Shown here piece after piece: positions 1 through 64,000 of a DNA stretch of 64,000 bases. Each line of letters opens with the position of its first letter. Positions within the stretch are counted from its first letter, which is position 1. Where the stretch lies: the NCBI GenBank assembly GCA_001661245.1, contig KV454011.1, positions 1,080,724 through 1,144,723 on the forward strand, in the 5' to 3' direction. A model generated the notes under the pieces. That model saw only the letters and a list, made by a program, of their open reading frames with translations, did not search any database and was not told where the DNA came from. This DNA is from Pachysolen tannophilus NRRL Y-2460. Its lineage: Eukaryota. A program made the position numbers and the translations under genes.

Positions 1-103
1 ATATCATCAATAAATGTAGCCTACTTCTTCTTTTTTCTTTTTTTTTCTTTTTTTAATTTTATTATTTTTTTGTTTTCTTAAACAAATTGTTTAGTAAATA
101 AAA

Positions 104-1789
104 ATGGATAGTTCAGATATTGAAAAAGCCATAACTGCTTCTGAATCTCAACCGAGTAAGAATGAAGAAAGTTATTTTGTAGGAGATTCAAAATATAAAT
201 TATATGAAGATGGTACTCAGGAAACAACTGAATTTGAAAAAGGTGAAGTTAGAGAAACTGAAGTTCGTCGTGAATTGAAACCAAGACATGTTTCTATGAT
301 TGCCTTAGGTGGTACTATTGGTACTGGTTTATTCATTGGTATTGCTGACCCATTAATGTATGCGGGTCCAGTAAATGCATTGATAGCATATTTATTCATG
401 GGAAGTTTAGTATATTTTATTACACAATCTTTAGCTGAAATGGCTACATTTATTCCTATAGCAGGTTCATTTGCTGCATTTGTTACAAGATTTTTATCAC
501 CTGCATTAGGTGCTGCCAATGGTTATTTATACTTTTTTTCATGGGCTATAACTTATGCTATTGAACTTTCTGTTGTTGGTCAAGTTATTGAATTTTGGAC
601 ATTTGCTGTTCCTCTTGGAGCTTGGATTGCTATTTTTTTCGTGATCTTAACTATTGCAAATTTCTTTCCAGTTAAAGTTTATGGTGAAATTGAATTTTGG
701 GTTGCTGCAATTAAAGTTATTGCAATTATTGGATTTATAATTTATGGATTATGTATGGTTTGTGGTGCTTCTGCAGAACAAGGTCCAATTGGATTTAGAT
801 ATTGGAGAAATCCAGGTCCATGGGGTGATGGAATGGGTTTAGTTTCTAATATGAATACTGATAGATTTTTAGGTTGGGTTTCATCATTGATTAATGCTGC
901 TTTCACTTATCAAGGTTGTGAATTGGTTGGTATAACAGCTGGTGAAACTTCAAATCCAAGAAAATCAGTTCCAAAAGCTATTAATAAAGTTATCTTTAGA
1001 ATTTTTCTTTTCTATATCTTGTCATTATTTTTCATTGGTTTATTGGTTCCCTTTAATGACTCAAAATTATCTTCTGAAGATTCATATGTTGCTTCTTCAC
1101 CATTTATCATTGCAATTGAAAATTGTGGTACCCCTGTGCTCCCACATATCTTCAATGCTGTTATCATGTGTACCATCATTTCTGCTGGTAATTCAAATAT
1201 TTATATTGGTTCTCGTGTCTTGTACGCATTAGCAAATTCAGGTGTTGCTCCAAAATTTTTCACTTATACTACAAAACATGGTGTTCCTTATTGGGGTGTA
1301 ATCACCACCGCAGTATTTGGTTTATTGGCATTTATGGTCTTATCAACTAGTGGTACTACAGTTTTCAACTGGTTTGTCGATATTACCGCTGTTGCAGGTT
1401 TAATCACCTGGTCTTTTATTTCAATTGCACATATAAGATTTATTCAAGTTTTAAAATCAAGAGGTATTTCAAGAGATGATTTACCTTTCAAAGCAAGATT
1501 TATGCCTTGGGCTGCTTATTATTCTGCTTTTTTCATCATCTTAATTACATTTATTCAAGGTTACGCAGTTTTCTTTGACTTTAATGCATCAGATTTTTTC
1601 ACCGATTACATTTCATTAATTTTGTTTTTTGTCTTGTGGTTAGGTTTCCAACTGTACTTCAGAGGCCCATGGTTCTTACCAAAAGATCAAGTAGATATTG
1701 ATACTAATAGGAGAGAAATTGATACTGTTGTTTGGGAAACTACTCCTCCAAAGAACTTGTGGGAGAAGTTTTGGATAATAATCGCTTAG
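104..1789 (+). CDS. CAN1: Basic amino acid (Arg/Lys) permease, APC/YAT family, CAN1/LYP1/ALP1-like
   Basis: 561 aa ORF with [42 protein letters not shown] and [12 protein letters not shown] motifs and about 12 hydrophobic segments. The exact paralog is uncertain. Confidence 0.85.
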
Positions 1790-2024
1790 TTTTAGATTTG
1801 TTATATAAAAGTTTTTTCTCTTTTTTTGTTTTTCAGTTTTTATTTTTTTTTTTTCATCTTTCTGTATTTTGGGGGTCATGGAGTTTTCTTTCAATTGATT
1901 TTCTTTTTAAAAGTTTTCTTTTTTGTTTTATTTAGTGTAAATTTTTAATAAGAATTTTATTCCATTCGTTTATTTTATTAGTTATTAGTTCATTTTGGAA
2001 ACAAAAAGTTCCTTTCAGTCAAAC

Positions 2025-2044
2025 TGAAACAACTTGATGTTTCA
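2025..2044. promoter_or_regulatory. Inverted pair of pheromone response elements (Ste12 PRE, TGAAACA) upstream of FUS1
   Basis: TGAAACA at 2025-2031 and TGTTTCA at 2038-2044, 6 nt apart, about 350 nt upstream of the FUS1 ATG. A near-match TGAAACC lies at 2132-2138. Confidence 0.65.
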
Positions 2045-2396
2045 TCTTGTTCTTTATTCTAACCAAAAAAAACTTTACAATTGTTATGAAATGTTACTTT
2101 TTGTCTAAAAAATAGCAAATCTGTAAAACTTTGAAACCAAAAATGAAAAAAAAAAAAAAAAAACATTGAGCCGCACATACAATGGCGCTAATCCATTTTT
2201 TTTTTACCAACCAATCCGACAACATCGCTATTAGCAATGAATACCTTTACTTGGTGTTAGTTATATGTTTTACAGTTGTAGCATGGATAGCGATATTACA
2301 TTTATATATAAGGAATATCCATAGACAGAAAAACAAAGCTATACAATTTATTATTGCGATTTTTGGAAACTAGAGAGTTGTCTTTTTTAAATTGTA

Positions 2397-3971
2397 ATGG
2401 TCACATTAACAATAAATTTAGGACCTGAACAATTCACCACCACCACCACCACCACTTTTATAACAGAAACAATTACAGAGACAGTGATTGAGAAAGAAAC
2501 TTTGTCAACTATGAATACATTGTACAGAAAGAATGAAGGTGTGGTGATAATGACTGTTGGAAATATTGAAACAGAAATAAGTTCTACTTCTACCAGTTCT
2601 TCTTCATCCAATGCTCTTGCTACTAGTATTGGAGACCAGACCGCAAAAGGGGTTGATCCTGGTTTGTCCAAAGATTCTGGATTAGTAACGGATACTTCCT
2701 CTGTGTCTGATTCTTCAAATGTTCCATCTACTGCAATTGGGCTTTGTATTGGTATTCCAATTTCACTTTTAGTGATATTTATACTTGGATTTTGTACATG
2801 GTATTATCATTTTAGAAGAAAGAAAAAAAAATTTTCCACTCCTTATGAATCTTCCACATCCAAGTTTAATTTTTTCAGGAAACAAAATGGGAGGAATACA
2901 ATTACTGATAATTATGAATCAACAGGGCCTTCTTTCCAACGTAGAGAAATCATTCAATTAAGGAGAGATATAGATATACCGGAAGTATACAACAACCCAT
3001 TTGCTGAAGCTTATCAAAAAAAATTAAAGAATGAAAAAGATACCAATGAATACGATATGGAAGAGAGATTTCAAATTAAAAAGGGACCTCTGGTAACAGT
3101 AAGTTCAAGATGGATTAGTACTCCAAAGACAGCAATTTCGAAATGGTTTAATAATAGGAAAAGTAAAATTCTTGAGCCAAAAAAAACATCTGATGGTTCA
3201 ACAGATTTAAGCAGCTTAAGTACAAATTTAGATACTTCAGATTTGACTAATGAAAATAATACTGGTAATGTTTCCAGTTTAAAAGATTTAAAATTAATTA
3301 AAGAACAAAATTTAAAAATTGATGAGAAATCTCCGATTTTAGCAAGATTTCCAGAACCATTATACCATATTAATGACTATGAATCTATTGAGATGAAAAA
3401 TCATAACAAAAATAATTACAGTCCTATTGAACTGCAAATTCTTCATGTACATAAATTTGATAACATTAAACCTCAAGTGATTTCAATGAATAAGATTCCA
3501 AATTCAAATACAATTGTTCCCAAGGACAATATTTTTGCTTTACGAAATAAACCGCTACCTTTGATACCACTTCAAAAAACTTATAACAATTGCTCAGAAA
3601 CTCCACTTTCATTAAAAGGACTAGAGAAAGGAATTGCACCTCCAAGAACAAGTTCCACAGCGTCTACTCCATTGTACAAGTATCACAATATTGCATTGGA
3701 AAAATTACAAAAAAACAAAAAACTTCGAACTTGTAGAGTTATAAAAGACTATCATAAGAAATTAGAAGATGAGGTTGACCTTAAGATAAGCGAATTGGTG
3801 GTTGTTTTAGAGACCCATTCAGATGGTTGGTGCTTGATTGAAAAAATTGGAATCATCGATACTATTACATCAGAGATGAAATACAATAAGCAAAATACAG
3901 TTATGCCTGGATCAAGCTATCTCAACGAATATCGTGGTGTTGCTCCAGCAAATCACTTGACTCCATTATAA
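2397..3971 (+). CDS. FUS1: Cell-fusion protein Fus1-like (Ser/Thr-rich ectodomain, one TM helix, C-terminal SH3)
   Basis: Thr/Ser-rich N-terminus without an obvious signal peptide, TM segment AIGLCIGIPISLLVIFILGF followed by RRKKKK, C-terminal SH3 (VIKDY..KLEDEVDL..SDGWCL..RGVAPANHL), and PREs in the promoter. Confidence 0.8.
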   Translation: MVTLTINLGPEQFTTTTTTTFITETITETVIEKETLSTMNTLYRKNEGVVIMTVGNIETEISSTSTSSSSSNALATSIGDQTAKGVDPGLSKDSGLVTDTSSVSDSSNVPSTAIGLCIGIPISLLVIFILGFCTWYYHFRRKKKKFSTPYESSTSKFNFFRKQNGRNTITDNYESTGPSFQRREIIQLRRDIDIPEVYNNPFAEAYQKKLKNEKDTNEYDMEERFQIKKGPLVTVSSRWISTPKTAISKWFNNRKSKILEPKKTSDGSTDLSSLSTNLDTSDLTNENNTGNVSSLKDLKLIKEQNLKIDEKSPILARFPEPLYHINDYESIEMKNHNKNNYSPIELQILHVHKFDNIKPQVISMNKIPNSNTIVPKDNIFALRNKPLPLIPLQKTYNNCSETPLSLKGLEKGIAPPRTSSTASTPLYKYHNIALEKLQKNKKLRTCRVIKDYHKKLEDEVDLKISELVVVLETHSDGWCLIEKIGIIDTITSEMKYNKQNTVMPGSSYLNEYRGVAPANHLTPL

Positions 3972-4394
3972 TTTGTAATATAGAGTTATTTATGTAGACA
4001 TTAAAAAATAAAAAAATTCAAGAATTTACACCATTTCTGACCTAACCTAAAACTATAAATATAACCTACACCAACAACAAAACCAAAAAAAGGGGTATCC
4101 TCAAGAAGCAAAAGTAGCTTTAAATTCTTGAAACTGTGGCAGAGTCGTAGGCAGGTCTTTTCTTCTTTAGTGGTCAAGCGTTTCATTAAAAAAGTTTCAT
4201 TAAAAAAAGTGATAGTTTAGACTAACGTTAGTACAACCCAAAGAGCATTTTATGCATAATCTCGCATATATACGTATATATATGCTGCGCCTTTACCATA
4301 ATACATTGTTTCCATCCTCAAAGAACAAGCAAAAGATCATCATAGTAGAACAAAGGAAAATTCGGTATTTGGACACCCCAATTAACAGTAGTTA

Positions 4395-4446
4395 CATCAG
4401 CATCAGCATCAGAATCAGCAGCATCAGCAACATCAGCATTAGCAGC
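4395..4446. repeat. Degenerate (CATCAG)/(CAG) tandem repeat in intergenic DNA
   Basis: catcagcatcagcatcagaatcagcagcatcagcaacatcagcattagcagc read directly. Confidence 0.8.
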
Positions 4447-5285
4447 CACGCCGTTTTTTAATCCTTCAATATCCCTGTGAAGAAAAAGGGGGAAGGCTAA
4501 CAAAATACACAAAAGGGGAAGAAAAAAAAGCAAAAAAAAAAATTTTTTTTTTTTACCTACCCATGACCGTATCAAATCTAATTGATTACACAAGTATTTG
4601 GTTTTGAAGTTCAGACTAACCTCTTTATGATCTAAAACAATCGCTTAAAAAATAACTAAACTGTTCTTTTAATAGTAGCAAACTAAACCAAACGCTAGCT
4701 CAAAACTAATATGGTACTCATTTGGGAAATGACAGAAGTCGATCTTCTCGCTTCGGGGTTTACGGGCAAACTCAGGGCTTTGACGATTAAAGAAATTAAC
4801 AATAAAAACAAGAAAAACAAGAAAAAAAGACGAGTCAAAAAAATGGCTAAACAATATACAGTTTAAATTGAGAACAAGATTAATAGAAATAGATTATTTG
4901 TAATTTTTTGAAATTAAGGATTAGAACTGACTACGAATTTTATAAATATAGATAGATTGCTTTGTAATTATTAGGGGAAAGCGTGTTTTTTTTTTTTTTT
5001 TTTGTTGTTTTGTTTTTTCATACGTTGTTCTTGTAAAGTAATTTGAAGGATTAGAAACGAACAAGAAAAAGAAAAAGAAAAAAAAAATTTTTTTTTTTTG
5101 CTTTGTTTGTTTGTTTGTTTGTCCGTCAGAAGAAGATATTGATAATAATTAAATTAGTTATACGTTGTTTATTTTATTCATTGGGTGTTTGTATTTTTAA
5201 TTTCAGTCATCACGAGGAAGTCATTCATTTAATTAGCAAGCTGATTGATTAAAATTTTTTTTTTTAAAATTCAAAAGATTTGAAT

Positions 5286-7940
5286 ATGAAGCGTCTTTTC
5301 AGCCCTACTTTGCCCTCAACTTCATCATTTTTAGCGCTGCCACAACTGGACCTTTCTCCCACTGAGGAGAAATTAAGTCCAGAGTTGGTTCCAATAGTTG
5401 CTTTATTATCGGCGCAAAGTCGTAGGCGGTACCATGAGGGTGTTTTTATGTTGTTGAATGATTTAACTTCTGATGGGAAACCAGGTGAAAGAAAATGGGA
5501 AGAAGCATATGGTGTATTAATTGGAACACAGTTGGCTGTTTGGGATGCAGAGAAATTATCGAAATATAGAGATAATCCACAAAAATTAATATCAACAAGT
5601 TCAAAGCCAACTTATATAAATTTTACAGATTCATCGTTTAAATCAGTTGATAAATTATCGGCGGTTAATGGTGAATTAAATAATGTTATAATAGTTTCTA
5701 CAACTTTGAAAAACAGATATTTACTTCAATATTCATCTAGAGATACTTTTCTTAAATGGAGTGCAGCTTTTAGATTGGCAACTTTTGAATATACTTCTTT
5801 ACAAGAAGCTTATACTGGAGCGTTATTATCTGCAAGAGGCTCAAGATTATCAGATATAAGAGTTATATTGGCAGAAACTAAATATGAACATGCAGATTGG
5901 GTAAGTGTTAGATTTGGTTCAGGAATGCCTTGGAAAAGATGTTATGCAGTTATAGAACCTTCTCCTAAAAAATCAAAGAAAAAATTTTATCCTGGAAAAT
6001 TGGTATTTTATGAAAATGAGAAAAAAGCTAAAAAACTTGCTATGGCTAGTGTTCTTAGTGCAACTTCCTGTTTTGCCGTTTATCCACAATCTGAGAAATT
6101 AGTAGATCAAAGTACTTTAATCAAATTGGAAGGTTTAATTTCATTTAGTAAAAAAGAAGAAAAATCCGCATCAGTATTTTTAATGCCAGAACTGCATTAT
6201 TCTGTTCCAGGATTTGATACTTTAATAAGGTTTTTAATACCTATATTGGATGCTTTTGGTCTTTATGGAAGACCAAAAAAATTAAATGCAAATAAAGCTG
6301 ATCCTGAATCTTTGTTATTTGGTTTACCAGTTCTTCCATTAGTATATTATCTCGAAGTAGGTGATATTCTTGGTATAGTGTCTCAACCAATTACATCTGA
6401 ATGGACTTCTCAAGATTGGTCCTCTGCAATCAAAACTATCTTACAAAGAAAATTATCAAGTGGATACTTGGGATGTGGTAATGTTAAAAATATAGAGAGT
6501 GAAGATAGTTTGGTTTCTAGTGAATTTAACGAATTAACTAAATCGATAACATCCAGATCTGGATCACCTTCTGTTTTACCAACTCCAAATTATAGTCAAA
6601 ATAGTAAGTTTAACACAAGTTCAAAAAGTTCACTCAAAAATGAAGCATCCGATCCTGATTTAGTTTCAAGCCCTGAAAGTCTGGAAAGAACTGCAAATGT
6701 AATTCGTTATTCTAACCGTTTGAGTGAAATTTACAACAAATATTCTCAACTTGATTCACCAACTGATAATCTTGCAGCCAGTACTAATCAACTAAAAGTC
6801 AATGATCGTGGTAACTCTAGACAGAGAGCAAATATCTTAGACGATGATGATGATGATGATGATGAATTACCTCAGAAAAAGTCAGAGTCAAATATCTTTG
6901 ACCCTGCTTATGGTGATATTGATGATTATGATGGAAATTTCTCTGATGAAGAAGATTTGAAACAACCAAAAGTTCAAACCCCAAAAGTTATGATAAATGG
7001 TACAACCCCAACTCAAGAATCTTTTGGAAGGCCTGGTACATTACTGGATGTTACTCAGAGAAACCTTTCTCCATATTCAGAATTTCATGAACAACTTACT
7101 AAATCGGTCGGTGTTAAGCTGTATCAACTGTCGAGTAAGCCATTACCAAGCCCTCCTCCTTCTCAAAATCTTCACGGTATATTAACAGATCCAGATGTAC
7201 ATGCAGATACTACCACTTCTAGAAATAATGCACAATATCAGGACCAACCAAAATTTGGTCAACCATTATCAAATAAAACTGAAAGAGCAAATCCTAGTAA
7301 CATAGTAAACCAAGAAACTGTGTATAATGGTTCATATAGACAAGGTCCGATTGCTCTACAAGAACCACCACTGTCAATGAGAGCTCCTCCAGCCGGAACA
7401 GCATACCCACATCAACCTCAACCACAACAACAGCAGCCGATGGTCTCTCCTCCTAATAAATATTCCAATCCTTATAATTCTGCTAATCAACCGAGATTAC
7501 AACGCAAGCCTCCTCCACAAATGGGATATCCACCTCATCAACAACCCCAATATAGACAAGCTCATCCACAAGCTCCTCCATATCATCAACAGCAGGGAGT
7601 GCCACCTCCTCACGTAAGGCAGGTCTATCCTAATCCATATATGACTTCGCCGCCATCATCGCAACAACTGTTACCACAACAATATCAGCAGCAGCAGATG
7701 AATTATCCTCCTCCACAGGCTTATCTGCAAAACGGCTCTCCTCAAGATGCCTCATTTGCTAGGGGATATCCTCAATATCCACAATATCCACAGCCAAAAC
7801 CACAAAGCCCAGTTCATGTTGCTCAAGGACATGAATTTCAAAAACAAACAAGAAAACCGCCACCAGCGAATTTTCAACTGAGGGCTCAAATACAACCAAA
7901 ATTCAAAACAAATCCTTATGCTTCGAATTCAGATGATTGA
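5286..7940 (+). CDS. Skg3/Caf120-family PH-domain protein with Gln/Pro-rich C-terminal tail
   Basis: Motifs LSPELVPIVALLSAQ, LIGTQLAVWDA, EYTSLQEAYTGALLS, WVSVRFGSGMPWKRC and FGLYGRP. First ATG is at 5286; the track starts at TTG 5280. Confidence 0.8.
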   Translation: MKRLFSPTLPSTSSFLALPQLDLSPTEEKLSPELVPIVALLSAQSRRRYHEGVFMLLNDLTSDGKPGERKWEEAYGVLIGTQLAVWDAEKLSKYRDNPQKLISTSSKPTYINFTDSSFKSVDKLSAVNGELNNVIIVSTTLKNRYLLQYSSRDTFLKWSAAFRLATFEYTSLQEAYTGALLSARGSRLSDIRVILAETKYEHADWVSVRFGSGMPWKRCYAVIEPSPKKSKKKFYPGKLVFYENEKKAKKLAMASVLSATSCFAVYPQSEKLVDQSTLIKLEGLISFSKKEEKSASVFLMPELHYSVPGFDTLIRFLIPILDAFGLYGRPKKLNANKADPESLLFGLPVLPLVYYLEVGDILGIVSQPITSEWTSQDWSSAIKTILQRKLSSGYLGCGNVKNIESEDSLVSSEFNELTKSITSRSGSPSVLPTPNYSQNSKFNTSSKSSLKNEASDPDLVSSPESLERTANVIRYSNRLSEIYNKYSQLDSPTDNLAASTNQLKVNDRGNSRQRANILDDDDDDDDELPQKKSESNIFDPAYGDIDDYDGNFSDEEDLKQPKVQTPKVMINGTTPTQESFGRPGTLLDVTQRNLSPYSEFHEQLTKSVGVKLYQLSSKPLPSPPPSQNLHGILTDPDVHADTTTSRNNAQYQDQPKFGQPLSNKTERANPSNIVNQETVYNGSYRQGPIALQEPPLSMRAPPAGTAYPHQPQPQQQQPMVSPPNKYSNPYNSANQPRLQRKPPPQMGYPPHQQPQYRQAHPQAPPYHQQQGVPPPHVRQVYPNPYMTSPPSSQQLLPQQYQQQQMNYPPPQAYLQNGSPQDASFARGYPQYPQYPQPKPQSPVHVAQGHEFQKQTRKPPPANFQLRAQIQPKFKTNPYASNSDD

Positions 7941-8628
7941 ATATTTGTTTTTTATTTTTTTATAAAAAAACTTTTGTACTATTAAAGCAGAAGGGCTAAC
8001 AATTGATGAGCTTTGTTAACTTGCTTCTGTACATTTCTTTATTTATCACCGTTTTCTTACCTTTTTTTTTTTTCTTTCATTTTTCTAGTTGTCTTTTTGG
8101 CTTGCTTGCAGGTTCTGGGTTTATGTCATTTTTTTGACTTATTTCTTTGTATTATATTATTAAATGTAAAAATTGTAACAATAAAACCAAAAAAATTCTT
8201 AATAAATATTTATAGATTATGGGTTTAAATTTGTTTCTTTATTATTATCGAGTATAGAATTTCAATTTTTATGGATCATTAAATTATAATGTTATTCAGA
8301 AATTACTCAATTTACAGAGGCATACGAATATTTCATATAAAAAGCAGTCTATCACTTTACTAATACTAAAATGAATACTTTACAAAATGTATTTCCAAGT
8401 AATTTTATTGAAAGAATTAAGACGATAATACATACATATATTCGTTTTTATAATACTTAATGACGGGAACTATTGAATCAAAAAAAGAAATGTAAAAATG
8501 ATTGTTCATTTTTTACATTATGAACAAAAAGTACATAAAACGAACCAAATTGAATTGAATTAAATTGGAAAAAAAGAAGAAAAAAAAAAATATTTTATAA
8601 GTGCCAGATTAATTTTATCAGTCCCTGC

Positions 8629-11223
8629 TTACTCTTCAACTTGCTTTAAAAACCCAGCAACTCTGCCAATGTCAATTTCTGCATTCCCATCACTCTCTAC
8701 TGCTTTGATCAATTCATCTAATAAATTATCAATTGAGTCCTCTTTCACTCCTGTACTCAAACTAATGACTTTTTTATATTTGTTTTCTAAATTCAAAAGA
8801 TTCTTAGACATTGATTCCATTTTTTCAATTAAATTTTGTTCATTTTCCTTATAGGCTTTAATTCTTGCCTTTAAGACTATTGAAGGTGGAATCAAGTGAT
8901 GTTCATCTTTAGAATTCTGCTGAATATTTTGTAAAATCAACTCTGGATTTATAGAGCTTTCTAAGATTTTGTATATCTGATCAAAGTTAATTTCTTCATC
9001 TTCATCTAAATCTTCTTCATTTATATTGTTCAATATTTCTTCCAATTTTCTTTCTAACTCATTATATACTGGCCAGCATCTGAAAGGTTCATCTGCATCA
9101 AAATCTCCATCAAATTGAGCAAAATCACCAACCAAATCTTTAGTTTGTTCTTTAAACCTTTCTTCTTCTTCTTCAATAGCTTTATCTACATTATTTGTTC
9201 TGGTGGTTAAATCTAATAATTTCAGTTCTGATTGTTGTAATGATTCCAATGTTCTTCTAGATTGAGAGAGTTTCAATGTAGCATCTCTTAGTTTAAGATG
9301 CATTTCATCAATCGAACGTTGTTTCTGGTTAATTTCTTCTTTAAATTCAGAGTCTAAATTGGATAACATATCATGCATCGATTCTAATATTCTCTTGGAG
9401 CTTTGAGAAGCATTAGCTGAAAACGCACTATTGATATTTGAATGATTATTATTAGTAAATCCATTGTTATCATTCCCATATTGGCTATTTGTAAAACTTG
9501 CTGCAAAAGTAGCTGATGGATTTAATGGATCAATTGTGATTCCAAAATCTATAGGTCTTAATCCTACTTTATTAGCAACACCTGGATCAGCACCTACATC
9601 TAATAATTGTTGTACAATGGCCTTACTACCAATTCTAGCTGCAATATTCAAACAAGTATCACCATTTCTATCCATTACATTGACAACTTCTGACATAAAC
9701 CTTCCTAAGCTAATAGCCTGATTACCAGGTAAATATAAACCTTTTCTAACAATCCATTCTAATAAAGTTTCAAGGTAATATTTTGAAGCTGAAGATCTAC
9801 CTTTAACACCTGAAGTTAAAGCAATATGATGCAATATAGTTCTTCCCTGATGATCTAATAAAGTTATACAAGGATATAAATAATCAAGTAAATTATCAAA
9901 AGAACTATTTTCTGAACTATTAGTGACTAATACTGCTCTTACTAAAGCTGATTCACCTTCATTATTACCTCTAATTCTATTGGATCCATATTTAACTAAT
10001 TGTTTTACTAGAGGTACATCACCTAAAGTTGCTGCCCAATGTAAAGAAGTATTACCACTATCATCAAACGGCACATCATAATTAATTTTATATAATTCGT
10101 GTTCTTCTAATTGTAATAATTGTTTTAAATCTTTATTACTTTCTTTTGATAAAAAAATCATTGAAATGACTTGTTTTGATTGTTCTAAATTATATTTTAC
10201 ACCATCTTCATGATAAGTATTTGGATCAATTGGTTCTAAAGAAAAAGGAGCATTTGGATTTGGAATATTTAAATCATGTTCAAAAATTTCAAAATTCGGT
10301 GTTCTTGAAGAAGATTGTTGTGAATGTAACCCTAACCCTACCGAATAAGGTTTAAACTTCTTTGTAGGAGATTCGACCATATCTACATTCATTCCATCTG
10401 CATTATCATTCTCAGTTAAAGTTGAATAAGTTCTAGTGAAAACTTCTCTTGGTTTCGCCGTATATTCATTTGACTGATTCCCATTAAATGAACTTCCACC
10501 ATTATAACCATTATTACTACTCCCGTTATTAATATTATTGTTATCGTTATTGTTATCACCATTATTTTTATTTTCAGTTTGAACATCATTTTTATTATTA
10601 TTATTGCTACTAGTAGTAGAAGTATTTTTATTATGATAATCTAATGTTATTGTCTTCAAATTAGCCATTGCTTCTAACTTTGTTGGGGTCTCAACACCAT
10701 TTGAATTATAAATTATTATATCTTTCAAAAGATCAGTAACTCCATACTCATGAGCTAAACCAACAGCTCTTTCATAAGGAATCCAAGTTCCTTGAAATTT
10801 CCCATAACCACCTTGAACAATTTCATGAACACCTGTATGAACTTCTTTTTCCAAGATTTTAGTTCTTTGATGTTTTGTAAAACCTGCAACTTTTAAAATT
10901 TGAGTTGCATTGAAAAAAGAATCTGATCTTCGACGCATCACCGATATTCCATCAACATTTATTTCATAAACTTCAATATTAGAATAAGAAGCCTTATATA
11001 CACCACTTACACTAAAACTAGATTTCCCACTAATAGCATTATAAATGTAATCATCTTCTTCATCTTCATTTTGTTCTTGTTCATCTTCCTCTTCTTCTTG
11101 CTCTTGAACTTGCTCTTCATCTACTTTTTCATCCTTAATCTTATCATCCTGGCTTCTTCCATCACTTATACTACCCATTGGCATACTATGATCATCTAGT
11201 TGACTATCTGTGACTGTAGTCAT
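8629..11223 (-). CDS. SWI6: SBF/MBF subunit Swi6/Cdc10 (KilA-N/APSES domain, ankyrin repeats, leucine zipper)
   Basis: APSES motifs (NATQILKVAG, VQGGYGKFQGTWIP), ankyrins (GNTSLHWAA, GDTCLNIAAR), Cdc10-type C-terminus (IKAVESD..IGRVAGFLK). Divergent from VTA1, as in S. cerevisiae. A Swi4/Mbp1 identity is less likely. Confidence 0.8.
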   Translation of the reverse strand: MTTVTDSQLDDHSMPMGSISDGRSQDDKIKDEKVDEEQVQEQEEEEDEQEQNEDEEDDYIYNAISGKSSFSVSGVYKASYSNIEVYEINVDGISVMRRRSDSFFNATQILKVAGFTKHQRTKILEKEVHTGVHEIVQGGYGKFQGTWIPYERAVGLAHEYGVTDLLKDIIIYNSNGVETPTKLEAMANLKTITLDYHNKNTSTTSSNNNNKNDVQTENKNNGDNNNDNNNINNGSSNNGYNGGSSFNGNQSNEYTAKPREVFTRTYSTLTENDNADGMNVDMVESPTKKFKPYSVGLGLHSQQSSSRTPNFEIFEHDLNIPNPNAPFSLEPIDPNTYHEDGVKYNLEQSKQVISMIFLSKESNKDLKQLLQLEEHELYKINYDVPFDDSGNTSLHWAATLGDVPLVKQLVKYGSNRIRGNNEGESALVRAVLVTNSSENSSFDNLLDYLYPCITLLDHQGRTILHHIALTSGVKGRSSASKYYLETLLEWIVRKGLYLPGNQAISLGRFMSEVVNVMDRNGDTCLNIAARIGSKAIVQQLLDVGADPGVANKVGLRPIDFGITIDPLNPSATFAASFTNSQYGNDNNGFTNNNHSNINSAFSANASQSSKRILESMHDMLSNLDSEFKEEINQKQRSIDEMHLKLRDATLKLSQSRRTLESLQQSELKLLDLTTRTNNVDKAIEEEEERFKEQTKDLVGDFAQFDGDFDADEPFRCWPVYNELERKLEEILNNINEEDLDEDEEINFDQIYKILESSINPELILQNIQQNSKDEHHLIPPSIVLKARIKAYKENEQNLIEKMESMSKNLLNLENKYKKVISLSTGVKEDSIDNLLDELIKAVESDGNAEIDIGRVAGFLKQVEE

Positions 11224-11306
11224 TCTTTAGAAATAGCAACACTTTGATAAAAAAAAAAAAAAAAAAAAAAAGAGAAATACAAATTTAATTAGTTATATTC
11301 TCAATT

Positions 11307-11312
11307 ACGCGT
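11307..11312. promoter_or_regulatory. MCB element (ACGCGT) upstream of SWI6
   Basis: Exact ACGCGT 84 nt upstream of the ATG. Confidence 0.45.
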
Positions 11313-12135
11313 TAAAACGTAATTTTTTATCAAAATATTCTTTTCTCACTTTTCTTCCCTTATATACCGTCTTTGAATATCAATCAAATTTATAATATCC
11401 GTTCCCAAGTCACCAAAAAACTTTTATAAAACAAAAACAATCAAGTTTCAATCCAATATAAATTCAAACCTTTTTTTTTTTACCGTTATTATTTATCTTT
11501 ATTATTTATTATTATCAATTATAAATTAGTTAGCTGCCTGCCATATTAAAATTGATTTTTTTTCTATTGTTTCCAAAAAGAGAGAAATTTTGAAGAAAAA
11601 AATTTAAAAAAAAATTAAAAATTAAAAAAAAAAAAAAAAAAAAGCCATAAATCAGGGCCTCAACTAACCGGATCGGGTATAATTGATTGTCCGAAAAAAG
11701 GAAAGCTTACAGATGGCCGGCTAGTCGAGGCTCGTTTAGTCGCTCACTCCACTCACACTCTCTCTAGTATTTATTAAAAGAACGAGCGGTACTTAAGACG
11801 GGTCCGAATGAGAGAGGGGTGAGAGGGTAAAAAGAAAAAAAAACCCCAAAGAAATGGCCTGTTGCGCGTCTTCAATTAAGTAACCCGAAACGAACGTTTT
11901 GGTACGTAGGTGAACGACCACGGAACAATTAAAGTTTTTTTCCAATTTTTTTTTTTTTTTTTTTTGGGCGGAAGAAGTTCCCGGCAAAAGTAGGCGGTTC
12001 CAGTAGGCGGTAGTTTAGACGGAGGTGTAAATTCCCGCTGAAAAAAATTTTTATTTTTTAAGCGGATTTTCTTATCAGGCGAAAAAAAAAAGTGTTTTTA
12101 GTACCACAAGATTACAGGACATAAACATTTAAAGA

Positions 12136-12182
12136 TTTATTATAATTTATTATAATTTATATAATTTATATAATTTATATAA
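12136..12182. repeat. AT-rich minisatellite (TTTATTATAA/TTTATATAA units)
   Basis: About five tandem 9-10 nt units upstream of VTA1. Confidence 0.75.
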
Positions 12183-12245
12183 TTGATTAATTATACTTCT
12201 TATTTTTTGTTTACGATTTATATTTTTAATCATTGATCAATCGAT

Positions 12246-13412
12246 ATGTCTGAGCAGCCAGAAGATCATGGTGAGGATTTAGGGAATGATGGTTTACATT
12301 CTGAATTACCTCCTGTTCCATCACTGCTTATAAAGACAATTCAACCTTTATTAAATAGATCAAAAGAATTAATTTCAATTGAACCAATTATATCATATTT
12401 TTGTAAATTAGATGCTGTTGAATTAATATTAGATAAAAAATTACATTTAACTTCAAATGAAATTTCAAGTTTTACAATGTCATTATTGGATCATATTGAA
12501 TTTTTGAAAAAAAATTTACCACAAGAAGAATTAAATATTATTAATGATAAGGATAAATCTTATAAATATGTTGAAGATTTTGCAATTGCTATATTTAATA
12601 AAAGTTATTTGGATGTTATAAATCATACAACTTCAAAATCAACAGTTTCTACTTTTAATGCATCAATTGTTTTTTTAAATTTATTAAAATTATGGAATGA
12701 TGGAATATTAAATCCAGAAATATTAATGAAATTAAAATATGCAAAATTTCATCTGATGAGAATAATTAAAGATTATAAAGAGGGAAAAGATCCAAATGAT
12801 TATATGCCTCCAGAAGATTTAACAAGAGATGTACAGAATGAAATTGATGAATCATTATCAGGAACAAATCATTTGGAAAAGGAAAATGATGAGGAAATTT
12901 TATTAAAAAAAACTTCTTTTATAAATAATCAACCTAATAATAAAGATTTTTCATTGCCACAAGTACCAAACTTTATTGACAAAGAAGAAGATGAAAAAAA
13001 GGAAATACCAAATCCTCCTTCTTTACCAAATGCTCCAAATTTTACAGACTACCAACAAAGTTCAGGGCAAAATGATCACTTCTCTTCTCCATCTCCCGTC
13101 AGCCATATACCGACATCACCATCGCTGCTTCCACCTACATCTACTGATGAACAACCCCCACACTCACCTTCGGTCTTACCTTCGGTCTTACCTTCAGTCT
13201 CACAAACTAATAAAGCTCCCTCCTCTCACCAGAGAAAGACAAGTTCCTCATCTACAAAATACAACGTTGATGAAATCATTACACAAGAACAAAAAATATC
13301 TAAAGCACAAAAATATTGTAAATTTGCTGTAAGTGCATTGAATTATGAAGATATTGAAACTGCAATACAAGAATTGAAAAATGCTTTAAATTTATTAGAA
13401 AAAGAAGAATAA
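12246..13412 (+). CDS. VTA1: Vps4 cofactor Vta1 (ESCRT)
   Basis: N-terminal MIT-like region (PIISYFCKL, KLKYAKFH..I..GKDPN), Pro-rich linker, C-terminal VSL domain (AQKYCKFAVSALNYEDIETAIQEL). Confidence 0.92.
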   Translation: MSEQPEDHGEDLGNDGLHSELPPVPSLLIKTIQPLLNRSKELISIEPIISYFCKLDAVELILDKKLHLTSNEISSFTMSLLDHIEFLKKNLPQEELNIINDKDKSYKYVEDFAIAIFNKSYLDVINHTTSKSTVSTFNASIVFLNLLKLWNDGILNPEILMKLKYAKFHLMRIIKDYKEGKDPNDYMPPEDLTRDVQNEIDESLSGTNHLEKENDEEILLKKTSFINNQPNNKDFSLPQVPNFIDKEEDEKKEIPNPPSLPNAPNFTDYQQSSGQNDHFSSPSPVSHIPTSPSLLPPTSTDEQPPHSPSVLPSVLPSVSQTNKAPSSHQRKTSSSSTKYNVDEIITQEQKISKAQKYCKFAVSALNYEDIETAIQELKNALNLLEKEE

Positions 13413-13701
13413 TTAAATTATACTATTAATTACTAAATCGTTTTTTAATAATAAATATTTATAAATGTATATTTCATTTTTCATTAAATATGGTTCTCTA
13501 TAATATCTTCAGCCTAACCATTTAAAATAGCAATGTAATCATGATTTACTTTAGGCCTTTCTAAGAAAAAAAAAAAAAAAGTGAAAAGGAAAATAAAATA
13601 AAAATAAAAGAAAATCACACATATAAAAGAAAAAAATTTTTATTAAAATAACAAGCCATAACTTTTAAAATCACAATAGAAAAAAAAAAATGAAAAACAA
13701 C

Positions 13702-16700
13702 CTAAAATTCTTCGGCATCTTTATATAAAGCACCATCATTATCACTACTATTATCACCAAGAGCATGATTTTTTTCTGACAGATCATCTTCTTCCACTCT
13801 TATTGTAGTATCTTTATCATTTTCGTATTCAGAATGATCTACTTCAGCCTTATCATCTTCTGGCTGTTCAGAAACAACAGGTATTTCGCTATTAATATTT
13901 GAACTAGATTCAAAAGGCGTCACAGGTGATACACTTTCATTTTCATGGTTACTGCCAGAATTTAACGTAAAGCTTGACGAAACTTGAAGATCATGTTTTC
14001 TTCTTAACCTGTCCCTAGCTCTCGAACTTCTTAATTCATTATTGGATGATGATCTACTCATGCTTTGTTCACTATTATTCGCTCTGATAGCTTCTAATAA
14101 ATGCCTTGCTCTTATTGCAACATCATCATCAGTTTCAGTAGGTGATATTGGAGATGCCACTTCACTTTGTGATGGGAAGTCATCGTTCATTAAAGATGCA
14201 GATGTAGGTAACGTCAATGGCTGTTGAGCATTTTCTGTAATAATTGATGTTGCCAGGTCATCACTTTCGGAATCACTTTCTTGTTGCTGCTCTTTTAATA
14301 ATGTCTCTGAAGTGGAGGACAATAATGAATCATTAGAAAAATTATTATTGTTTGATGGATCTAGGTTACCTTTCATTCTTCTTGCTAAAGCTCTTCTTCT
14401 AGCAGAAGCAGGATTTCCAACAGGCCCTGCTAACTTCAATTTTTCCAATAAGGCATCCATAACATTATCTTCCGGTTGGTCATCACCTTCAGTTGCTGAT
14501 TTTTCCTTACCGTTAGTGTTATTTCCATTTGCTGCATTGGCCTTTTCCATCATTCTAACTCTCCTTAAATATGCCAGTTCTTCCTCGTCTTTCTTGATAT
14601 TTTCCTTTCTAGCTCTTTCAAATTCATTAACAAAATCAGAAAATTTCTTGATAAATGAATTCCTAGAGAAAGAATCAGTAGGATCTTCTCCGAAATACCT
14701 CATTAATTTATCAAATTCGGCTAGTGTAATCTTGGCTTGTTCTTGTAATAGTTCACTCTTGCGTCTTGCTGCGGGTAATTTAGGTAGCACTCTAGCAAGA
14801 ACTCTATCTTCCGGATGGAATTTTGATGAATCGCTCAAGTTTCCAATATCAATTGATGAATCAATATTTTTGATTTGAGCTGAGAAATCTTTACAGTCAT
14901 TGGAAACTTGTTCTATTGATAACTTGGCAACTTCAAGACATTTCGATAGTTCATGGAAGAAATTCTTCTCTTCAGGATAAGTTCTCCTAATTATTTTTTC
15001 AACGTAATGCAAAAAAGTCATAGAATTCTTATCATCCTTCATAAAACTTAATCTTTGCAAAGTACTCAATTTGAAACCTTGGGCTTGTTTTGTAGTGTCA
15101 TTCATATAGTTTCCAACTGCCAATATTATATCAAAAATATGCCTGAGATTTTGAGAATTTTTTATACTCTCAACTGCTTCATCAAGAGTTCTCAATTTTG
15201 CAACCAAATCTTCATAATCCTTTTCGTAAGTACTTACAATTCTCAAAGCTCTAATCCTAGATTTCCAATAATGTTGCAAGTTATAGATCAATTCGAGGTA
15301 AATTCTGTCAGCCCGAGCCAATTCATTTGGATCCTTCTCTGGTGGTTTAATATCAGAAGTACCTGTTGTATAATCAGTGCTATATGGTTCTAGGTTTCTA
15401 GCTACACCATTTGGAATCTCCACTAATTCCGGTTTATCCAAGAACTCGAGCACAGCTATGTTATTTAATACAGATTTGTCACACCTTAAAATTTTCAAAA
15501 CAACTTGTTCATCACTATCACTTGAAAACATATGCAAATTGATTCCAAACTGTTGAGAAAGATCTCTGGACAAGAAAGAAACTTTTTCAACTTCACCTTT
15601 TCTTCTACTAGCTAATATCTTAGCTTCTCTTGCTGCAAAAATTCTTTCAATCTCATCAAAAATTCCTTTCTCCATTAAATCGTTTGCGACAGCTTCTGAA
15701 TTTAATTCTTGCCAGAAAGAATCTTCAGTGTTATCAATCTTATCCCAATGTAATTGTTTCAACTTCTTCTTCGGTCTTGGAAATTTATCAAACAGATTAG
15801 GAATTGGAGACAGCGGTAAGGGACTTGCTGTTTTAAGCTTTCCATTTGGATCAGGTAATGGTGGAGCTGGCGGTGGAGGGGCACCATCTTTGCCTTGTAA
15901 AAACGGAGGAGGTGGAGGGGGTGGAGGAGCTGATGAGGTAGATTTGTTATCGAAAAATGGAGGTGGAGGTGGAGGTGGCGGCGGTGGAGGAGGCAGAGCA
16001 GCAGCACCAGTTTTGTTGAATAAATCAGCTGGTAAAGGCGGTGGTGGTGGTGGTGGCAGAGTATTGTTGATAGGCGGTGTATTTAATGCTTCATTTTTCT
16101 TCTCCACTGATTCGACTTTTGAAACAATTTCTGAGTCTTCCGCTTTGTCAACCTCATAAACATCCTCATTTAGATCATCAGATTTATCATCGGATATCGC
16201 TGACGCCTTGCCAACTTTTGAAGTTAATTCTTTTAAAAATTTAGGTTCCATTCCGGCACTTCTGTTGATTGAATCATTTGAAAAACGTGAAATTTCACCA
16301 CTCACCACATTTTCTGATACTGGCTTAATTTTTCCTTTTATATACTTAGCTTCGAGAGCAGCTAATCTATCATTATCATTGTTGCTATTTGAAGCAGAAG
16401 ATAAATGTGAACGTATGGACAACAGTCTTTTAAAAGTAGCGAAATCTTCTTTTTCCTTTGGAGACCGAAGTAATTTCGATTCTAAATCCTTTGCTAATTC
16501 TTCAACTTCATCCAACTCTCTTTCTAACTTACCATGAGAAGATGGATCCAAGGTTTTGTACTCGGATGCAAAAGCATCGCTATCATCATCATCATCGTCA
16601 TCATCCAAAGAGAAATCAATATTGAAATCCAGAAATTTAGATTCTAATTCTTTTAATCTTTCCAAAGCCAAGTAACGTTGCTTTTTAATAAATTCTTGTT

Positions 16701-19587
16701 TCGATAGGTCATGTTGATATTTAGCAATATCATTTGACTCTTTTTGTAAAGATTTTAATTTGTCTCTCAATTTTTCTAATTTTGCAAAATCATCTTGCTT
16801 AGCTGGTCTCAATGAAACTGGAGGTTGATGCTGCTGCTGTGGGTTTTGCGGTAAAGGCGGAAGCAGCTTCTCTTTCTTAGGTCTCTCAATATCAACAAAA
16901 TCAGTCATTTCCAATTCTCTCGCCTGTTGTAAGACATCATCCATTTGATCTCTCAAAACTCTTAATCTTGGTGATGGATCAACACCAACATTTCCATACT
17001 TTCTACTCTCAGCTTTATATTCAAATTTTTTCCTTTCAATTTGATCTTGAAGTCTTTTAATTAACTCGTTTTTAGTATTACCAGCTTTTATTCCAGAAGC
17101 AGGTCTATTAGTGTTTGCATTCTGTTCAGAAGAAATTATACCATTATTTTGTAAAAGTATAAACATCTCTCTCATTTCTAATTCTTGTTCATGTTTTTCT
17201 AATATTTTCTTCCTCTTTATTTCTTCTATTTCTTCCATAAGTTCATTATTCATTCTTCTCTGTTTAGAAATAAGTAATGACTGTTCACTTAGTTCTTGTT
17301 TTAATCTATCAATTAGTCCATCTGTACCCATACTCAATTGTCTCAACAATTCATCTCTTTCAGCAAAGGCTTCTTCAGCTTTCTTTTGGGCTTCTCTCGA
17401 GTCCAATATTGCTCTGCGTGCAACATCATCAGTTTGCAAAGACGAATACAACGTATTTATAGCTATATTCAAAGCTGTATCATCGTCCGCAGATGCTGCT
17501 GAAGACATTGAAATCTTTGATATTAAACCATCAATTAATTTAAAATGTCTTGTAATATCAGGATTATTTGCAGTTTTTGATGGATCAGTTTGAGATAAAA
17601 ATAAATGTTGAATTGCAGATTTCAAATATTTTTCAGAATCAGTACCTTTTGTCTTCTCCCATAATCTGCTTATAACTGAGATTGGATCTTCTAAATTGAC
17701 ATCTTCATTTTCTAATTGTTTCAATTGATCAAAATCTTGTAATTCTAGATCTTCATACCTTAATATTTGTTCATTAAGTATATCATAATCCAACAGTCTA
17801 AATTTATCAAAGACTTCAAATAATCCACATTTTTTTAAAAGAGATCTAATATGCAATCTTTGTCTTAAATCAGAAGAACCAGAAACCATAGTATTAATTA
17901 ATAACATTGTAGTTAGACAATATTCTAATAATTGACCTTCACTACTTATTCCTGCCATTTTCATTTCTTCACTAGCACCAACTAAAGATCCCATTTTACC
18001 TCTACCATCTAAAGTTTTTGATATGAATTGAATCCATTTTTCATATCTTTTTGAATTAGAAGTAGTTGTATCACTTATAGAAGAAGATGAAGAAACAATA
18101 CTTCTTGTTGGAGATGCACTTCTTGCTGTTACTGATCTTCTCTTTTTCTGTTCTTGTTTTTCATAATATGCAATATGAAAGTTATAACCTACAGGGCCTT
18201 CCATTACTTTTAATATTTGATTATAACCAGTTTCATCATTTGATTTTAATTTCCAATGTCCAACAAATGTTAACATATCTGTAACGTGTTTTCTAGTTTG
18301 AATTCTTGATGAAAAAAGAGCAGAAGATACAGCACTGGAAAATATTTTTGATTGAATAGCAGAACTAGCACCATCTGGAAGATTAATTAAATTTTTTAAA
18401 CACCTAATAATTGCAATTTCTTTTTCTAATAATATATTATAATCTTCTGAAGGATAATAAAAATTTGGAGTATTTATTAATTCACCTTCAACTGGTTGTT
18501 GTTTTTGTGTTTGTTGTAATGAAGTTGGTGTAATGAATGTAGGATCAGTTTTATATAATTTTAATAACAAATTACATAATGCAATAACACCTTGAGAATC
18601 AATAAAAGTTTTAACCCAATTTACTTCTTCAGTTCTAATAGAAACAGACAATGCACCTAATCTAGCCACTGTTATCTTATTACCTATAATATTTTTAACA
18701 TAAAATTCCGGAGTTAATAATTCTTCATCATTTATTTGTCTTTTATTATAAACCAGAGGAGATGCACCAGGTACAGGTTGACTCAGATACAGTTGTGGAT
18801 TTTGATGTTTTAATCTTTTCTGTTTTTTATAATCTGCTAATTTATCCTGGTAAATTAACATCCATTTTTTTTGAGCAGAATAATTTTTCATTTCTGTCTT
18901 TGCCTTTTCAGGTAAATTTTCAAAATCTCTCTTTGCCATTAATTCATCAAACATGCTATGTATTACTCTTTCATCTTTCGGTTGCTCTAATTTAAAATCA
19001 GCAGATAAAGAATGTTTATGAGCTTTAACATAACTCCCATCTTTCTTTTGACTATTTGATGAATTTACTGTTTTAACTGTATGCATTGAATTTACTGTTA
19101 TATTTGTAGGAATACTTCTTAAATCATAAAGGCTACTACCAGCATTACTTCCAGTATACCTATGTTGTGAATCAAGAAAATTATTATTAGTATGATGTTG
19201 ATGATTATTATTATGATGATGATGATTACCGTTATTTGTATTATTATGATTATGATTAACCGCCGTTGATGTTGAAGTAGAAATAGATGATTTCCTACTT
19301 GGTGATATTTGAATAGGCGCTGAAATTGAATTATGTGATAGCGCCCTTACCGGTGATGAATTACTATTCTTATTAAATAATGTACTTGCAGAAGACATAT
19401 TCGATGAAATACTATTTTGTCTCTTTGTTGTTTCTTGAGTTTCTTCTTGATTTAAATTTTTGGTAGAAGTTTTCCCCAACTTGTTTTTAAAATTAAAAAT
19501 CGACCCTGTTGGCGACTTCAATTCCCCATTATTAGATGAGTTGGAAGATGAAGGTCGCTTTGAGTTTTCACTTTGTAAACGTTTCAT
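13702..19587 (-). CDS. BNI1: Formin Bni1 (GBD/FH3, FH1, FH2, DAD)
   Basis: 1961 aa. GRGKMGSLVGAS, poly-Pro FH1, FH2 motifs (PKKKLKQLHWDKI, ILAVGNYMND, AQGFKLSTLQRL), DAD motif VMDALLEKL. Confidence 0.93.
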   Translation of the reverse strand: MKRLQSENSKRPSSSNSSNNGELKSPTGSIFNFKNKLGKTSTKNLNQEETQETTKRQNSISSNMSSASTLFNKNSNSSPVRALSHNSISAPIQISPSRKSSISTSTSTAVNHNHNNTNNGNHHHHNNNHQHHTNNNFLDSQHRYTGSNAGSSLYDLRSIPTNITVNSMHTVKTVNSSNSQKKDGSYVKAHKHSLSADFKLEQPKDERVIHSMFDELMAKRDFENLPEKAKTEMKNYSAQKKWMLIYQDKLADYKKQKRLKHQNPQLYLSQPVPGASPLVYNKRQINDEELLTPEFYVKNIIGNKITVARLGALSVSIRTEEVNWVKTFIDSQGVIALCNLLLKLYKTDPTFITPTSLQQTQKQQPVEGELINTPNFYYPSEDYNILLEKEIAIIRCLKNLINLPDGASSAIQSKIFSSAVSSALFSSRIQTRKHVTDMLTFVGHWKLKSNDETGYNQILKVMEGPVGYNFHIAYYEKQEQKKRRSVTARSASPTRSIVSSSSSISDTTTSNSKRYEKWIQFISKTLDGRGKMGSLVGASEEMKMAGISSEGQLLEYCLTTMLLINTMVSGSSDLRQRLHIRSLLKKCGLFEVFDKFRLLDYDILNEQILRYEDLELQDFDQLKQLENEDVNLEDPISVISRLWEKTKGTDSEKYLKSAIQHLFLSQTDPSKTANNPDITRHFKLIDGLISKISMSSAASADDDTALNIAINTLYSSLQTDDVARRAILDSREAQKKAEEAFAERDELLRQLSMGTDGLIDRLKQELSEQSLLISKQRRMNNELMEEIEEIKRKKILEKHEQELEMREMFILLQNNGIISSEQNANTNRPASGIKAGNTKNELIKRLQDQIERKKFEYKAESRKYGNVGVDPSPRLRVLRDQMDDVLQQARELEMTDFVDIERPKKEKLLPPLPQNPQQQHQPPVSLRPAKQDDFAKLEKLRDKLKSLQKESNDIAKYQHDLSKQEFIKKQRYLALERLKELESKFLDFNIDFSLDDDDDDDDSDAFASEYKTLDPSSHGKLERELDEVEELAKDLESKLLRSPKEKEDFATFKRLLSIRSHLSSASNSNNDNDRLAALEAKYIKGKIKPVSENVVSGEISRFSNDSINRSAGMEPKFLKELTSKVGKASAISDDKSDDLNEDVYEVDKAEDSEIVSKVESVEKKNEALNTPPINNTLPPPPPPPLPADLFNKTGAAALPPPPPPPPPPPPFFDNKSTSSAPPPPPPPPFLQGKDGAPPPPAPPLPDPNGKLKTASPLPLSPIPNLFDKFPRPKKKLKQLHWDKIDNTEDSFWQELNSEAVANDLMEKGIFDEIERIFAAREAKILASRRKGEVEKVSFLSRDLSQQFGINLHMFSSDSDEQVVLKILRCDKSVLNNIAVLEFLDKPELVEIPNGVARNLEPYSTDYTTGTSDIKPPEKDPNELARADRIYLELIYNLQHYWKSRIRALRIVSTYEKDYEDLVAKLRTLDEAVESIKNSQNLRHIFDIILAVGNYMNDTTKQAQGFKLSTLQRLSFMKDDKNSMTFLHYVEKIIRRTYPEEKNFFHELSKCLEVAKLSIEQVSNDCKDFSAQIKNIDSSIDIGNLSDSSKFHPEDRVLARVLPKLPAARRKSELLQEQAKITLAEFDKLMRYFGEDPTDSFSRNSFIKKFSDFVNEFERARKENIKKDEEELAYLRRVRMMEKANAANGNNTNGKEKSATEGDDQPEDNVMDALLEKLKLAGPVGNPASARRRALARRMKGNLDPSNNNNFSNDSLLSSTSETLLKEQQQESDSESDDLATSIITENAQQPLTLPTSASLMNDDFPSQSEVASPISPTETDDDVAIRARHLLEAIRANNSEQSMSRSSSNNELRSSRARDRLRRKHDLQVSSSFTLNSGSNHENESVSPVTPFESSSNINSEIPVVSEQPEDDKAEVDHSEYENDKDTTIRVEEDDLSEKNHALGDNSSDNDGALYKDAEEF

Positions 19588-19624
19588 TCTCTATTATTTA
19601 CCAACCCCAGTACAAATAATAATA

Positions 19625-19830
19625 ATATATATTATATTATATTATATTATATTATATCAATAATACTACTATGCTTTTAATTCTTTCTTTTCTCTTTCCT
19701 GTGCACACTTCTTATAGTCTCAGGGTATATATATATATATTTATTCCTTTTCCAAATATGTAAATATATATAATATATATAATATATAATATATAATATA
19801 TAGTATATATATATATATATATACTATATA
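19625..19830. repeat. AT-only microsatellite cluster ((ATATT)n, (TATATAA)n, (TA)n) in the BNI1-SEC2 divergent promoter
   Basis: Seen at about 19626-19655, 19726-19740 and 19765-19830. Confidence 0.75.
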
Positions 19831-20399
19831 TAAACACAAATATCAACTAAAAGATAAAACTTATAGAAGCATATAGCGTTAAGAATCGATTGATTGGTTG
19901 TATAAATAAATATTTATCTATATTATCAATAAATGTTCGTTTATTTTATCATTACGGGTTTTTTCTACTGCTGAATTCAATTTTTTTTTTAATTTTTTTT
20001 TTTTTCCTTCCAAATTGAGACAACGAGAGAGCGTTTGACTCGGTTTGAATTTATAAAACAAAAAGAACAAAAAGCAAAAAAAAAGAATAGGACGCGCCCA
20101 TACAATAATTTATTCTTCATATTTTTAAATTTGTAAAAAAAAAATCTCCTCAATTAGAAGAATAAATCTATATATATATATTAAAACAATTCACATACAC
20201 ACATATATACACTTTTGTTCTGTTCTAAAATAATCGTTAATATAAGCATTTTAATGAGGTGTTTTACTACAAATCACTTAAAGAAAACATTGTTGTGGTC
20301 GTGCACTGAAACACATAAAAATAAAATGTAAACCTCAATGAATTATGGTATCAAATCCATGTTGAATTGTATATTTGTATATTTGTTAAATTTTAAATA

Positions 20400-20400
<1 letters not shown>

Positions 20401-20436
<36 letters not shown>
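20401..20436. repeat. (TTA)n microsatellite
   Basis: About 12 TTA units just upstream of SEC2. Confidence 0.9.
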
Positions 20437-20495
20437 GTTATTTTTTTATTTTTTTTAGTACTTTCTTTTTTCATTTTTAGAGAAGTATTAGAAAA

Positions 20496-22841
20496 ATGAC
20501 TTCTGTTTCTTCTCCAATTCAAACCAATGAGAGTGGTAACAAGCGAAACAACGTTGATGAAGAGAATGAAGAAGATCGGAGGATTTCTCAAGAAGTTTCT
20601 TCATTATCTACAAAGTTAATAGAAGCTATAGAGAGACAATCATCTTTGGAGACTTCGAATAATAATTTACGGAAACAGATCACGCAGTTGACCAATGAAT
20701 TGGATGAATTGAGTGAAGTAAGGAGCAAATATGATGAATTATTGGAAAGTAATCGGAATTTGCTAAAAGTACACGAGACGACTTTAAAATTGAAAGATAA
20801 TGCTGAAAATGAAGTTAGAAACTTGAGAGTGGAAGTGGAAGATCTTTCTACTAGTTTATTTAATGAAGCTAATAAGATGGTTAAAGAAGCTAGGGTTGAA
20901 AAGGAAACTTTTAGGTTGAAAAATATTAAATTGGTGGATACTTTAAATGAAAAAGATACACTTATTGAAAGCCTTACTGGAGAATTAAGAATATTAAAAG
21001 ATGTGATTTATAATTTGGAAAATAAAGAAGGTATTAAGAGGCAATCTACTCTGTATAATAATAATAATACTCCTAATGCTTCAAGTGAGAATCTTGTTTT
21101 CAATTCTCAATCGAATAATACTTCAAAAGATTCTTTAAGTAAGCTGGCTACTCTTACACCTTCTTTTAAAGAAACTTTCCCATCAGTATCAATATTACAA
21201 TCACCAAGGTTGATGAATTTTGATCAAGAACCAATATACACTCCAATCTACAACTCTTTAAGGTTTGATTTAACAAATTTCCAAGATTTTGTTAGATTTC
21301 TTAAATTTTTATATAATAGAAATGTTAATGCAAGAATAATACAACCTGTGGATTATAGTATATTAAAAGAAACTGGGTTTTTCAAAAAAATTTTCAAAGA
21401 TGAAATTGAACCAACTTTAAATGTCGATGATGCTCCAGATGTTGGATATTTTAATAGAAAAAATTTTGTAAGCGCCTTGATTGAAGGTAGAGTGATTATT
21501 GAACCAATCAGTGGCGTGAATGAAACTTTTAAAGTTGGACATAAAAAGCAAGATGATGATGATAGTAGTACAAGTGTAGAAAAGGATGATCTGGCTTCTT
21601 CTGTGGCTTCTTCAACAACACCAGCTACTCAACAACAACAACAATTTACAAATGAAAATTCAAATTCAAATTCAAATTCAATTTCAGATAATAAAGATTC
21701 AAAAGATTCAGAACTGAATTCATCTATTGCTACTATAAAGAACAATTTGTTCTCATACCCTAAAGATTCTCCACCTGTTGCCACTTTAGCTTCATGTTCA
21801 ATTTGTGGAGAGTCAAGAAATGATATCTTGGAACATTCAAGATTATATACTTTGAAATTATACGCCAAGAAACCTTCTATAATACATCAGCATAAATATG
21901 ATCCACCATCTTCACCTACAAATCTTCATACTGGTTTACCAAATGAAAGTCCTTCTTCAAGCAGAGCAATGTTAGAAATATCTCATCAATATTCATTATG
22001 TAATTATTGTTTGATTAAGATAAGGCATGTTTGTGAATTTTTCGCTTTTATTAGAAATGTTAATAATTCTCCAAAAACTAAAATTTGGAATTTTAACTCT
22101 ACTCAACAATCAAATGAAGATTTAAATATAGAGTTTATAAAAGCTTGGTTCCATGTTTCTAAAATAAGAGCAAAAATATTTTGGGCAAGAGTAGGAATTT
22201 GGGATGTTAACGAAGCAACAGGAACAACCACCACAAATAGCAACTCAAACACTCCTTCTAACCCTTCTGCTAATGATAATTTTAGCAGTGATAGTAAAGA
22301 TTTGAGTTATAGAGGCTCAATCATTGGAACAGGAATCATTGCTGGAAATAGAACAAGTTTCTTGGATAGTGTTAGTGTTGGTGGTGGTACTTCGATAAAT
22401 CAAGGTAGAAGATTAGATGCAACTCCACCTTTCAAACCTTCTGTTACTCGTACTGTATCTGGAAGACAACCAATAGTTAGTGATATGACAGTAACTGAAA
22501 AAGATATAGTTGAAAAAGCAAGAGAAGATGAAGTTGATCCAAATGATACAATAATAGATGGTAATGATGAACCTCTTGTTGTCACCACCGAGTTGCAAGA
22601 TAACCTGTCTTTACAAAGTATACAAAGTAAAACAAAACAAGATGTGATCTCTCCAATGAGTGAAGAAAGCGTATTTGGTAATATTCTTGATGAATATGGC
22701 ACAGATGAACATGAAGAATCAGAAGAAAAAGTTGTGCCCAGCTCTGAAGCACCACCAACAGATACTAAAAAACCCGCAGAAACTGAATCCGAAGAAGAAG
22801 ACTCGGTAGAGTTCAACGATGCTGCTGAACACTTGTCTTAG
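20496..22841 (+). CDS. SEC2: Rab (Sec4) guanine-nucleotide exchange factor Sec2
   Basis: N-terminal coiled coil with EVEDLSTSLFNEANKMVKEAR; C-terminal CSICGESR...CNYC and KIFWARVGIW. Confidence 0.92.
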   Translation: MTSVSSPIQTNESGNKRNNVDEENEEDRRISQEVSSLSTKLIEAIERQSSLETSNNNLRKQITQLTNELDELSEVRSKYDELLESNRNLLKVHETTLKLKDNAENEVRNLRVEVEDLSTSLFNEANKMVKEARVEKETFRLKNIKLVDTLNEKDTLIESLTGELRILKDVIYNLENKEGIKRQSTLYNNNNTPNASSENLVFNSQSNNTSKDSLSKLATLTPSFKETFPSVSILQSPRLMNFDQEPIYTPIYNSLRFDLTNFQDFVRFLKFLYNRNVNARIIQPVDYSILKETGFFKKIFKDEIEPTLNVDDAPDVGYFNRKNFVSALIEGRVIIEPISGVNETFKVGHKKQDDDDSSTSVEKDDLASSVASSTTPATQQQQQFTNENSNSNSNSISDNKDSKDSELNSSIATIKNNLFSYPKDSPPVATLASCSICGESRNDILEHSRLYTLKLYAKKPSIIHQHKYDPPSSPTNLHTGLPNESPSSSRAMLEISHQYSLCNYCLIKIRHVCEFFAFIRNVNNSPKTKIWNFNSTQQSNEDLNIEFIKAWFHVSKIRAKIFWARVGIWDVNEATGTTTTNSNSNTPSNPSANDNFSSDSKDLSYRGSIIGTGIIAGNRTSFLDSVSVGGGTSINQGRRLDATPPFKPSVTRTVSGRQPIVSDMTVTEKDIVEKAREDEVDPNDTIIDGNDEPLVVTTELQDNLSLQSIQSKTKQDVISPMSEESVFGNILDEYGTDEHEESEEKVVPSSEAPPTDTKKPAETESEEEDSVEFNDAAEHLS

Positions 22842-23162
22842 CTTACTAGAAAGCTCAAAGCTCATCTCATCTCTTCATAGTATATAGAAGTATAGTAAAG
22901 AGATTCTGTAACATAAAATGAAATCATGGATTGATAAAACCAACACTACTTTTGTAATTTATTTGTTAAAAGAAACTCTTTTTTAGAGGCTTATGTATTT
23001 ATTATAATATATCATAATATATCAATCAATATATATATCATTTCAATTTCAATATCATTTCAATATCATATCATATTCCGAGAAAGAGGGGTCTGGAAAT
23101 ATTATAGTTGTCATCATATCATTGTAAAATTCAAATGCCAATATAGAAGTTAGTTTATAAGA

Positions 23163-24632
23163 ATGTCTCCGAGATACGATAATGATAATTTGCAACAACC
23201 CGAAGCGGTTCTGCCGACTGAAAATAATAATCAGGAGGAGGATGAAGAAAATTTAAATCTGTATGAATTAGAATCGTTGGATTCTTTAGATTTTGGAAAT
23301 GAAGATGCCACAATGATACCAGATGTTGAGTCTAACAATACTAATCATGAACTGAATCATTTTTCAGAAAATCAGAATAAGTCTACAATGAGAATGGCTT
23401 TCATGAACATGGCCAACAGTATTTTAGGAGCTGGTATAATAGGATTGCCTTTTGCTTTTAGAAATTGTGGCCTATTAGCAGGAATAGTTATGCTTGTGGT
23501 TTTAACGGTATTGATTGATTGGACTTTAAGGTTGATCATAATTAATAATAAATTATCTTCTCAAAAATCTTATCATGATACCGTTGAATTTTGTTTTGGT
23601 AAGACGGGTAGAATGGTAATATTACTTGCTCAAGGTTTATTTGCTTATGGTGGTTCCATGGCATTTTGTGTCATTATTGGTGATAGTATTCCTCATGTTT
23701 TAAGATCTTTTTTCGCTAAATTTGTTGAGAGTTCAAAGTTTATTGACGTTCTATTGAGTAGAAACGTTGTCATCATTGGGTTCACCATTGGAATAGCATA
23801 TCCGTTATCTATGAATAGAGATATCTCGAAATTAGCAAAAGCTAGTATGTTTGCATTAATTGGAATGCTTGTAATAGTGGCTATAGTTACAATTAGAGGA
23901 CCTATTGTTTCTTCGACTGTTAAAGTAAATTTTACAACTAGCGATATTATTATGAAATCGAGCATTTTCCAAGGAATTAGTGTAATATCGTTTGCTTTAG
24001 TATGCCATCATAATACAACTTTTATTTATGATTCAATGAAAAACCCTACGTTGGATCGTTTTACTAAACTAACACATATTTCGTGTTTTATTTCAATGTT
24101 AGCATGTGCCGTAATGGGTCTTGCAGGATTTTTATCATTTAAAGATAAGACAAAGGGAAATATTTTGAATAATTTCCCAAGTGATGATTTTGCAGTTAAT
24201 ATAGCAAGGTTTTTCTTTGGATTGAACATGTTAACAACGCTTCCATTGGAAATATTTGTTGTTAGAGAAATAGTAAAAGAAATTTTGTTACCAGAAGGTA
24301 AAGTAGAAGGCACGAACAAGAAAATTGTGTTGTCGGATAGACTGCATTTTATTATTACTTCTTTATTGGTATTTTCAAGTATGTCAGTTTCTTTGTTCAC
24401 TTGTAATCTAGGTGCTATTTTAGAATTGATCGGGGCAACTAGTGCTTCTTTAATGGCATACATTTTACCTCCGCTTTGTTATGCTAAAATGATTGGTGCC
24501 GAAAAATCCACCATGCAAAAGTTACCAGCTTACAGTTGTGCTGCTTTCGGATTTTTAGTTATGGGCTTTTCTACCATACAAACAATTAGCGGTGCAATTC
24601 ATGGAACTGATGCCAGCCATTGCGTTGCTTGA
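23163..24632 (+). CDS. AVT2: Vacuolar/ER amino acid transporter Avt2 (AAAP family)
   Basis: MRMAFMNMANSILGAGIIG, FQGISVISFALVCHHNT, KTKGNILNNFP; about 11 TM segments. Confidence 0.88.
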   Translation: MSPRYDNDNLQQPEAVLPTENNNQEEDEENLNLYELESLDSLDFGNEDATMIPDVESNNTNHELNHFSENQNKSTMRMAFMNMANSILGAGIIGLPFAFRNCGLLAGIVMLVVLTVLIDWTLRLIIINNKLSSQKSYHDTVEFCFGKTGRMVILLAQGLFAYGGSMAFCVIIGDSIPHVLRSFFAKFVESSKFIDVLLSRNVVIIGFTIGIAYPLSMNRDISKLAKASMFALIGMLVIVAIVTIRGPIVSSTVKVNFTTSDIIMKSSIFQGISVISFALVCHHNTTFIYDSMKNPTLDRFTKLTHISCFISMLACAVMGLAGFLSFKDKTKGNILNNFPSDDFAVNIARFFFGLNMLTTLPLEIFVVREIVKEILLPEGKVEGTNKKIVLSDRLHFIITSLLVFSSMSVSLFTCNLGAILELIGATSASLMAYILPPLCYAKMIGAEKSTMQKLPAYSCAAFGFLVMGFSTIQTISGAIHGTDASHCVA

Positions 24633-24819
24633 AATAGTTTTCACTATAGATAGATTAATTACTACTAATATAAGTGGTTTCGATTTGCAGTTCTTATTTT
24701 GAACTAATATTCTATCTGAATGCGATATGTTCTCATTTGAAAACTATAAATAAATATTTAAGTATTAAAATGAATCAAAGACTTACTTGCATAAATTTAA
24801 GGAACTCTACATAACACCT

Positions 24820-27800
24820 TCAATCATCGTCACTGTCGATGACTCTTCTTACTTTTTTTCTGATGACGGGTTCATCATCTTGAGAACCAAGTTCTTCATC
24901 ATCATCTTCTTCTTTATTAACAATCGATCTCTTGGAAGCATTCCTACTAGAATCAGAGTTCAAGGATGGCATAGTTGTATAACTGACCTCCTCCTGTTCG
25001 TCGGAGCCTGAGGAGTTATCAGAATCAGAGTCCAATGAATTATTTTGAGTTTTATTTTCATGAGATTCATGTTCAAGATCGCTCTGTATAGCAGTTACGG
25101 ATCCTTTTTCTGCCTGTGTTTCATTAAAATCAAGTGCGAAACTATTTTGGCTTAAAGAATCTTCACGAGAATTAATAGATGGAATCTGTGGTGTTATTGA
25201 AGTTGCATGTTGTGAAGGAGAAAAAAACTCAGATCTGTCTCTGAATGTTTTCCAACTTCCATCAGAAAACATTTTTATCAGTTCGTCAGTTAATTTCCCA
25301 CCATTCATATCCAACAAACGCCTTAACAATCTTTCTTTCTCAAAAAATTCCGCTGTGGCCTCATCATCAGACTCATCATCAACAAATTCAGAAGATTTGA
25401 ACGTGTGATAGCTTTGTTTAGCTTTTTGCTGTTCTTCACCTTCGTCATCAGAAATTGCGTACTTTGGAAGAGCTTTGTCTCTATTGGTTTTCGACGATGT
25501 CTTCTTTTTCTTGCTTTTAATTACTTCTGAGGACCTGTTACTAGCCTTTTTAATTCCCTTTTTCAATTTCCGTCTCGCTTGACCTAATGGAAGTTTAGTT
25601 ACATTATCATCTTTACCGTGTTCGTCAATTCTCTTTTCGAGTTCATCCAATTGATCCAACAGTGATGTATCAGCTGCATTTTTACCGCCGCCTTCGAGCT
25701 CAAATGCAATTGCTTCATCGTCTTCATCGCTATAGCCATCATTCGCAGTAACAAAATTATCATATCCAAAATCGCCATCTTCCTGTTCTTCATAATACAC
25801 GTTCTTAGATATTATATAATCAGCTGCTGTTTTCCCTTGTGGGAAAACAACAGGCTCCTGTAAATATTTAGAAACAAAACTCAATTGTAATAATAAAGTG
25901 TCCAAATTAACGTCAGTAGCATAAAGGATACACCTTTCCAAAATTGTAGAAGGCAACCGGAAACCAAGAGTTTGTAAAAGAAGTCTCAACCTACCGTTTT
26001 TCAATAAAAGTTTTCTGTCTTCAGATGTTTTAGTCTCAAAAACAGCATCAGGAGCAGTTGTTTCATCTATAGCAGAAACGTTTTTATCACTTCCGTCTCC
26101 CAGTTCTTGCTCAAGAACCCTGAATTGCTCTTGTGTACTAATCCAGTCACTTCTGCTGTCAGAAATTTTTGAAAGCTGTTCTTTGACCAACTCTACAAGT
26201 TCTCTCTCTCCTTCATCTATCATTGAGGCAACGATTATAGAAATTTTTTCCTCTAACTCCTCAAAGGAGTTTTCATTTCCTGGATTCAATTTCTTGGTCT
26301 TAACAACTAAATCTTTAGCAACTGTGATGTCCTTCAGTTCCAGTTCTTTGAATAACTCGCCATGTTCCAAATAATATCTGATTCTATTCTCCTTAAATAC
26401 GGATGTAAATGGAAGTTCCACAAACAACGCTGGGGTTTTCTCCAATTGCTTTACCAACTGTTTCATGAATAATTTTGTAAAATTGATAACTTCAGATTTA
26501 ACAGGTGAAGATCTTGGAAGGGAAATTGGCTCATTTCCACAAATTTGGTGAAGTAATAGCATAAAGTCCAAACGATATAGTTCTATATGATGTTCACTCT
26601 TGTAGAAGACTCGATGAAAATATGATAAGCACCTTTTAATATCTTGCAGTTCTAATTCTTGGAATCTGGAAAATAATGCTATATGAGTTTGAATGGTGTC
26701 TTTATGTATAAACTTGGCTTGATGTCTAGCAAAGTCTATTTTCTTCCGGGTGACACTTTTGGCGTCTTCTTCATCACTTGAGTCCACCTCCGAATCGTCT
26801 ACTTCTTGTTGATCATTTTCATTATTTGATTTTTTGGGTTTCCGCTTGCGAACAACTTCAGTGGTGATTACTTTTTCCTGTTTAGAAAATCTCTCCAAAA
26901 TTTTTAAGACAACATAGACAAACTGCACAGTGGCTAGCAAGTAATCAGGAGAAATTTTATATGCATTTTTCGGAATATTTGCAAGTAAATCTAATGTATC
27001 TGTTCTGTTAAATAACCTTTCTTTTATTCCTTCTGAAATCAAAATATCTCTTGTCGCAGTAGCTGTATTTCCTATTAGATCAGCAAATGATAAAACTTGT
27101 TTGAAACACTCCATTGTAGACTGTACTAATGACCATAATCTACCTTCATAAGCACTTCGCATTGAAGTAATTACCACCGCTATAAATTCCTGCTCTAAGG
27201 CCCTTGTAAATAACCCGTTATCTATTTCCTGAACTTCGTTTGCTATTCTTCTTTCAGTTTCAAACTCCAATGTCCAACCTACAAGCATGAAAAATTGATA
27301 TTTATGCATCGATAAAAAGGCATCAGGATCTGCTGTAATCCTATTTCTAATAGAGTAGACCAAAGGATTAAAACATCCCTCTATAAAACTTGCGATAAAC
27401 TCTTTTAAAATGTGGATTGCTTGAATATTTAAGAATCTTTCTATGTTTTGTTTTCCTAATTGTTCGTCAATTTCACCATCACCTCTAACTTTTAAGTTTA
27501 AAGTACCAGTATTTGTTAGACGCCAATTTTTCGATGCATCTAATTGTGCTAATGCTGATGAGTTCTCAGTTATACCTTTCTGGCCAGAAATTGTCAATCT
27601 TCCATGATCTACAGTTTGCAATGAAAGTAATGTACCAAACCTAGCATGTCTTGCAGAAGTTCCCTTAACAAGTAGTTTTTTCAATTTTGCCTCTTGTTGC
27701 AATAAATCCTGAAGTTGAAAATTTGCTTCTGAACTGATTTCTGTCGTTTGTGGAGAAATTGTTTGCTGTTTTGAATTATTGATGATATTTGTAGAATTGT

Positions 27801-28893
27801 GAAGTGGAGTGGAGTGAGGTTGCAGTTGTGTTTTTTCGATAAACAACTTTCGTGTATTCACACCTTTAGTAATATAATAAAAACATTCTAAACATGAGGT
27901 TCCAAGTATACTACTATCAAATTCGGAACCAAGGGTGTTTGTAATGGTAAGGAAAAAATCTAATACTTTGTTTTTTTCAAAGCTTAAGAGAATAGTGTTC
28001 AATGAAATATCATCCAAACTAACGTCTTCTGGTAAATTTTCCTGGATTATAGTTTGTTTTGAAGTCTTTGATGTTGATACCGTCAGATCTGCTGGTTCAA
28101 TTTTCAAAATATTTCTGAAAAATACAATGCACAATTTCAATATAGTATTATCTCTTGGAGTCCTATCTTCTTTAGATTTTTTCAAAATTGGCAAGGTTAA
28201 TCGCACAACTGCCCTCAACGCTTTACCATTTGAATATGCTAAAATGTGTTTCTTGTATGTAATTTGTGCTTTCTTTAATGCTGCGTAATATTTTACTTGA
28301 TTATTTGTTGACTCTTTAGTTAATTGGAAAGGCCATGTCAATGGAACTAATAATTCCACTATAACTAAGATTATTTTCTCCATATAATTTTTATTTTTCA
28401 CCTTCTTTTTACTTGATTCATCTTCCCATTGTGCTAAAATTACAATCAAGTCATTTACAACTAGTCCAGACTCTGCACAAGCTATTGCCACATCCAATTT
28501 TCTAGTTTCTTCATCCACAGATTTTAACCATCTTTTTATATCTTTCAAACAAGCCAAAGCATCATCACCTAATTTATATGGTTGTGGAACCTGATCAGAA
28601 GAATAATCAATACCACCAAGAGCAGAGCACAAAATGGATATATGTGCTTTAAGTATCTGTTCTGTTTTGTTTAAAGCAGATGAATTTAGGTTCACTGCTT
28701 CTCCGATTGGATCCTTCTTTACTTGAACAGTTTTTTCTTCTTCTTCAATTTCGAGCTCTTCACTTTCTAAAGAGTGGTCTGTTCGACTGCCTTCACTGTC
28801 GTTAAAGTGGTTCATATCACCTTCATCATCAATTATAAATGAATCTTCTTCATCAGGCAGCAAGGACGACATTTTTTCCAAGGTTGAATTCAT
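24820..28893 (-). CDS. TOF1: Replication fork protection complex subunit Tof1/Swi1 (Timeless)
   Basis: ILCSALGG, YKLGDDALACLKDIKRWL, RHARFGTLLS and LYRLDF Timeless motifs. First ATG at 28893; the track starts at GTG 28902. Confidence 0.92.
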   Translation of the reverse strand: MNSTLEKMSSLLPDEEDSFIIDDEGDMNHFNDSEGSRTDHSLESEELEIEEEEKTVQVKKDPIGEAVNLNSSALNKTEQILKAHISILCSALGGIDYSSDQVPQPYKLGDDALACLKDIKRWLKSVDEETRKLDVAIACAESGLVVNDLIVILAQWEDESSKKKVKNKNYMEKIILVIVELLVPLTWPFQLTKESTNNQVKYYAALKKAQITYKKHILAYSNGKALRAVVRLTLPILKKSKEDRTPRDNTILKLCIVFFRNILKIEPADLTVSTSKTSKQTIIQENLPEDVSLDDISLNTILLSFEKNKVLDFFLTITNTLGSEFDSSILGTSCLECFYYITKGVNTRKLFIEKTQLQPHSTPLHNSTNIINNSKQQTISPQTTEISSEANFQLQDLLQQEAKLKKLLVKGTSARHARFGTLLSLQTVDHGRLTISGQKGITENSSALAQLDASKNWRLTNTGTLNLKVRGDGEIDEQLGKQNIERFLNIQAIHILKEFIASFIEGCFNPLVYSIRNRITADPDAFLSMHKYQFFMLVGWTLEFETERRIANEVQEIDNGLFTRALEQEFIAVVITSMRSAYEGRLWSLVQSTMECFKQVLSFADLIGNTATATRDILISEGIKERLFNRTDTLDLLANIPKNAYKISPDYLLATVQFVYVVLKILERFSKQEKVITTEVVRKRKPKKSNNENDQQEVDDSEVDSSDEEDAKSVTRKKIDFARHQAKFIHKDTIQTHIALFSRFQELELQDIKRCLSYFHRVFYKSEHHIELYRLDFMLLLHQICGNEPISLPRSSPVKSEVINFTKLFMKQLVKQLEKTPALFVELPFTSVFKENRIRYYLEHGELFKELELKDITVAKDLVVKTKKLNPGNENSFEELEEKISIIVASMIDEGERELVELVKEQLSKISDSRSDWISTQEQFRVLEQELGDGSDKNVSAIDETTAPDAVFETKTSEDRKLLLKNGRLRLLLQTLGFRLPSTILERCILYATDVNLDTLLLQLSFVSKYLQEPVVFPQGKTAADYIISKNVYYEEQEDGDFGYDNFVTANDGYSDEDDEAIAFELEGGGKNAADTSLLDQLDELEKRIDEHGKDDNVTKLPLGQARRKLKKGIKKASNRSSEVIKSKKKKTSSKTNRDKALPKYAISDDEGEEQQKAKQSYHTFKSSEFVDDESDDEATAEFFEKERLLRRLLDMNGGKLTDELIKMFSDGSWKTFRDRSEFFSPSQHATSITPQIPSINSREDSLSQNSFALDFNETQAEKGSVTAIQSDLEHESHENKTQNNSLDSDSDNSSGSDEQEEVSYTTMPSLNSDSSRNASKRSIVNKEEDDDEELGSQDDEPVIRKKVRRVIDSDDD

Positions 28894-28978
28894 CCAGATC
28901 ACTTCTTCATAAAGTTGGCTTTGAAAGTAAAAAATACCAGATTTATTCTAATCTTTCATTTCAAGTTTTTATCTGTTG

Positions 28979-29004
28979 ACGCGTGAGATGAAAAAAAGTC
29001 GCGT
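28979..29004. promoter_or_regulatory. Two MCB elements in the TOF1 promoter
   Basis: ACGCGT at 28979-28984 and TCGCGT at 28999-29004, about 90-110 nt upstream of the ATG. Confidence 0.65.
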
Positions 29005-29388
29005 AAAAAATGGAAATAAAAATTTGGGCGGAATTTATCTTTTTTTGCCGCCCAAATTAGCCGCCTTATTTTGGCGGGTAAAATTGATATTTTCCCGCCT
29101 AATTTTGTTTCTAGTTGGCGACATCTTATCCAGAAAGTCCAAGATCTTTAATACCGATATTACAGCAATTGAAATCTGACTGAAGCAAATAAATAGAAAA
29201 ACCTAGTAGTTGTAGGATTAGCATTTGTAGGATTTGTAATTTTTTGGAACATCTTATCTACTTCAGAATAAAAAAAAACTGTTTTTGTTGTGACTACAAC
29301 AGCATGATTAAAACTAAATTTATTAATACGATTAATACTATATTTCATCTAAGATGTATCCTTTTTTTTACAGCAATCAAAAAACATT

Positions 29389-30730
29389 TCACCATAATGG
29401 GTCACCTCCACAGTTGAATAAAACTTTGTTTGGAGTAAAAGGCCTGAACAAAAAATCATTTTGTGGAATTGCTCCATTAGTTCCGTACATTTTTGTTCTT
29501 TTAATAGCTTCCGTTGCAGTATCATTCATCCCCATAAAGTAGGAAACTAGTCCTGCTGCAATGCCAGCAGACATTGAAGTTCCACTTTTGAGTACAACAG
29601 ATTTTTCAGCATTAGGATGAGCATCACTTGCTAAAGTTGGAACATCTACTCCAGAAGCAAAGATATCTACACACGCTCCCCAATTGGAAAATTCTGAAAT
29701 ATGATCAGAATCATTTATATCAATAGCACCAACAGTCAAGACACCATTGACTGATGCTGGAGTGAGCTCGCAAGCATTTTGGTTTGAATTTCCCGCCCCT
29801 GTAACAACAGCAATTCCTCGTTCCACTACTGCTTCTATTGCATGATTTAATAAATGTGTTTTTTGTGACATTCCTAAAGCTAAAACTATTACAGATGGTC
29901 TTTTCGTTTCTTCAATTTCAAGCACCGCACTATTTAACGCTTTAAGTATAGTTGATACATGAGTATACCCTTTTTTATTAACAACTTTATAATCTATCAA
30001 GTTTGCTTTTTTAGCAATACCAAAAGTTTCCGACCCAATTACACCTGCAACCGCAGTTCCATGACCATTTGGATCTTGAAGTAACTTTGATTCTCCAGAA
30101 GCATCATTTATAACAAAGTTCCCACCTTTTCTTACCCTTCCTGAAAAATCAGGATGATCTCTATATATACCTGTATCGAAAATATAAATATCAACTCCAA
30201 TGGCTGCTGCTGAATCGTATACATATTCAAATTCTTGAAATCCTTTTAATTTTTGGCGTTGAGAAAGTCTTGCAAGGTGTTTTGGAGCAAAACTTTGCAC
30301 TTGAAGTAGCTCCAATCTTCTATCAAAAGTTATACTTTTAATCTTCATTTGAAAAAAAAAAAAAAGAAAAAAAAAAAAATAAAATGACAATTAGTTTAAA
30401 TTCAATAAAGGTAATTTCTATCTATTAAACAGAAAAAAATGATGAAAAAAAAAAAAAAACACTTACATTTTTATCAAAATAAGCAGATTTTAAAAGATTT
30501 ATCCCAAAATCTCCCTTTATAGCTTTAAATTGTCCAATACTTATTGTTTCAAACCCAATATTTTGAGTCTTTAGTTTTGTAGAACCTAAAAATTGATCAT
30601 ATTTACTAACAAAATTAGAGAAAGTTTCACCTGTGTTTAATTCCAATATTAATTTAATTCCATTAACACTAACTAATTGTAAAAAAAATAAAGTTAAAAC
30701 CCAGAAATCTGGGATTCTTATAAACATCAT
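29389..30730 (-). CDS. RRT12: Subtilisin-like (S8) protease Rrt12/Osw3-like; exons 30730-30467 and 30342-29389; 405 aa
   Basis: Exon 1 encodes a signal peptide and an I9-like prodomain. Exon 2 has APKHLARLSQ and an intact triad (FDTG, HGTAVAG, SGTSMS). Splicing joins two ORF-track fragments in frame (..DKN|IKSITFD..). Confidence 0.82.
30343..30466 (-). other. Spliceosomal intron of RRT12 (124 nt)
   Basis: GTAAGT donor, AACTAAT branch (30396-30390), long T tract; the first downstream AG is AAG and gives a phase-0 in-frame join. Confidence 0.75.
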
Positions 30731-30986
30731 TTAATCTTTACAAAAAAACAATATTATTAATTTTTAATTCTCTAAGTTTCAATTTATTAAAAAGGGAAAA
30801 CGGTTAAAAGATAAATTAGGGTTGATATGTTGTTATTATGTTTATACCCCCAAAATCTTGATTATGCACCACAAACAGCAATACATACATTTAATACATA
30901 TACAATACATGTGACGTTTAATACACTACTGTTTTTTATTTAATAATAATACAAAAGAAACCATATATCGTTTCAACTATGAAGCT

Positions 30987-31263
30987 TCATAAATTCATGA
31001 AAGAGCCCAAGCTGCTCATATTATTCCCACTTTCTCGGGACTGATCACTGAAATTCCCCAAACTTTTACCACTATCCTCACTACGTTCCTCGTCATCTAT
31101 ACTATCTTCATCTTCATCTTCGAAACCGTCATCGTCATTTTCTTCATCATCATCTTCATCATCTTCTTCTTCATTATCGTCGTCCTCATCGTTGTAAACA
31201 CCAAGATCTGCTCCTTTAACATCAGATTCTCCTTGGTTTCGACTCTGTAGAATATTGGTATTA

Positions 31264-31302
<39 letters not shown>

Positions 31303-32131
31303 TCGGCGTTAGAAGGACTATTGGATGAATATCCATAATAATTTGAATTATCATATTTAGTTATATTTGTTGGACTTATTCCTTCCATATCAAATTCTGT
31401 TGCTGGCGTTGCAGAAAATTCTTCTCTTAATTGTTGATCAACAGACTGTGCGGTTCTTAAAGTTGTTGGAACCAATGTAGGTAAATCTGAATTTGAACCC
31501 ACGGTTGCATGATGATCCATATGCATTAAAGAATTTTTGGAAAGAGGTCTATTACTATTTTTAGGTCTATTCTTTGGATTTTTCCTATGATAAGGTCTTT
31601 TCGGTTTAACACTATCCTTTCTCAGTCTTAATTCTTCCAGTTCAAATTCTCTATATTTCGCCAAATAAATTTTTAAAGTTTCTGCGTAATTTTCAAAACC
31701 TAAAGTATACATGGAAAATAAAATATCTTCCCCATTCAAAGTTTTCCTTTTTTCAAGAAGACATTTTTCTGCAGCTTGAGAGGTTATAAAAGATATAAAT
31801 TCACTAACACATTCTTGAGCAGTTTCCTTTGCTTCTTTTGAAAGTTTCCCATGAGGCGGCAATGCATTTCTCATTACTCTTCCAACTATGATATAAAAAA
31901 AAAAAAAAAAAAATTTTTACAGTTAGTAAATTAAGTAAAATAAAAAAGTATATTAATATATAGGTTTAAAATTTTAAACTTACCATTCGCAATTGGCAAA
32001 TACCTATCCTGCTCCCTGACCTCAAACAACGGCGGAGATTGCAGCAGCAGCAGCTGCTGCTGCTCACTGCTATGGGCTCTTGTTTCTTCTTTATCTTGGT
32101 TTTCATCTGGAATTCTTATAAATTCAGACAT
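30987..32131 (-). CDS. HAP3: CCAAT-binding factor subunit Hap3 (NF-YB) with long Asn/acidic tail; exons 32131-31984 and 31885-30987; 348 aa
   Basis: Spliced [52 protein letters not shown] histone-fold motif. Confidence 0.9.
31886..31983 (-). other. Spliceosomal intron of HAP3 (98 nt)
   Basis: GTAAGT donor, TACTAAC branch at 31928-31922, T tract, TAG acceptor; phase 1 restores the conserved ANVGR. Confidence 0.92.
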
Positions 32132-32723
32132 ATTTTTCCTTTTTCAAAATCAAAAAAAAAAAAAACACACAATTCTTTTCTCTGTCATTCAGTTATCAAA
32201 CTTATCGAAACTGAAAAGTTTATTATCTTTCTATTTATCTTTCTCTTTCTTTCTCTTCAATTGGTAGTTACCGGAAAGTATTTCTCGGTCAATGATGATG
32301 CAAGCTTTTATTATAGCGGGCGGGAAAACAACAGCAAAAAAGCAAAAAAAAAAACACACAAAAAAAAAAAAAAGATTATAGCACTAATTCTAGGATTGAA
32401 TATTATAAAATGAGAAAAATCATTAAGGAATGCTATTATGTTTTTCTTCTTTTTCCCATGAATGTATTAAAATCTAATAATTTCAAAGAAGAAGTAATAA
32501 TAATATCTAAATTTTATCTGTTTACTGATCGAATAGATAATTTTCTTATGTGTTAGCGTTGAAAAAAAGAAAAAAATTTTTTCAATTTTTTTTTAATTTT
32601 TCTTCGCTGCGTTTTACGAGCCTTTCCGGTACTTTTTCAGTGAGGTGAAAAAAAACCAAAAAAAAGAAAATTAAAGAGCGATATAAAGTAAATTTCTTTA
32701 TAATAAAGAAACTGCACCTGTAG

Positions 32724-32773
32724 TTTCAATTTCAATTTCAGTTTCAGTTTTAGGTCAGGTCAGGTCAGGTCAG
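32724..32773. repeat. Adjacent short tandem repeats (TTTCAR)4 and (AGGTC)4
   Basis: Read directly in the HAP3-CLN3 intergenic region. Confidence 0.75.
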
Positions 32774-33753
32774 TCAATGAAGTCATCCGCTCGACTTTTT
32801 TTTTTTTTTTTTTTTCTTTCCTTCTCTCTGTTAATTACATATGTTTCTACTCACCCACTCAACCAACAACATATTAAATAAGCATTTGAATTTGTTGCGA
32901 GTGACGTTAACTAATTAATTAATACCTTTTCCCTTTTTTTTTATTGTTTCGTTTCGTACTTATCGAAACAATCTTAATTTCCCAAGGTCATGTGACCCGT
33001 AATGGAAAGCACAAACTAATTTCGGAGGTAGTGCATAAAGAAACACATACATACGGTTCTGCCAAAAAAAAAAAAAAACAAAAAAGAAACGGGTATTTTT
33101 TCAAAAACGGACGTGTTGTTTTAAACAATTTATCACTCTTTCTGAAATGGCTTCACGCGGTACAGTAGTAGTAGGTACAGTAGTAGACCAGAGTAGATTA
33201 CAGTAGGGTACACGCTCTTTTAGTTTCTTTGCAGAATACTAAATATGGAATATGAACCAGTACAAAGAATTAACTATTAACTGCAACTAAACAATCAAAT
33301 CTTAAGTGTAAATATATTGGTCTGTGCCCATTCTTCTAGTGCTCATTAACCATTTTTCAATGCATTGTTTAGTCTACGAGAACGTGTAAAAATTTTTATC
33401 TTTTGTTCTTTTAATGTCGTGGGTGTCATGACAATATATATATAAATATATTTCCTTTTTTGATCGAACAATTAAAAGAATTCAACGCGAGAGCCGTGTT
33501 GTTGGTACTGTTAAAGTAACCTCTGCAGATCTAGCTAGTTTCCTAAAAGAGAAATAACCTCCAACAACAGGAACGGGGGATGCGCTGGAGTACGCTGAAA
33601 AGCTCTGAAGTGCGTTAAAGAGCGCTAAAAAGCTCTGAAAAAACAGTGCATTTTTTGGTACATCTCTGCGCATCTTATTGCATGAAAAATGTAGGGAAAA
33701 TATTAAAATATTAAAATATTAACAAGAAACCCTTTCCAAAAAGGACGCAAATA

Positions 33754-33768
33754 GTAAACAAAACGCGT
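33754..33768. promoter_or_regulatory. Forkhead site (GTAAACA) next to an MCB (ACGCGT) upstream of the G1 cyclin
   Basis: GTAAACA at 33754-33760 and ACGCGT at 33763-33768; further ACGCGA at 33485-33490 and TCGCGT at 34010-34015. Confidence 0.4.
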
Positions 33769-34112
33769 TTGAACCTTGTGAAAACAAAAAAAAGAATACG
33801 AATCTTTTGTTTTTTTTTCTTCCTGTATTGATTGTACTGATATAGAGACAAGTAAAGAATTTTTTTGATTCTAATGCAAGGAAGCTAAAGTGTTGGTCCT
33901 GTGTAGTTTATATAGAAATTGGTGGGATCTACCTTTATCTGACGGGCCTTAAATTGAAAAAGTTGTGGTGGTTCCTAATAATTATAACTACTTGTTAATT
34001 ATACTTGAATCGCGTTTTTTTTGACTAAAGAGAACGTAACAAGTAAAAAAGTAAAAAAAAACACCAGGCCAAACACCAATATTTTACATAGTGAAAATTT
34101 ATTAGAATCACC

Positions 34113-34143
<31 letters not shown>

Positions 34144-34677
34144 AATTGATGATATATATGTTGTTCCAAATCTGCTTTTTGTTCTTTTCTTGGGTTAGAT
34201 TGATTCTTGAATAGATACTTTTTTTTTTTAAGAAAAAAAAAAAAACACTTTAGAAACTGCTCTAATACACAAGGAAATATATCCCCTCCAGGTAAAGAGA
34301 GAGAAAAAGAAAATCGTCCTTTGTTTTCTATAAAAAAACCTTGTTTCTTCATAGAAATCAATATCCACTCATTTAGCTATTTTCACTTCATATCACTTTC
34401 GTTTATTGTTCATATTGTTAATAGATTTCATTTCTTCAATTCAGTTTTAATTTTACTTATTATTATTTTTTTTTTTATCTATATATATATACATATATCA
34501 TTGTTGTTTTAAATTTTTGGATATATCATATCAAATTACGGGAAGGTGCTCTTGTCAATAACTAAATCATAATAATTTTTACACTCGTTATATAAAAAGG
34601 TTGATTTTTAAGTGCTAATAATATACAACAATTTTTTATTCAAATATTTTCATCATCATTTCATACTAAGATATACT

Positions 34678-36729
34678 ATGCACGGTTCTCAAACCAATAA
34701 CCTGCCTAGTTCAGCAAGGACGGCAATTGAATCACCATCTTCACAATCATCACAGAAAAGTCATAATCGTCATCGTAATCAAAATAATAATTTTGAACAA
34801 CAAAAATTGGGAGGACCTAAAAATCCAAAGCCAAGACCATATCCATTCATGTTAGAAGCATTGGAAACAAGAACTAATAAATTATTAATACAAGAATATG
34901 AAAATGAAATAAATGGTTATTATCTTACTTTAGAAATTTCATCTGAAGTTAATCCAAAAATGATTGATTCACAACCAGAAATTCAATGGTATATGAGACC
35001 TTTTCTTCTTGATTTTATCATTGAAATGCATTCTTCTTTTAAATTGAAACCTCAAACATTATTCTTGTGCATAAACATAATAGATAGATATTGTGCAAAG
35101 AGAATTGTATTTAAACAACATTATCAATTAATAGGTTGTACAGCATTATGGTTAGCTGCAAAATATGAAGATAAAAAATCTAGAGTACCAACAATACGGG
35201 AATTGGCAATCATGTGTAGACATGTCTACGATGATAATATGTTTAAAGAAATGGAAATGCACATGTTATCCACATTGGATTGGTCATTGGGACATAATTC
35301 ATTAGAAGATTGTTTACAATTGGCAATAAAATCATGTAGTAATAATAATGAAAAATTTCAAGATGATTTACAACAACAACAACAAAAGAAAAGTCAATTG
35401 TTATCAAACCCATCTAATTTCCAAGAATTGCAATCAAATAACTCAATCAATAACGCAATTATAGCCGTTGGTCGTTACTTATGTGAATTATCACTTTTTG
35501 AAAGAAGTTTCTTATTATATCCTACTTCAATTGTTGCAATTACAGCACATTTGATAGCTTGTTCAATGCTTGGAGTATCTTGTGCTGCTGATAATTTATC
35601 TAGAATTTATGACCAATATTTTTTTGAAGAACGTGAAAAGCTGTATAAACAGGATAGACAAAAACGAGAATATCAAGGACAACAGCAAAGAGATTTTGAT
35701 AATAGAGATGATGGAGAGTTTTCATATGGTGATATTTGTTATGCTGATTATGAAGATGATGAAGAAATGTATGACGAAGATGGTGAAAATAAAAAACCAG
35801 AGTTGAAAATGCCATTTATAGGTGGATTTGAAGGTTCTGAAACTATATTACAAATTAAAAGATTGTCCTTATTATTTTTAAACGCAATTAATAACCCATC
35901 AGAAGTATTGATACATAAATATCAACAATTGGGTGTTATAACTGTTGTGAATAATTTTTTAAACAAACACTACACTTTCTTACAACAAACAATCCAATCA
36001 TTGAATTTCAAAAATTTAAATATTGATGAATTATCTACAGAAAATCAATTCAAACCACTGTTAGTACAGTTAACCGATCTCATATTGGGATTGAATACTA
36101 CATCTTCAAACTTAGGTCCAGCAGCAAGTTCACCTTCGACGGTAAATGTCCATCGCAATCTGCATCTCCAATTCATTCCTCCACATCATCCTCAATATAG
36201 TGCTGCAACAACCACTTCTATATCTTCACCACCACCTCCATTGACTCCATCATCCTCAACTTCCCTGAATTCGAATTACTCTTCGTCATCAATATTTTCG
36301 GATTTGAAAACTCCAAACTCCATTAATGGTAACAATCAAAGTACTATGTATTCTCTGCTGGTGGGTGGTACTATTCGTGGGGGTAATGCCAATTATTTAC
36401 CTTCTCAGCATCAACTTTACCATCAAAATTATCAGCCTCATCAACAACAAGTCTCCTCAATTATCGGTAGTGGAATTGCTCAAACAGATAATAATAATAG
36501 CACATCTACAATATTAGTGCCGAAAAAGAGCAAGCACATTATTTATCCAAACTCCTCTCCAGTCGCTAATACTGCTCCATCATCACCAAGCGAAGATGAC
36601 TATGAACCACAACAATGCCAAACCCGTCATCAAAAACCAATTGCAAACCATCAAAATTACTACACAGGTTATTCCAATAATCCTGCATCAAGCCCATTGG
36701 AACAGAATCCTCACAATATTGTTTACTGA
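34678..36729 (+). CDS. CLN3: G1 cyclin, Cln3-like, with PEST tail
   Basis: Cyclin box IDSQPEIQWYMRPFLLDF..IIDRYCAKRIVFKQHYQLIGCTALWLAAKYEDKKSRVP resembles Candida Cln3; S/P/T-rich C-terminus. First ATG at 34678; the track uses GTG 34612. Confidence 0.8.
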   Translation: MHGSQTNNLPSSARTAIESPSSQSSQKSHNRHRNQNNNFEQQKLGGPKNPKPRPYPFMLEALETRTNKLLIQEYENEINGYYLTLEISSEVNPKMIDSQPEIQWYMRPFLLDFIIEMHSSFKLKPQTLFLCINIIDRYCAKRIVFKQHYQLIGCTALWLAAKYEDKKSRVPTIRELAIMCRHVYDDNMFKEMEMHMLSTLDWSLGHNSLEDCLQLAIKSCSNNNEKFQDDLQQQQQKKSQLLSNPSNFQELQSNNSINNAIIAVGRYLCELSLFERSFLLYPTSIVAITAHLIACSMLGVSCAADNLSRIYDQYFFEEREKLYKQDRQKREYQGQQQRDFDNRDDGEFSYGDICYADYEDDEEMYDEDGENKKPELKMPFIGGFEGSETILQIKRLSLLFLNAINNPSEVLIHKYQQLGVITVVNNFLNKHYTFLQQTIQSLNFKNLNIDELSTENQFKPLLVQLTDLILGLNTTSSNLGPAASSPSTVNVHRNLHLQFIPPHHPQYSAATTTSISSPPPPLTPSSSTSLNSNYSSSSIFSDLKTPNSINGNNQSTMYSLLVGGTIRGGNANYLPSQHQLYHQNYQPHQQQVSSIIGSGIAQTDNNNSTSTILVPKKSKHIIYPNSSPVANTAPSSPSEDDYEPQQCQTRHQKPIANHQNYYTGYSNNPASSPLEQNPHNIVY

Positions 36730-37379
36730 AATTTATTACAGCTATACAACAGTATTTTTGTCTTTCTGTATTTTGAATAACGTCACAAAAAATTCATTCC
36801 CATCAAAACAAGTATGCAAAAGAGAAAAAAATTATCAGAAATTCTTTTAAAGAAAGCAGAAATATATTTTAATTTAATAGAGAAAAAGTCTTATTGGTAT
36901 TCATTAGCATTGCGCTTTCTTTGTTTTTATTTGTTTATATTCGCAGGATTTTGAAACATTCAATATAAGTTTTGGCTGTGGTATATTATTGCTTTTAAGT
37001 CTATAATTTCTTCCTTTTTTTGCTCGCTTTTATTTATTAACTAACTTGTTGTATACAATTCGCATAATGTCGTTTTCTTAATTGTCATTCATTTTTTTAC
37101 TGGTTTATTTCCTATTAGCTAGTATCTTATTTGCTTATTTAAAATTTAATGTAATTTTTATGAGTTGAAATAATCTACAGTACAGTAAAACAATCTAAAG
37201 ATAGCATTAAAACATAGAATTTTTGTAAAACTAAGAATAGCTGAATTGAAAGAAAAAACCTCAACATTAGCAAAAAATACATAAGAACTCCCCCTGCAAG
37301 ATAAAAGCAAAAAGCAAAAAAAGAAAAACCAAGTATATTATTATAAACGGCAAAATGCAAAATTGGTTTAAAGCATGAA

Positions 37380-40235
37380 TCAAGATTCTAGCGTATGCAA
37401 GACAACAGATTCATCGTCTGTAGAGATCCCATTATCAGCATTGGAATTAGAGTCTTCTTTATTCGAATCATCGTTATAGTTATTTTCATCTTTTGAATCA
37501 TCATTATCATCTTCGTCCTCAGCGCTTGCGCCTTTGAAATCCTTGTAATTCTTGAGATTCGGCGACTCGCCATCGTTCGAAGGTTCAGAGCTGACAAGAC
37601 TATGATTTCTGAAAGCATTGTTGTTCGTAAGCAGTTCTTCTGAATTATTATTATATTCAGAAGAATACACGAAATCGTTGGGGTCATAAAAAAAAGAGCC
37701 AGTGTTTGTGCCACTATGTGTACCAGAGAGAATATGACTGACACTAAATTTAATCTTCTTCTTCTTTCTTTTCAAAGAAGAATTAGAAAACTGTCTGAAT
37801 ACTTCAATATTTTCCATGGATCCAGCAGGAGAATATTGTTCATCCGGAGATGAAGGTAAGCTAGAACGTAAGTCATGCCATCTACCATTTTCGTCCTCGA
37901 TGTATTCAGTTTCAATGAATGTATCACGAGTGGCTATAACATAGACCATTAGAACAACTATGAACAAAGTATTAAAAATAGATAGCCTTTTCTGAAAAGT
38001 TAGCTCTGAAGTTAAATTTTTAATCTTCGTGGAAGAATCAGATAGTAATTCTTGATGTGCAAAACTCTGAGTTGCTAATAGTGTATTAGCTTCCTCCTGT
38101 AATGATTTATATAAGTTTGTCAATTGTTCAATTTGATGGTGAATCGAAGTGTTGAATGCACTGACTAGCAAATCAAATTTTGCAGTTTGACGCTTTTCCA
38201 ATTTTGTGAATGCGTTCGACAATAACTTACTTTGTTCTTCAATGTACAATAAAGATAACGTGGCATTGGACTCCAATAATGCCAATCTTTTGACAATGTT
38301 CTTGTATATAGATTCTTGTGTGGTAGGTTCTTGAATTGACGTTTCAATGGGGGAACTCGTTGTAGCGGACGATTCAGTTATATTTGTAGAATTTTCTTGA
38401 CAGTATTCATCATGGTATAGTTCCTCTAAGAATTGATCCATAACTAAATATGGCAATACAACAGAACACTCTTCATTTAAGGTGTTGATTCTTTCCACAT
38501 CGACAACATTTTCGTTCAATGCCAGTGTTATGGTACTGTTTTCGTCTGCTGTTCTAATCTTTTCATTAAATGTTTCTGTTTCAGTGCTTTTCAAATCATT
38601 AGTAGCAGCACTATTTGGCAGTTGTGGTGGAACAAAATTTTCAACTTCTAAATTTTCAGTAATTTTTTGAATTTCCTCTACTTCTTTTTCCTCCTCAAAT
38701 TTAAATTCCTCCATCATTGTTTTACCATGAACTCTTAGAACTGAAATAGGACAATAATATTCAGACCCATAATGTGATAAAACTTCTAGCCTAAGATAAC
38801 GCGCCCAAATTAAAGGATTTTTGATAGAGAAAGTTTGTAGACTTCGAACATTCTCAGCTTCAAATTCACCTAAAATTTTCCATCCATTCAGTGGAGTTGG
38901 AAACCTATCTGTGACTGATAATCTTATCTTTTTAAAAGTAGAAGAAAAAAATTCATAATTTCCAACCAAAACGGTATCCACCAAGATATCCTGACAAAGT
39001 TCAATCACAACAAACTTATTTGGAGCAGAACATTCATTCAATAAATAAGAATCTTTATTTTCAATCAATATGGATGATGCACCTTTAGCTTCAGAATTAG
39101 TCTTCACTATAGTGGCAGCACAATCAAATGAGGCATAATTAAATCTATCTTTATAAACTTTACCTCCAGCTTCTTCTGTCTTCATATCAGGAGCAAACAT
39201 TCCAATATCTATCTCCATATCTTCACCGATAGCACCATTTAAATTCGAGTTGATAGTCTTTTGAGAAAATTTATGATTTTCGTGCGATTTCAATTTTCGT
39301 TCTCTTTGATGATCTTCTCCCACTTTTTGCTTTTTCCATTCTTCAAACGACATAAAATGTGTATCTGTATCTTCTTCAATATCTGACATATTGCCTTGGT
39401 AATTATCTGAATTAAGTATAGTTCTATTTATTGATGTATTTAAGTCGACTGAGGTAGTAGTATTGAAATCTGATTTTGTAATATTTCCACTGCGGTTTGT
39501 GATGTCTCTGCGTAACGCAGTAGAATTGTTATTATCGACCGGAGATTGTGATTCAGTTGTGGACTCACTGCTGGTTGTATCACTAATGCTCATTAGCACA
39601 GGGCAAGAATCCAGAATCAGAGTCGGGGAACTAGCAGTAATAAATACATTTTCTTGTGGAACTGATAAGATTTTTGATGTAAGAGTTGACTGCGTAGAAT
39701 TTGAAGGTGGTGTTATTGTTTCATTTGAATTCTGGGGTATTGATGAGATGCTCCCACTTACGTGAGAAATGCTTGAAAAATTTGAATCTGCTGCTGAAAT
39801 TGACGAATAATTTGTATGAATTCCAGTTGTCCTGGGCCCACTAGTCATTGAGATACAAGTTGTTAGGTAGCTGTCACAGCTAAATATCAGCTCAGTCATA
39901 CCGTTTATTGAGGAAATGGAACAAACACCACTATTAATTGAATCATTTTTACTTCTCTGTGTCAGACTAACTATATCTATTTCCGATGAATTTGTCAATG
40001 ACTGTAGGCTGTTTCCGCCTTTAGTGGTGGTGCCACCACTATCTCCATTACCACTATACCCTGAATTTCGCACAGATAAAGGCAAACTTGAATATGTTTC
40101 CACAGAAATGGATGAAGATTGTATGTTTACCGTTACCGGATGACCTATGCTGTATTGCTGAGTAACTGGATCTGATAAAGCTTGCCGAAGAAAAAACAAC
40201 GTTATCGGTATTATCGAAAGTGATATTGTTTTCAT
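37380..40235 (-). CDS. SLP1: Mid-SUN domain ER membrane protein Slp1
   Basis: Signal peptide, FMSFEEWK, RFNYASFDCAAT, ELCQDILVD, HYGSEYYCPISVLRVHGKTMMEE, QESIYKNIVKRLALLESNATLS and a C-terminal TM helix. Confidence 0.9.
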   Translation of the reverse strand: MKTISLSIIPITLFFLRQALSDPVTQQYSIGHPVTVNIQSSSISVETYSSLPLSVRNSGYSGNGDSGGTTTKGGNSLQSLTNSSEIDIVSLTQRSKNDSINSGVCSISSINGMTELIFSCDSYLTTCISMTSGPRTTGIHTNYSSISAADSNFSSISHVSGSISSIPQNSNETITPPSNSTQSTLTSKILSVPQENVFITASSPTLILDSCPVLMSISDTTSSESTTESQSPVDNNNSTALRRDITNRSGNITKSDFNTTTSVDLNTSINRTILNSDNYQGNMSDIEEDTDTHFMSFEEWKKQKVGEDHQRERKLKSHENHKFSQKTINSNLNGAIGEDMEIDIGMFAPDMKTEEAGGKVYKDRFNYASFDCAATIVKTNSEAKGASSILIENKDSYLLNECSAPNKFVVIELCQDILVDTVLVGNYEFFSSTFKKIRLSVTDRFPTPLNGWKILGEFEAENVRSLQTFSIKNPLIWARYLRLEVLSHYGSEYYCPISVLRVHGKTMMEEFKFEEEKEVEEIQKITENLEVENFVPPQLPNSAATNDLKSTETETFNEKIRTADENSTITLALNENVVDVERINTLNEECSVVLPYLVMDQFLEELYHDEYCQENSTNITESSATTSSPIETSIQEPTTQESIYKNIVKRLALLESNATLSLLYIEEQSKLLSNAFTKLEKRQTAKFDLLVSAFNTSIHHQIEQLTNLYKSLQEEANTLLATQSFAHQELLSDSSTKIKNLTSELTFQKRLSIFNTLFIVVLMVYVIATRDTFIETEYIEDENGRWHDLRSSLPSSPDEQYSPAGSMENIEVFRQFSNSSLKRKKKKIKFSVSHILSGTHSGTNTGSFFYDPNDFVYSSEYNNNSEELLTNNNAFRNHSLVSSEPSNDGESPNLKNYKDFKGASAEDEDDNDDSKDENNYNDDSNKEDSNSNADNGISTDDESVVLHTLES

Positions 40236-40608
40236 ACTAGCAAGATCGCCTATCTAAAAAAAAAGTTTCTCTAGTTAACTAAAATGATACACTTGATCGA
40301 CTAGAAATCTAATAATAATACAAACACAATCAATCTTTTAAAACTCCCACTAGCAATAATCAATATCTCAGCTCCTATAATAAGATCTATACATAACACA
40401 CTAATCCAGAGTTTAGTTGAAGTTAAGATTTTATTTCTTGTTGTTTGGATTTTGTTAGTTTTTTTTTTTTTTTTTTTTTTCATTTCATTTTGTTTTTTTT
40501 CTTTAACATAATCAGCTACAGTTAAAACCAGCAGGAATTACACAAAATTTTAAATACAATTAATAATAGTACATAGAACAAGAGAAAAGTAAAGTATATA
40601 AACGAAGA

Positions 40609-43600
40609 CTATGGTTTTCTGTTACCTAGATTTATCTTCAATTTCAATGTTTTGTTTTGTTGTTGTTGTTGTTGCTGTTGCTGTTGTTGAGCTGGTAGTG
40701 GTGGTGAGGGAAGTGGTGGTGGAAGTGAAGGAGAAACTCCTGAAGACGATTCTTCCTTTTTATTATTGTCTGTGTCTTTGATGTCTTCCGTTTCATTTGA
40801 AGCACCAACTGTAGTCAATGGGGAAGGCGATTTTTTGTGTCTTTCTTTTGTAGTAGGATCTGAAGATGGAGGTAGTAGGAGATGAGAAGAAGGGGAAGGA
40901 ACAGGATCAGTATTATTAAGTGGACTGATTTCACCATCTTCGGTTTTTTTGTCATTTAGAATTTCGGGTAATAATTTTGGATTTGTAGAAGCTTGAATCC
41001 CATTCAGCAAATTCTTAGATGGCAGCTCAGTTTTTGAAGACTTTTTCAAAGTTTGATCAGATTTTTTAGTCTTAATTTTGATTTGAATTGATGGTTTAGT
41101 TGAAGACATTTTTCTATCAACAGTAACCAAGGAACTGCTGTCGGAGGAATTTTTGCTTTTTAATTGCACAGGTTCGGATATTTCCTGGAATTGGTCACTC
41201 GATAGTATTAGCTTCTTGTGGTTACTATTATTGATGATTCTAACATAACGCAATGGGGCATTTTTTGATGATCTTATAATTTCGCTATTAATGATTTTCG
41301 GAAGTTTTGAATTCCATTCTTTTAATCTAGTCAAAGATGATTGCTTTTGAAATTTCAATACTACATTTGAGTTCATGTTGAGCTTTGACTTACCCTTAGC
41401 TTTAGAAGTGACTGGAGGAACTGATGGAGTCAGTGATGGAGTCAGTGAAGGGGCCTTTGACGTAGCAGTTCCTGTATTTGGTGTTTTAATCTTCAAGTTT
41501 ACTGGCGGTAAAACAGGTGCTGCGGAAGCACGAGCTTTCAAATCTAACTTGAGTTTTGGGATTGACTGAGTGGTTGGAACTTCTTCTTTAACAGAAGAGT
41601 TTTTTCGAGAATGAGAAGGAATTTTGATACTGATTGCTTGTTTCTTTTCTTTCTTAACATTTGAATCGTTAATTATGAGTTTTGGGACTTGAATCTTCAA
41701 TCTGCTCTGCCTTTTCAAAATAATTTCAAATACTTTCTTTTGAGAAGGAACCTTACCTTCTTCTTCGTTAATGTTGTTGTGACTGTTGTTATCGTCATTC
41801 AACACAGATTCATCTTCTATATTAACTTTTCCTATTTTAGCCACTATTTTTCTATCGCTTGGAATCGATTCCAAAGTGATGGTAAATGAATCTTTTGGAA
41901 CATACAATATATCACAAATATCAAACAAATTTCTCTTTGAGTGTATATCAATCAAACAAGAATGTAATGAATCCCAAATTTGTTTCCTTAAAGTTGTCCC
42001 AAAAGAATAATCTCTACGTAATATCTCAATGGCACCAGATATTGTTGCTCTGGCAAAAGCATCCCTCCTTGAATTTAATTCATTTTTGTTTGAACCATCT
42101 TCTATAAAAATAACACCAGACCCTTGTTTACCATTTGCATTACCATTACCATTATTTGTACGACGAATATCTTGAGTACCACCATTACCTTCTGTAGTAT
42201 TATTATCTACTTCTTGTTGATGGTAAACTTGCTCAAATTCTTCATCGTCTAAAACAGAAGGTGTTCCATGAATTGCAGCAACACTAATAACTTTAGCTAA
42301 TATGTTAAACAATCCAGACTTGATGCGAGGACTTTTATCAAGTTTAGCAACTGTGAAGAAATAATTTAAAATAGGTGTGTTTTTCAATCCACCCAATATC
42401 AACAAACCTTCAAAAGCCAATAGCCTGATATCTGCACCTAGAGCTGGATTTGTATATGCGATTAATTCTTTATGAGATAATTTACAAAGACCTAACCTAG
42501 CTAACTTGATTTTTTCTTTTAAGATCGCTAAGGTGATGATATTATGATATGAAGGTAAATACTTGTCCAATTTCAAAATCCTGCTTATTTCATCATTTGC
42601 TTCTTGCAAAAAATTCACAACTTCTTTATCACCTGTTTCTCTATCAATTAAAAAACCTCCAGAATTCTGAATAGCCGTGAATAAAGACTGAATAATAATA
42701 GCAATATAAAAACAATCTTCAAACTGATTGTTCAAGTTGTCGTTATATTTCAATAGATTCAATAAAATTTTTCGGATCTCAATTGGACTTTCACCGTTGC
42801 TTAGTTTAATTGAACTTAACGCCTTCGGTATTATTTTTAACACAAAAAATTTTGTAAAATTAGAGAAATCATTAGGTAATGGAATATAATTTGCTGCGCT
42901 TATAGGAGACAAGATATTGTATTCACTTTTGAAACAATACAATTCATGAAAAGCCTTCAATAAGTGCTTCATTCCAATAAAACCAACCTCTTCTTTTGCA
43001 AATTTGGCAAGACCCATTGCCGCTTCTAATCTAACACCATAAAAATATCTTTCATCCATCAATGTCCTTACCAATATACTTGAATATAAAGAAGAAGGCT
43101 TGATAGCATTACTAAAAAATCTAACACTATCAATTTGTGCCTCAACATCTCTATCCTGTTGTAATTGGGATTGAAACATGTAGTCTGACTGATTCATATG
43201 GATCTTACAAATCCATTCAAAATCTGCATCTATTCTGACCCATTCAAAAGCTTCATTTGCTTGATTTTCTTCATCTTCTTTAGTCCATTCTTGTAAGTTC
43301 CACTCTGTAATTTCTTCTGGAGATATTAAGACATCACCAAGGCGATTAACTTTTTCTTCAGTTTCTTGAACTTGTAACTGCTGTCTTTGATGTGTTATCA
43401 TTTCCTCCTCCTCATCATCAAAATTATTAGCATCATCTTGCAGTTTCCGTTTGCCTCTTCTAAATCTTCTATATTTTGTATTATATTGAATGTCCAATTT
43501 GGTAAAACCTTCTTTCAAGTCAACAATATGTTCATAAGGTGTACCATCTGCTTCATGGATTCTAATAGTCATTGGGCCTTGAAAAACAGCTGGAACATTA

Positions 43601-45834
43601 AAATCAGAATCATCATTTTCAATGTAGTTCATTGCATCACTGACAAAGTTATCATCACCATGTCTGGACTCATTACCTATATTTGCAGTGATCATTCCAT
43701 CTTCATTTCTGTGATTTAGCTCTTGGACTTGAACCTGCCTAATACCCATTTCAATAATCATTCTTTTTTTATTAAAACGTTGAGTCACACGGAAAACTGG
43801 AGTACCAGATGAATAAACCCAATTCGAGAAAAAATTGTCCAATCTATTATGGTTAACTTTTTCACATACATGTTTGAAATGATGCGTAGATAAACAATTA
43901 CCAGCAAATAAATCATTTGACATTGCTTGTAAAAAAATTTTTGGAATCACTCTGGATAAGCCAAATGATTTATCAGTCTTTGTCATACGTCGATCCAAGA
44001 TAAATAACACTAAAGATGATTTCAATTTTAAAAATTGGAAATCAGTAGAATCATTTATTGGGAATTCAAAAAATTGATTTGCTAATGGTCTCTTACCAAT
44101 ATCTTGTTCACATATTAAATCACATTTTTGTTTATTTCTATATTTATATTCATTAACACCGAATAATGTTTTCAAAAATTGTGAAGCCATGAATTGTGAA
44201 ATACCAATAACACACCAAAAATCATTATGAGTCTTTGGTAGAACATTAATACCAGACCATTGTTGAGCAAAATTTTCTGCCAAAAATTCAGTTACTGAAA
44301 AAATTGGTTCTATTTTATTCGCACTGTAAAGAAAATTATCATTTATAATTGATAAACCAGCAAATGAACAAGAATCTGAAGATAAATTCTCCAAAAAGAT
44401 CATACTGAAACTATTGAAAGGAAAAGATCCAAATTCTTTTGAATAAAAATCAAGAGCTTTATAAAGAAAGATGCAAGTATTTAATACTTCATCTTTTCTA
44501 TTTGGTAAATGATATATTGTAAATGGAACAGTATTTGCACTATTGGAAATATTATTAGTTTCTTCTTCATAACTAGTTGGATTTTCTGTTAAATTAATTA
44601 ACGGCCATTTCTCAAAAGGTCCAATTGCAAAACCTAAATGTTGTGGTGCAATTGGATTATATATTTGGAAGCTGACAACTTTTTTACTCAAATCAATTGG
44701 ATGTGGAAATTCTTTATAATTCAACATTTCTGGTGATGCCACAACAAGCTCTCGTCTCCAATCAATACCAACATTTTCTTGAGTTTTATGACCTTCATCT
44801 CCATCTTCATTGTCTACATCTTCTTCTTCTTCCTCGTTTTCATCATCATCGTCCTGATTTCTTTGCTGTTTCTTCAAAGCTATTTCAGCAGCTTTAGTTC
44901 CAATTATCTTACTCTCTCCAATATCTCCTACAGTCTTGGGGAAACTTAAAGTTATATCCCAAGTTGCCTTTTCATATAAGTTATCAATACATGGAACCCA
45001 AGAACTTGCAGAACAACCAAAATCATTATTTATAGTATGACAAAACCATTTATCCTTTGGTATCTGAGTTTGTAAACCTCCATTAAATAAAATACCATTT
45101 TTAGGGTTTTTAATTTCATAATTAATTTTTATTGAAATTGAAGTATAAACTTGTTCTTGGAAAATTCCCATAGAATGTGGAGTATTATGATTAGATTTAG
45201 ATGGAGAAAAATTTAATTCATTCACATCTTGTGCTTTCAATTTTAAGTTCTCTGGTAAATATATGACTAATTCTTCTGTATTCGTAAGCAACAACGGCGT
45301 ATATTGAGGATTTTGAGATGCAATCAGTGGATCCGTATTTATATTAAGCCCACTCAAATGATTGGTATTTGCAAATAACGGATGAAACTTGCCCTTATAA
45401 AAATGATGCTGATTAACAGTCAAACTCTTGGACGTAATATCATGGAATGGATTGTACTTAAAACCAGACATATTATCATCTGTATTGATCGACTCAACAT
45501 CATGGTGGTTGATGAAAAATTCATTATTTTGATTAAAATCAGTATATTTATAATTAACCCTTTGATTATTAACAAATACCTCCTGAATGTTGACATTACG
45601 ACAATCCAACTTCACTTTTTTCAACTTCAGATCCAACGGCAACACAGTAATCTCAGTTTCCCCAACTATAGACTGATTCGACAAATCCACATCAAGATTC
45701 ACCTTTTGATGAGCAATTCGTAATAATTGTCTCGAGGTAACCTCATTATTCACAGATGACTTATGTCTCCTCCCAAGAGTCGGCGTTTGATGAAGTGAAC
45801 TTATAGATGGATAGTCATATGGTAGCGTCGGCAT
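40609..45834 (-). CDS. TAF2: TFIID subunit Taf2 (M1 aminopeptidase-like fold)
   Basis: HQKVNLDVDL, SSWVPCID, ILDRRMTK, FQGPMTIRIHEADGTPYEHIV, EWVRIDADFEWIC, QLQQDRDVEAQ. Confidence 0.93.
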   Translation of the reverse strand: MPTLPYDYPSISSLHQTPTLGRRHKSSVNNEVTSRQLLRIAHQKVNLDVDLSNQSIVGETEITVLPLDLKLKKVKLDCRNVNIQEVFVNNQRVNYKYTDFNQNNEFFINHHDVESINTDDNMSGFKYNPFHDITSKSLTVNQHHFYKGKFHPLFANTNHLSGLNINTDPLIASQNPQYTPLLLTNTEELVIYLPENLKLKAQDVNELNFSPSKSNHNTPHSMGIFQEQVYTSISIKINYEIKNPKNGILFNGGLQTQIPKDKWFCHTINNDFGCSASSWVPCIDNLYEKATWDITLSFPKTVGDIGESKIIGTKAAEIALKKQQRNQDDDDENEEEEEDVDNEDGDEGHKTQENVGIDWRRELVVASPEMLNYKEFPHPIDLSKKVVSFQIYNPIAPQHLGFAIGPFEKWPLINLTENPTSYEEETNNISNSANTVPFTIYHLPNRKDEVLNTCIFLYKALDFYSKEFGSFPFNSFSMIFLENLSSDSCSFAGLSIINDNFLYSANKIEPIFSVTEFLAENFAQQWSGINVLPKTHNDFWCVIGISQFMASQFLKTLFGVNEYKYRNKQKCDLICEQDIGKRPLANQFFEFPINDSTDFQFLKLKSSLVLFILDRRMTKTDKSFGLSRVIPKIFLQAMSNDLFAGNCLSTHHFKHVCEKVNHNRLDNFFSNWVYSSGTPVFRVTQRFNKKRMIIEMGIRQVQVQELNHRNEDGMITANIGNESRHGDDNFVSDAMNYIENDDSDFNVPAVFQGPMTIRIHEADGTPYEHIVDLKEGFTKLDIQYNTKYRRFRRGKRKLQDDANNFDDEEEEMITHQRQQLQVQETEEKVNRLGDVLISPEEITEWNLQEWTKEDEENQANEAFEWVRIDADFEWICKIHMNQSDYMFQSQLQQDRDVEAQIDSVRFFSNAIKPSSLYSSILVRTLMDERYFYGVRLEAAMGLAKFAKEEVGFIGMKHLLKAFHELYCFKSEYNILSPISAANYIPLPNDFSNFTKFFVLKIIPKALSSIKLSNGESPIEIRKILLNLLKYNDNLNNQFEDCFYIAIIIQSLFTAIQNSGGFLIDRETGDKEVVNFLQEANDEISRILKLDKYLPSYHNIITLAILKEKIKLARLGLCKLSHKELIAYTNPALGADIRLLAFEGLLILGGLKNTPILNYFFTVAKLDKSPRIKSGLFNILAKVISVAAIHGTPSVLDDEEFEQVYHQQEVDNNTTEGNGGTQDIRRTNNGNGNANGKQGSGVIFIEDGSNKNELNSRRDAFARATISGAIEILRRDYSFGTTLRKQIWDSLHSCLIDIHSKRNLFDICDILYVPKDSFTITLESIPSDRKIVAKIGKVNIEDESVLNDDNNSHNNINEEEGKVPSQKKVFEIILKRQSRLKIQVPKLIINDSNVKKEKKQAISIKIPSHSRKNSSVKEEVPTTQSIPKLKLDLKARASAAPVLPPVNLKIKTPNTGTATSKAPSLTPSLTPSVPPVTSKAKGKSKLNMNSNVVLKFQKQSSLTRLKEWNSKLPKIINSEIIRSSKNAPLRYVRIINNSNHKKLILSSDQFQEISEPVQLKSKNSSDSSSLVTVDRKMSSTKPSIQIKIKTKKSDQTLKKSSKTELPSKNLLNGIQASTNPKLLPEILNDKKTEDGEISPLNNTDPVPSPSSHLLLPPSSDPTTKERHKKSPSPLTTVGASNETEDIKDTDNNKKEESSSGVSPSLPPPLPSPPLPAQQQQQQQQQQQNKTLKLKINLGNRKP

Positions 45835-46342
45835 ACTCAGATCAATCCAAATCCTGCCTCCCTACAATAACCTATTCCTCAGATCTTCCTCTTCTTTTAA
45901 CTTGTATAATAAATATATATATATATATATATATATTGTCTTAACCGCCCATGGCCTTTTTGTATTTTGTTTGTTTGACCTTTTGTTGAAGCAAAAACGA
46001 TGTTGATGTCTTTTTTTGGTTTCCGCGCGCACTACTGTTATTTTGCTTTCTCTTTTGTTTTTTTTTCCGGAGATGACAAATTTCAACAGGTTTTTGTATG
46101 GTGTTGACAATCATATTGAAGGCGTTAAACCAAGTTGTGATTTGAAATATAGGAGATTAGATAGTTGGTTAGTTGGATAATTGGATAAGGTTGAAGGTGT
46201 GGATATAAGATTTTTTTTTTACTTTTTCTTTATAACAATTTGTTAAAAAAAACAAAAAAAAACATTGGAAAAAAAATAGGTGTATATACTATACGCTTGA
46301 AGAAGAAAAGAAAAGTAAAGAAGGCTTGATCGCAGCTTCAAG

Positions 46343-49300
46343 ATGGAAGAAGCTTCTGGTCATTCTTTATTGTTGAGGTTTATCAACTCACCTCACTTTA
46401 ACATCTATTATTGTATTAGTTATTTGATAAGATATGCGGACAATATTGGAATTCAACATTGTATATGTACGAAACTTGCAAATGATTATTCGATTGAAGA
46501 GTTGAAATTTTTTATTCCACAATTTTTACAAACTTTATTGACTGTGGAGACGGACTCATTGGCGCTTGAAGAATTGATTAAAGATTTATGTTCTAGAGAT
46601 GTTCATTTTAATTTGATGACTTTTTGGTATTTGAGAGCCAGTTTACAAGAATTGAGTAAAGATTGTGGAAGTATAAGTTTCCAAATATGTAAAAGATTAT
46701 TAAACGATTTACAATTTCAATTATTCAATACACCACGTAATGTGAATACTTCTTCAACTTCTACAGGTATAGTTAGGGTACTGCCTGCAAAAGCTTATAA
46801 TGAGAATGTTTATCCTTCGATCATTTTGGCATCATCAATTGCAGCTTCTATAGGTTTACCTCAAGTTGGAACCCACGTTGCTCCAATAGTTAAGACACAG
46901 GGTAAAATGACAAAATCATTTGTATTTCAAGTGGTTAAAGGTTTACAAAAAGAATTGAATAAGAATTTGACTTTGAAAAATACAAGGCAGAATGCTCTGT
47001 TGGCAAATTCAAATGTAAGAAGTAGTAGTGAAGAATTTGATGATGATGATGATTTTGATGATTCAAATCCAATTTCTTCAAATTTTCAAAAATTGTTCCA
47101 AAAACAAAGAAAACAAAAAAATGAAATTGGTGATAACAGTAGAGAATGGGATTTTTCTATGATTGATAAATATGCTGAAGAAAATTTACCTCATTTAAAG
47201 CGCTCACTTTCAGGAAATAATTTGATAAAAGTTAGAACAAAAAAAAATAATACAATAAGTAATGGTTCAGGTTCTAGGTCACTAGATTTCAAGTATAAGA
47301 CAGATTCTCCAAAAGAGTTGATCTCATCAATGCCAAATTTGTCACTAGAAGATACTTACTCTTCTTCTTCTGTAAATTTGGAAAATAATAATATAACACC
47401 TCTGGCTTCTTATTCCGGAAGAACGTCAAGAGATAGCCGTTATAGTAGTGATGTGGAAAGTATATATGAGAACCCACAAGAGATTCCATCTACACCAAGG
47501 AGAAGAGTTTCATCTCAAGCACCAGCAACTTTAACAACTCCACAAAAGATAAAATTATTAAAATCTAATTATTTCAAATGTGAAACTCAATTTGCAATTG
47601 CATTACAAAATATCTCATATAAGTTGTCTCAGGTTCCAAAAGAAGCAAGATTATCGTCTTTAAGAGCAGAATTATCTATATTAAATAAAGATTTGCCTTG
47701 TGAAGTTGATATTCCAATGTTGTTACCAAGAAATAAAAAGGGAAAATTACATAAAGTTGTTAGAATACCTCCAAATGAATCTGCGGTTTTAAATTCTGCT
47801 GAAAGAGTACCATTTTTATTATTGATTGAATTTTTAAGTGATGAAATGGATTTCGATCCAGCAACCCCAGAAAATGAACAATTGTTGAAAGAAATCTTGA
47901 GTGCTAACGAACTTAGTACTGAAGATGGCCATAGTGTTTCTAATTCACCAAAAGATCAACATCCACATTTCAGAGATAGAAAATATGTATTTGATCTTGC
48001 TGGAACTCTTCATAATTCAAGCTCTTATACTCAAAAAATTCTTGCTGATAATAACCTTAATGGAAATGGATCTGGAGGTAGTGCTGACACAAATGATCCA
48101 TCAGAGACTGATTTGGCTGATTTTTCAGTAATTAAATTATCAAATAAAACAGAAAATGAGTTTTTAGCAAAGAAGAATTTTTTACAAAATATCAGTCAGG
48201 TTCCAATTTTGGACAATGAGAACGAAACTGAAGAGAACGGTAAAATGGATAATGCTCTTGATAGTAAACCAAAGATCAAAAATGGTAACAATGAATCTTT
48301 CACTGAAAATGACAATGAGTTTAGTCGTGGCAGATCTTCTGAGTTGAACTTTCAGTCAAATTATAAACTATCAGATATTAGTAATAGTAATAACGATTTA
48401 GCTACTCAGATGAGAATTGCTGCTGTGATGTTAACTCAGTTAGATTCATCTTCTAATCAATTACCTCAAGATGAAACTGCCGCTGTAAAAGCGCGTATAA
48501 TTTCATCAATGCAAGCACTTCAAGATAATTTTGATTGTGTAAAAGATTTGGAAGAAATACATGGTGCTGCTGGTGAACGTAAACTTGAAAATGATTTGAA
48601 ATTAAGCGGTGTAAGATCATCTTTTAATAACCCAATGGATTACTATCTTGGTGAAGATTGGAATGCTAAAAAGGAAAGAATCAGAAAGGAGAGTATATAC
48701 GGTCATTTGGAAAACTGGGATCTTTGCTCCGTTATTGCTAAAACAGGTCATGATTTAACTCAAGAAGCTTTTGCGTGTCAGTTGATACAATCTATGGCTA
48801 AGATATGGTACAAGAATAATGTTGGAATATGGGTTAAAAAAATGAGAATCTTGGTTACCTCTTCAAACACTGGGTTGGTAGAAACCATTACCAACGCTCT
48901 ATCTATCCATTCTATCAAAAAAACTTTGACGCAGTATCAAATTGCTACAAATGAAAATTTGAAAGGTAATATTGCTACGTTAAAAGACCACTTTTTGAAA
49001 ACTTTTGGAGACTGTGATTCACCAAGGTATAAAAGGGCACAAGATAATTTTGCTTGTTCCCTTGCCGGCTATTCTATTATATGTTACATATTACAAATCA
49101 AAGATAGACACAACGGTAATATAATGTTGGATAATGAGGGCCATATAATTCATATTGATTTTGGGTTTTTATTATCAAATTCTCCTGGTTCCGTTGGTTT
49201 TGAGGCTGCACCTTTTAAATTGACCTTGGAATATGTTGAGATATTAGGCGGTCCGGAATCCTTTTTCTTTAAGAAATTTGTTAATCTTGTTAAAGATAGT

Positions 49301-49552
49301 TTCAAGGCTATCAGAAAAAATTCTGAAAGTATTGTCTCTTTAGTCGAATTAATGCAAAAGGATTCAAGTCTTCCATGTTTCCGAAATGGTGAAAATACAA
49401 GTGTTCAAATGAGACAAAGATTACAATTAAATTTAACTGATGAAGAGTGTGACGCGTTCGTTGAAAACTACTTGATTGGAAAAAGTTTGGGAAGCATTTA
49501 CACCAGGTTATATGATCAATTTCAATTATTCACTCAGGGTATTTATAGTTGA
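46343..49552 (+). CDS. PIK1: Phosphatidylinositol 4-kinase Pik1 (type III beta)
   Basis: N-terminal LLLRFINSPHF, VLNSAERVPFLL, kinase motifs QIKDRHNGNI and HIDFGF, C-terminal YTRLYDQFQ..QGIYS. Confidence 0.95.
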   Translation: MEEASGHSLLLRFINSPHFNIYYCISYLIRYADNIGIQHCICTKLANDYSIEELKFFIPQFLQTLLTVETDSLALEELIKDLCSRDVHFNLMTFWYLRASLQELSKDCGSISFQICKRLLNDLQFQLFNTPRNVNTSSTSTGIVRVLPAKAYNENVYPSIILASSIAASIGLPQVGTHVAPIVKTQGKMTKSFVFQVVKGLQKELNKNLTLKNTRQNALLANSNVRSSSEEFDDDDDFDDSNPISSNFQKLFQKQRKQKNEIGDNSREWDFSMIDKYAEENLPHLKRSLSGNNLIKVRTKKNNTISNGSGSRSLDFKYKTDSPKELISSMPNLSLEDTYSSSSVNLENNNITPLASYSGRTSRDSRYSSDVESIYENPQEIPSTPRRRVSSQAPATLTTPQKIKLLKSNYFKCETQFAIALQNISYKLSQVPKEARLSSLRAELSILNKDLPCEVDIPMLLPRNKKGKLHKVVRIPPNESAVLNSAERVPFLLLIEFLSDEMDFDPATPENEQLLKEILSANELSTEDGHSVSNSPKDQHPHFRDRKYVFDLAGTLHNSSSYTQKILADNNLNGNGSGGSADTNDPSETDLADFSVIKLSNKTENEFLAKKNFLQNISQVPILDNENETEENGKMDNALDSKPKIKNGNNESFTENDNEFSRGRSSELNFQSNYKLSDISNSNNDLATQMRIAAVMLTQLDSSSNQLPQDETAAVKARIISSMQALQDNFDCVKDLEEIHGAAGERKLENDLKLSGVRSSFNNPMDYYLGEDWNAKKERIRKESIYGHLENWDLCSVIAKTGHDLTQEAFACQLIQSMAKIWYKNNVGIWVKKMRILVTSSNTGLVETITNALSIHSIKKTLTQYQIATNENLKGNIATLKDHFLKTFGDCDSPRYKRAQDNFACSLAGYSIICYILQIKDRHNGNIMLDNEGHIIHIDFGFLLSNSPGSVGFEAAPFKLTLEYVEILGGPESFFFKKFVNLVKDSFKAIRKNSESIVSLVELMQKDSSLPCFRNGENTSVQMRQRLQLNLTDEECDAFVENYLIGKSLGSIYTRLYDQFQLFTQGIYS

Positions 49553-49901
49553 TACTCTTTATTTTATCTTGTTGTAATGAATGAAACGACACCCTTTATA
49601 TTTATTGCATTTTATATCTTTTTGCCATTCACATGATTATATATTCATGTTTTTTATTATTATATCTATAGATTCTTGTACTTTTTTTTGTTAACTCTAG
49701 TATTTTTATATATTTCACCTTTGTCAAATTTGCAAAGTTTACGTTCTTGTGCCTATTATTATATTAATGTATTTTCACCTACAATATTTTACAACGTAAT
49801 GTCAAAAAATAAATAAATAATTACACAATTATTAAGTCAAAATAGAAATAGATATATATATATATATATATTATATTTATAGAACAAAGGATTCAGGATA
49901 C

Positions 49902-51006
49902 TCAATTCCTTTTCAAAGCTTCAAACCTTTTCTTCAAATCATCAAACTCATCGTTAGGTTTTTTAGCAAATACTGCACCGCTAGTGCCGTTACTGGAGCT
50001 GTTGCTCTTCTTCTTCACGACATTTACGCCTTTAGGGACTTTAACTTCTGGTCTTAAATTATCTAAAGACATTGCAGGAGGCGTCACTTTTATTGGTTTA
50101 GAGCCTTCCTTTGACAACTCACTAAGATCTGATATTCTTCTTTCAAGGGAAGTAGGCCCAGATTCAGAGTTTATAATATCGTCTAATTCTTTATCATCCA
50201 ATATACCACTGTTATCCTCAATTTCTATCGCAGTATCATCATCACCATCACCATCATCGCCTGTTTCTTCAGACTCGAGTTGTTTTTCTTCTTCCTCGCT
50301 AAGAATGATCCCACTGTATGGAACACTGTAAGCTTTTGCAATCTCTACAAGATACAGATTCACTAAGGCAGCACTTGGCGGAGTTACAGAACACCTCTTT
50401 ACTATCTTTTCTGGTATTATGTTGTCCTTATTGTCAAGGGCTTCCTGTGCAAATTCTTTACCAAATTTGATCAAAAATAAATCTTTTAGGTCTCTTATTT
50501 CCTTGATTTCATTTGTCTTGAAAGCAGAATATATTATAACTTTAACAGCTTCCTCCAATCCAGGATCACAATGATGAAACTCCAGACCAAGTAGTCCTAT
50601 TCTTGCCAGTAACAACTCACAGTATAACTCTAAATACTCAAACAATTCTGTGTAGTTGTCTTCTAATATTATATGCTCTACCTTAATCTTAGCATTCTCT
50701 TCTTTTCCTTGTAATAACAAATCAGCAACCTTTAAATACACTAGAAGTCAGTAATCACAATCAAATAAACCATAATACTTCAGAGAAGAAGAAAAAAAAA
50801 AAAACTTAACATACAACTCTTCTTTGTTGTTTGGAAATAGCAGTTTTCTTCTGCTGTACAAATCTTAAACGGCTAATGGCCATCTTAAGATGTGATTTTA
50901 ATCTAGACTGAAATTTCATACATACTTGTTAGTATTCAATTGGTTCACTTTTTACCCAAATTTAATCAATACAAATACTCACCTGAATAGAAATGATTGG
51001 AGGCAT
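49902..51006 (-). CDS. IST1: ESCRT-III-associated protein Ist1; exons 51006-50983, 50907-50815 and 50729-49902; 314 aa
   Basis: Spliced N-terminus MPPIISIQ|SRLKSHLKMAISRLRFVQQKKTAISKQQRRV|VADLL.., LELYCELLLAR, C-terminal MIM DDLKKRFEALKR. Confidence 0.9.
50730..50814 (-). other. IST1 intron 2 (85 nt, AAG acceptor)
   Basis: GTATGT donor, TACTGAC branch at 50753-50747; AAG at 50732-50730 restores the frame. Confidence 0.75.
50908..50982 (-). other. IST1 intron 1 (75 nt)
   Basis: GTGAGT donor, TACTAAC at 50934-50928, CAG acceptor, phase 0. Confidence 0.9.
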
Positions 51007-51180
51007 AATTCAAAATATAAATTTTCAATTCAATTAAAAGTTAATTATAACAACTATATATAAAGAATAACTAAACTATCAATTATCATGAAGTTACTTC
51101 TTCTTATCGTCATATATATTAATCAGTTACAGTCAACTTACTATTATTACACTACCTAAAATACAATAGTTATACAATAC

Positions 51181-54100
51181 CTACACAGTCATTAGTTCAA
51201 CCTGCTCACCACAACCGTTGTATAGACAGATCAAGTATAAGTTATAGCTTGCTTCAGCTTCTAAAAATCCTAGTTTTTTAGCCAACACTTTATTATAAAA
51301 TTCAGTGGCCAAGGAAAATAAACCCAACATGTGGAAAGCGCGTCCTAAGTTATAATCACATTCTTGTTCTTCAAAGTCACCTCCTTTTTTAGTTCTCAAT
51401 TCTTTATATCTCAACAAGTAGCTGAATCCTTGCAAAATTTGAAAATGTCTGTTTGTGGATAACCTTTGAATTGACCTATGGATGTGGCCAATACCTATGA
51501 GAAAACAGATCATTGGATCTTCGGTAAAACCATCGGCATAGAGTTTTGACATATAAGCAATCTGAGAAATGTAGCTCTTGTTGGAATGCAATAAAGCAGC
51601 ATATATATAGCTCAAATATGGATTTATATGTGTGGTGTCGATATCCTCATTAGTAATGGTAGCCATACCGGTAATTTTCTTACCATATTTCAATGAATCA
51701 AAAGCTTTAATTTGCCTCAAAAAATATTTCTGATGGGAACTATCAGAAAATGATTCATTTAACTCATTGTCACCTTTAAATACAGCAAGAAATAACTTCA
51801 AAGCTTGAGAAGAAAACTGGTGATTATTCAAGACTGCTCTCAAATATTGCAAGATTAATTGAGTATCTCCAACTTTCAAAGATAATGATAACCCAACAAT
51901 AGATAAGATTCTCTCTCTTCTCTTGTCTTGATAGAATATATTGACAGTATTGAAAGATTCATAAAGTTTTAAGGCAGCTGCTGGTCCTTCCAACTTAGAA
52001 ATCAATAAACAATATTGCATAAATAATTCGAACCATTGATCAAAGGTGACTCCTCTAAACACACCACTTACACCAAGAGAATATTTTCCATTGTTATGCT
52101 TATCCAACTCTATTTCTTCGCGTATTACTGACATTCTTGTAATTCTTTCATCAATATCTAAAAATGCATTTCTTCTTTCAGCAAGCAAAGCTCTGCATTT
52201 AGTTACTTTATCTGGAGCAAAAAAATTTCTAACTGATGCAAAAATCTCAATCAATTCAATGGCTAAATCCATCCAAATTTCTGTTGCATATCTATCGCCT
52301 TTTCTAACATCAGGTAGTAATTTTTCAGAACGGAAATATGTCTCTTTAACTCTTGAAGTCTGTGTCTGGTCTTTGATAAACCATTGTTCATCAGTTAATT
52401 TTTTCAATCTTCTTTGTTTTTTAATGGAAACTTTCCCAGGGGCAATGTCCTGAATTAAAGCAACATTTAAATCGTCCTGCTGTTGTTGTTCTTCATCAAC
52501 TTCCATTTGATCATTTTCTCGATGATTGAAATCCTTTGGCTTTTTAATTCTCTCACATAATTCTTCAAAATATTCTTTATCACCAAGAAAATAGTGAATT
52601 TCCAATAAAAGTGAAAGAGCTTTTGAATTACCTGAATCTTCCCTTAATAAACTTTCACATGCATCTTTGGCATGTTCCAAGTCGTTTAACAGGAAGTAAC
52701 AATTTGCCAATGACATCTTTAAATCATTATTGTTGTATGCTTCCACAAAAGATAATGGTGAAAGATATTTCAATGCTTCTGCATGTAAGCTATGCTCTTC
52801 TAAAGCTTTACCGACGTCAAAATATAAATCAGCACTCCCATGAACATCTTCTTCAAATAAATGACTGAAATGAATCTTTGCTTCTTCTATGTAATTTAAA
52901 TTCAATCTGAAAAATCCCAACTGTATTCTTATATCTATTGGCAAACCATATGCTTTTGATTTTTCCTTACTGGCCAACAGTTGAAATTTTGGATTTTTCA
53001 ACCTTCTGCCATCGAATTCAGAATCGTCATTTGTGTCAGACCACCACGTTTGATCTTCTCTATGTTGTATCCATCTGGCAACTTCTTTAACAACTTTAAT
53101 AGCAGATATCCAAGCAGTTTGTTTCCCATGTAGCTCTGCCAAGATATTTAATTCGGACCAATCAAATTTAACAGTGTTCAATCTTGCATCTGGGTTTTTC
53201 TTTAATAGTTCACGATATCTCTTATTTTGTTCTAATATTCTCGCATATAAATTTATAGCATCATTTATTCTATTTTGACTCACATAAACTAAAGCCAATT
53301 CTTTAACTATTGCCGAATTAGTTGGATTTATTTGTAATAATTTAGTAAAACTTTCCGAAGCTCTAACAAATTGATCTGTTTCTCTAAAAATTACACCTCT
53401 ATTAAAAATTGCTTTTAAATTTTTATTTTTACTTGATGATACAGCTTTGGAAAAACAGTGTAAAGCTTGCCTTGTATGTCCCAATTGTTGAGATAATTCA
53501 CCAACTTCATTCCAAAATTCAGAATCCCAAGGTTGTAATATTGCTGCCAAAAACCATATATTACAACATTTGGATAATCTTCCTTGCTGCTTATATATTT
53601 CACCCATTGTCTTGTAAGCGGAAAAATTCTTTGGATCCAATTCAACAACTTTTAAAAATGATTCCAATGCTTCTTGATAATCTCTCCTTACAAATGCTTC
53701 ATTTGCTGTACTTAATAACATTCTAACCTCGGGATCAACTTGCTGAGATTTTGCCTTTAACGAAGCTAATCCTCCTTTCCTTTTCTTGGTTTTCATATTG
53801 GTAGCCTCTCTCAAGATATTTTTAAATTCAAATTCATCATTCATCAAGTTTTCATCTTCATTAACATCGTAATCATCATCATCAGAAGAAAACCCAAAAT
53901 CAATACTGGGCGGTTCATCATCTACCCCCATTTCCTCATCTCCAGATTCATCATCATCATCATCATCATCATCATCTTCATTTTGATCATCATCATCATC
54001 AACCTCTCCAGAATCCTGATCATCATCCGAAAAATAAAGAGATTCTAGATTTTCATCCTCATCGTTCTTATCGTCATTTATTAATTTCTTCAACTCATCA

Positions 54101-54216
54101 ATATTCTCTAACAATTCTTCTCCTTCAACACTCTTATCAAGTTTTTCATTTGCATTTTCATTCTGAAGCTCTACCAAATAGTCATCAGACTCAGAGCTCT
54201 CACGCGACTGCAGCAT
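51181..54216 (-). CDS. TFC4: TFIIIC TPR subunit Tfc4 (tau131)
   Basis: Acidic N-terminus, DPEVRMLLSTANEAFVR, TPR array, FDWSELNILAEL, LPIDIRIQLG, HQKYFLRQIKAFD, QECDYNLGRAFH; divergent from UFD1 as in S. cerevisiae. Confidence 0.92.
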   Translation of the reverse strand: MLQSRESSESDDYLVELQNENANEKLDKSVEGEELLENIDELKKLINDDKNDEDENLESLYFSDDDQDSGEVDDDDDQNEDDDDDDDDDESGDEEMGVDDEPPSIDFGFSSDDDDYDVNEDENLMNDEFEFKNILREATNMKTKKRKGGLASLKAKSQQVDPEVRMLLSTANEAFVRRDYQEALESFLKVVELDPKNFSAYKTMGEIYKQQGRLSKCCNIWFLAAILQPWDSEFWNEVGELSQQLGHTRQALHCFSKAVSSSKNKNLKAIFNRGVIFRETDQFVRASESFTKLLQINPTNSAIVKELALVYVSQNRINDAINLYARILEQNKRYRELLKKNPDARLNTVKFDWSELNILAELHGKQTAWISAIKVVKEVARWIQHREDQTWWSDTNDDSEFDGRRLKNPKFQLLASKEKSKAYGLPIDIRIQLGFFRLNLNYIEEAKIHFSHLFEEDVHGSADLYFDVGKALEEHSLHAEALKYLSPLSFVEAYNNNDLKMSLANCYFLLNDLEHAKDACESLLREDSGNSKALSLLLEIHYFLGDKEYFEELCERIKKPKDFNHRENDQMEVDEEQQQQDDLNVALIQDIAPGKVSIKKQRRLKKLTDEQWFIKDQTQTSRVKETYFRSEKLLPDVRKGDRYATEIWMDLAIELIEIFASVRNFFAPDKVTKCRALLAERRNAFLDIDERITRMSVIREEIELDKHNNGKYSLGVSGVFRGVTFDQWFELFMQYCLLISKLEGPAAALKLYESFNTVNIFYQDKRRERILSIVGLSLSLKVGDTQLILQYLRAVLNNHQFSSQALKLFLAVFKGDNELNESFSDSSHQKYFLRQIKAFDSLKYGKKITGMATITNEDIDTTHINPYLSYIYAALLHSNKSYISQIAYMSKLYADGFTEDPMICFLIGIGHIHRSIQRLSTNRHFQILQGFSYLLRYKELRTKKGGDFEEQECDYNLGRAFHMLGLFSLATEFYNKVLAKKLGFLEAEASYNLYLICLYNGCGEQVELMTV

Positions 54217-54391
54217 CCCCCCATAAATCTATCAAGTTCAAATTCAATAGATATCTATCAATACGATAATCAATTCTAATCTATCACTTTTAGTTTGCCC
54301 TTTGTTTTTAATCTTTTTTCAATTATTATTAACAAAAATTTGTTTCTTGAAAACTACTTTGTTTTCTTTCTTTCTTTTTTACTTTTTTGTA

Positions 54392-54399
54392 TGTGGCGA
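54392..54399 (+). promoter_or_regulatory. Possible Rpn4/PACE-like site upstream of UFD1
   Basis: TGTGGCGA 100 nt upstream of the ATG; imperfect match to GGTGGCAAA. Confidence 0.3.
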
Positions 54400-54491
54400 T
54401 TGAAATTGATTGAAGTTTGTTGGGAAAGAAACCAATTATTTGAAACAATTTGATAAGGGGGAAGTAAAGTAGATATTAAAGAGAGAAGAAA

Positions 54492-55611
54492 ATGGTAAGT
54501 TTGAAAATTGGTATTTAGAAATTAGGGTTTTCTTTGATTGATACTAACGGCGTTTCTGTGGGAATAGTTTTCTGGGTTTGCTTCTCAATTTGCACAATTC
54601 AATATACCTTCAAACTATGAGGCATGGTTTAGATGCTATCCAATTGCTATGATGTCTGATTTGATAAGAAAAGAGGATGCTAATTTTGGTGGGAAGATTT
54701 TTTTACCTCCATCATCTTTGAATCAATTGACTCAGTTAAATATAAGGTATCCGATGTTATTTGAATTAGAGAATGAAGCTTTAGGTATTAAGACTCATAG
54801 TGGTGTTTTAGAGTTTGTTGCTGAAGAAGGAAGAGCTTATTTACCACAATGGATGATGGAAACATTACAAGTTCAACCTGGATCGTTAATCAAGGTGGCC
54901 AATGCTGATTTGCCCTCTGGATCATTTGTTAGAATTCAACCTCAATCTGAAGAATTTTTAGATATTTCTGATCCTAAAGCTGTATTAGAAAATTGTTTAA
55001 GAAAATTTTCTACTTTAACAGTTGATGATATTATTCAAATATCTTATAATGAGAAATTATATCATATTAAAGTTTTGGAAGTTAAACCAGAATCTGTTAC
55101 ACATAGTATATGTGTTGTTGAAACTGATTTAGAAACTGATTTTGCTCCACCTCCAGGGTATGAAGAAAAAATGGAAAAATTACAAAAAGAAAATAAGGAA
55201 AGGCTGGCTGCTTTACAAAAAAACCCCAATTCTAATCTGGATATAGCTAACAGGCACGTAGTGACTGAGCTTGGTAGTATTGGTAGTCAAATTAATTATG
55301 ATCAATTATTAGAAAAGGGTAAAAAGGGCAATGAAAAATGGGAAGGTAAAGGTTTTAAATTATCTGGGAAGGGTAAATCCACAGAAAAAATTGAATCTAA
55401 AAATAATAATGCCAATTTTGATAATGTCAAGACTTTGAAATTAGATGGACCTCCAGTTCCACTTAATTTAGAACCTAACGTATTATTTTTCGGATTCCCA
55501 TATATCCCACCTGCACTTGAAGAAAATGAAAAAGATAAACAAGATAGTAAAACTAATGCTTTCCAAGGTGAGGGCCAATCCTTAAGAGTAAACAGAAAAA
55601 GAAAAAAATAG
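54492..55611 (+). CDS. UFD1: Cdc48 cofactor Ufd1; exons 54492-54494 (ATG only) and 54568-55611
   Basis: Spliced M|FSGFASQF..FRCYPIAMM..ANFGGKIFLPPSSL; THSGVLEFVAEEGR; SHP-like FQGEGQSL. Confidence 0.95.
54495..54567 (+). other. UFD1 intron (73 nt) directly after the start codon
   Basis: GTAAGT donor, TACTAAC at 54542-54548, TAG at 54565-54567. Confidence 0.93.
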
Positions 55612-55742
55612 ATTTATATTTATATTTTTTTATTCAAGTCAAGGTTAAGTATATGTATGTAGTATATAAATAATAATAGTAAGCTCTAATAAGCTCTTCT
55701 AGTGAGCCCGCATCAAGCGGCGTAAAGAAAGTAATAAAAAAT

Positions 55743-55752
55743 AAAAAAAAAA
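55743..55752 (-). terminator. Pol III oligo-dT terminator of the tRNA-Lys gene
   Basis: T10 on the minus strand, 8 nt after the tRNA 3' end. Confidence 0.75.
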
Positions 55753-55759
55753 TTAAAAT

Positions 55760-55851
55760 AGCCCGACGCGGGGGTCGAACCCGCAACCTTTTGATATCCA
55801 ATTTTAGAATTTCTTAAGAGTCAAACGCTCTACCGATTGAGCTAGCCAGGC
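55760..55851 (-). tRNA. tRNA-Lys(CTT) with a 19-nt intron (55796-55814)
   Basis: Minus strand GCCTGGCTAGCTCAATCGGTAGAGCGTTTGACT-CTT-A[intron]ATCAAAAGGTTGCGGGTTCGACCCCCGCGTCGGGCT folds into a cloverleaf with A and B boxes; anticodon at 55818-55816. Confidence 0.95.
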
Positions 55852-56490
55852 AAATCTTATGGACCCTTTTAGCTTTGTAGTTCAATTGTTCAATTGCCAC
55901 TAGGCACAGCACAGACACACATTCCAAGGCACACAGAGAGAGTCTGTCGGCTGCTGCCCCCCATCACACGTTTCTTCCGCCTTTTTCAACGGACAAAAAC
56001 AAAAAACAAAGAAAAAAATTTCTTTTCTACCGCGATCATCGGGCTTATCAGAAGTGCCGGCAGATGGCGGAATTCAAACCGAGGAGTTGTGTTGTATCTG
56101 CTGCGTGTGTAATGGCTCGGAGCTAACGCAAGATTTTCAACTCATCGATTCCGAAGAATATTCTTTTTTGTCTAGTAAATGATATATACTAAACAAGTAC
56201 TAAACTGAGTGCCGTTATTATTATTATAATTATTAGTAAACCGTAGTTAGTATTATTATTATTATTATTATTATTATCTTTGAAGGCTGATTATTGTGAA
56301 AACATCCTTTCCTTTTATAACTCCTTTTTTATTTAATATTATTATATATTTAAATTAATCATTTATTAATTTTTTTTTAATTTGCTTTAATATTCACATA
56401 TACATAATTGCATAGTTGCGTACTTTAAAGTACTTTACTTACTTATATATAAATAAGATAAGTAATTAAATTAGATACGGTGGTTATAAG

Positions 56491-58206
56491 ATGAGTTCTA
56501 TAAAAGATAAACTCAATAATTTGACAATGTATGATATAAGACAAGTTTCAAGAAAAGTTCAGAACTTTGTATCTAGTTATTCTGAGTTGGAGAATTTGAT
56601 AAGAGAAGCAACAAATACAGATGGATGGGGTCCTACTTCAAGTCAGGAGATGAAGATTTGTTCTTCGATATTAGCTTCAGTGGGACAAAATACAAGTTCG
56701 GATGAATATAATTATAATGATATTGATTTGAGTCATACTTATGATGAAACTGAAAGTTATTATAATACATTTGATTATGGTAATAATACCGGTAATGTTC
56801 CAGGTAAAGCTATTTTATTTTTTTTTAAAAGAATTGTTGAATATTCAGGTAGTAAAAATATGAATATAATAGGGTTAGTTGGGTTAAATGGTAAGACTAC
56901 AGCAAGTGAGCTGGTATATAATAATTTCAAGAAAAGATATTTAAATTCAGGACAAGAATATAGAATTATATTGAAAAGTCTTCAATTATTGGAATATCTT
57001 TTACTTCATTGTTTTACTCCAAATAATTCATTTGATATAAAACATGAAATAAAACATTATGAATCTGTTTTAAAATATTTGAAAAATAGTTATCAATGTA
57101 CAAATTCTGCTGATCATAAAAATACTCTTCATACCAAATTAATAAAGGAAAAATCTGAAGCTGTCCTTTCCCTAATAGATGATTCAAACTCTGAATTACT
57201 TGCAGAGAAAAGAATAAAACTTTCAAGCGTTGCCAATAAGATAGCATTAGAATCAAATACATCTCTAGCGTTGGAAGTTGGGAATAGAAATAGGAATAAT
57301 AGATCATCATCAACTTCTATTGGTGTTTCGACAAGACCAAGAAGAGAATCTTCATTTTCTTCCTATATAACTCCTGCTGTAGATACAGTAAAAGGTTATA
57401 TCACACCAAAATATAAAGAAAGTAGCGATGGTAATGGTGCTATTCATATTGAAGGTGATGAAGGAGAGCTTAATTATACAAACGGTGACTATAACGATTT
57501 TGATGTTAACAATATTCAATATGAATCTGTTGGTAACAAGAACTATGATGCTAATATTTATCATAAATACAGAGAAAATAATGATTTTATGGACAGTAAT
57601 GACGGAAACGATGAAGAACAAGATGATGATGATGATGATGATGATTTTGGGGAATTGGTTGGTGCAGGAGTTGCTGGTGAGATACCCAGCTCTCTGTCGT
57701 CATTTAGGAATAAGAACAGTACTAACAGCAACAGTAACGGCAACCTGTTAGATTTGTTGTTAATGGATTCTGCTATTCCAACTCCTCGTAGCATCAGTAG
57801 TGGTAATGGCAATGGAAATGTGAATGGAAATGGAAATCTCAAGGTAGACAGTTTTACGCCTCATATGAACACACCATTAAAAGCATATAACAATAACGTA
57901 TTATCGCCATTAACACCAAGATCACCAAACCTGATGGGAGTTGGTCAATTCCCAGTCAGTTCTGGCTCTATTGATTACAAATTACACTCAACTCCAGATA
58001 ATAAAATCTTGGCAGATTTCAGTGCTCCTAAAACTACTCCTGTCAATTACTCGAATATTGGTGTTACTTCAATTTCTGTATCCTCTTCCAATCAACAACA
58101 ACAACAACAACAACTGCAAGAGAAACAACTGCAAACAGCTACCAAAAAAAGTTCATTTTCGTTTTCTGATTTATTAGACGAAGGAAAGAAAATGGCAGGT
58201 AATTGA
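56491..58206 (+). CDS. ENT5: ENTH-domain clathrin adaptor, Ent5-like
   Basis: YDIRQVSRKVQN..IREATNTDGWGPT, SGQEYRIILKSLQLLEYLL, DDDDFGEL acidic motif, LLDLL clathrin box; convergent with GIR2 as in S. cerevisiae. Confidence 0.75.
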   Translation: MSSIKDKLNNLTMYDIRQVSRKVQNFVSSYSELENLIREATNTDGWGPTSSQEMKICSSILASVGQNTSSDEYNYNDIDLSHTYDETESYYNTFDYGNNTGNVPGKAILFFFKRIVEYSGSKNMNIIGLVGLNGKTTASELVYNNFKKRYLNSGQEYRIILKSLQLLEYLLLHCFTPNNSFDIKHEIKHYESVLKYLKNSYQCTNSADHKNTLHTKLIKEKSEAVLSLIDDSNSELLAEKRIKLSSVANKIALESNTSLALEVGNRNRNNRSSSTSIGVSTRPRRESSFSSYITPAVDTVKGYITPKYKESSDGNGAIHIEGDEGELNYTNGDYNDFDVNNIQYESVGNKNYDANIYHKYRENNDFMDSNDGNDEEQDDDDDDDDFGELVGAGVAGEIPSSLSSFRNKNSTNSNSNGNLLDLLLMDSAIPTPRSISSGNGNGNVNGNGNLKVDSFTPHMNTPLKAYNNNVLSPLTPRSPNLMGVGQFPVSSGSIDYKLHSTPDNKILADFSAPKTTPVNYSNIGVTSISVSSSNQQQQQQQLQEKQLQTATKKSSFSFSDLLDEGKKMAGN

Positions 58207-58361
58207 AAATAGCAAATACAGAATCATATTAATTAATATATATATGTATATATATATATATAACATAGTGCCTTTATATGAATTTTATTTTTATTCTTTT
58301 TACCTTTGATAAAAAAGCTCAAATATTATATTTTTATTCCTTTTATTTATATCAGATGCAT

Positions 58362-59165
58362 TCAAATTTCTAGTTTCTCTACACCTTTCTCTAAACTAGG
58401 GACATCGCCTGAGTTAACATCTTCATCCACACCTTTAGCCAAACCTTTTTCAAATATCTCTTTACCAGTCATCTTTCCCTGGTGGATTTCATTGAATCTA
58501 TTCAGTAATTTCTCATCTATTTTCATTTCCTTTCTAAATTTCTCCCTCCAAGCCTTAAAACTCTCAGGAGTAACTTTTGTACCTATAAATTTCTTTTGTG
58601 CTTCTAACTCTTTCTTGTATATCATTTCATCATATTCTTTTTGAGCCTTGTTCAATTTATCTTGGAAAAGTATTTCTGCTTCATCTTTTAAAGAAGATGT
58701 TAAGGCAAATATACTAGGCATTCCCACATTTTGCAGAGCTTCCTCTATCACTTTATTCAACAACAATTGTGTATCGTCATCATCAAAAAATATGGTTTCC
58801 GATAAATTTATCAGACTTCTATGCCCATTTTCTTCATCTTCATAATCGTCATCATCATCATCATCGTCATCATCATTGTAATAATCATTCTCATCAGCCT
58901 CATCATCCGTATCCTCATCGAAACCATCTTCTCCATTCAAACCAAGTAAATGTGACTTCCCTCCCACTAGCACATCGAGATCTGGCATCACTTCAGGATA
59001 ATTATCAGGGTACTTCACATGAAGTAGCACACTATGTTTCTTCTCCGATTCTGTATCTAACAATATACGAATAGTAAACTCTTTATCGTTTATTTTTTTC
59101 AACTCATCAGGATAAATCGACTCTAAAATCTCCAACTCCTGTTTCTGCTCCTCAGCTGGATCCAT
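58362..59165 (-). CDS. GIR2: RWD-domain protein Gir2 (DFRP2)
   Basis: EEQKQELEILESIYPDEL, YPDNYPEVMP, GMPSIFAL, FIGTKVTPESFKAWREKF, MTGKEIFE. Confidence 0.92.
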   Translation of the reverse strand: MDPAEEQKQELEILESIYPDELKKINDKEFTIRILLDTESEKKHSVLLHVKYPDNYPEVMPDLDVLVGGKSHLLGLNGEDGFDEDTDDEADENDYYNDDDDDDDDDDYEDEENGHRSLINLSETIFFDDDDTQLLLNKVIEEALQNVGMPSIFALTSSLKDEAEILFQDKLNKAQKEYDEMIYKKELEAQKKFIGTKVTPESFKAWREKFRKEMKIDEKLLNRFNEIHQGKMTGKEIFEKGLAKGVDEDVNSGDVPSLEKGVEKLEI

Positions 59166-59296
59166 GATAGCTTAATATATTTGATCAATATTCCTTTCTT
59201 TTGATTCTTATTCTTGTTATTATTATAATTATAATTATAATTATCAACACTTTTCTTTCTTCCAGATATAATACGAAGAATCAAAAAATGTCTAAA

Positions 59297-59327
<31 letters not shown>

Positions 59328-59329
59328 GC

Positions 59330-59346
59330 AATTTTTCAGATGAGCT
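59330..59346. promoter_or_regulatory. Adjacent RRPE and PAC elements in the GIR2/ACL4 bidirectional promoter
   Basis: AATTTTTCA (reverse complement TGAAAAATT) at 59330-59338 abuts GATGAGCT at 59339-59346, next to a T27 tract. Confidence 0.7.
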
Positions 59347-59414
59347 GAACATTTCAATCTTTAAATATTTTAACTAATAATAATCATAAATTAGAATACG
59401 AAAAACTTGAGAAA

Positions 59415-60554
59415 ATGACCTCAGCTTCCGAATTGGAAACGCTTCTATTGACATCAAGAGCTTTACTTTCTTCTCATCAGCCGGAACTTGCGTTGGCAAC
59501 ACTCAAGCCTCATCTGGATTCTTATTCTTTGAGTGTTCCATTTTTACAGCAATATGGTGAAACACTTTTAGAGAACTCGGAGTTGGAAGAAGCTTATGAT
59601 GTGTTGGCACAGGCATGTGAATATGATCCACAAGCTGCCGTAGGTGTTGAGAAATTTTTGTACCTTGGTCAAATCATTGGTGGTAGAGATGGGTTGAATT
59701 TTTTGAATGTTGGTTTAAACAAGTTGTTATTAGATTTAGAAACAAATAGTGTTAATGATGCTTTAGCGGAGAAGAAATCTTTGATCAAGAAATTGAACCA
59801 AGGGATTTTCGCTGAGATTGAGATATGGATGACTGATTTGTGTATGGAAGAAGAGGCTGAACAACAATGTAATGATTTGATTAACAAGTCATTAGAGTTC
59901 GATAATGAAAATCCAGAAGCATGGTCCACTTTAGCAAGTATTAGGATATCACAACAAAGAAACGATGATGCTATTACAGCTGTAAATAGTGCTTGGGAAT
60001 TATTTTTACAGAAGAAAACTCTGTTGGAAAGTGCTTCTAATAATCTGACTGGAGGAGAAGAAGAAGAAGAAGCAAGTGCAGAATATTTTGAATTAATACA
60101 ACTGTTATTAACCCTTGCAAAATATGCTATTGAGTTGGAAATGTTTGAAATTTCACTTCAGATAGTGGCGAATGTTCAGGATATTAATGAGAAATGTTTG
60201 GAGAGTTATTATTTGGAAGGATTTGTCAATTACTTGATTGCCAAGAGAATTCAAAATAATATACAATCAGATAGTGATGTTAAGATTGGAGAAATATATA
60301 TGGATTTACCGCCATTGGATTTGAATAGGGAAAATGATGAAGAATCGAAAACTTACATTGATGATGCTCGTTTAGCGCTAAGTAGTGGGTATAAATTATT
60401 ACAAATTGATAGTGATGAAGAAGAAATTGATCCAGAAATTAAAGAAATGATACAGGTGTTATTAAAAGAAGTTGGTGGTTTTACTAGAAAGACAAGAAAT
60501 GAAAACAATGTCAATGAAGAGAATTGGGAAGAAGAAATTGAAATGGATGATTAA
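59415..60554 (+). CDS. ACL4: Assembly chaperone of Rpl4, Acl4 (TPR)
   Basis: EKFLYLGQIIGGRDG, EIWMTDLCMEEEAEQQC, NPEAWSTLASIRISQQR. Confidence 0.9.
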   Translation: MTSASELETLLLTSRALLSSHQPELALATLKPHLDSYSLSVPFLQQYGETLLENSELEEAYDVLAQACEYDPQAAVGVEKFLYLGQIIGGRDGLNFLNVGLNKLLLDLETNSVNDALAEKKSLIKKLNQGIFAEIEIWMTDLCMEEEAEQQCNDLINKSLEFDNENPEAWSTLASIRISQQRNDDAITAVNSAWELFLQKKTLLESASNNLTGGEEEEEASAEYFELIQLLLTLAKYAIELEMFEISLQIVANVQDINEKCLESYYLEGFVNYLIAKRIQNNIQSDSDVKIGEIYMDLPPLDLNRENDEESKTYIDDARLALSSGYKLLQIDSDEEEIDPEIKEMIQVLLKEVGGFTRKTRNENNVNEENWEEEIEMDD

Positions 60555-61032
60555 ACAAAATGTTATGTAAATGAATCATTTTTATTTATATATATATAAA
60601 GCAAAAACGAATGTAAACTTTTAAATTTAGAAATAAAGGAAAAATAATTGAATTGAAATTTTCTTTTTTTTTTTTTTTCTTTTGATGATATGTTCCTTTT
60701 CCATGATGAGTTGAACCAAAGCACCCTATAGCAAAAATTAAATAACATGATTAAAAAAAAAAAAAAAGAAAAACCACCATAGTTAGGAATAAAAATAGAA
60801 ACACTGTTTCAATTCTCTGTTGATGAGGAACTTTCTGACAAACCACCTGCAAACAACAACAACAACAACAAAATGAAAATGAAAATGAAAATAAATGAGA
60901 ACAGAAATAAACAAAACTGAATCTAAAAACCAAATATTTGTAACTACAAAGCAACAACAAGTAAAACTTTATAAAAAATAAGTATGTATAGTACAAAATC
61001 TAAAGATATGAATAATAAAGAGAAACTTTCTA

Positions 61033-62010
61033 TCAGCAAGGCTCTTGATTGCGCATCTTTATCTCTTTTTCTTCTTCTTCTTCTTCTTCTTCCTCCTCAT
61101 CTACCCAATCGCTTTCATTGCCATCGACAATATCATCTTGTAAAATTTCTGGTAAAAATGGTCTTGCTTCATCTTCTATCCGGTTACTACTTTTCGTAAT
61201 ACCGGCACCACCATGCTCTCCATGAATCCCATCTTCCTCATATTCTTCCCCAAGATCATCATCTGCATCTCCAATGAATTCGACATACTCTTCGGGTATC
61301 AATCCGGTATCGCCAGTTTCTGGATCATGAGCTACAAGCCACCCTTGACCATATTTATAATTTATTATCACTATTTGATTTTCAGTCAACTTCAACTCAT
61401 TATCATTTTCTGGATCAAAAGAATATAATGCAACAGCCTTCTTGTTCAATATGTCGTCGTAATTATCGTAATTATCGTCATCATTTCCATCATCTTCATC
61501 TTCATCGTCATCATTATCATAATCTTGTTCAAAAGAGGAACCTTTGGTATAACCAACTGTTGAATGATCAGCAACTCCACTTCTACCAGAATATTGTGTT
61601 GACCATGGCGGAAGATCACGTTCAAAGCTCCCATTTGCATTGGCATACCCATGATCAACGTTTCCATCGCCACCAATAGTTATACCATAATGTAATGGAT
61701 CTTTTTCAGAATAAGCAAAATCTTTAACCGACGTATACGACAAAGAACCTACAGGTTTTTGTAATTTATATATTATCTCCTGTGGTTCCCTTCTATCTTC
61801 ATCCAATTGATCCTCCTGATAACGTTGATTTTCCTGCTGACAATACCCCATTTTCGTTTTTCCAACTTCTTCTTCTTCATTATTATTATCATTATCATTA
61901 TAATTTTTATTTTCTCTTTGTCTTTCAAGAGGCGGCAGTGTCGATATCATATCTACTTTTGAATTTTGTTGCAACAACTGTAAGTTCAGTTTCTCATCTA
62001 CTATCGACAT
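61033..62010 (-). CDS. NBP2: HOG-pathway adaptor Nbp2 (SH3)
   Basis: SVKDFAYSEKDPLHYG motif and SH3 (KAVALYSFDPENDNEL..YGQGWLVA..TGLIPEEYV); lies between ACL4 and CWC15 as in S. cerevisiae. Confidence 0.88.
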   Translation of the reverse strand: MSIVDEKLNLQLLQQNSKVDMISTLPPLERQRENKNYNDNDNNNEEEEVGKTKMGYCQQENQRYQEDQLDEDRREPQEIIYKLQKPVGSLSYTSVKDFAYSEKDPLHYGITIGGDGNVDHGYANANGSFERDLPPWSTQYSGRSGVADHSTVGYTKGSSFEQDYDNDDDEDEDDGNDDDNYDNYDDILNKKAVALYSFDPENDNELKLTENQIVIINYKYGQGWLVAHDPETGDTGLIPEEYVEFIGDADDDLGEEYEEDGIHGEHGGAGITKSSNRIEDEARPFLPEILQDDIVDGNESDWVDEEEEEEEEEEKEIKMRNQEPC

Positions 62011-62277
62011 TCTCTTCTTCTCCGTAATTCTTTTCTTCTAAAAAACAAATGAATATTCTCCCTATTACTGTTTTAATTTTCGATTTAAATTTTAATATAA
62101 TATTTTCATCTATAATAATAGATCTATCTATAAGAGAATCTGTTTTTTCTTTTTTTTTCTTTTTTTCTTTTTTTTTTTTTTTTTTTTTGAGTTATTTTTT
62201 TTTTATTTTATTTTTTGTTAACTAATTAAAAATTAGATGAACAATTTAAATATATTTTATTATATATGGATTAATAG

Positions 62278-63075
62278 ATGACTACTGCTCATAGACCGAC
62301 GTTTGACCATGCCAAAGGTGTGAAGAATCAAAACAAGACTTCTATAGTTCATGCGAGATCGTTGCCGGCTCATCGACAGTTGAAATTTAGGAAAAGAAGA
62401 TTACAAGCAGAAGAAGAAGAAGAAGATGGTGATGATGAAGAATTTAAAACTTTAAATGTTGATTTAAATAAAGCTAAGAAATCTGCTCTGGAATTCAAGT
62501 TAGAATTATTGCTGAAGGAGCAAAAGTATTATAAGGAGAACAATAAATTGTATAAAGATAGGTATTTGAGGAATGATTCAGATGAGCATGAAGAGACTTT
62601 GATGATTGAAGCTAATGGCGGTAGTGAAGAAACGTTTGAACAAAGAAGGCAAAAATTATTGGAAGAAACAAGGGATGTTGATGCTTCATCGAGTGAGGAG
62701 GAGGACGACGATAACGATAACGAGGAGGAAGAACCTGAAGAACCCGAAGAAGAAGAAGAAGAAGAAGAAGAACAAGAGGGTAGTTCAGAATCTGAGGATG
62801 ATTCTGAAGATGAGACTGAGCAATTAATGAAAGAGCTTGCCAAGATTAAAAAAGAACGAGAACAAGAAAAATTGCTGCTGGCAAAAGAGCTGCAAGAACG
62901 TGAGATGATGGGCAAGAATCCATTACTAAACAATAATTCCAATGGGAGAAGTTGGAGGAATGAGACAGTTTTCCAAAAACAAAATAAAATTGGTGGGAAT
63001 AAAGAAGATGGGTTTGTTAATGATTTGTTAAGAAATGAATTCCACAAGAAATTCATGGATAGGTTTATAAAATAA
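62278..63075 (+). CDS. CWC15: Pre-mRNA splicing factor Cwc15
   Basis: MTTAHRPTFDHAKG, LMKELAKIKKER, NPLLN, FVNDLLRNEFHKKFMDRFIK. Confidence 0.95.
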   Translation: MTTAHRPTFDHAKGVKNQNKTSIVHARSLPAHRQLKFRKRRLQAEEEEEDGDDEEFKTLNVDLNKAKKSALEFKLELLLKEQKYYKENNKLYKDRYLRNDSDEHEETLMIEANGGSEETFEQRRQKLLEETRDVDASSSEEEDDDNDNEEEEPEEPEEEEEEEEEQEGSSESEDDSEDETEQLMKELAKIKKEREQEKLLLAKELQEREMMGKNPLLNNNSNGRSWRNETVFQKQNKIGGNKEDGFVNDLLRNEFHKKFMDRFIK

Positions 63076-63218
63076 ATAAATAAATACAATTCTTGAATCT
63101 TTTTTTTTTTTTAATGAATAATGATTATTGATTTTGCTTTTGTTTTTTTTTATAAATATATATATATATGTAAAAGTATCTGAATAAGTTAACAAATGTG
63201 TGTAGGAAAAATATTTAT

Positions 63219-63750
63219 TTATTTATTGACAACAATGATATTATCCAATTCATCTTTTTCAAATGCTTCAGCTTCAGCTTCTAAAATGAAAGGAGTCAAA
63301 TATGGAACATCTTCATCTAATTTTAAAACTTTTGATTTTGGTAATAACTGGTGAGACATTGCCAATTGTTGGGCGGTTAAAATTCTATAATTTCTAGCAT
63401 ATGTTTCAGAATTTGGTAATCTATGAATAGCCTTTTGCATAATTGGGGTTTCTTCAATCAATATATCATCCAATCTATAAATATAAATATAACCGCTGTT
63501 AGTAAAAACAATCTTTTTTTTTTCAAAAAAACAAATAAAAAAAAAAACCAAATCCACTTATTATATCTCTTATCTATATACCACAAGTTTCATTCATTTT
63601 AATTTTAATTTTAATTACTCACCTTAAACCCATTTCTCTGTAACCAGCCAAGTGAACAAACACTTTTGAAGCTGGAACAAAAAGAGATCTCAAGACAGGA
63701 GTCTTTAATATATAGTCACACTGCTTAACAACCGATGTTAATGAAGCCAT
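63219..63750 (-). CDS. QCR7: Cytochrome bc1 subunit 7; exons 63750-63623 and 63474-63219; 127 aa
   Basis: Spliced MASLTSVVKQCDYILKTPVL..LAGYREMGLR|LDDILIEETPIMQKAIHRLP..YARNYRI..DVPYLTPFI. Confidence 0.93.
63475..63622 (-). other. QCR7 intron (148 nt)
   Basis: GTGAGT donor, TACTAAC at 63504-63498, TAG acceptor, phase 2. Confidence 0.92.
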
Positions 63751-63918
63751 TTCTATCACAATATGAATATCAATATCAATATTAAATTATAATATAATAT
63801 AATATAATTTAATAATAATAATTATAATATAGTTAATAGATATTGTTAATAATGCTATTTTTTCTCTTTTTCTTGTTCTTTTACCGTCTTGAGCTTTGTT
63901 GTAATTTGGAAAAGTTTT

Positions 63919-63923
63919 ATTGG
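63919..63923 (-). promoter_or_regulatory. CCAAT box (Hap complex) upstream of QCR7
   Basis: AACCAATAA on the minus strand about 170 nt upstream of the ATG of a respiratory gene; short motif. Confidence 0.35.
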
Positions 63924-64000
63924 TTGTGCTATTGACACGGGGCTGCCACTAGAGAAAAACAGTAAAAAAAAAAGATAAAATTGACAGAACTAAAATTAGT

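Follow-up and report, generated by a model that had tools for sequence, protein, structure and literature searches.

The window analysed here, a stretch of 64,000 nucleotides, belongs to an AT-rich budding-yeast chromosome (31.5% GC within the window) and contains 22 open reading frames of at least 150 amino acids. These frames hold 102 in-frame CTG codons among 16,027 codons, and the first exon of HAP3 contributes four more. Pfam matches confirmed the gene names given by the first-pass annotation. The features on which the analysis draws are as follows.

12246..13412, plus strand: VTA1, with 3 CTG codons (residues 27, 170 and 294); Pfam Vta1 (5e-39) and Vta1_C
13702..19587, minus strand: BNI1 formin, with 14 CTG codons; Pfam FH2, FH3 and GBD
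24820..28893, minus strand: TOF1 (Timeless), with 9 CTG codons; Pfam TIMELESS (1e-81)
31990..32130, minus strand: first exon of HAP3 (limits approximate), a stop-to-stop frame containing QQQ[CTG]4Q
37380..40235, minus strand: SLP1-like SUN-domain gene, with 8 CTG codons; Pfam Sad1_UNC
40609..45834, minus strand: TAF2, with 7 CTG codons; Pfam TAF2 domains and a match to PDB 6hqa_A (Taf2) at E = 0
54649..55611, plus strand: UFD1 (second exon or main open reading frame), with 2 CTG codons; Pfam UFD1_N1 and UFD1_N2
55760..55851, minus strand: tRNA-Leu(TAA), detected with ARAGORN
62278..63075, plus strand: CWC15, with 5 CTG codons (62488, 62512, 62875, 62878 and 62890); Pfam Cwf_Cwc_15 (3e-42)

The tRNA-Leu(TAA) is the only tRNA gene that ARAGORN reports in the window, and it is not a CUG decoder. 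The short first exon of HAP3 lies upstream of a long open reading frame (30987-31874) that matches CBFD_NFYB_HMF from profile position 12 (Pfam).

The first-pass annotation had proposed that CTG is read as alanine in these genes, and every CTG codon that it listed was found in frame at its reported position. These comprise KYAKFH[CTG]MRI in VTA1 (12753-12755, residue 170), GAAA[CTG]PPPP in BNI1 (15996-15994), ER[CTG]AAL in UFD1 (55204), ELL[CTG]KE (62512) and EKL[CTG][CTG]AKE[CTG]QERE (62875, 62878 and 62890) in CWC15, and the four consecutive codons of HAP3, which were located by (CTG)3 matches at 32053-32042 on the minus strand. Most CTG codons lie within variable protein regions and several fall inside Ser/Thr/Pro-rich tracts, as in the PS[CTG]TPS[CTG]TPS of TAF2, where both codons (41445 and 41433) belong to an unaligned C-terminal tail. 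All eight CTG sites of the SLP1-like gene occupy variable or gappy columns in an alignment with 150 representatives. In UFD1, which aligns to S. cerevisiae Ufd1 from residue 34 of the latter, site 186 faces a gap and site 197 a glycine, and residue 69 of TAF2 corresponds to proline in 6hqa_A and to alanine in human TAF2. Vta1 homologues had been described as carrying alanine at the position of residue 170; comparison with two orthologs upheld this for human VTA1 (KYARWKATYI) and not for S. cerevisiae Vta1, which has leucine (KYCKIYLSKL). Likewise, the alanine-rich helices attributed to fungal Cwc15 were recovered at a single site. Among 119 homologues the five CWC15 columns are dominated by R (99/119), R/K/A, A/K, K and Q, and these well-aligned helical sites contain 0, 15, 50, 9 and 7% alanine, with leucine at 0-3% and serine at 0-2%. 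Site 200 is the sole Ala-majority column of the five (59/119), and the other four favour R, R/K, K and Q with 0-15% alanine.

Translations of this DNA were then compared with public protein records by exact-sequence look-up in NCBI, UniRef, nr and MetaClust. Exact translations under NCBI table 26 are present for 6 of 13 open reading frames (CWC15, VTA1, TFC4, PIK1, SEC2 and ACL4), which together contain 23 CTG codons; such annotation reflects the depositor's choice of code and is no measurement of the decoded residue. The other seven, including the BNI1 frame as read here, returned no match and probably have differing gene models. The public TOF1 record (P0001) has alanine at 9 of 9 CTG codons, and its sole other difference is a start placed 7 residues downstream. 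An identical look-up of CWC15, VTA1 and UFD1 translated with table 1 or with table 12 returned none of the three in either case.

To place the lineage, a BNI1 tree was examined, a single-gene tree of 26 rows with no named Ala-clade sequence among them. The query and its nearest relative form a branch of their own (SH-aLRT 100) within a group of Komagataella, Ogataea, Brettanomyces and Candida arabinofermentans (SH-aLRT 98). Seven Candida, Debaryomyces and Clavispora rows exclude the query with a support of 100, and Saccharomycopsis crataegensis is located in the other half of the tree. Within Pichiaceae, the Ala clade has been described as splitting deeply from the Leu2 clade of Komagataella, Ogataea and Pichia (PMC5951914). 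The branching of BNI1 puts the lineage beside Pichiaceae and outside the CUG-Ser clades, where published work also places the CUG-Ala clade.

Ortholog-column tests were performed on TOF1, BNI1, SLP1 and CWC15, in which 21 of 36 CTG sites are alignable, and they bear on the standard code, under which CUG would remain leucine and CTG would just be rare in an AT-rich genome and confined to fast-evolving, disordered protein parts. The rarity of the codon and its preference for variable regions agree with that explanation, as does the leucine of S. cerevisiae Vta1 at the flagship VTA1 site. Two columns also have a sizeable leucine minority. One is BNI1 residue 1265 (34% leucine), a mixed Leu/Pro column and the only BNI1 CTG site to coincide with a Leu-majority column in an alignment with 120 homologues; the other is TOF1 residue 1205 (23%). 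Against this, the mean ortholog leucine fraction is 0.07 at the 21 CTG sites and 0.52 at 360 other leucine codons (Mann-Whitney P 5e-9), and columns with at least 60% leucine in the four genes hold 164 other leucine codons and no CTG where 13.2 would be expected (P 1e-6). At the 21 sites leucine trails the best-fitting residue by 15.7 nats and was outscored by alanine in 2000 of 2000 bootstraps, while CTG does occur on columns of the same alignments in which K, R, P or Q is conserved. Together with the lack of public records for the three table-1 translations tried, these results leave the standard code with next to no probability; CTG is clearly not used as leucine in the window.

Whether the same columns favour alanine over serine is a separate matter. 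Tallying ortholog residues at CTG columns, a check that the first-pass annotation had suggested, excluded leucine and left glutamine (0), lysine (-0.6), threonine (-2.6), serine (-2.9) and alanine (-3.3) within 3.3 nats of one another at the 21 sites, with alanine in fifth place. With a looser occupancy threshold (29 sites) serine led alanine in about 96% of bootstraps. Only one of the 21 alignable sites, CWC15 site 200, is an Ala-majority column. Columns of the four genes with at least 60% alanine hold 51 GCN codons and no CTG, where an average alanine codon would be expected 6.9 times (P 6e-4), and the nearest relative's proteins (P0002 and P0053) have alanine at none of 16 aligned CTG sites. 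The argument that CTG repeatedly neighbours GCN, and hence encodes alanine, did not survive counting: GCN occupies 13 of 204 neighbouring positions (6.4% against a background of 5.0%, P 0.22), which is chance level, and this frequency is also close to the self-adjacency of alanine (6.2%). Taken alone, the window thus gives no unique preference for alanine. A stretch of 64 kb is enough to reject leucine firmly, but ortholog columns by themselves cannot tell alanine from serine.

Were CUG read as serine, this yeast would either belong to a CUG-Ser lineage without having been recognised as such or represent a third, independent reassignment of CUG to serine, and its annotation with table 26 would be wrong. 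The equal or slightly better fit of serine to the columns, its lead at the 29 sites and the placement of several CTG codons within Ser/Thr/Pro-rich tracts speak for it. However, gappy columns in disordered, Ser-rich regions, where serine is the background residue, contribute much of this signal. Conserved serine columns of the four genes hold 51 serine codons and no CTG (3.5 expected, P 0.027), and a positive control in the same alignment found homologues with leucine on 23 of 35, 17 of 36 and 10 of 35 conserved serine columns. Serine occupies 18 of 204 positions beside CTG (8.8%), below its self-adjacency of 14.8% (P 0.008); this deficit, the agreement of the alanine frequency beside CTG with the self-adjacency of alanine, and the near absence of serine from the five CWC15 columns are weak points in favour of alanine over serine. 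Phylogeny and annotation oppose the serine reading as well. CUG-Ser1 yeasts (table 12; Candida, Debaryomyces and relatives) resemble the window in having a codon reassigned from leucine that is rare and absent at conserved leucine positions, but they differ from it in lineage, in the three table-12 translations tried here that lack a public record and in conserved serine columns that hold no CTG. The BNI1 tree places the lineage outside that Candida/Debaryomyces/Metschnikowia clade. The CUG-Ser2 yeasts (Ascoidea and Saccharomycopsis) share a budding-yeast CUG reassignment, but Saccharomycopsis crataegensis branches in the opposite half of the tree, and the stochastic Ser/Leu decoding reported for A. 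asiatica (PMC6041473) has no sign of a counterpart in the window. Taken on all these counts, serine is a very improbable meaning of CUG in this DNA.

Alanine is accordingly the reading that we retain. The window very probably derives from a yeast of the CUG-Ala lineage, most likely Pachysolen tannophilus itself, and follows the nuclear code of that species (NCBI table 26), in which alanine is delivered by a mutated tRNA-Ala. This clade is reported to consist of Pachysolen, Nakazawaea and Peterozyma (PMC4937558, PMC5951914). The window shares with Pachysolen a CTG that is not leucine, public records of this DNA with alanine at CTG and an AT-rich genome, and with the clade a deep-branching position next to Komagataella, Ogataea and Brettanomyces (PMC5951914); no difference in kind from table 26 was found. 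The proposal that CUG is read as alanine through the known CUG-Ala code is thus supported by the public table-26 records, the avoidance of leucine columns and the position in the BNI1 tree, which is mostly evidence absent from the reasoning that first led to it. The identity of the residue itself we infer from annotation and literature. Under the mechanism published for P. tannophilus, which would apply here, the ancestral tRNA-Leu(CAG) would have been lost and a tRNA-Ala with its anticodon mutated to CAG, retaining the alanine identity elements G3:U70 and A73, would have captured the codon, so that every in-frame CTG would then be decoded as alanine. The reassignment, its tRNA and the proteomic proof were reportedly published in 2016, and the extent of the clade in 2018. 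The recoding is genuine and has been described before: because public protein records of this DNA already read CTG as alanine, it represents the published Pachysolen-type code and not a new one. For the same reason, the presence of table-26 translations in NCBI and UniRef, the suggestion that the code would be new if the species lay outside the clade does not apply. In practice, window genes with CTG need table 26, since standard-code pipelines put leucine where the cell puts alanine, an error that would affect no fewer than 106 codons across 22 genes of the window.

The placement of CTG within this code deserves separate consideration. P. tannophilus CUG codons were described as lying 'mainly at conserved alanine positions' (PMC4937558), whereas in four genes of the window such positions hold GCN codons and no CTG. 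CTG is found instead at tolerant sites where other yeasts carry Pro, Gln, Arg, Lys or Leu. Judging from these alignments, CTG may be kept off conserved alanine positions and so be no ordinary alanine codon in this CUG-Ala genome, a tentative reading to which we give a little less than an even chance. Ambiguous or inefficient decoding of CUG, either as alanine plus another residue or simply poorly, would restrict CTG to unconstrained sites; it would account for a codon that shuns conserved leucine, alanine and serine columns alike, and the stochastic Ser/Leu CUG of Ascoidea asiatica establishes that dual decoding exists in yeasts (PMC6041473). LC-MS/MS in Pachysolen, however, is reported to have covered 907 CUG positions with full support, 97.2% of which were read as alanine, and to have given ambiguous peptides at 8 positions only (PMC4937558). 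A simpler mutational reason is also at hand, as GCN to CTG needs two base changes by way of Val or Pro codons, and the avoidance was sampled in four genes. Ambiguous decoding is therefore a highly unlikely cause. Should the avoidance of conserved alanine positions by an alanine-decoded CTG be true genome-wide, it would qualify the published claim for Pachysolen. The placement of CTG would then record re-entry of the codon after reassignment, through single-base steps from CCG, CAG, CGG and leucine codons and not from GCN, or it could alternatively mean a lasting cost of CUG decoding.

The 22 open reading frames (ORFs) of at least 150 amino acids in the window contain 102 in-frame CTG codons among 16,027 codons, and four more CTG codons lie in HAP3 exon 1. 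The CTG codons on which the first-pass annotation had based its reading of CTG as alanine (in VTA1, CWC15, BNI1, UFD1, TAF2 and HAP3) were checked in the window sequence and all occur in frame where they had been placed. The surrounding DNA is AT-rich (31.5% G+C), with closely packed budding-yeast genes and few introns. Pfam named most, not all, of the ORFs: an amino-acid permease, a fungal PH-like protein, a Swi6/Mbp1-like factor, VTA1, BNI1, SEC2, an AVT-type transporter, TOF1, a subtilase, HAP3, a cyclin, a SUN-domain SLP1-like protein, TAF2, PIK1, UFD1, an ENTH protein, an RWD protein, an SH3 protein and CWC15. Two others, TFC4 and ACL4, were named through solved structures; in Pfam the ACL4 ORF gave nothing beyond weak TPR matches. 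The features used below are as follows.

13702-19587, minus strand: BNI1
24820-28893, minus strand: TOF1
32053-32042, minus strand: (CTG)4 of the QQQ(CTG)4Q run, carried by a short HAP3 first exon that precedes the long ORF
37380-40235, minus strand: SLP1-like protein
51181-54216, minus strand: TFC4/tau131 of TFIIIC, a TPR protein (PDB 8ffz_C and 6yj6_A, E 8e-185)
54649-55611, plus strand: UFD1 ORF
55760-55851, minus strand: tRNA-Leu(TAA), the sole tRNA gene in the window
59415-60554, plus strand: ACL4, ribosomal protein L4 assembly chaperone (PDB 4ynv_A, E 2e-15)
62278-63075, plus strand: CWC15

The tRNA-Leu(TAA) gene probably contains an intron, because its length is 92 nt. The UFD1 ORF starts at S. 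cerevisiae Ufd1 residue 34 and at PF03152 profile position 15; judged from the sequence, a first exon must sit upstream. The HAP3 run proved real, and on the coding strand of exon 1 (32042-32062) three CAG codons are followed directly by the four CTG codons, forming a small perfect inverted repeat. Three consecutive CTG units or their complement occur in eight copies in the window against 0.12 expected, and the other copies are mostly coding-strand CAG (poly-Gln) runs. Codon 2 of TFC4 is also CTG. The 90% cluster of the 1011-aa TFC4 protein (P0444) is represented by a 35-aa ENA protein (P0445), a clustering oddity.

Four genes were placed in deep homologue alignments (TOF1, 49 sequences; BNI1, 120; SLP1, 150; CWC15, 119), with each CTG codon of the query masked as X so that the alignments remained independent of any reading. 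These genes contain 36 CTG sites, and for 21 of them the column is occupied in 50% or more of the homologues. At those 21 sites the leucine fraction averaged 0.07, compared with 0.52 at 360 other leucine codons in the four genes (P 5e-9). In columns with at least 60% leucine, the query encodes leucine by other codons 164 times and never by CTG, where 13.2 CTG codons were expected (P 1e-6). With a likelihood calibrated from these alignments, leucine scored 15.7 nats below the best residue at the 21 sites. CTG is not used as leucine.

What CTG does encode is decided by public records of the same DNA, in which it is already translated as alanine. Compared with a standard-code translation, the public TOF1 protein differs in a later start and in alanine at all nine CTG codons, with no other difference. 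Exact translations under table 26 (CUG as alanine) were found in NCBI, UniRef, nr or MetaClust for six of the 13 ORFs tried (CWC15, VTA1, TFC4, PIK1, SEC2 and ACL4), which together contain 23 CTG codons. Translations of CWC15, VTA1 and UFD1 under table 1 (CUG as leucine) or table 12 (CUG as serine) were not found in the public collections in any case (0/3 for each table). Seven ORFs had no exact table-26 match (BNI1, TAF2, SLP1, AVT, RWD, ENTH and UFD1), probably because the public gene models place starts or introns differently; for UFD1, the first exon is absent from the ORF used. The recoding is thus already known, and the first-pass annotation was right in its conclusion, although its own argument was weak.

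The window by itself cannot single out alanine. Under the same likelihood at the 21 sites, glutamine, lysine, threonine, serine and alanine all fell within 3.3 nats, and a looser column filter (29 sites) put serine slightly above alanine. Conserved alanine columns of the four genes hold no CTG against 51 GCN codons (6.9 expected, P 6e-4), and conserved serine columns hold none against 51 (3.5 expected, P 0.027). Counted as alanine, CTG accounts for about 11-14% of alanine codons overall. The conserved columns that do carry CTG are K, R, P or Q, and in the nearest relative's proteins alanine occupies none of the 16 aligned CTG sites. Two weak hints from the sequence favor alanine over serine: in the five helical CWC15 columns alanine makes up 0-50% and serine 0-2%, serine adjoins CTG less often than it adjoins serine (8.8% versus 14.8%, P 0.008), and alanine adjoins CTG at a frequency matching its own self-adjacency. 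The proposed enrichment of CTG beside GCN codons did not hold, as 13 of 204 neighbors (6.4%) are GCN against a background of 5.0% (P 0.22). Alanine in VTA1 homologues at the CTG site (12753-12755) applies to human VTA1, whereas S. cerevisiae Vta1 has leucine. The alanine-rich helices invoked for CWC15 were borne out at one of five CTG sites, which lies on an alanine-majority column (59/119); the other four columns are R, R/K, K and Q with alanine in the minority.

Across BNI1, TOF1, SLP1-like and CWC15, CTG avoids conserved columns of every kind. We infer that this absence likely has a mutational cause: no single base change turns GCN into CTG, so CTG would enter from CCG, CAG, CGG or leucine codons at sites tolerant of change. 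Its absence from conserved alanine columns is one loose end, sitting uneasily with a remark in PMC4937558 that CUG in Pachysolen lies mainly at conserved alanine positions, where the four aligned genes have none.

Further analyses were discarded or contributed little. A classifier that learned codon context from the window (residues -3 to +3) ranked proline, serine, threonine, glutamine and leucine, in that order, for CTG; this worthless call was dropped because the controls failed: the correct residue came out on top for just 7 of 22 control codons, and alanine was ranked 8th for GCG and 5th for GCC. A reciprocal test looked for leucine at conserved alanine columns in the nearest relatives, as a sign of shared CTG-alanine decoding. 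One relative (P0325) displayed leucine at 4 of 17 such columns and two (P0053 and P0002) showed no leucine signal there; the test was rejected as uninformative, since the query itself has true leucine codons at 2 of 18. PDB alignments of CWC15, VTA1, TAF2, TFC4, UFD1 and ACL4 offered few orthologs, with CTG sites mostly in gaps or unaligned tails. Five sequencing runs contain the stretch, and no RNA run is listed as containing it. In the BNI1 alignment, the Logan homologues P0162, P0137 and P0164 carry leucine on 23/35, 17/36 and 10/35 conserved serine columns, and from their sequences look like CTG-rich CUG-Ser yeasts whose public proteins were predicted with the standard code.

A BNI1 tree agrees with the CUG-Ala reading. 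The query and one relative form their own deep branch, which groups with Komagataella, Ogataea, Brettanomyces and Candida arabinofermentans (SH-aLRT 98). The branch does not belong to the Candida/Debaryomyces clade (100), and it is also separate from Saccharomycopsis. This placement is the one given for the Ala clade by Krassowski et al., who describe it as splitting deeply from the Leu2 clade within Pichiaceae (PMC5951914). According to PMC4937558, 907 CUG positions of Pachysolen were fully supported by LC-MS/MS and 97.2% of them carried alanine; its authors favor codon reassignment driven by tRNA loss. The reassignment in the genome of this window would have followed the mechanism published there for Pachysolen.
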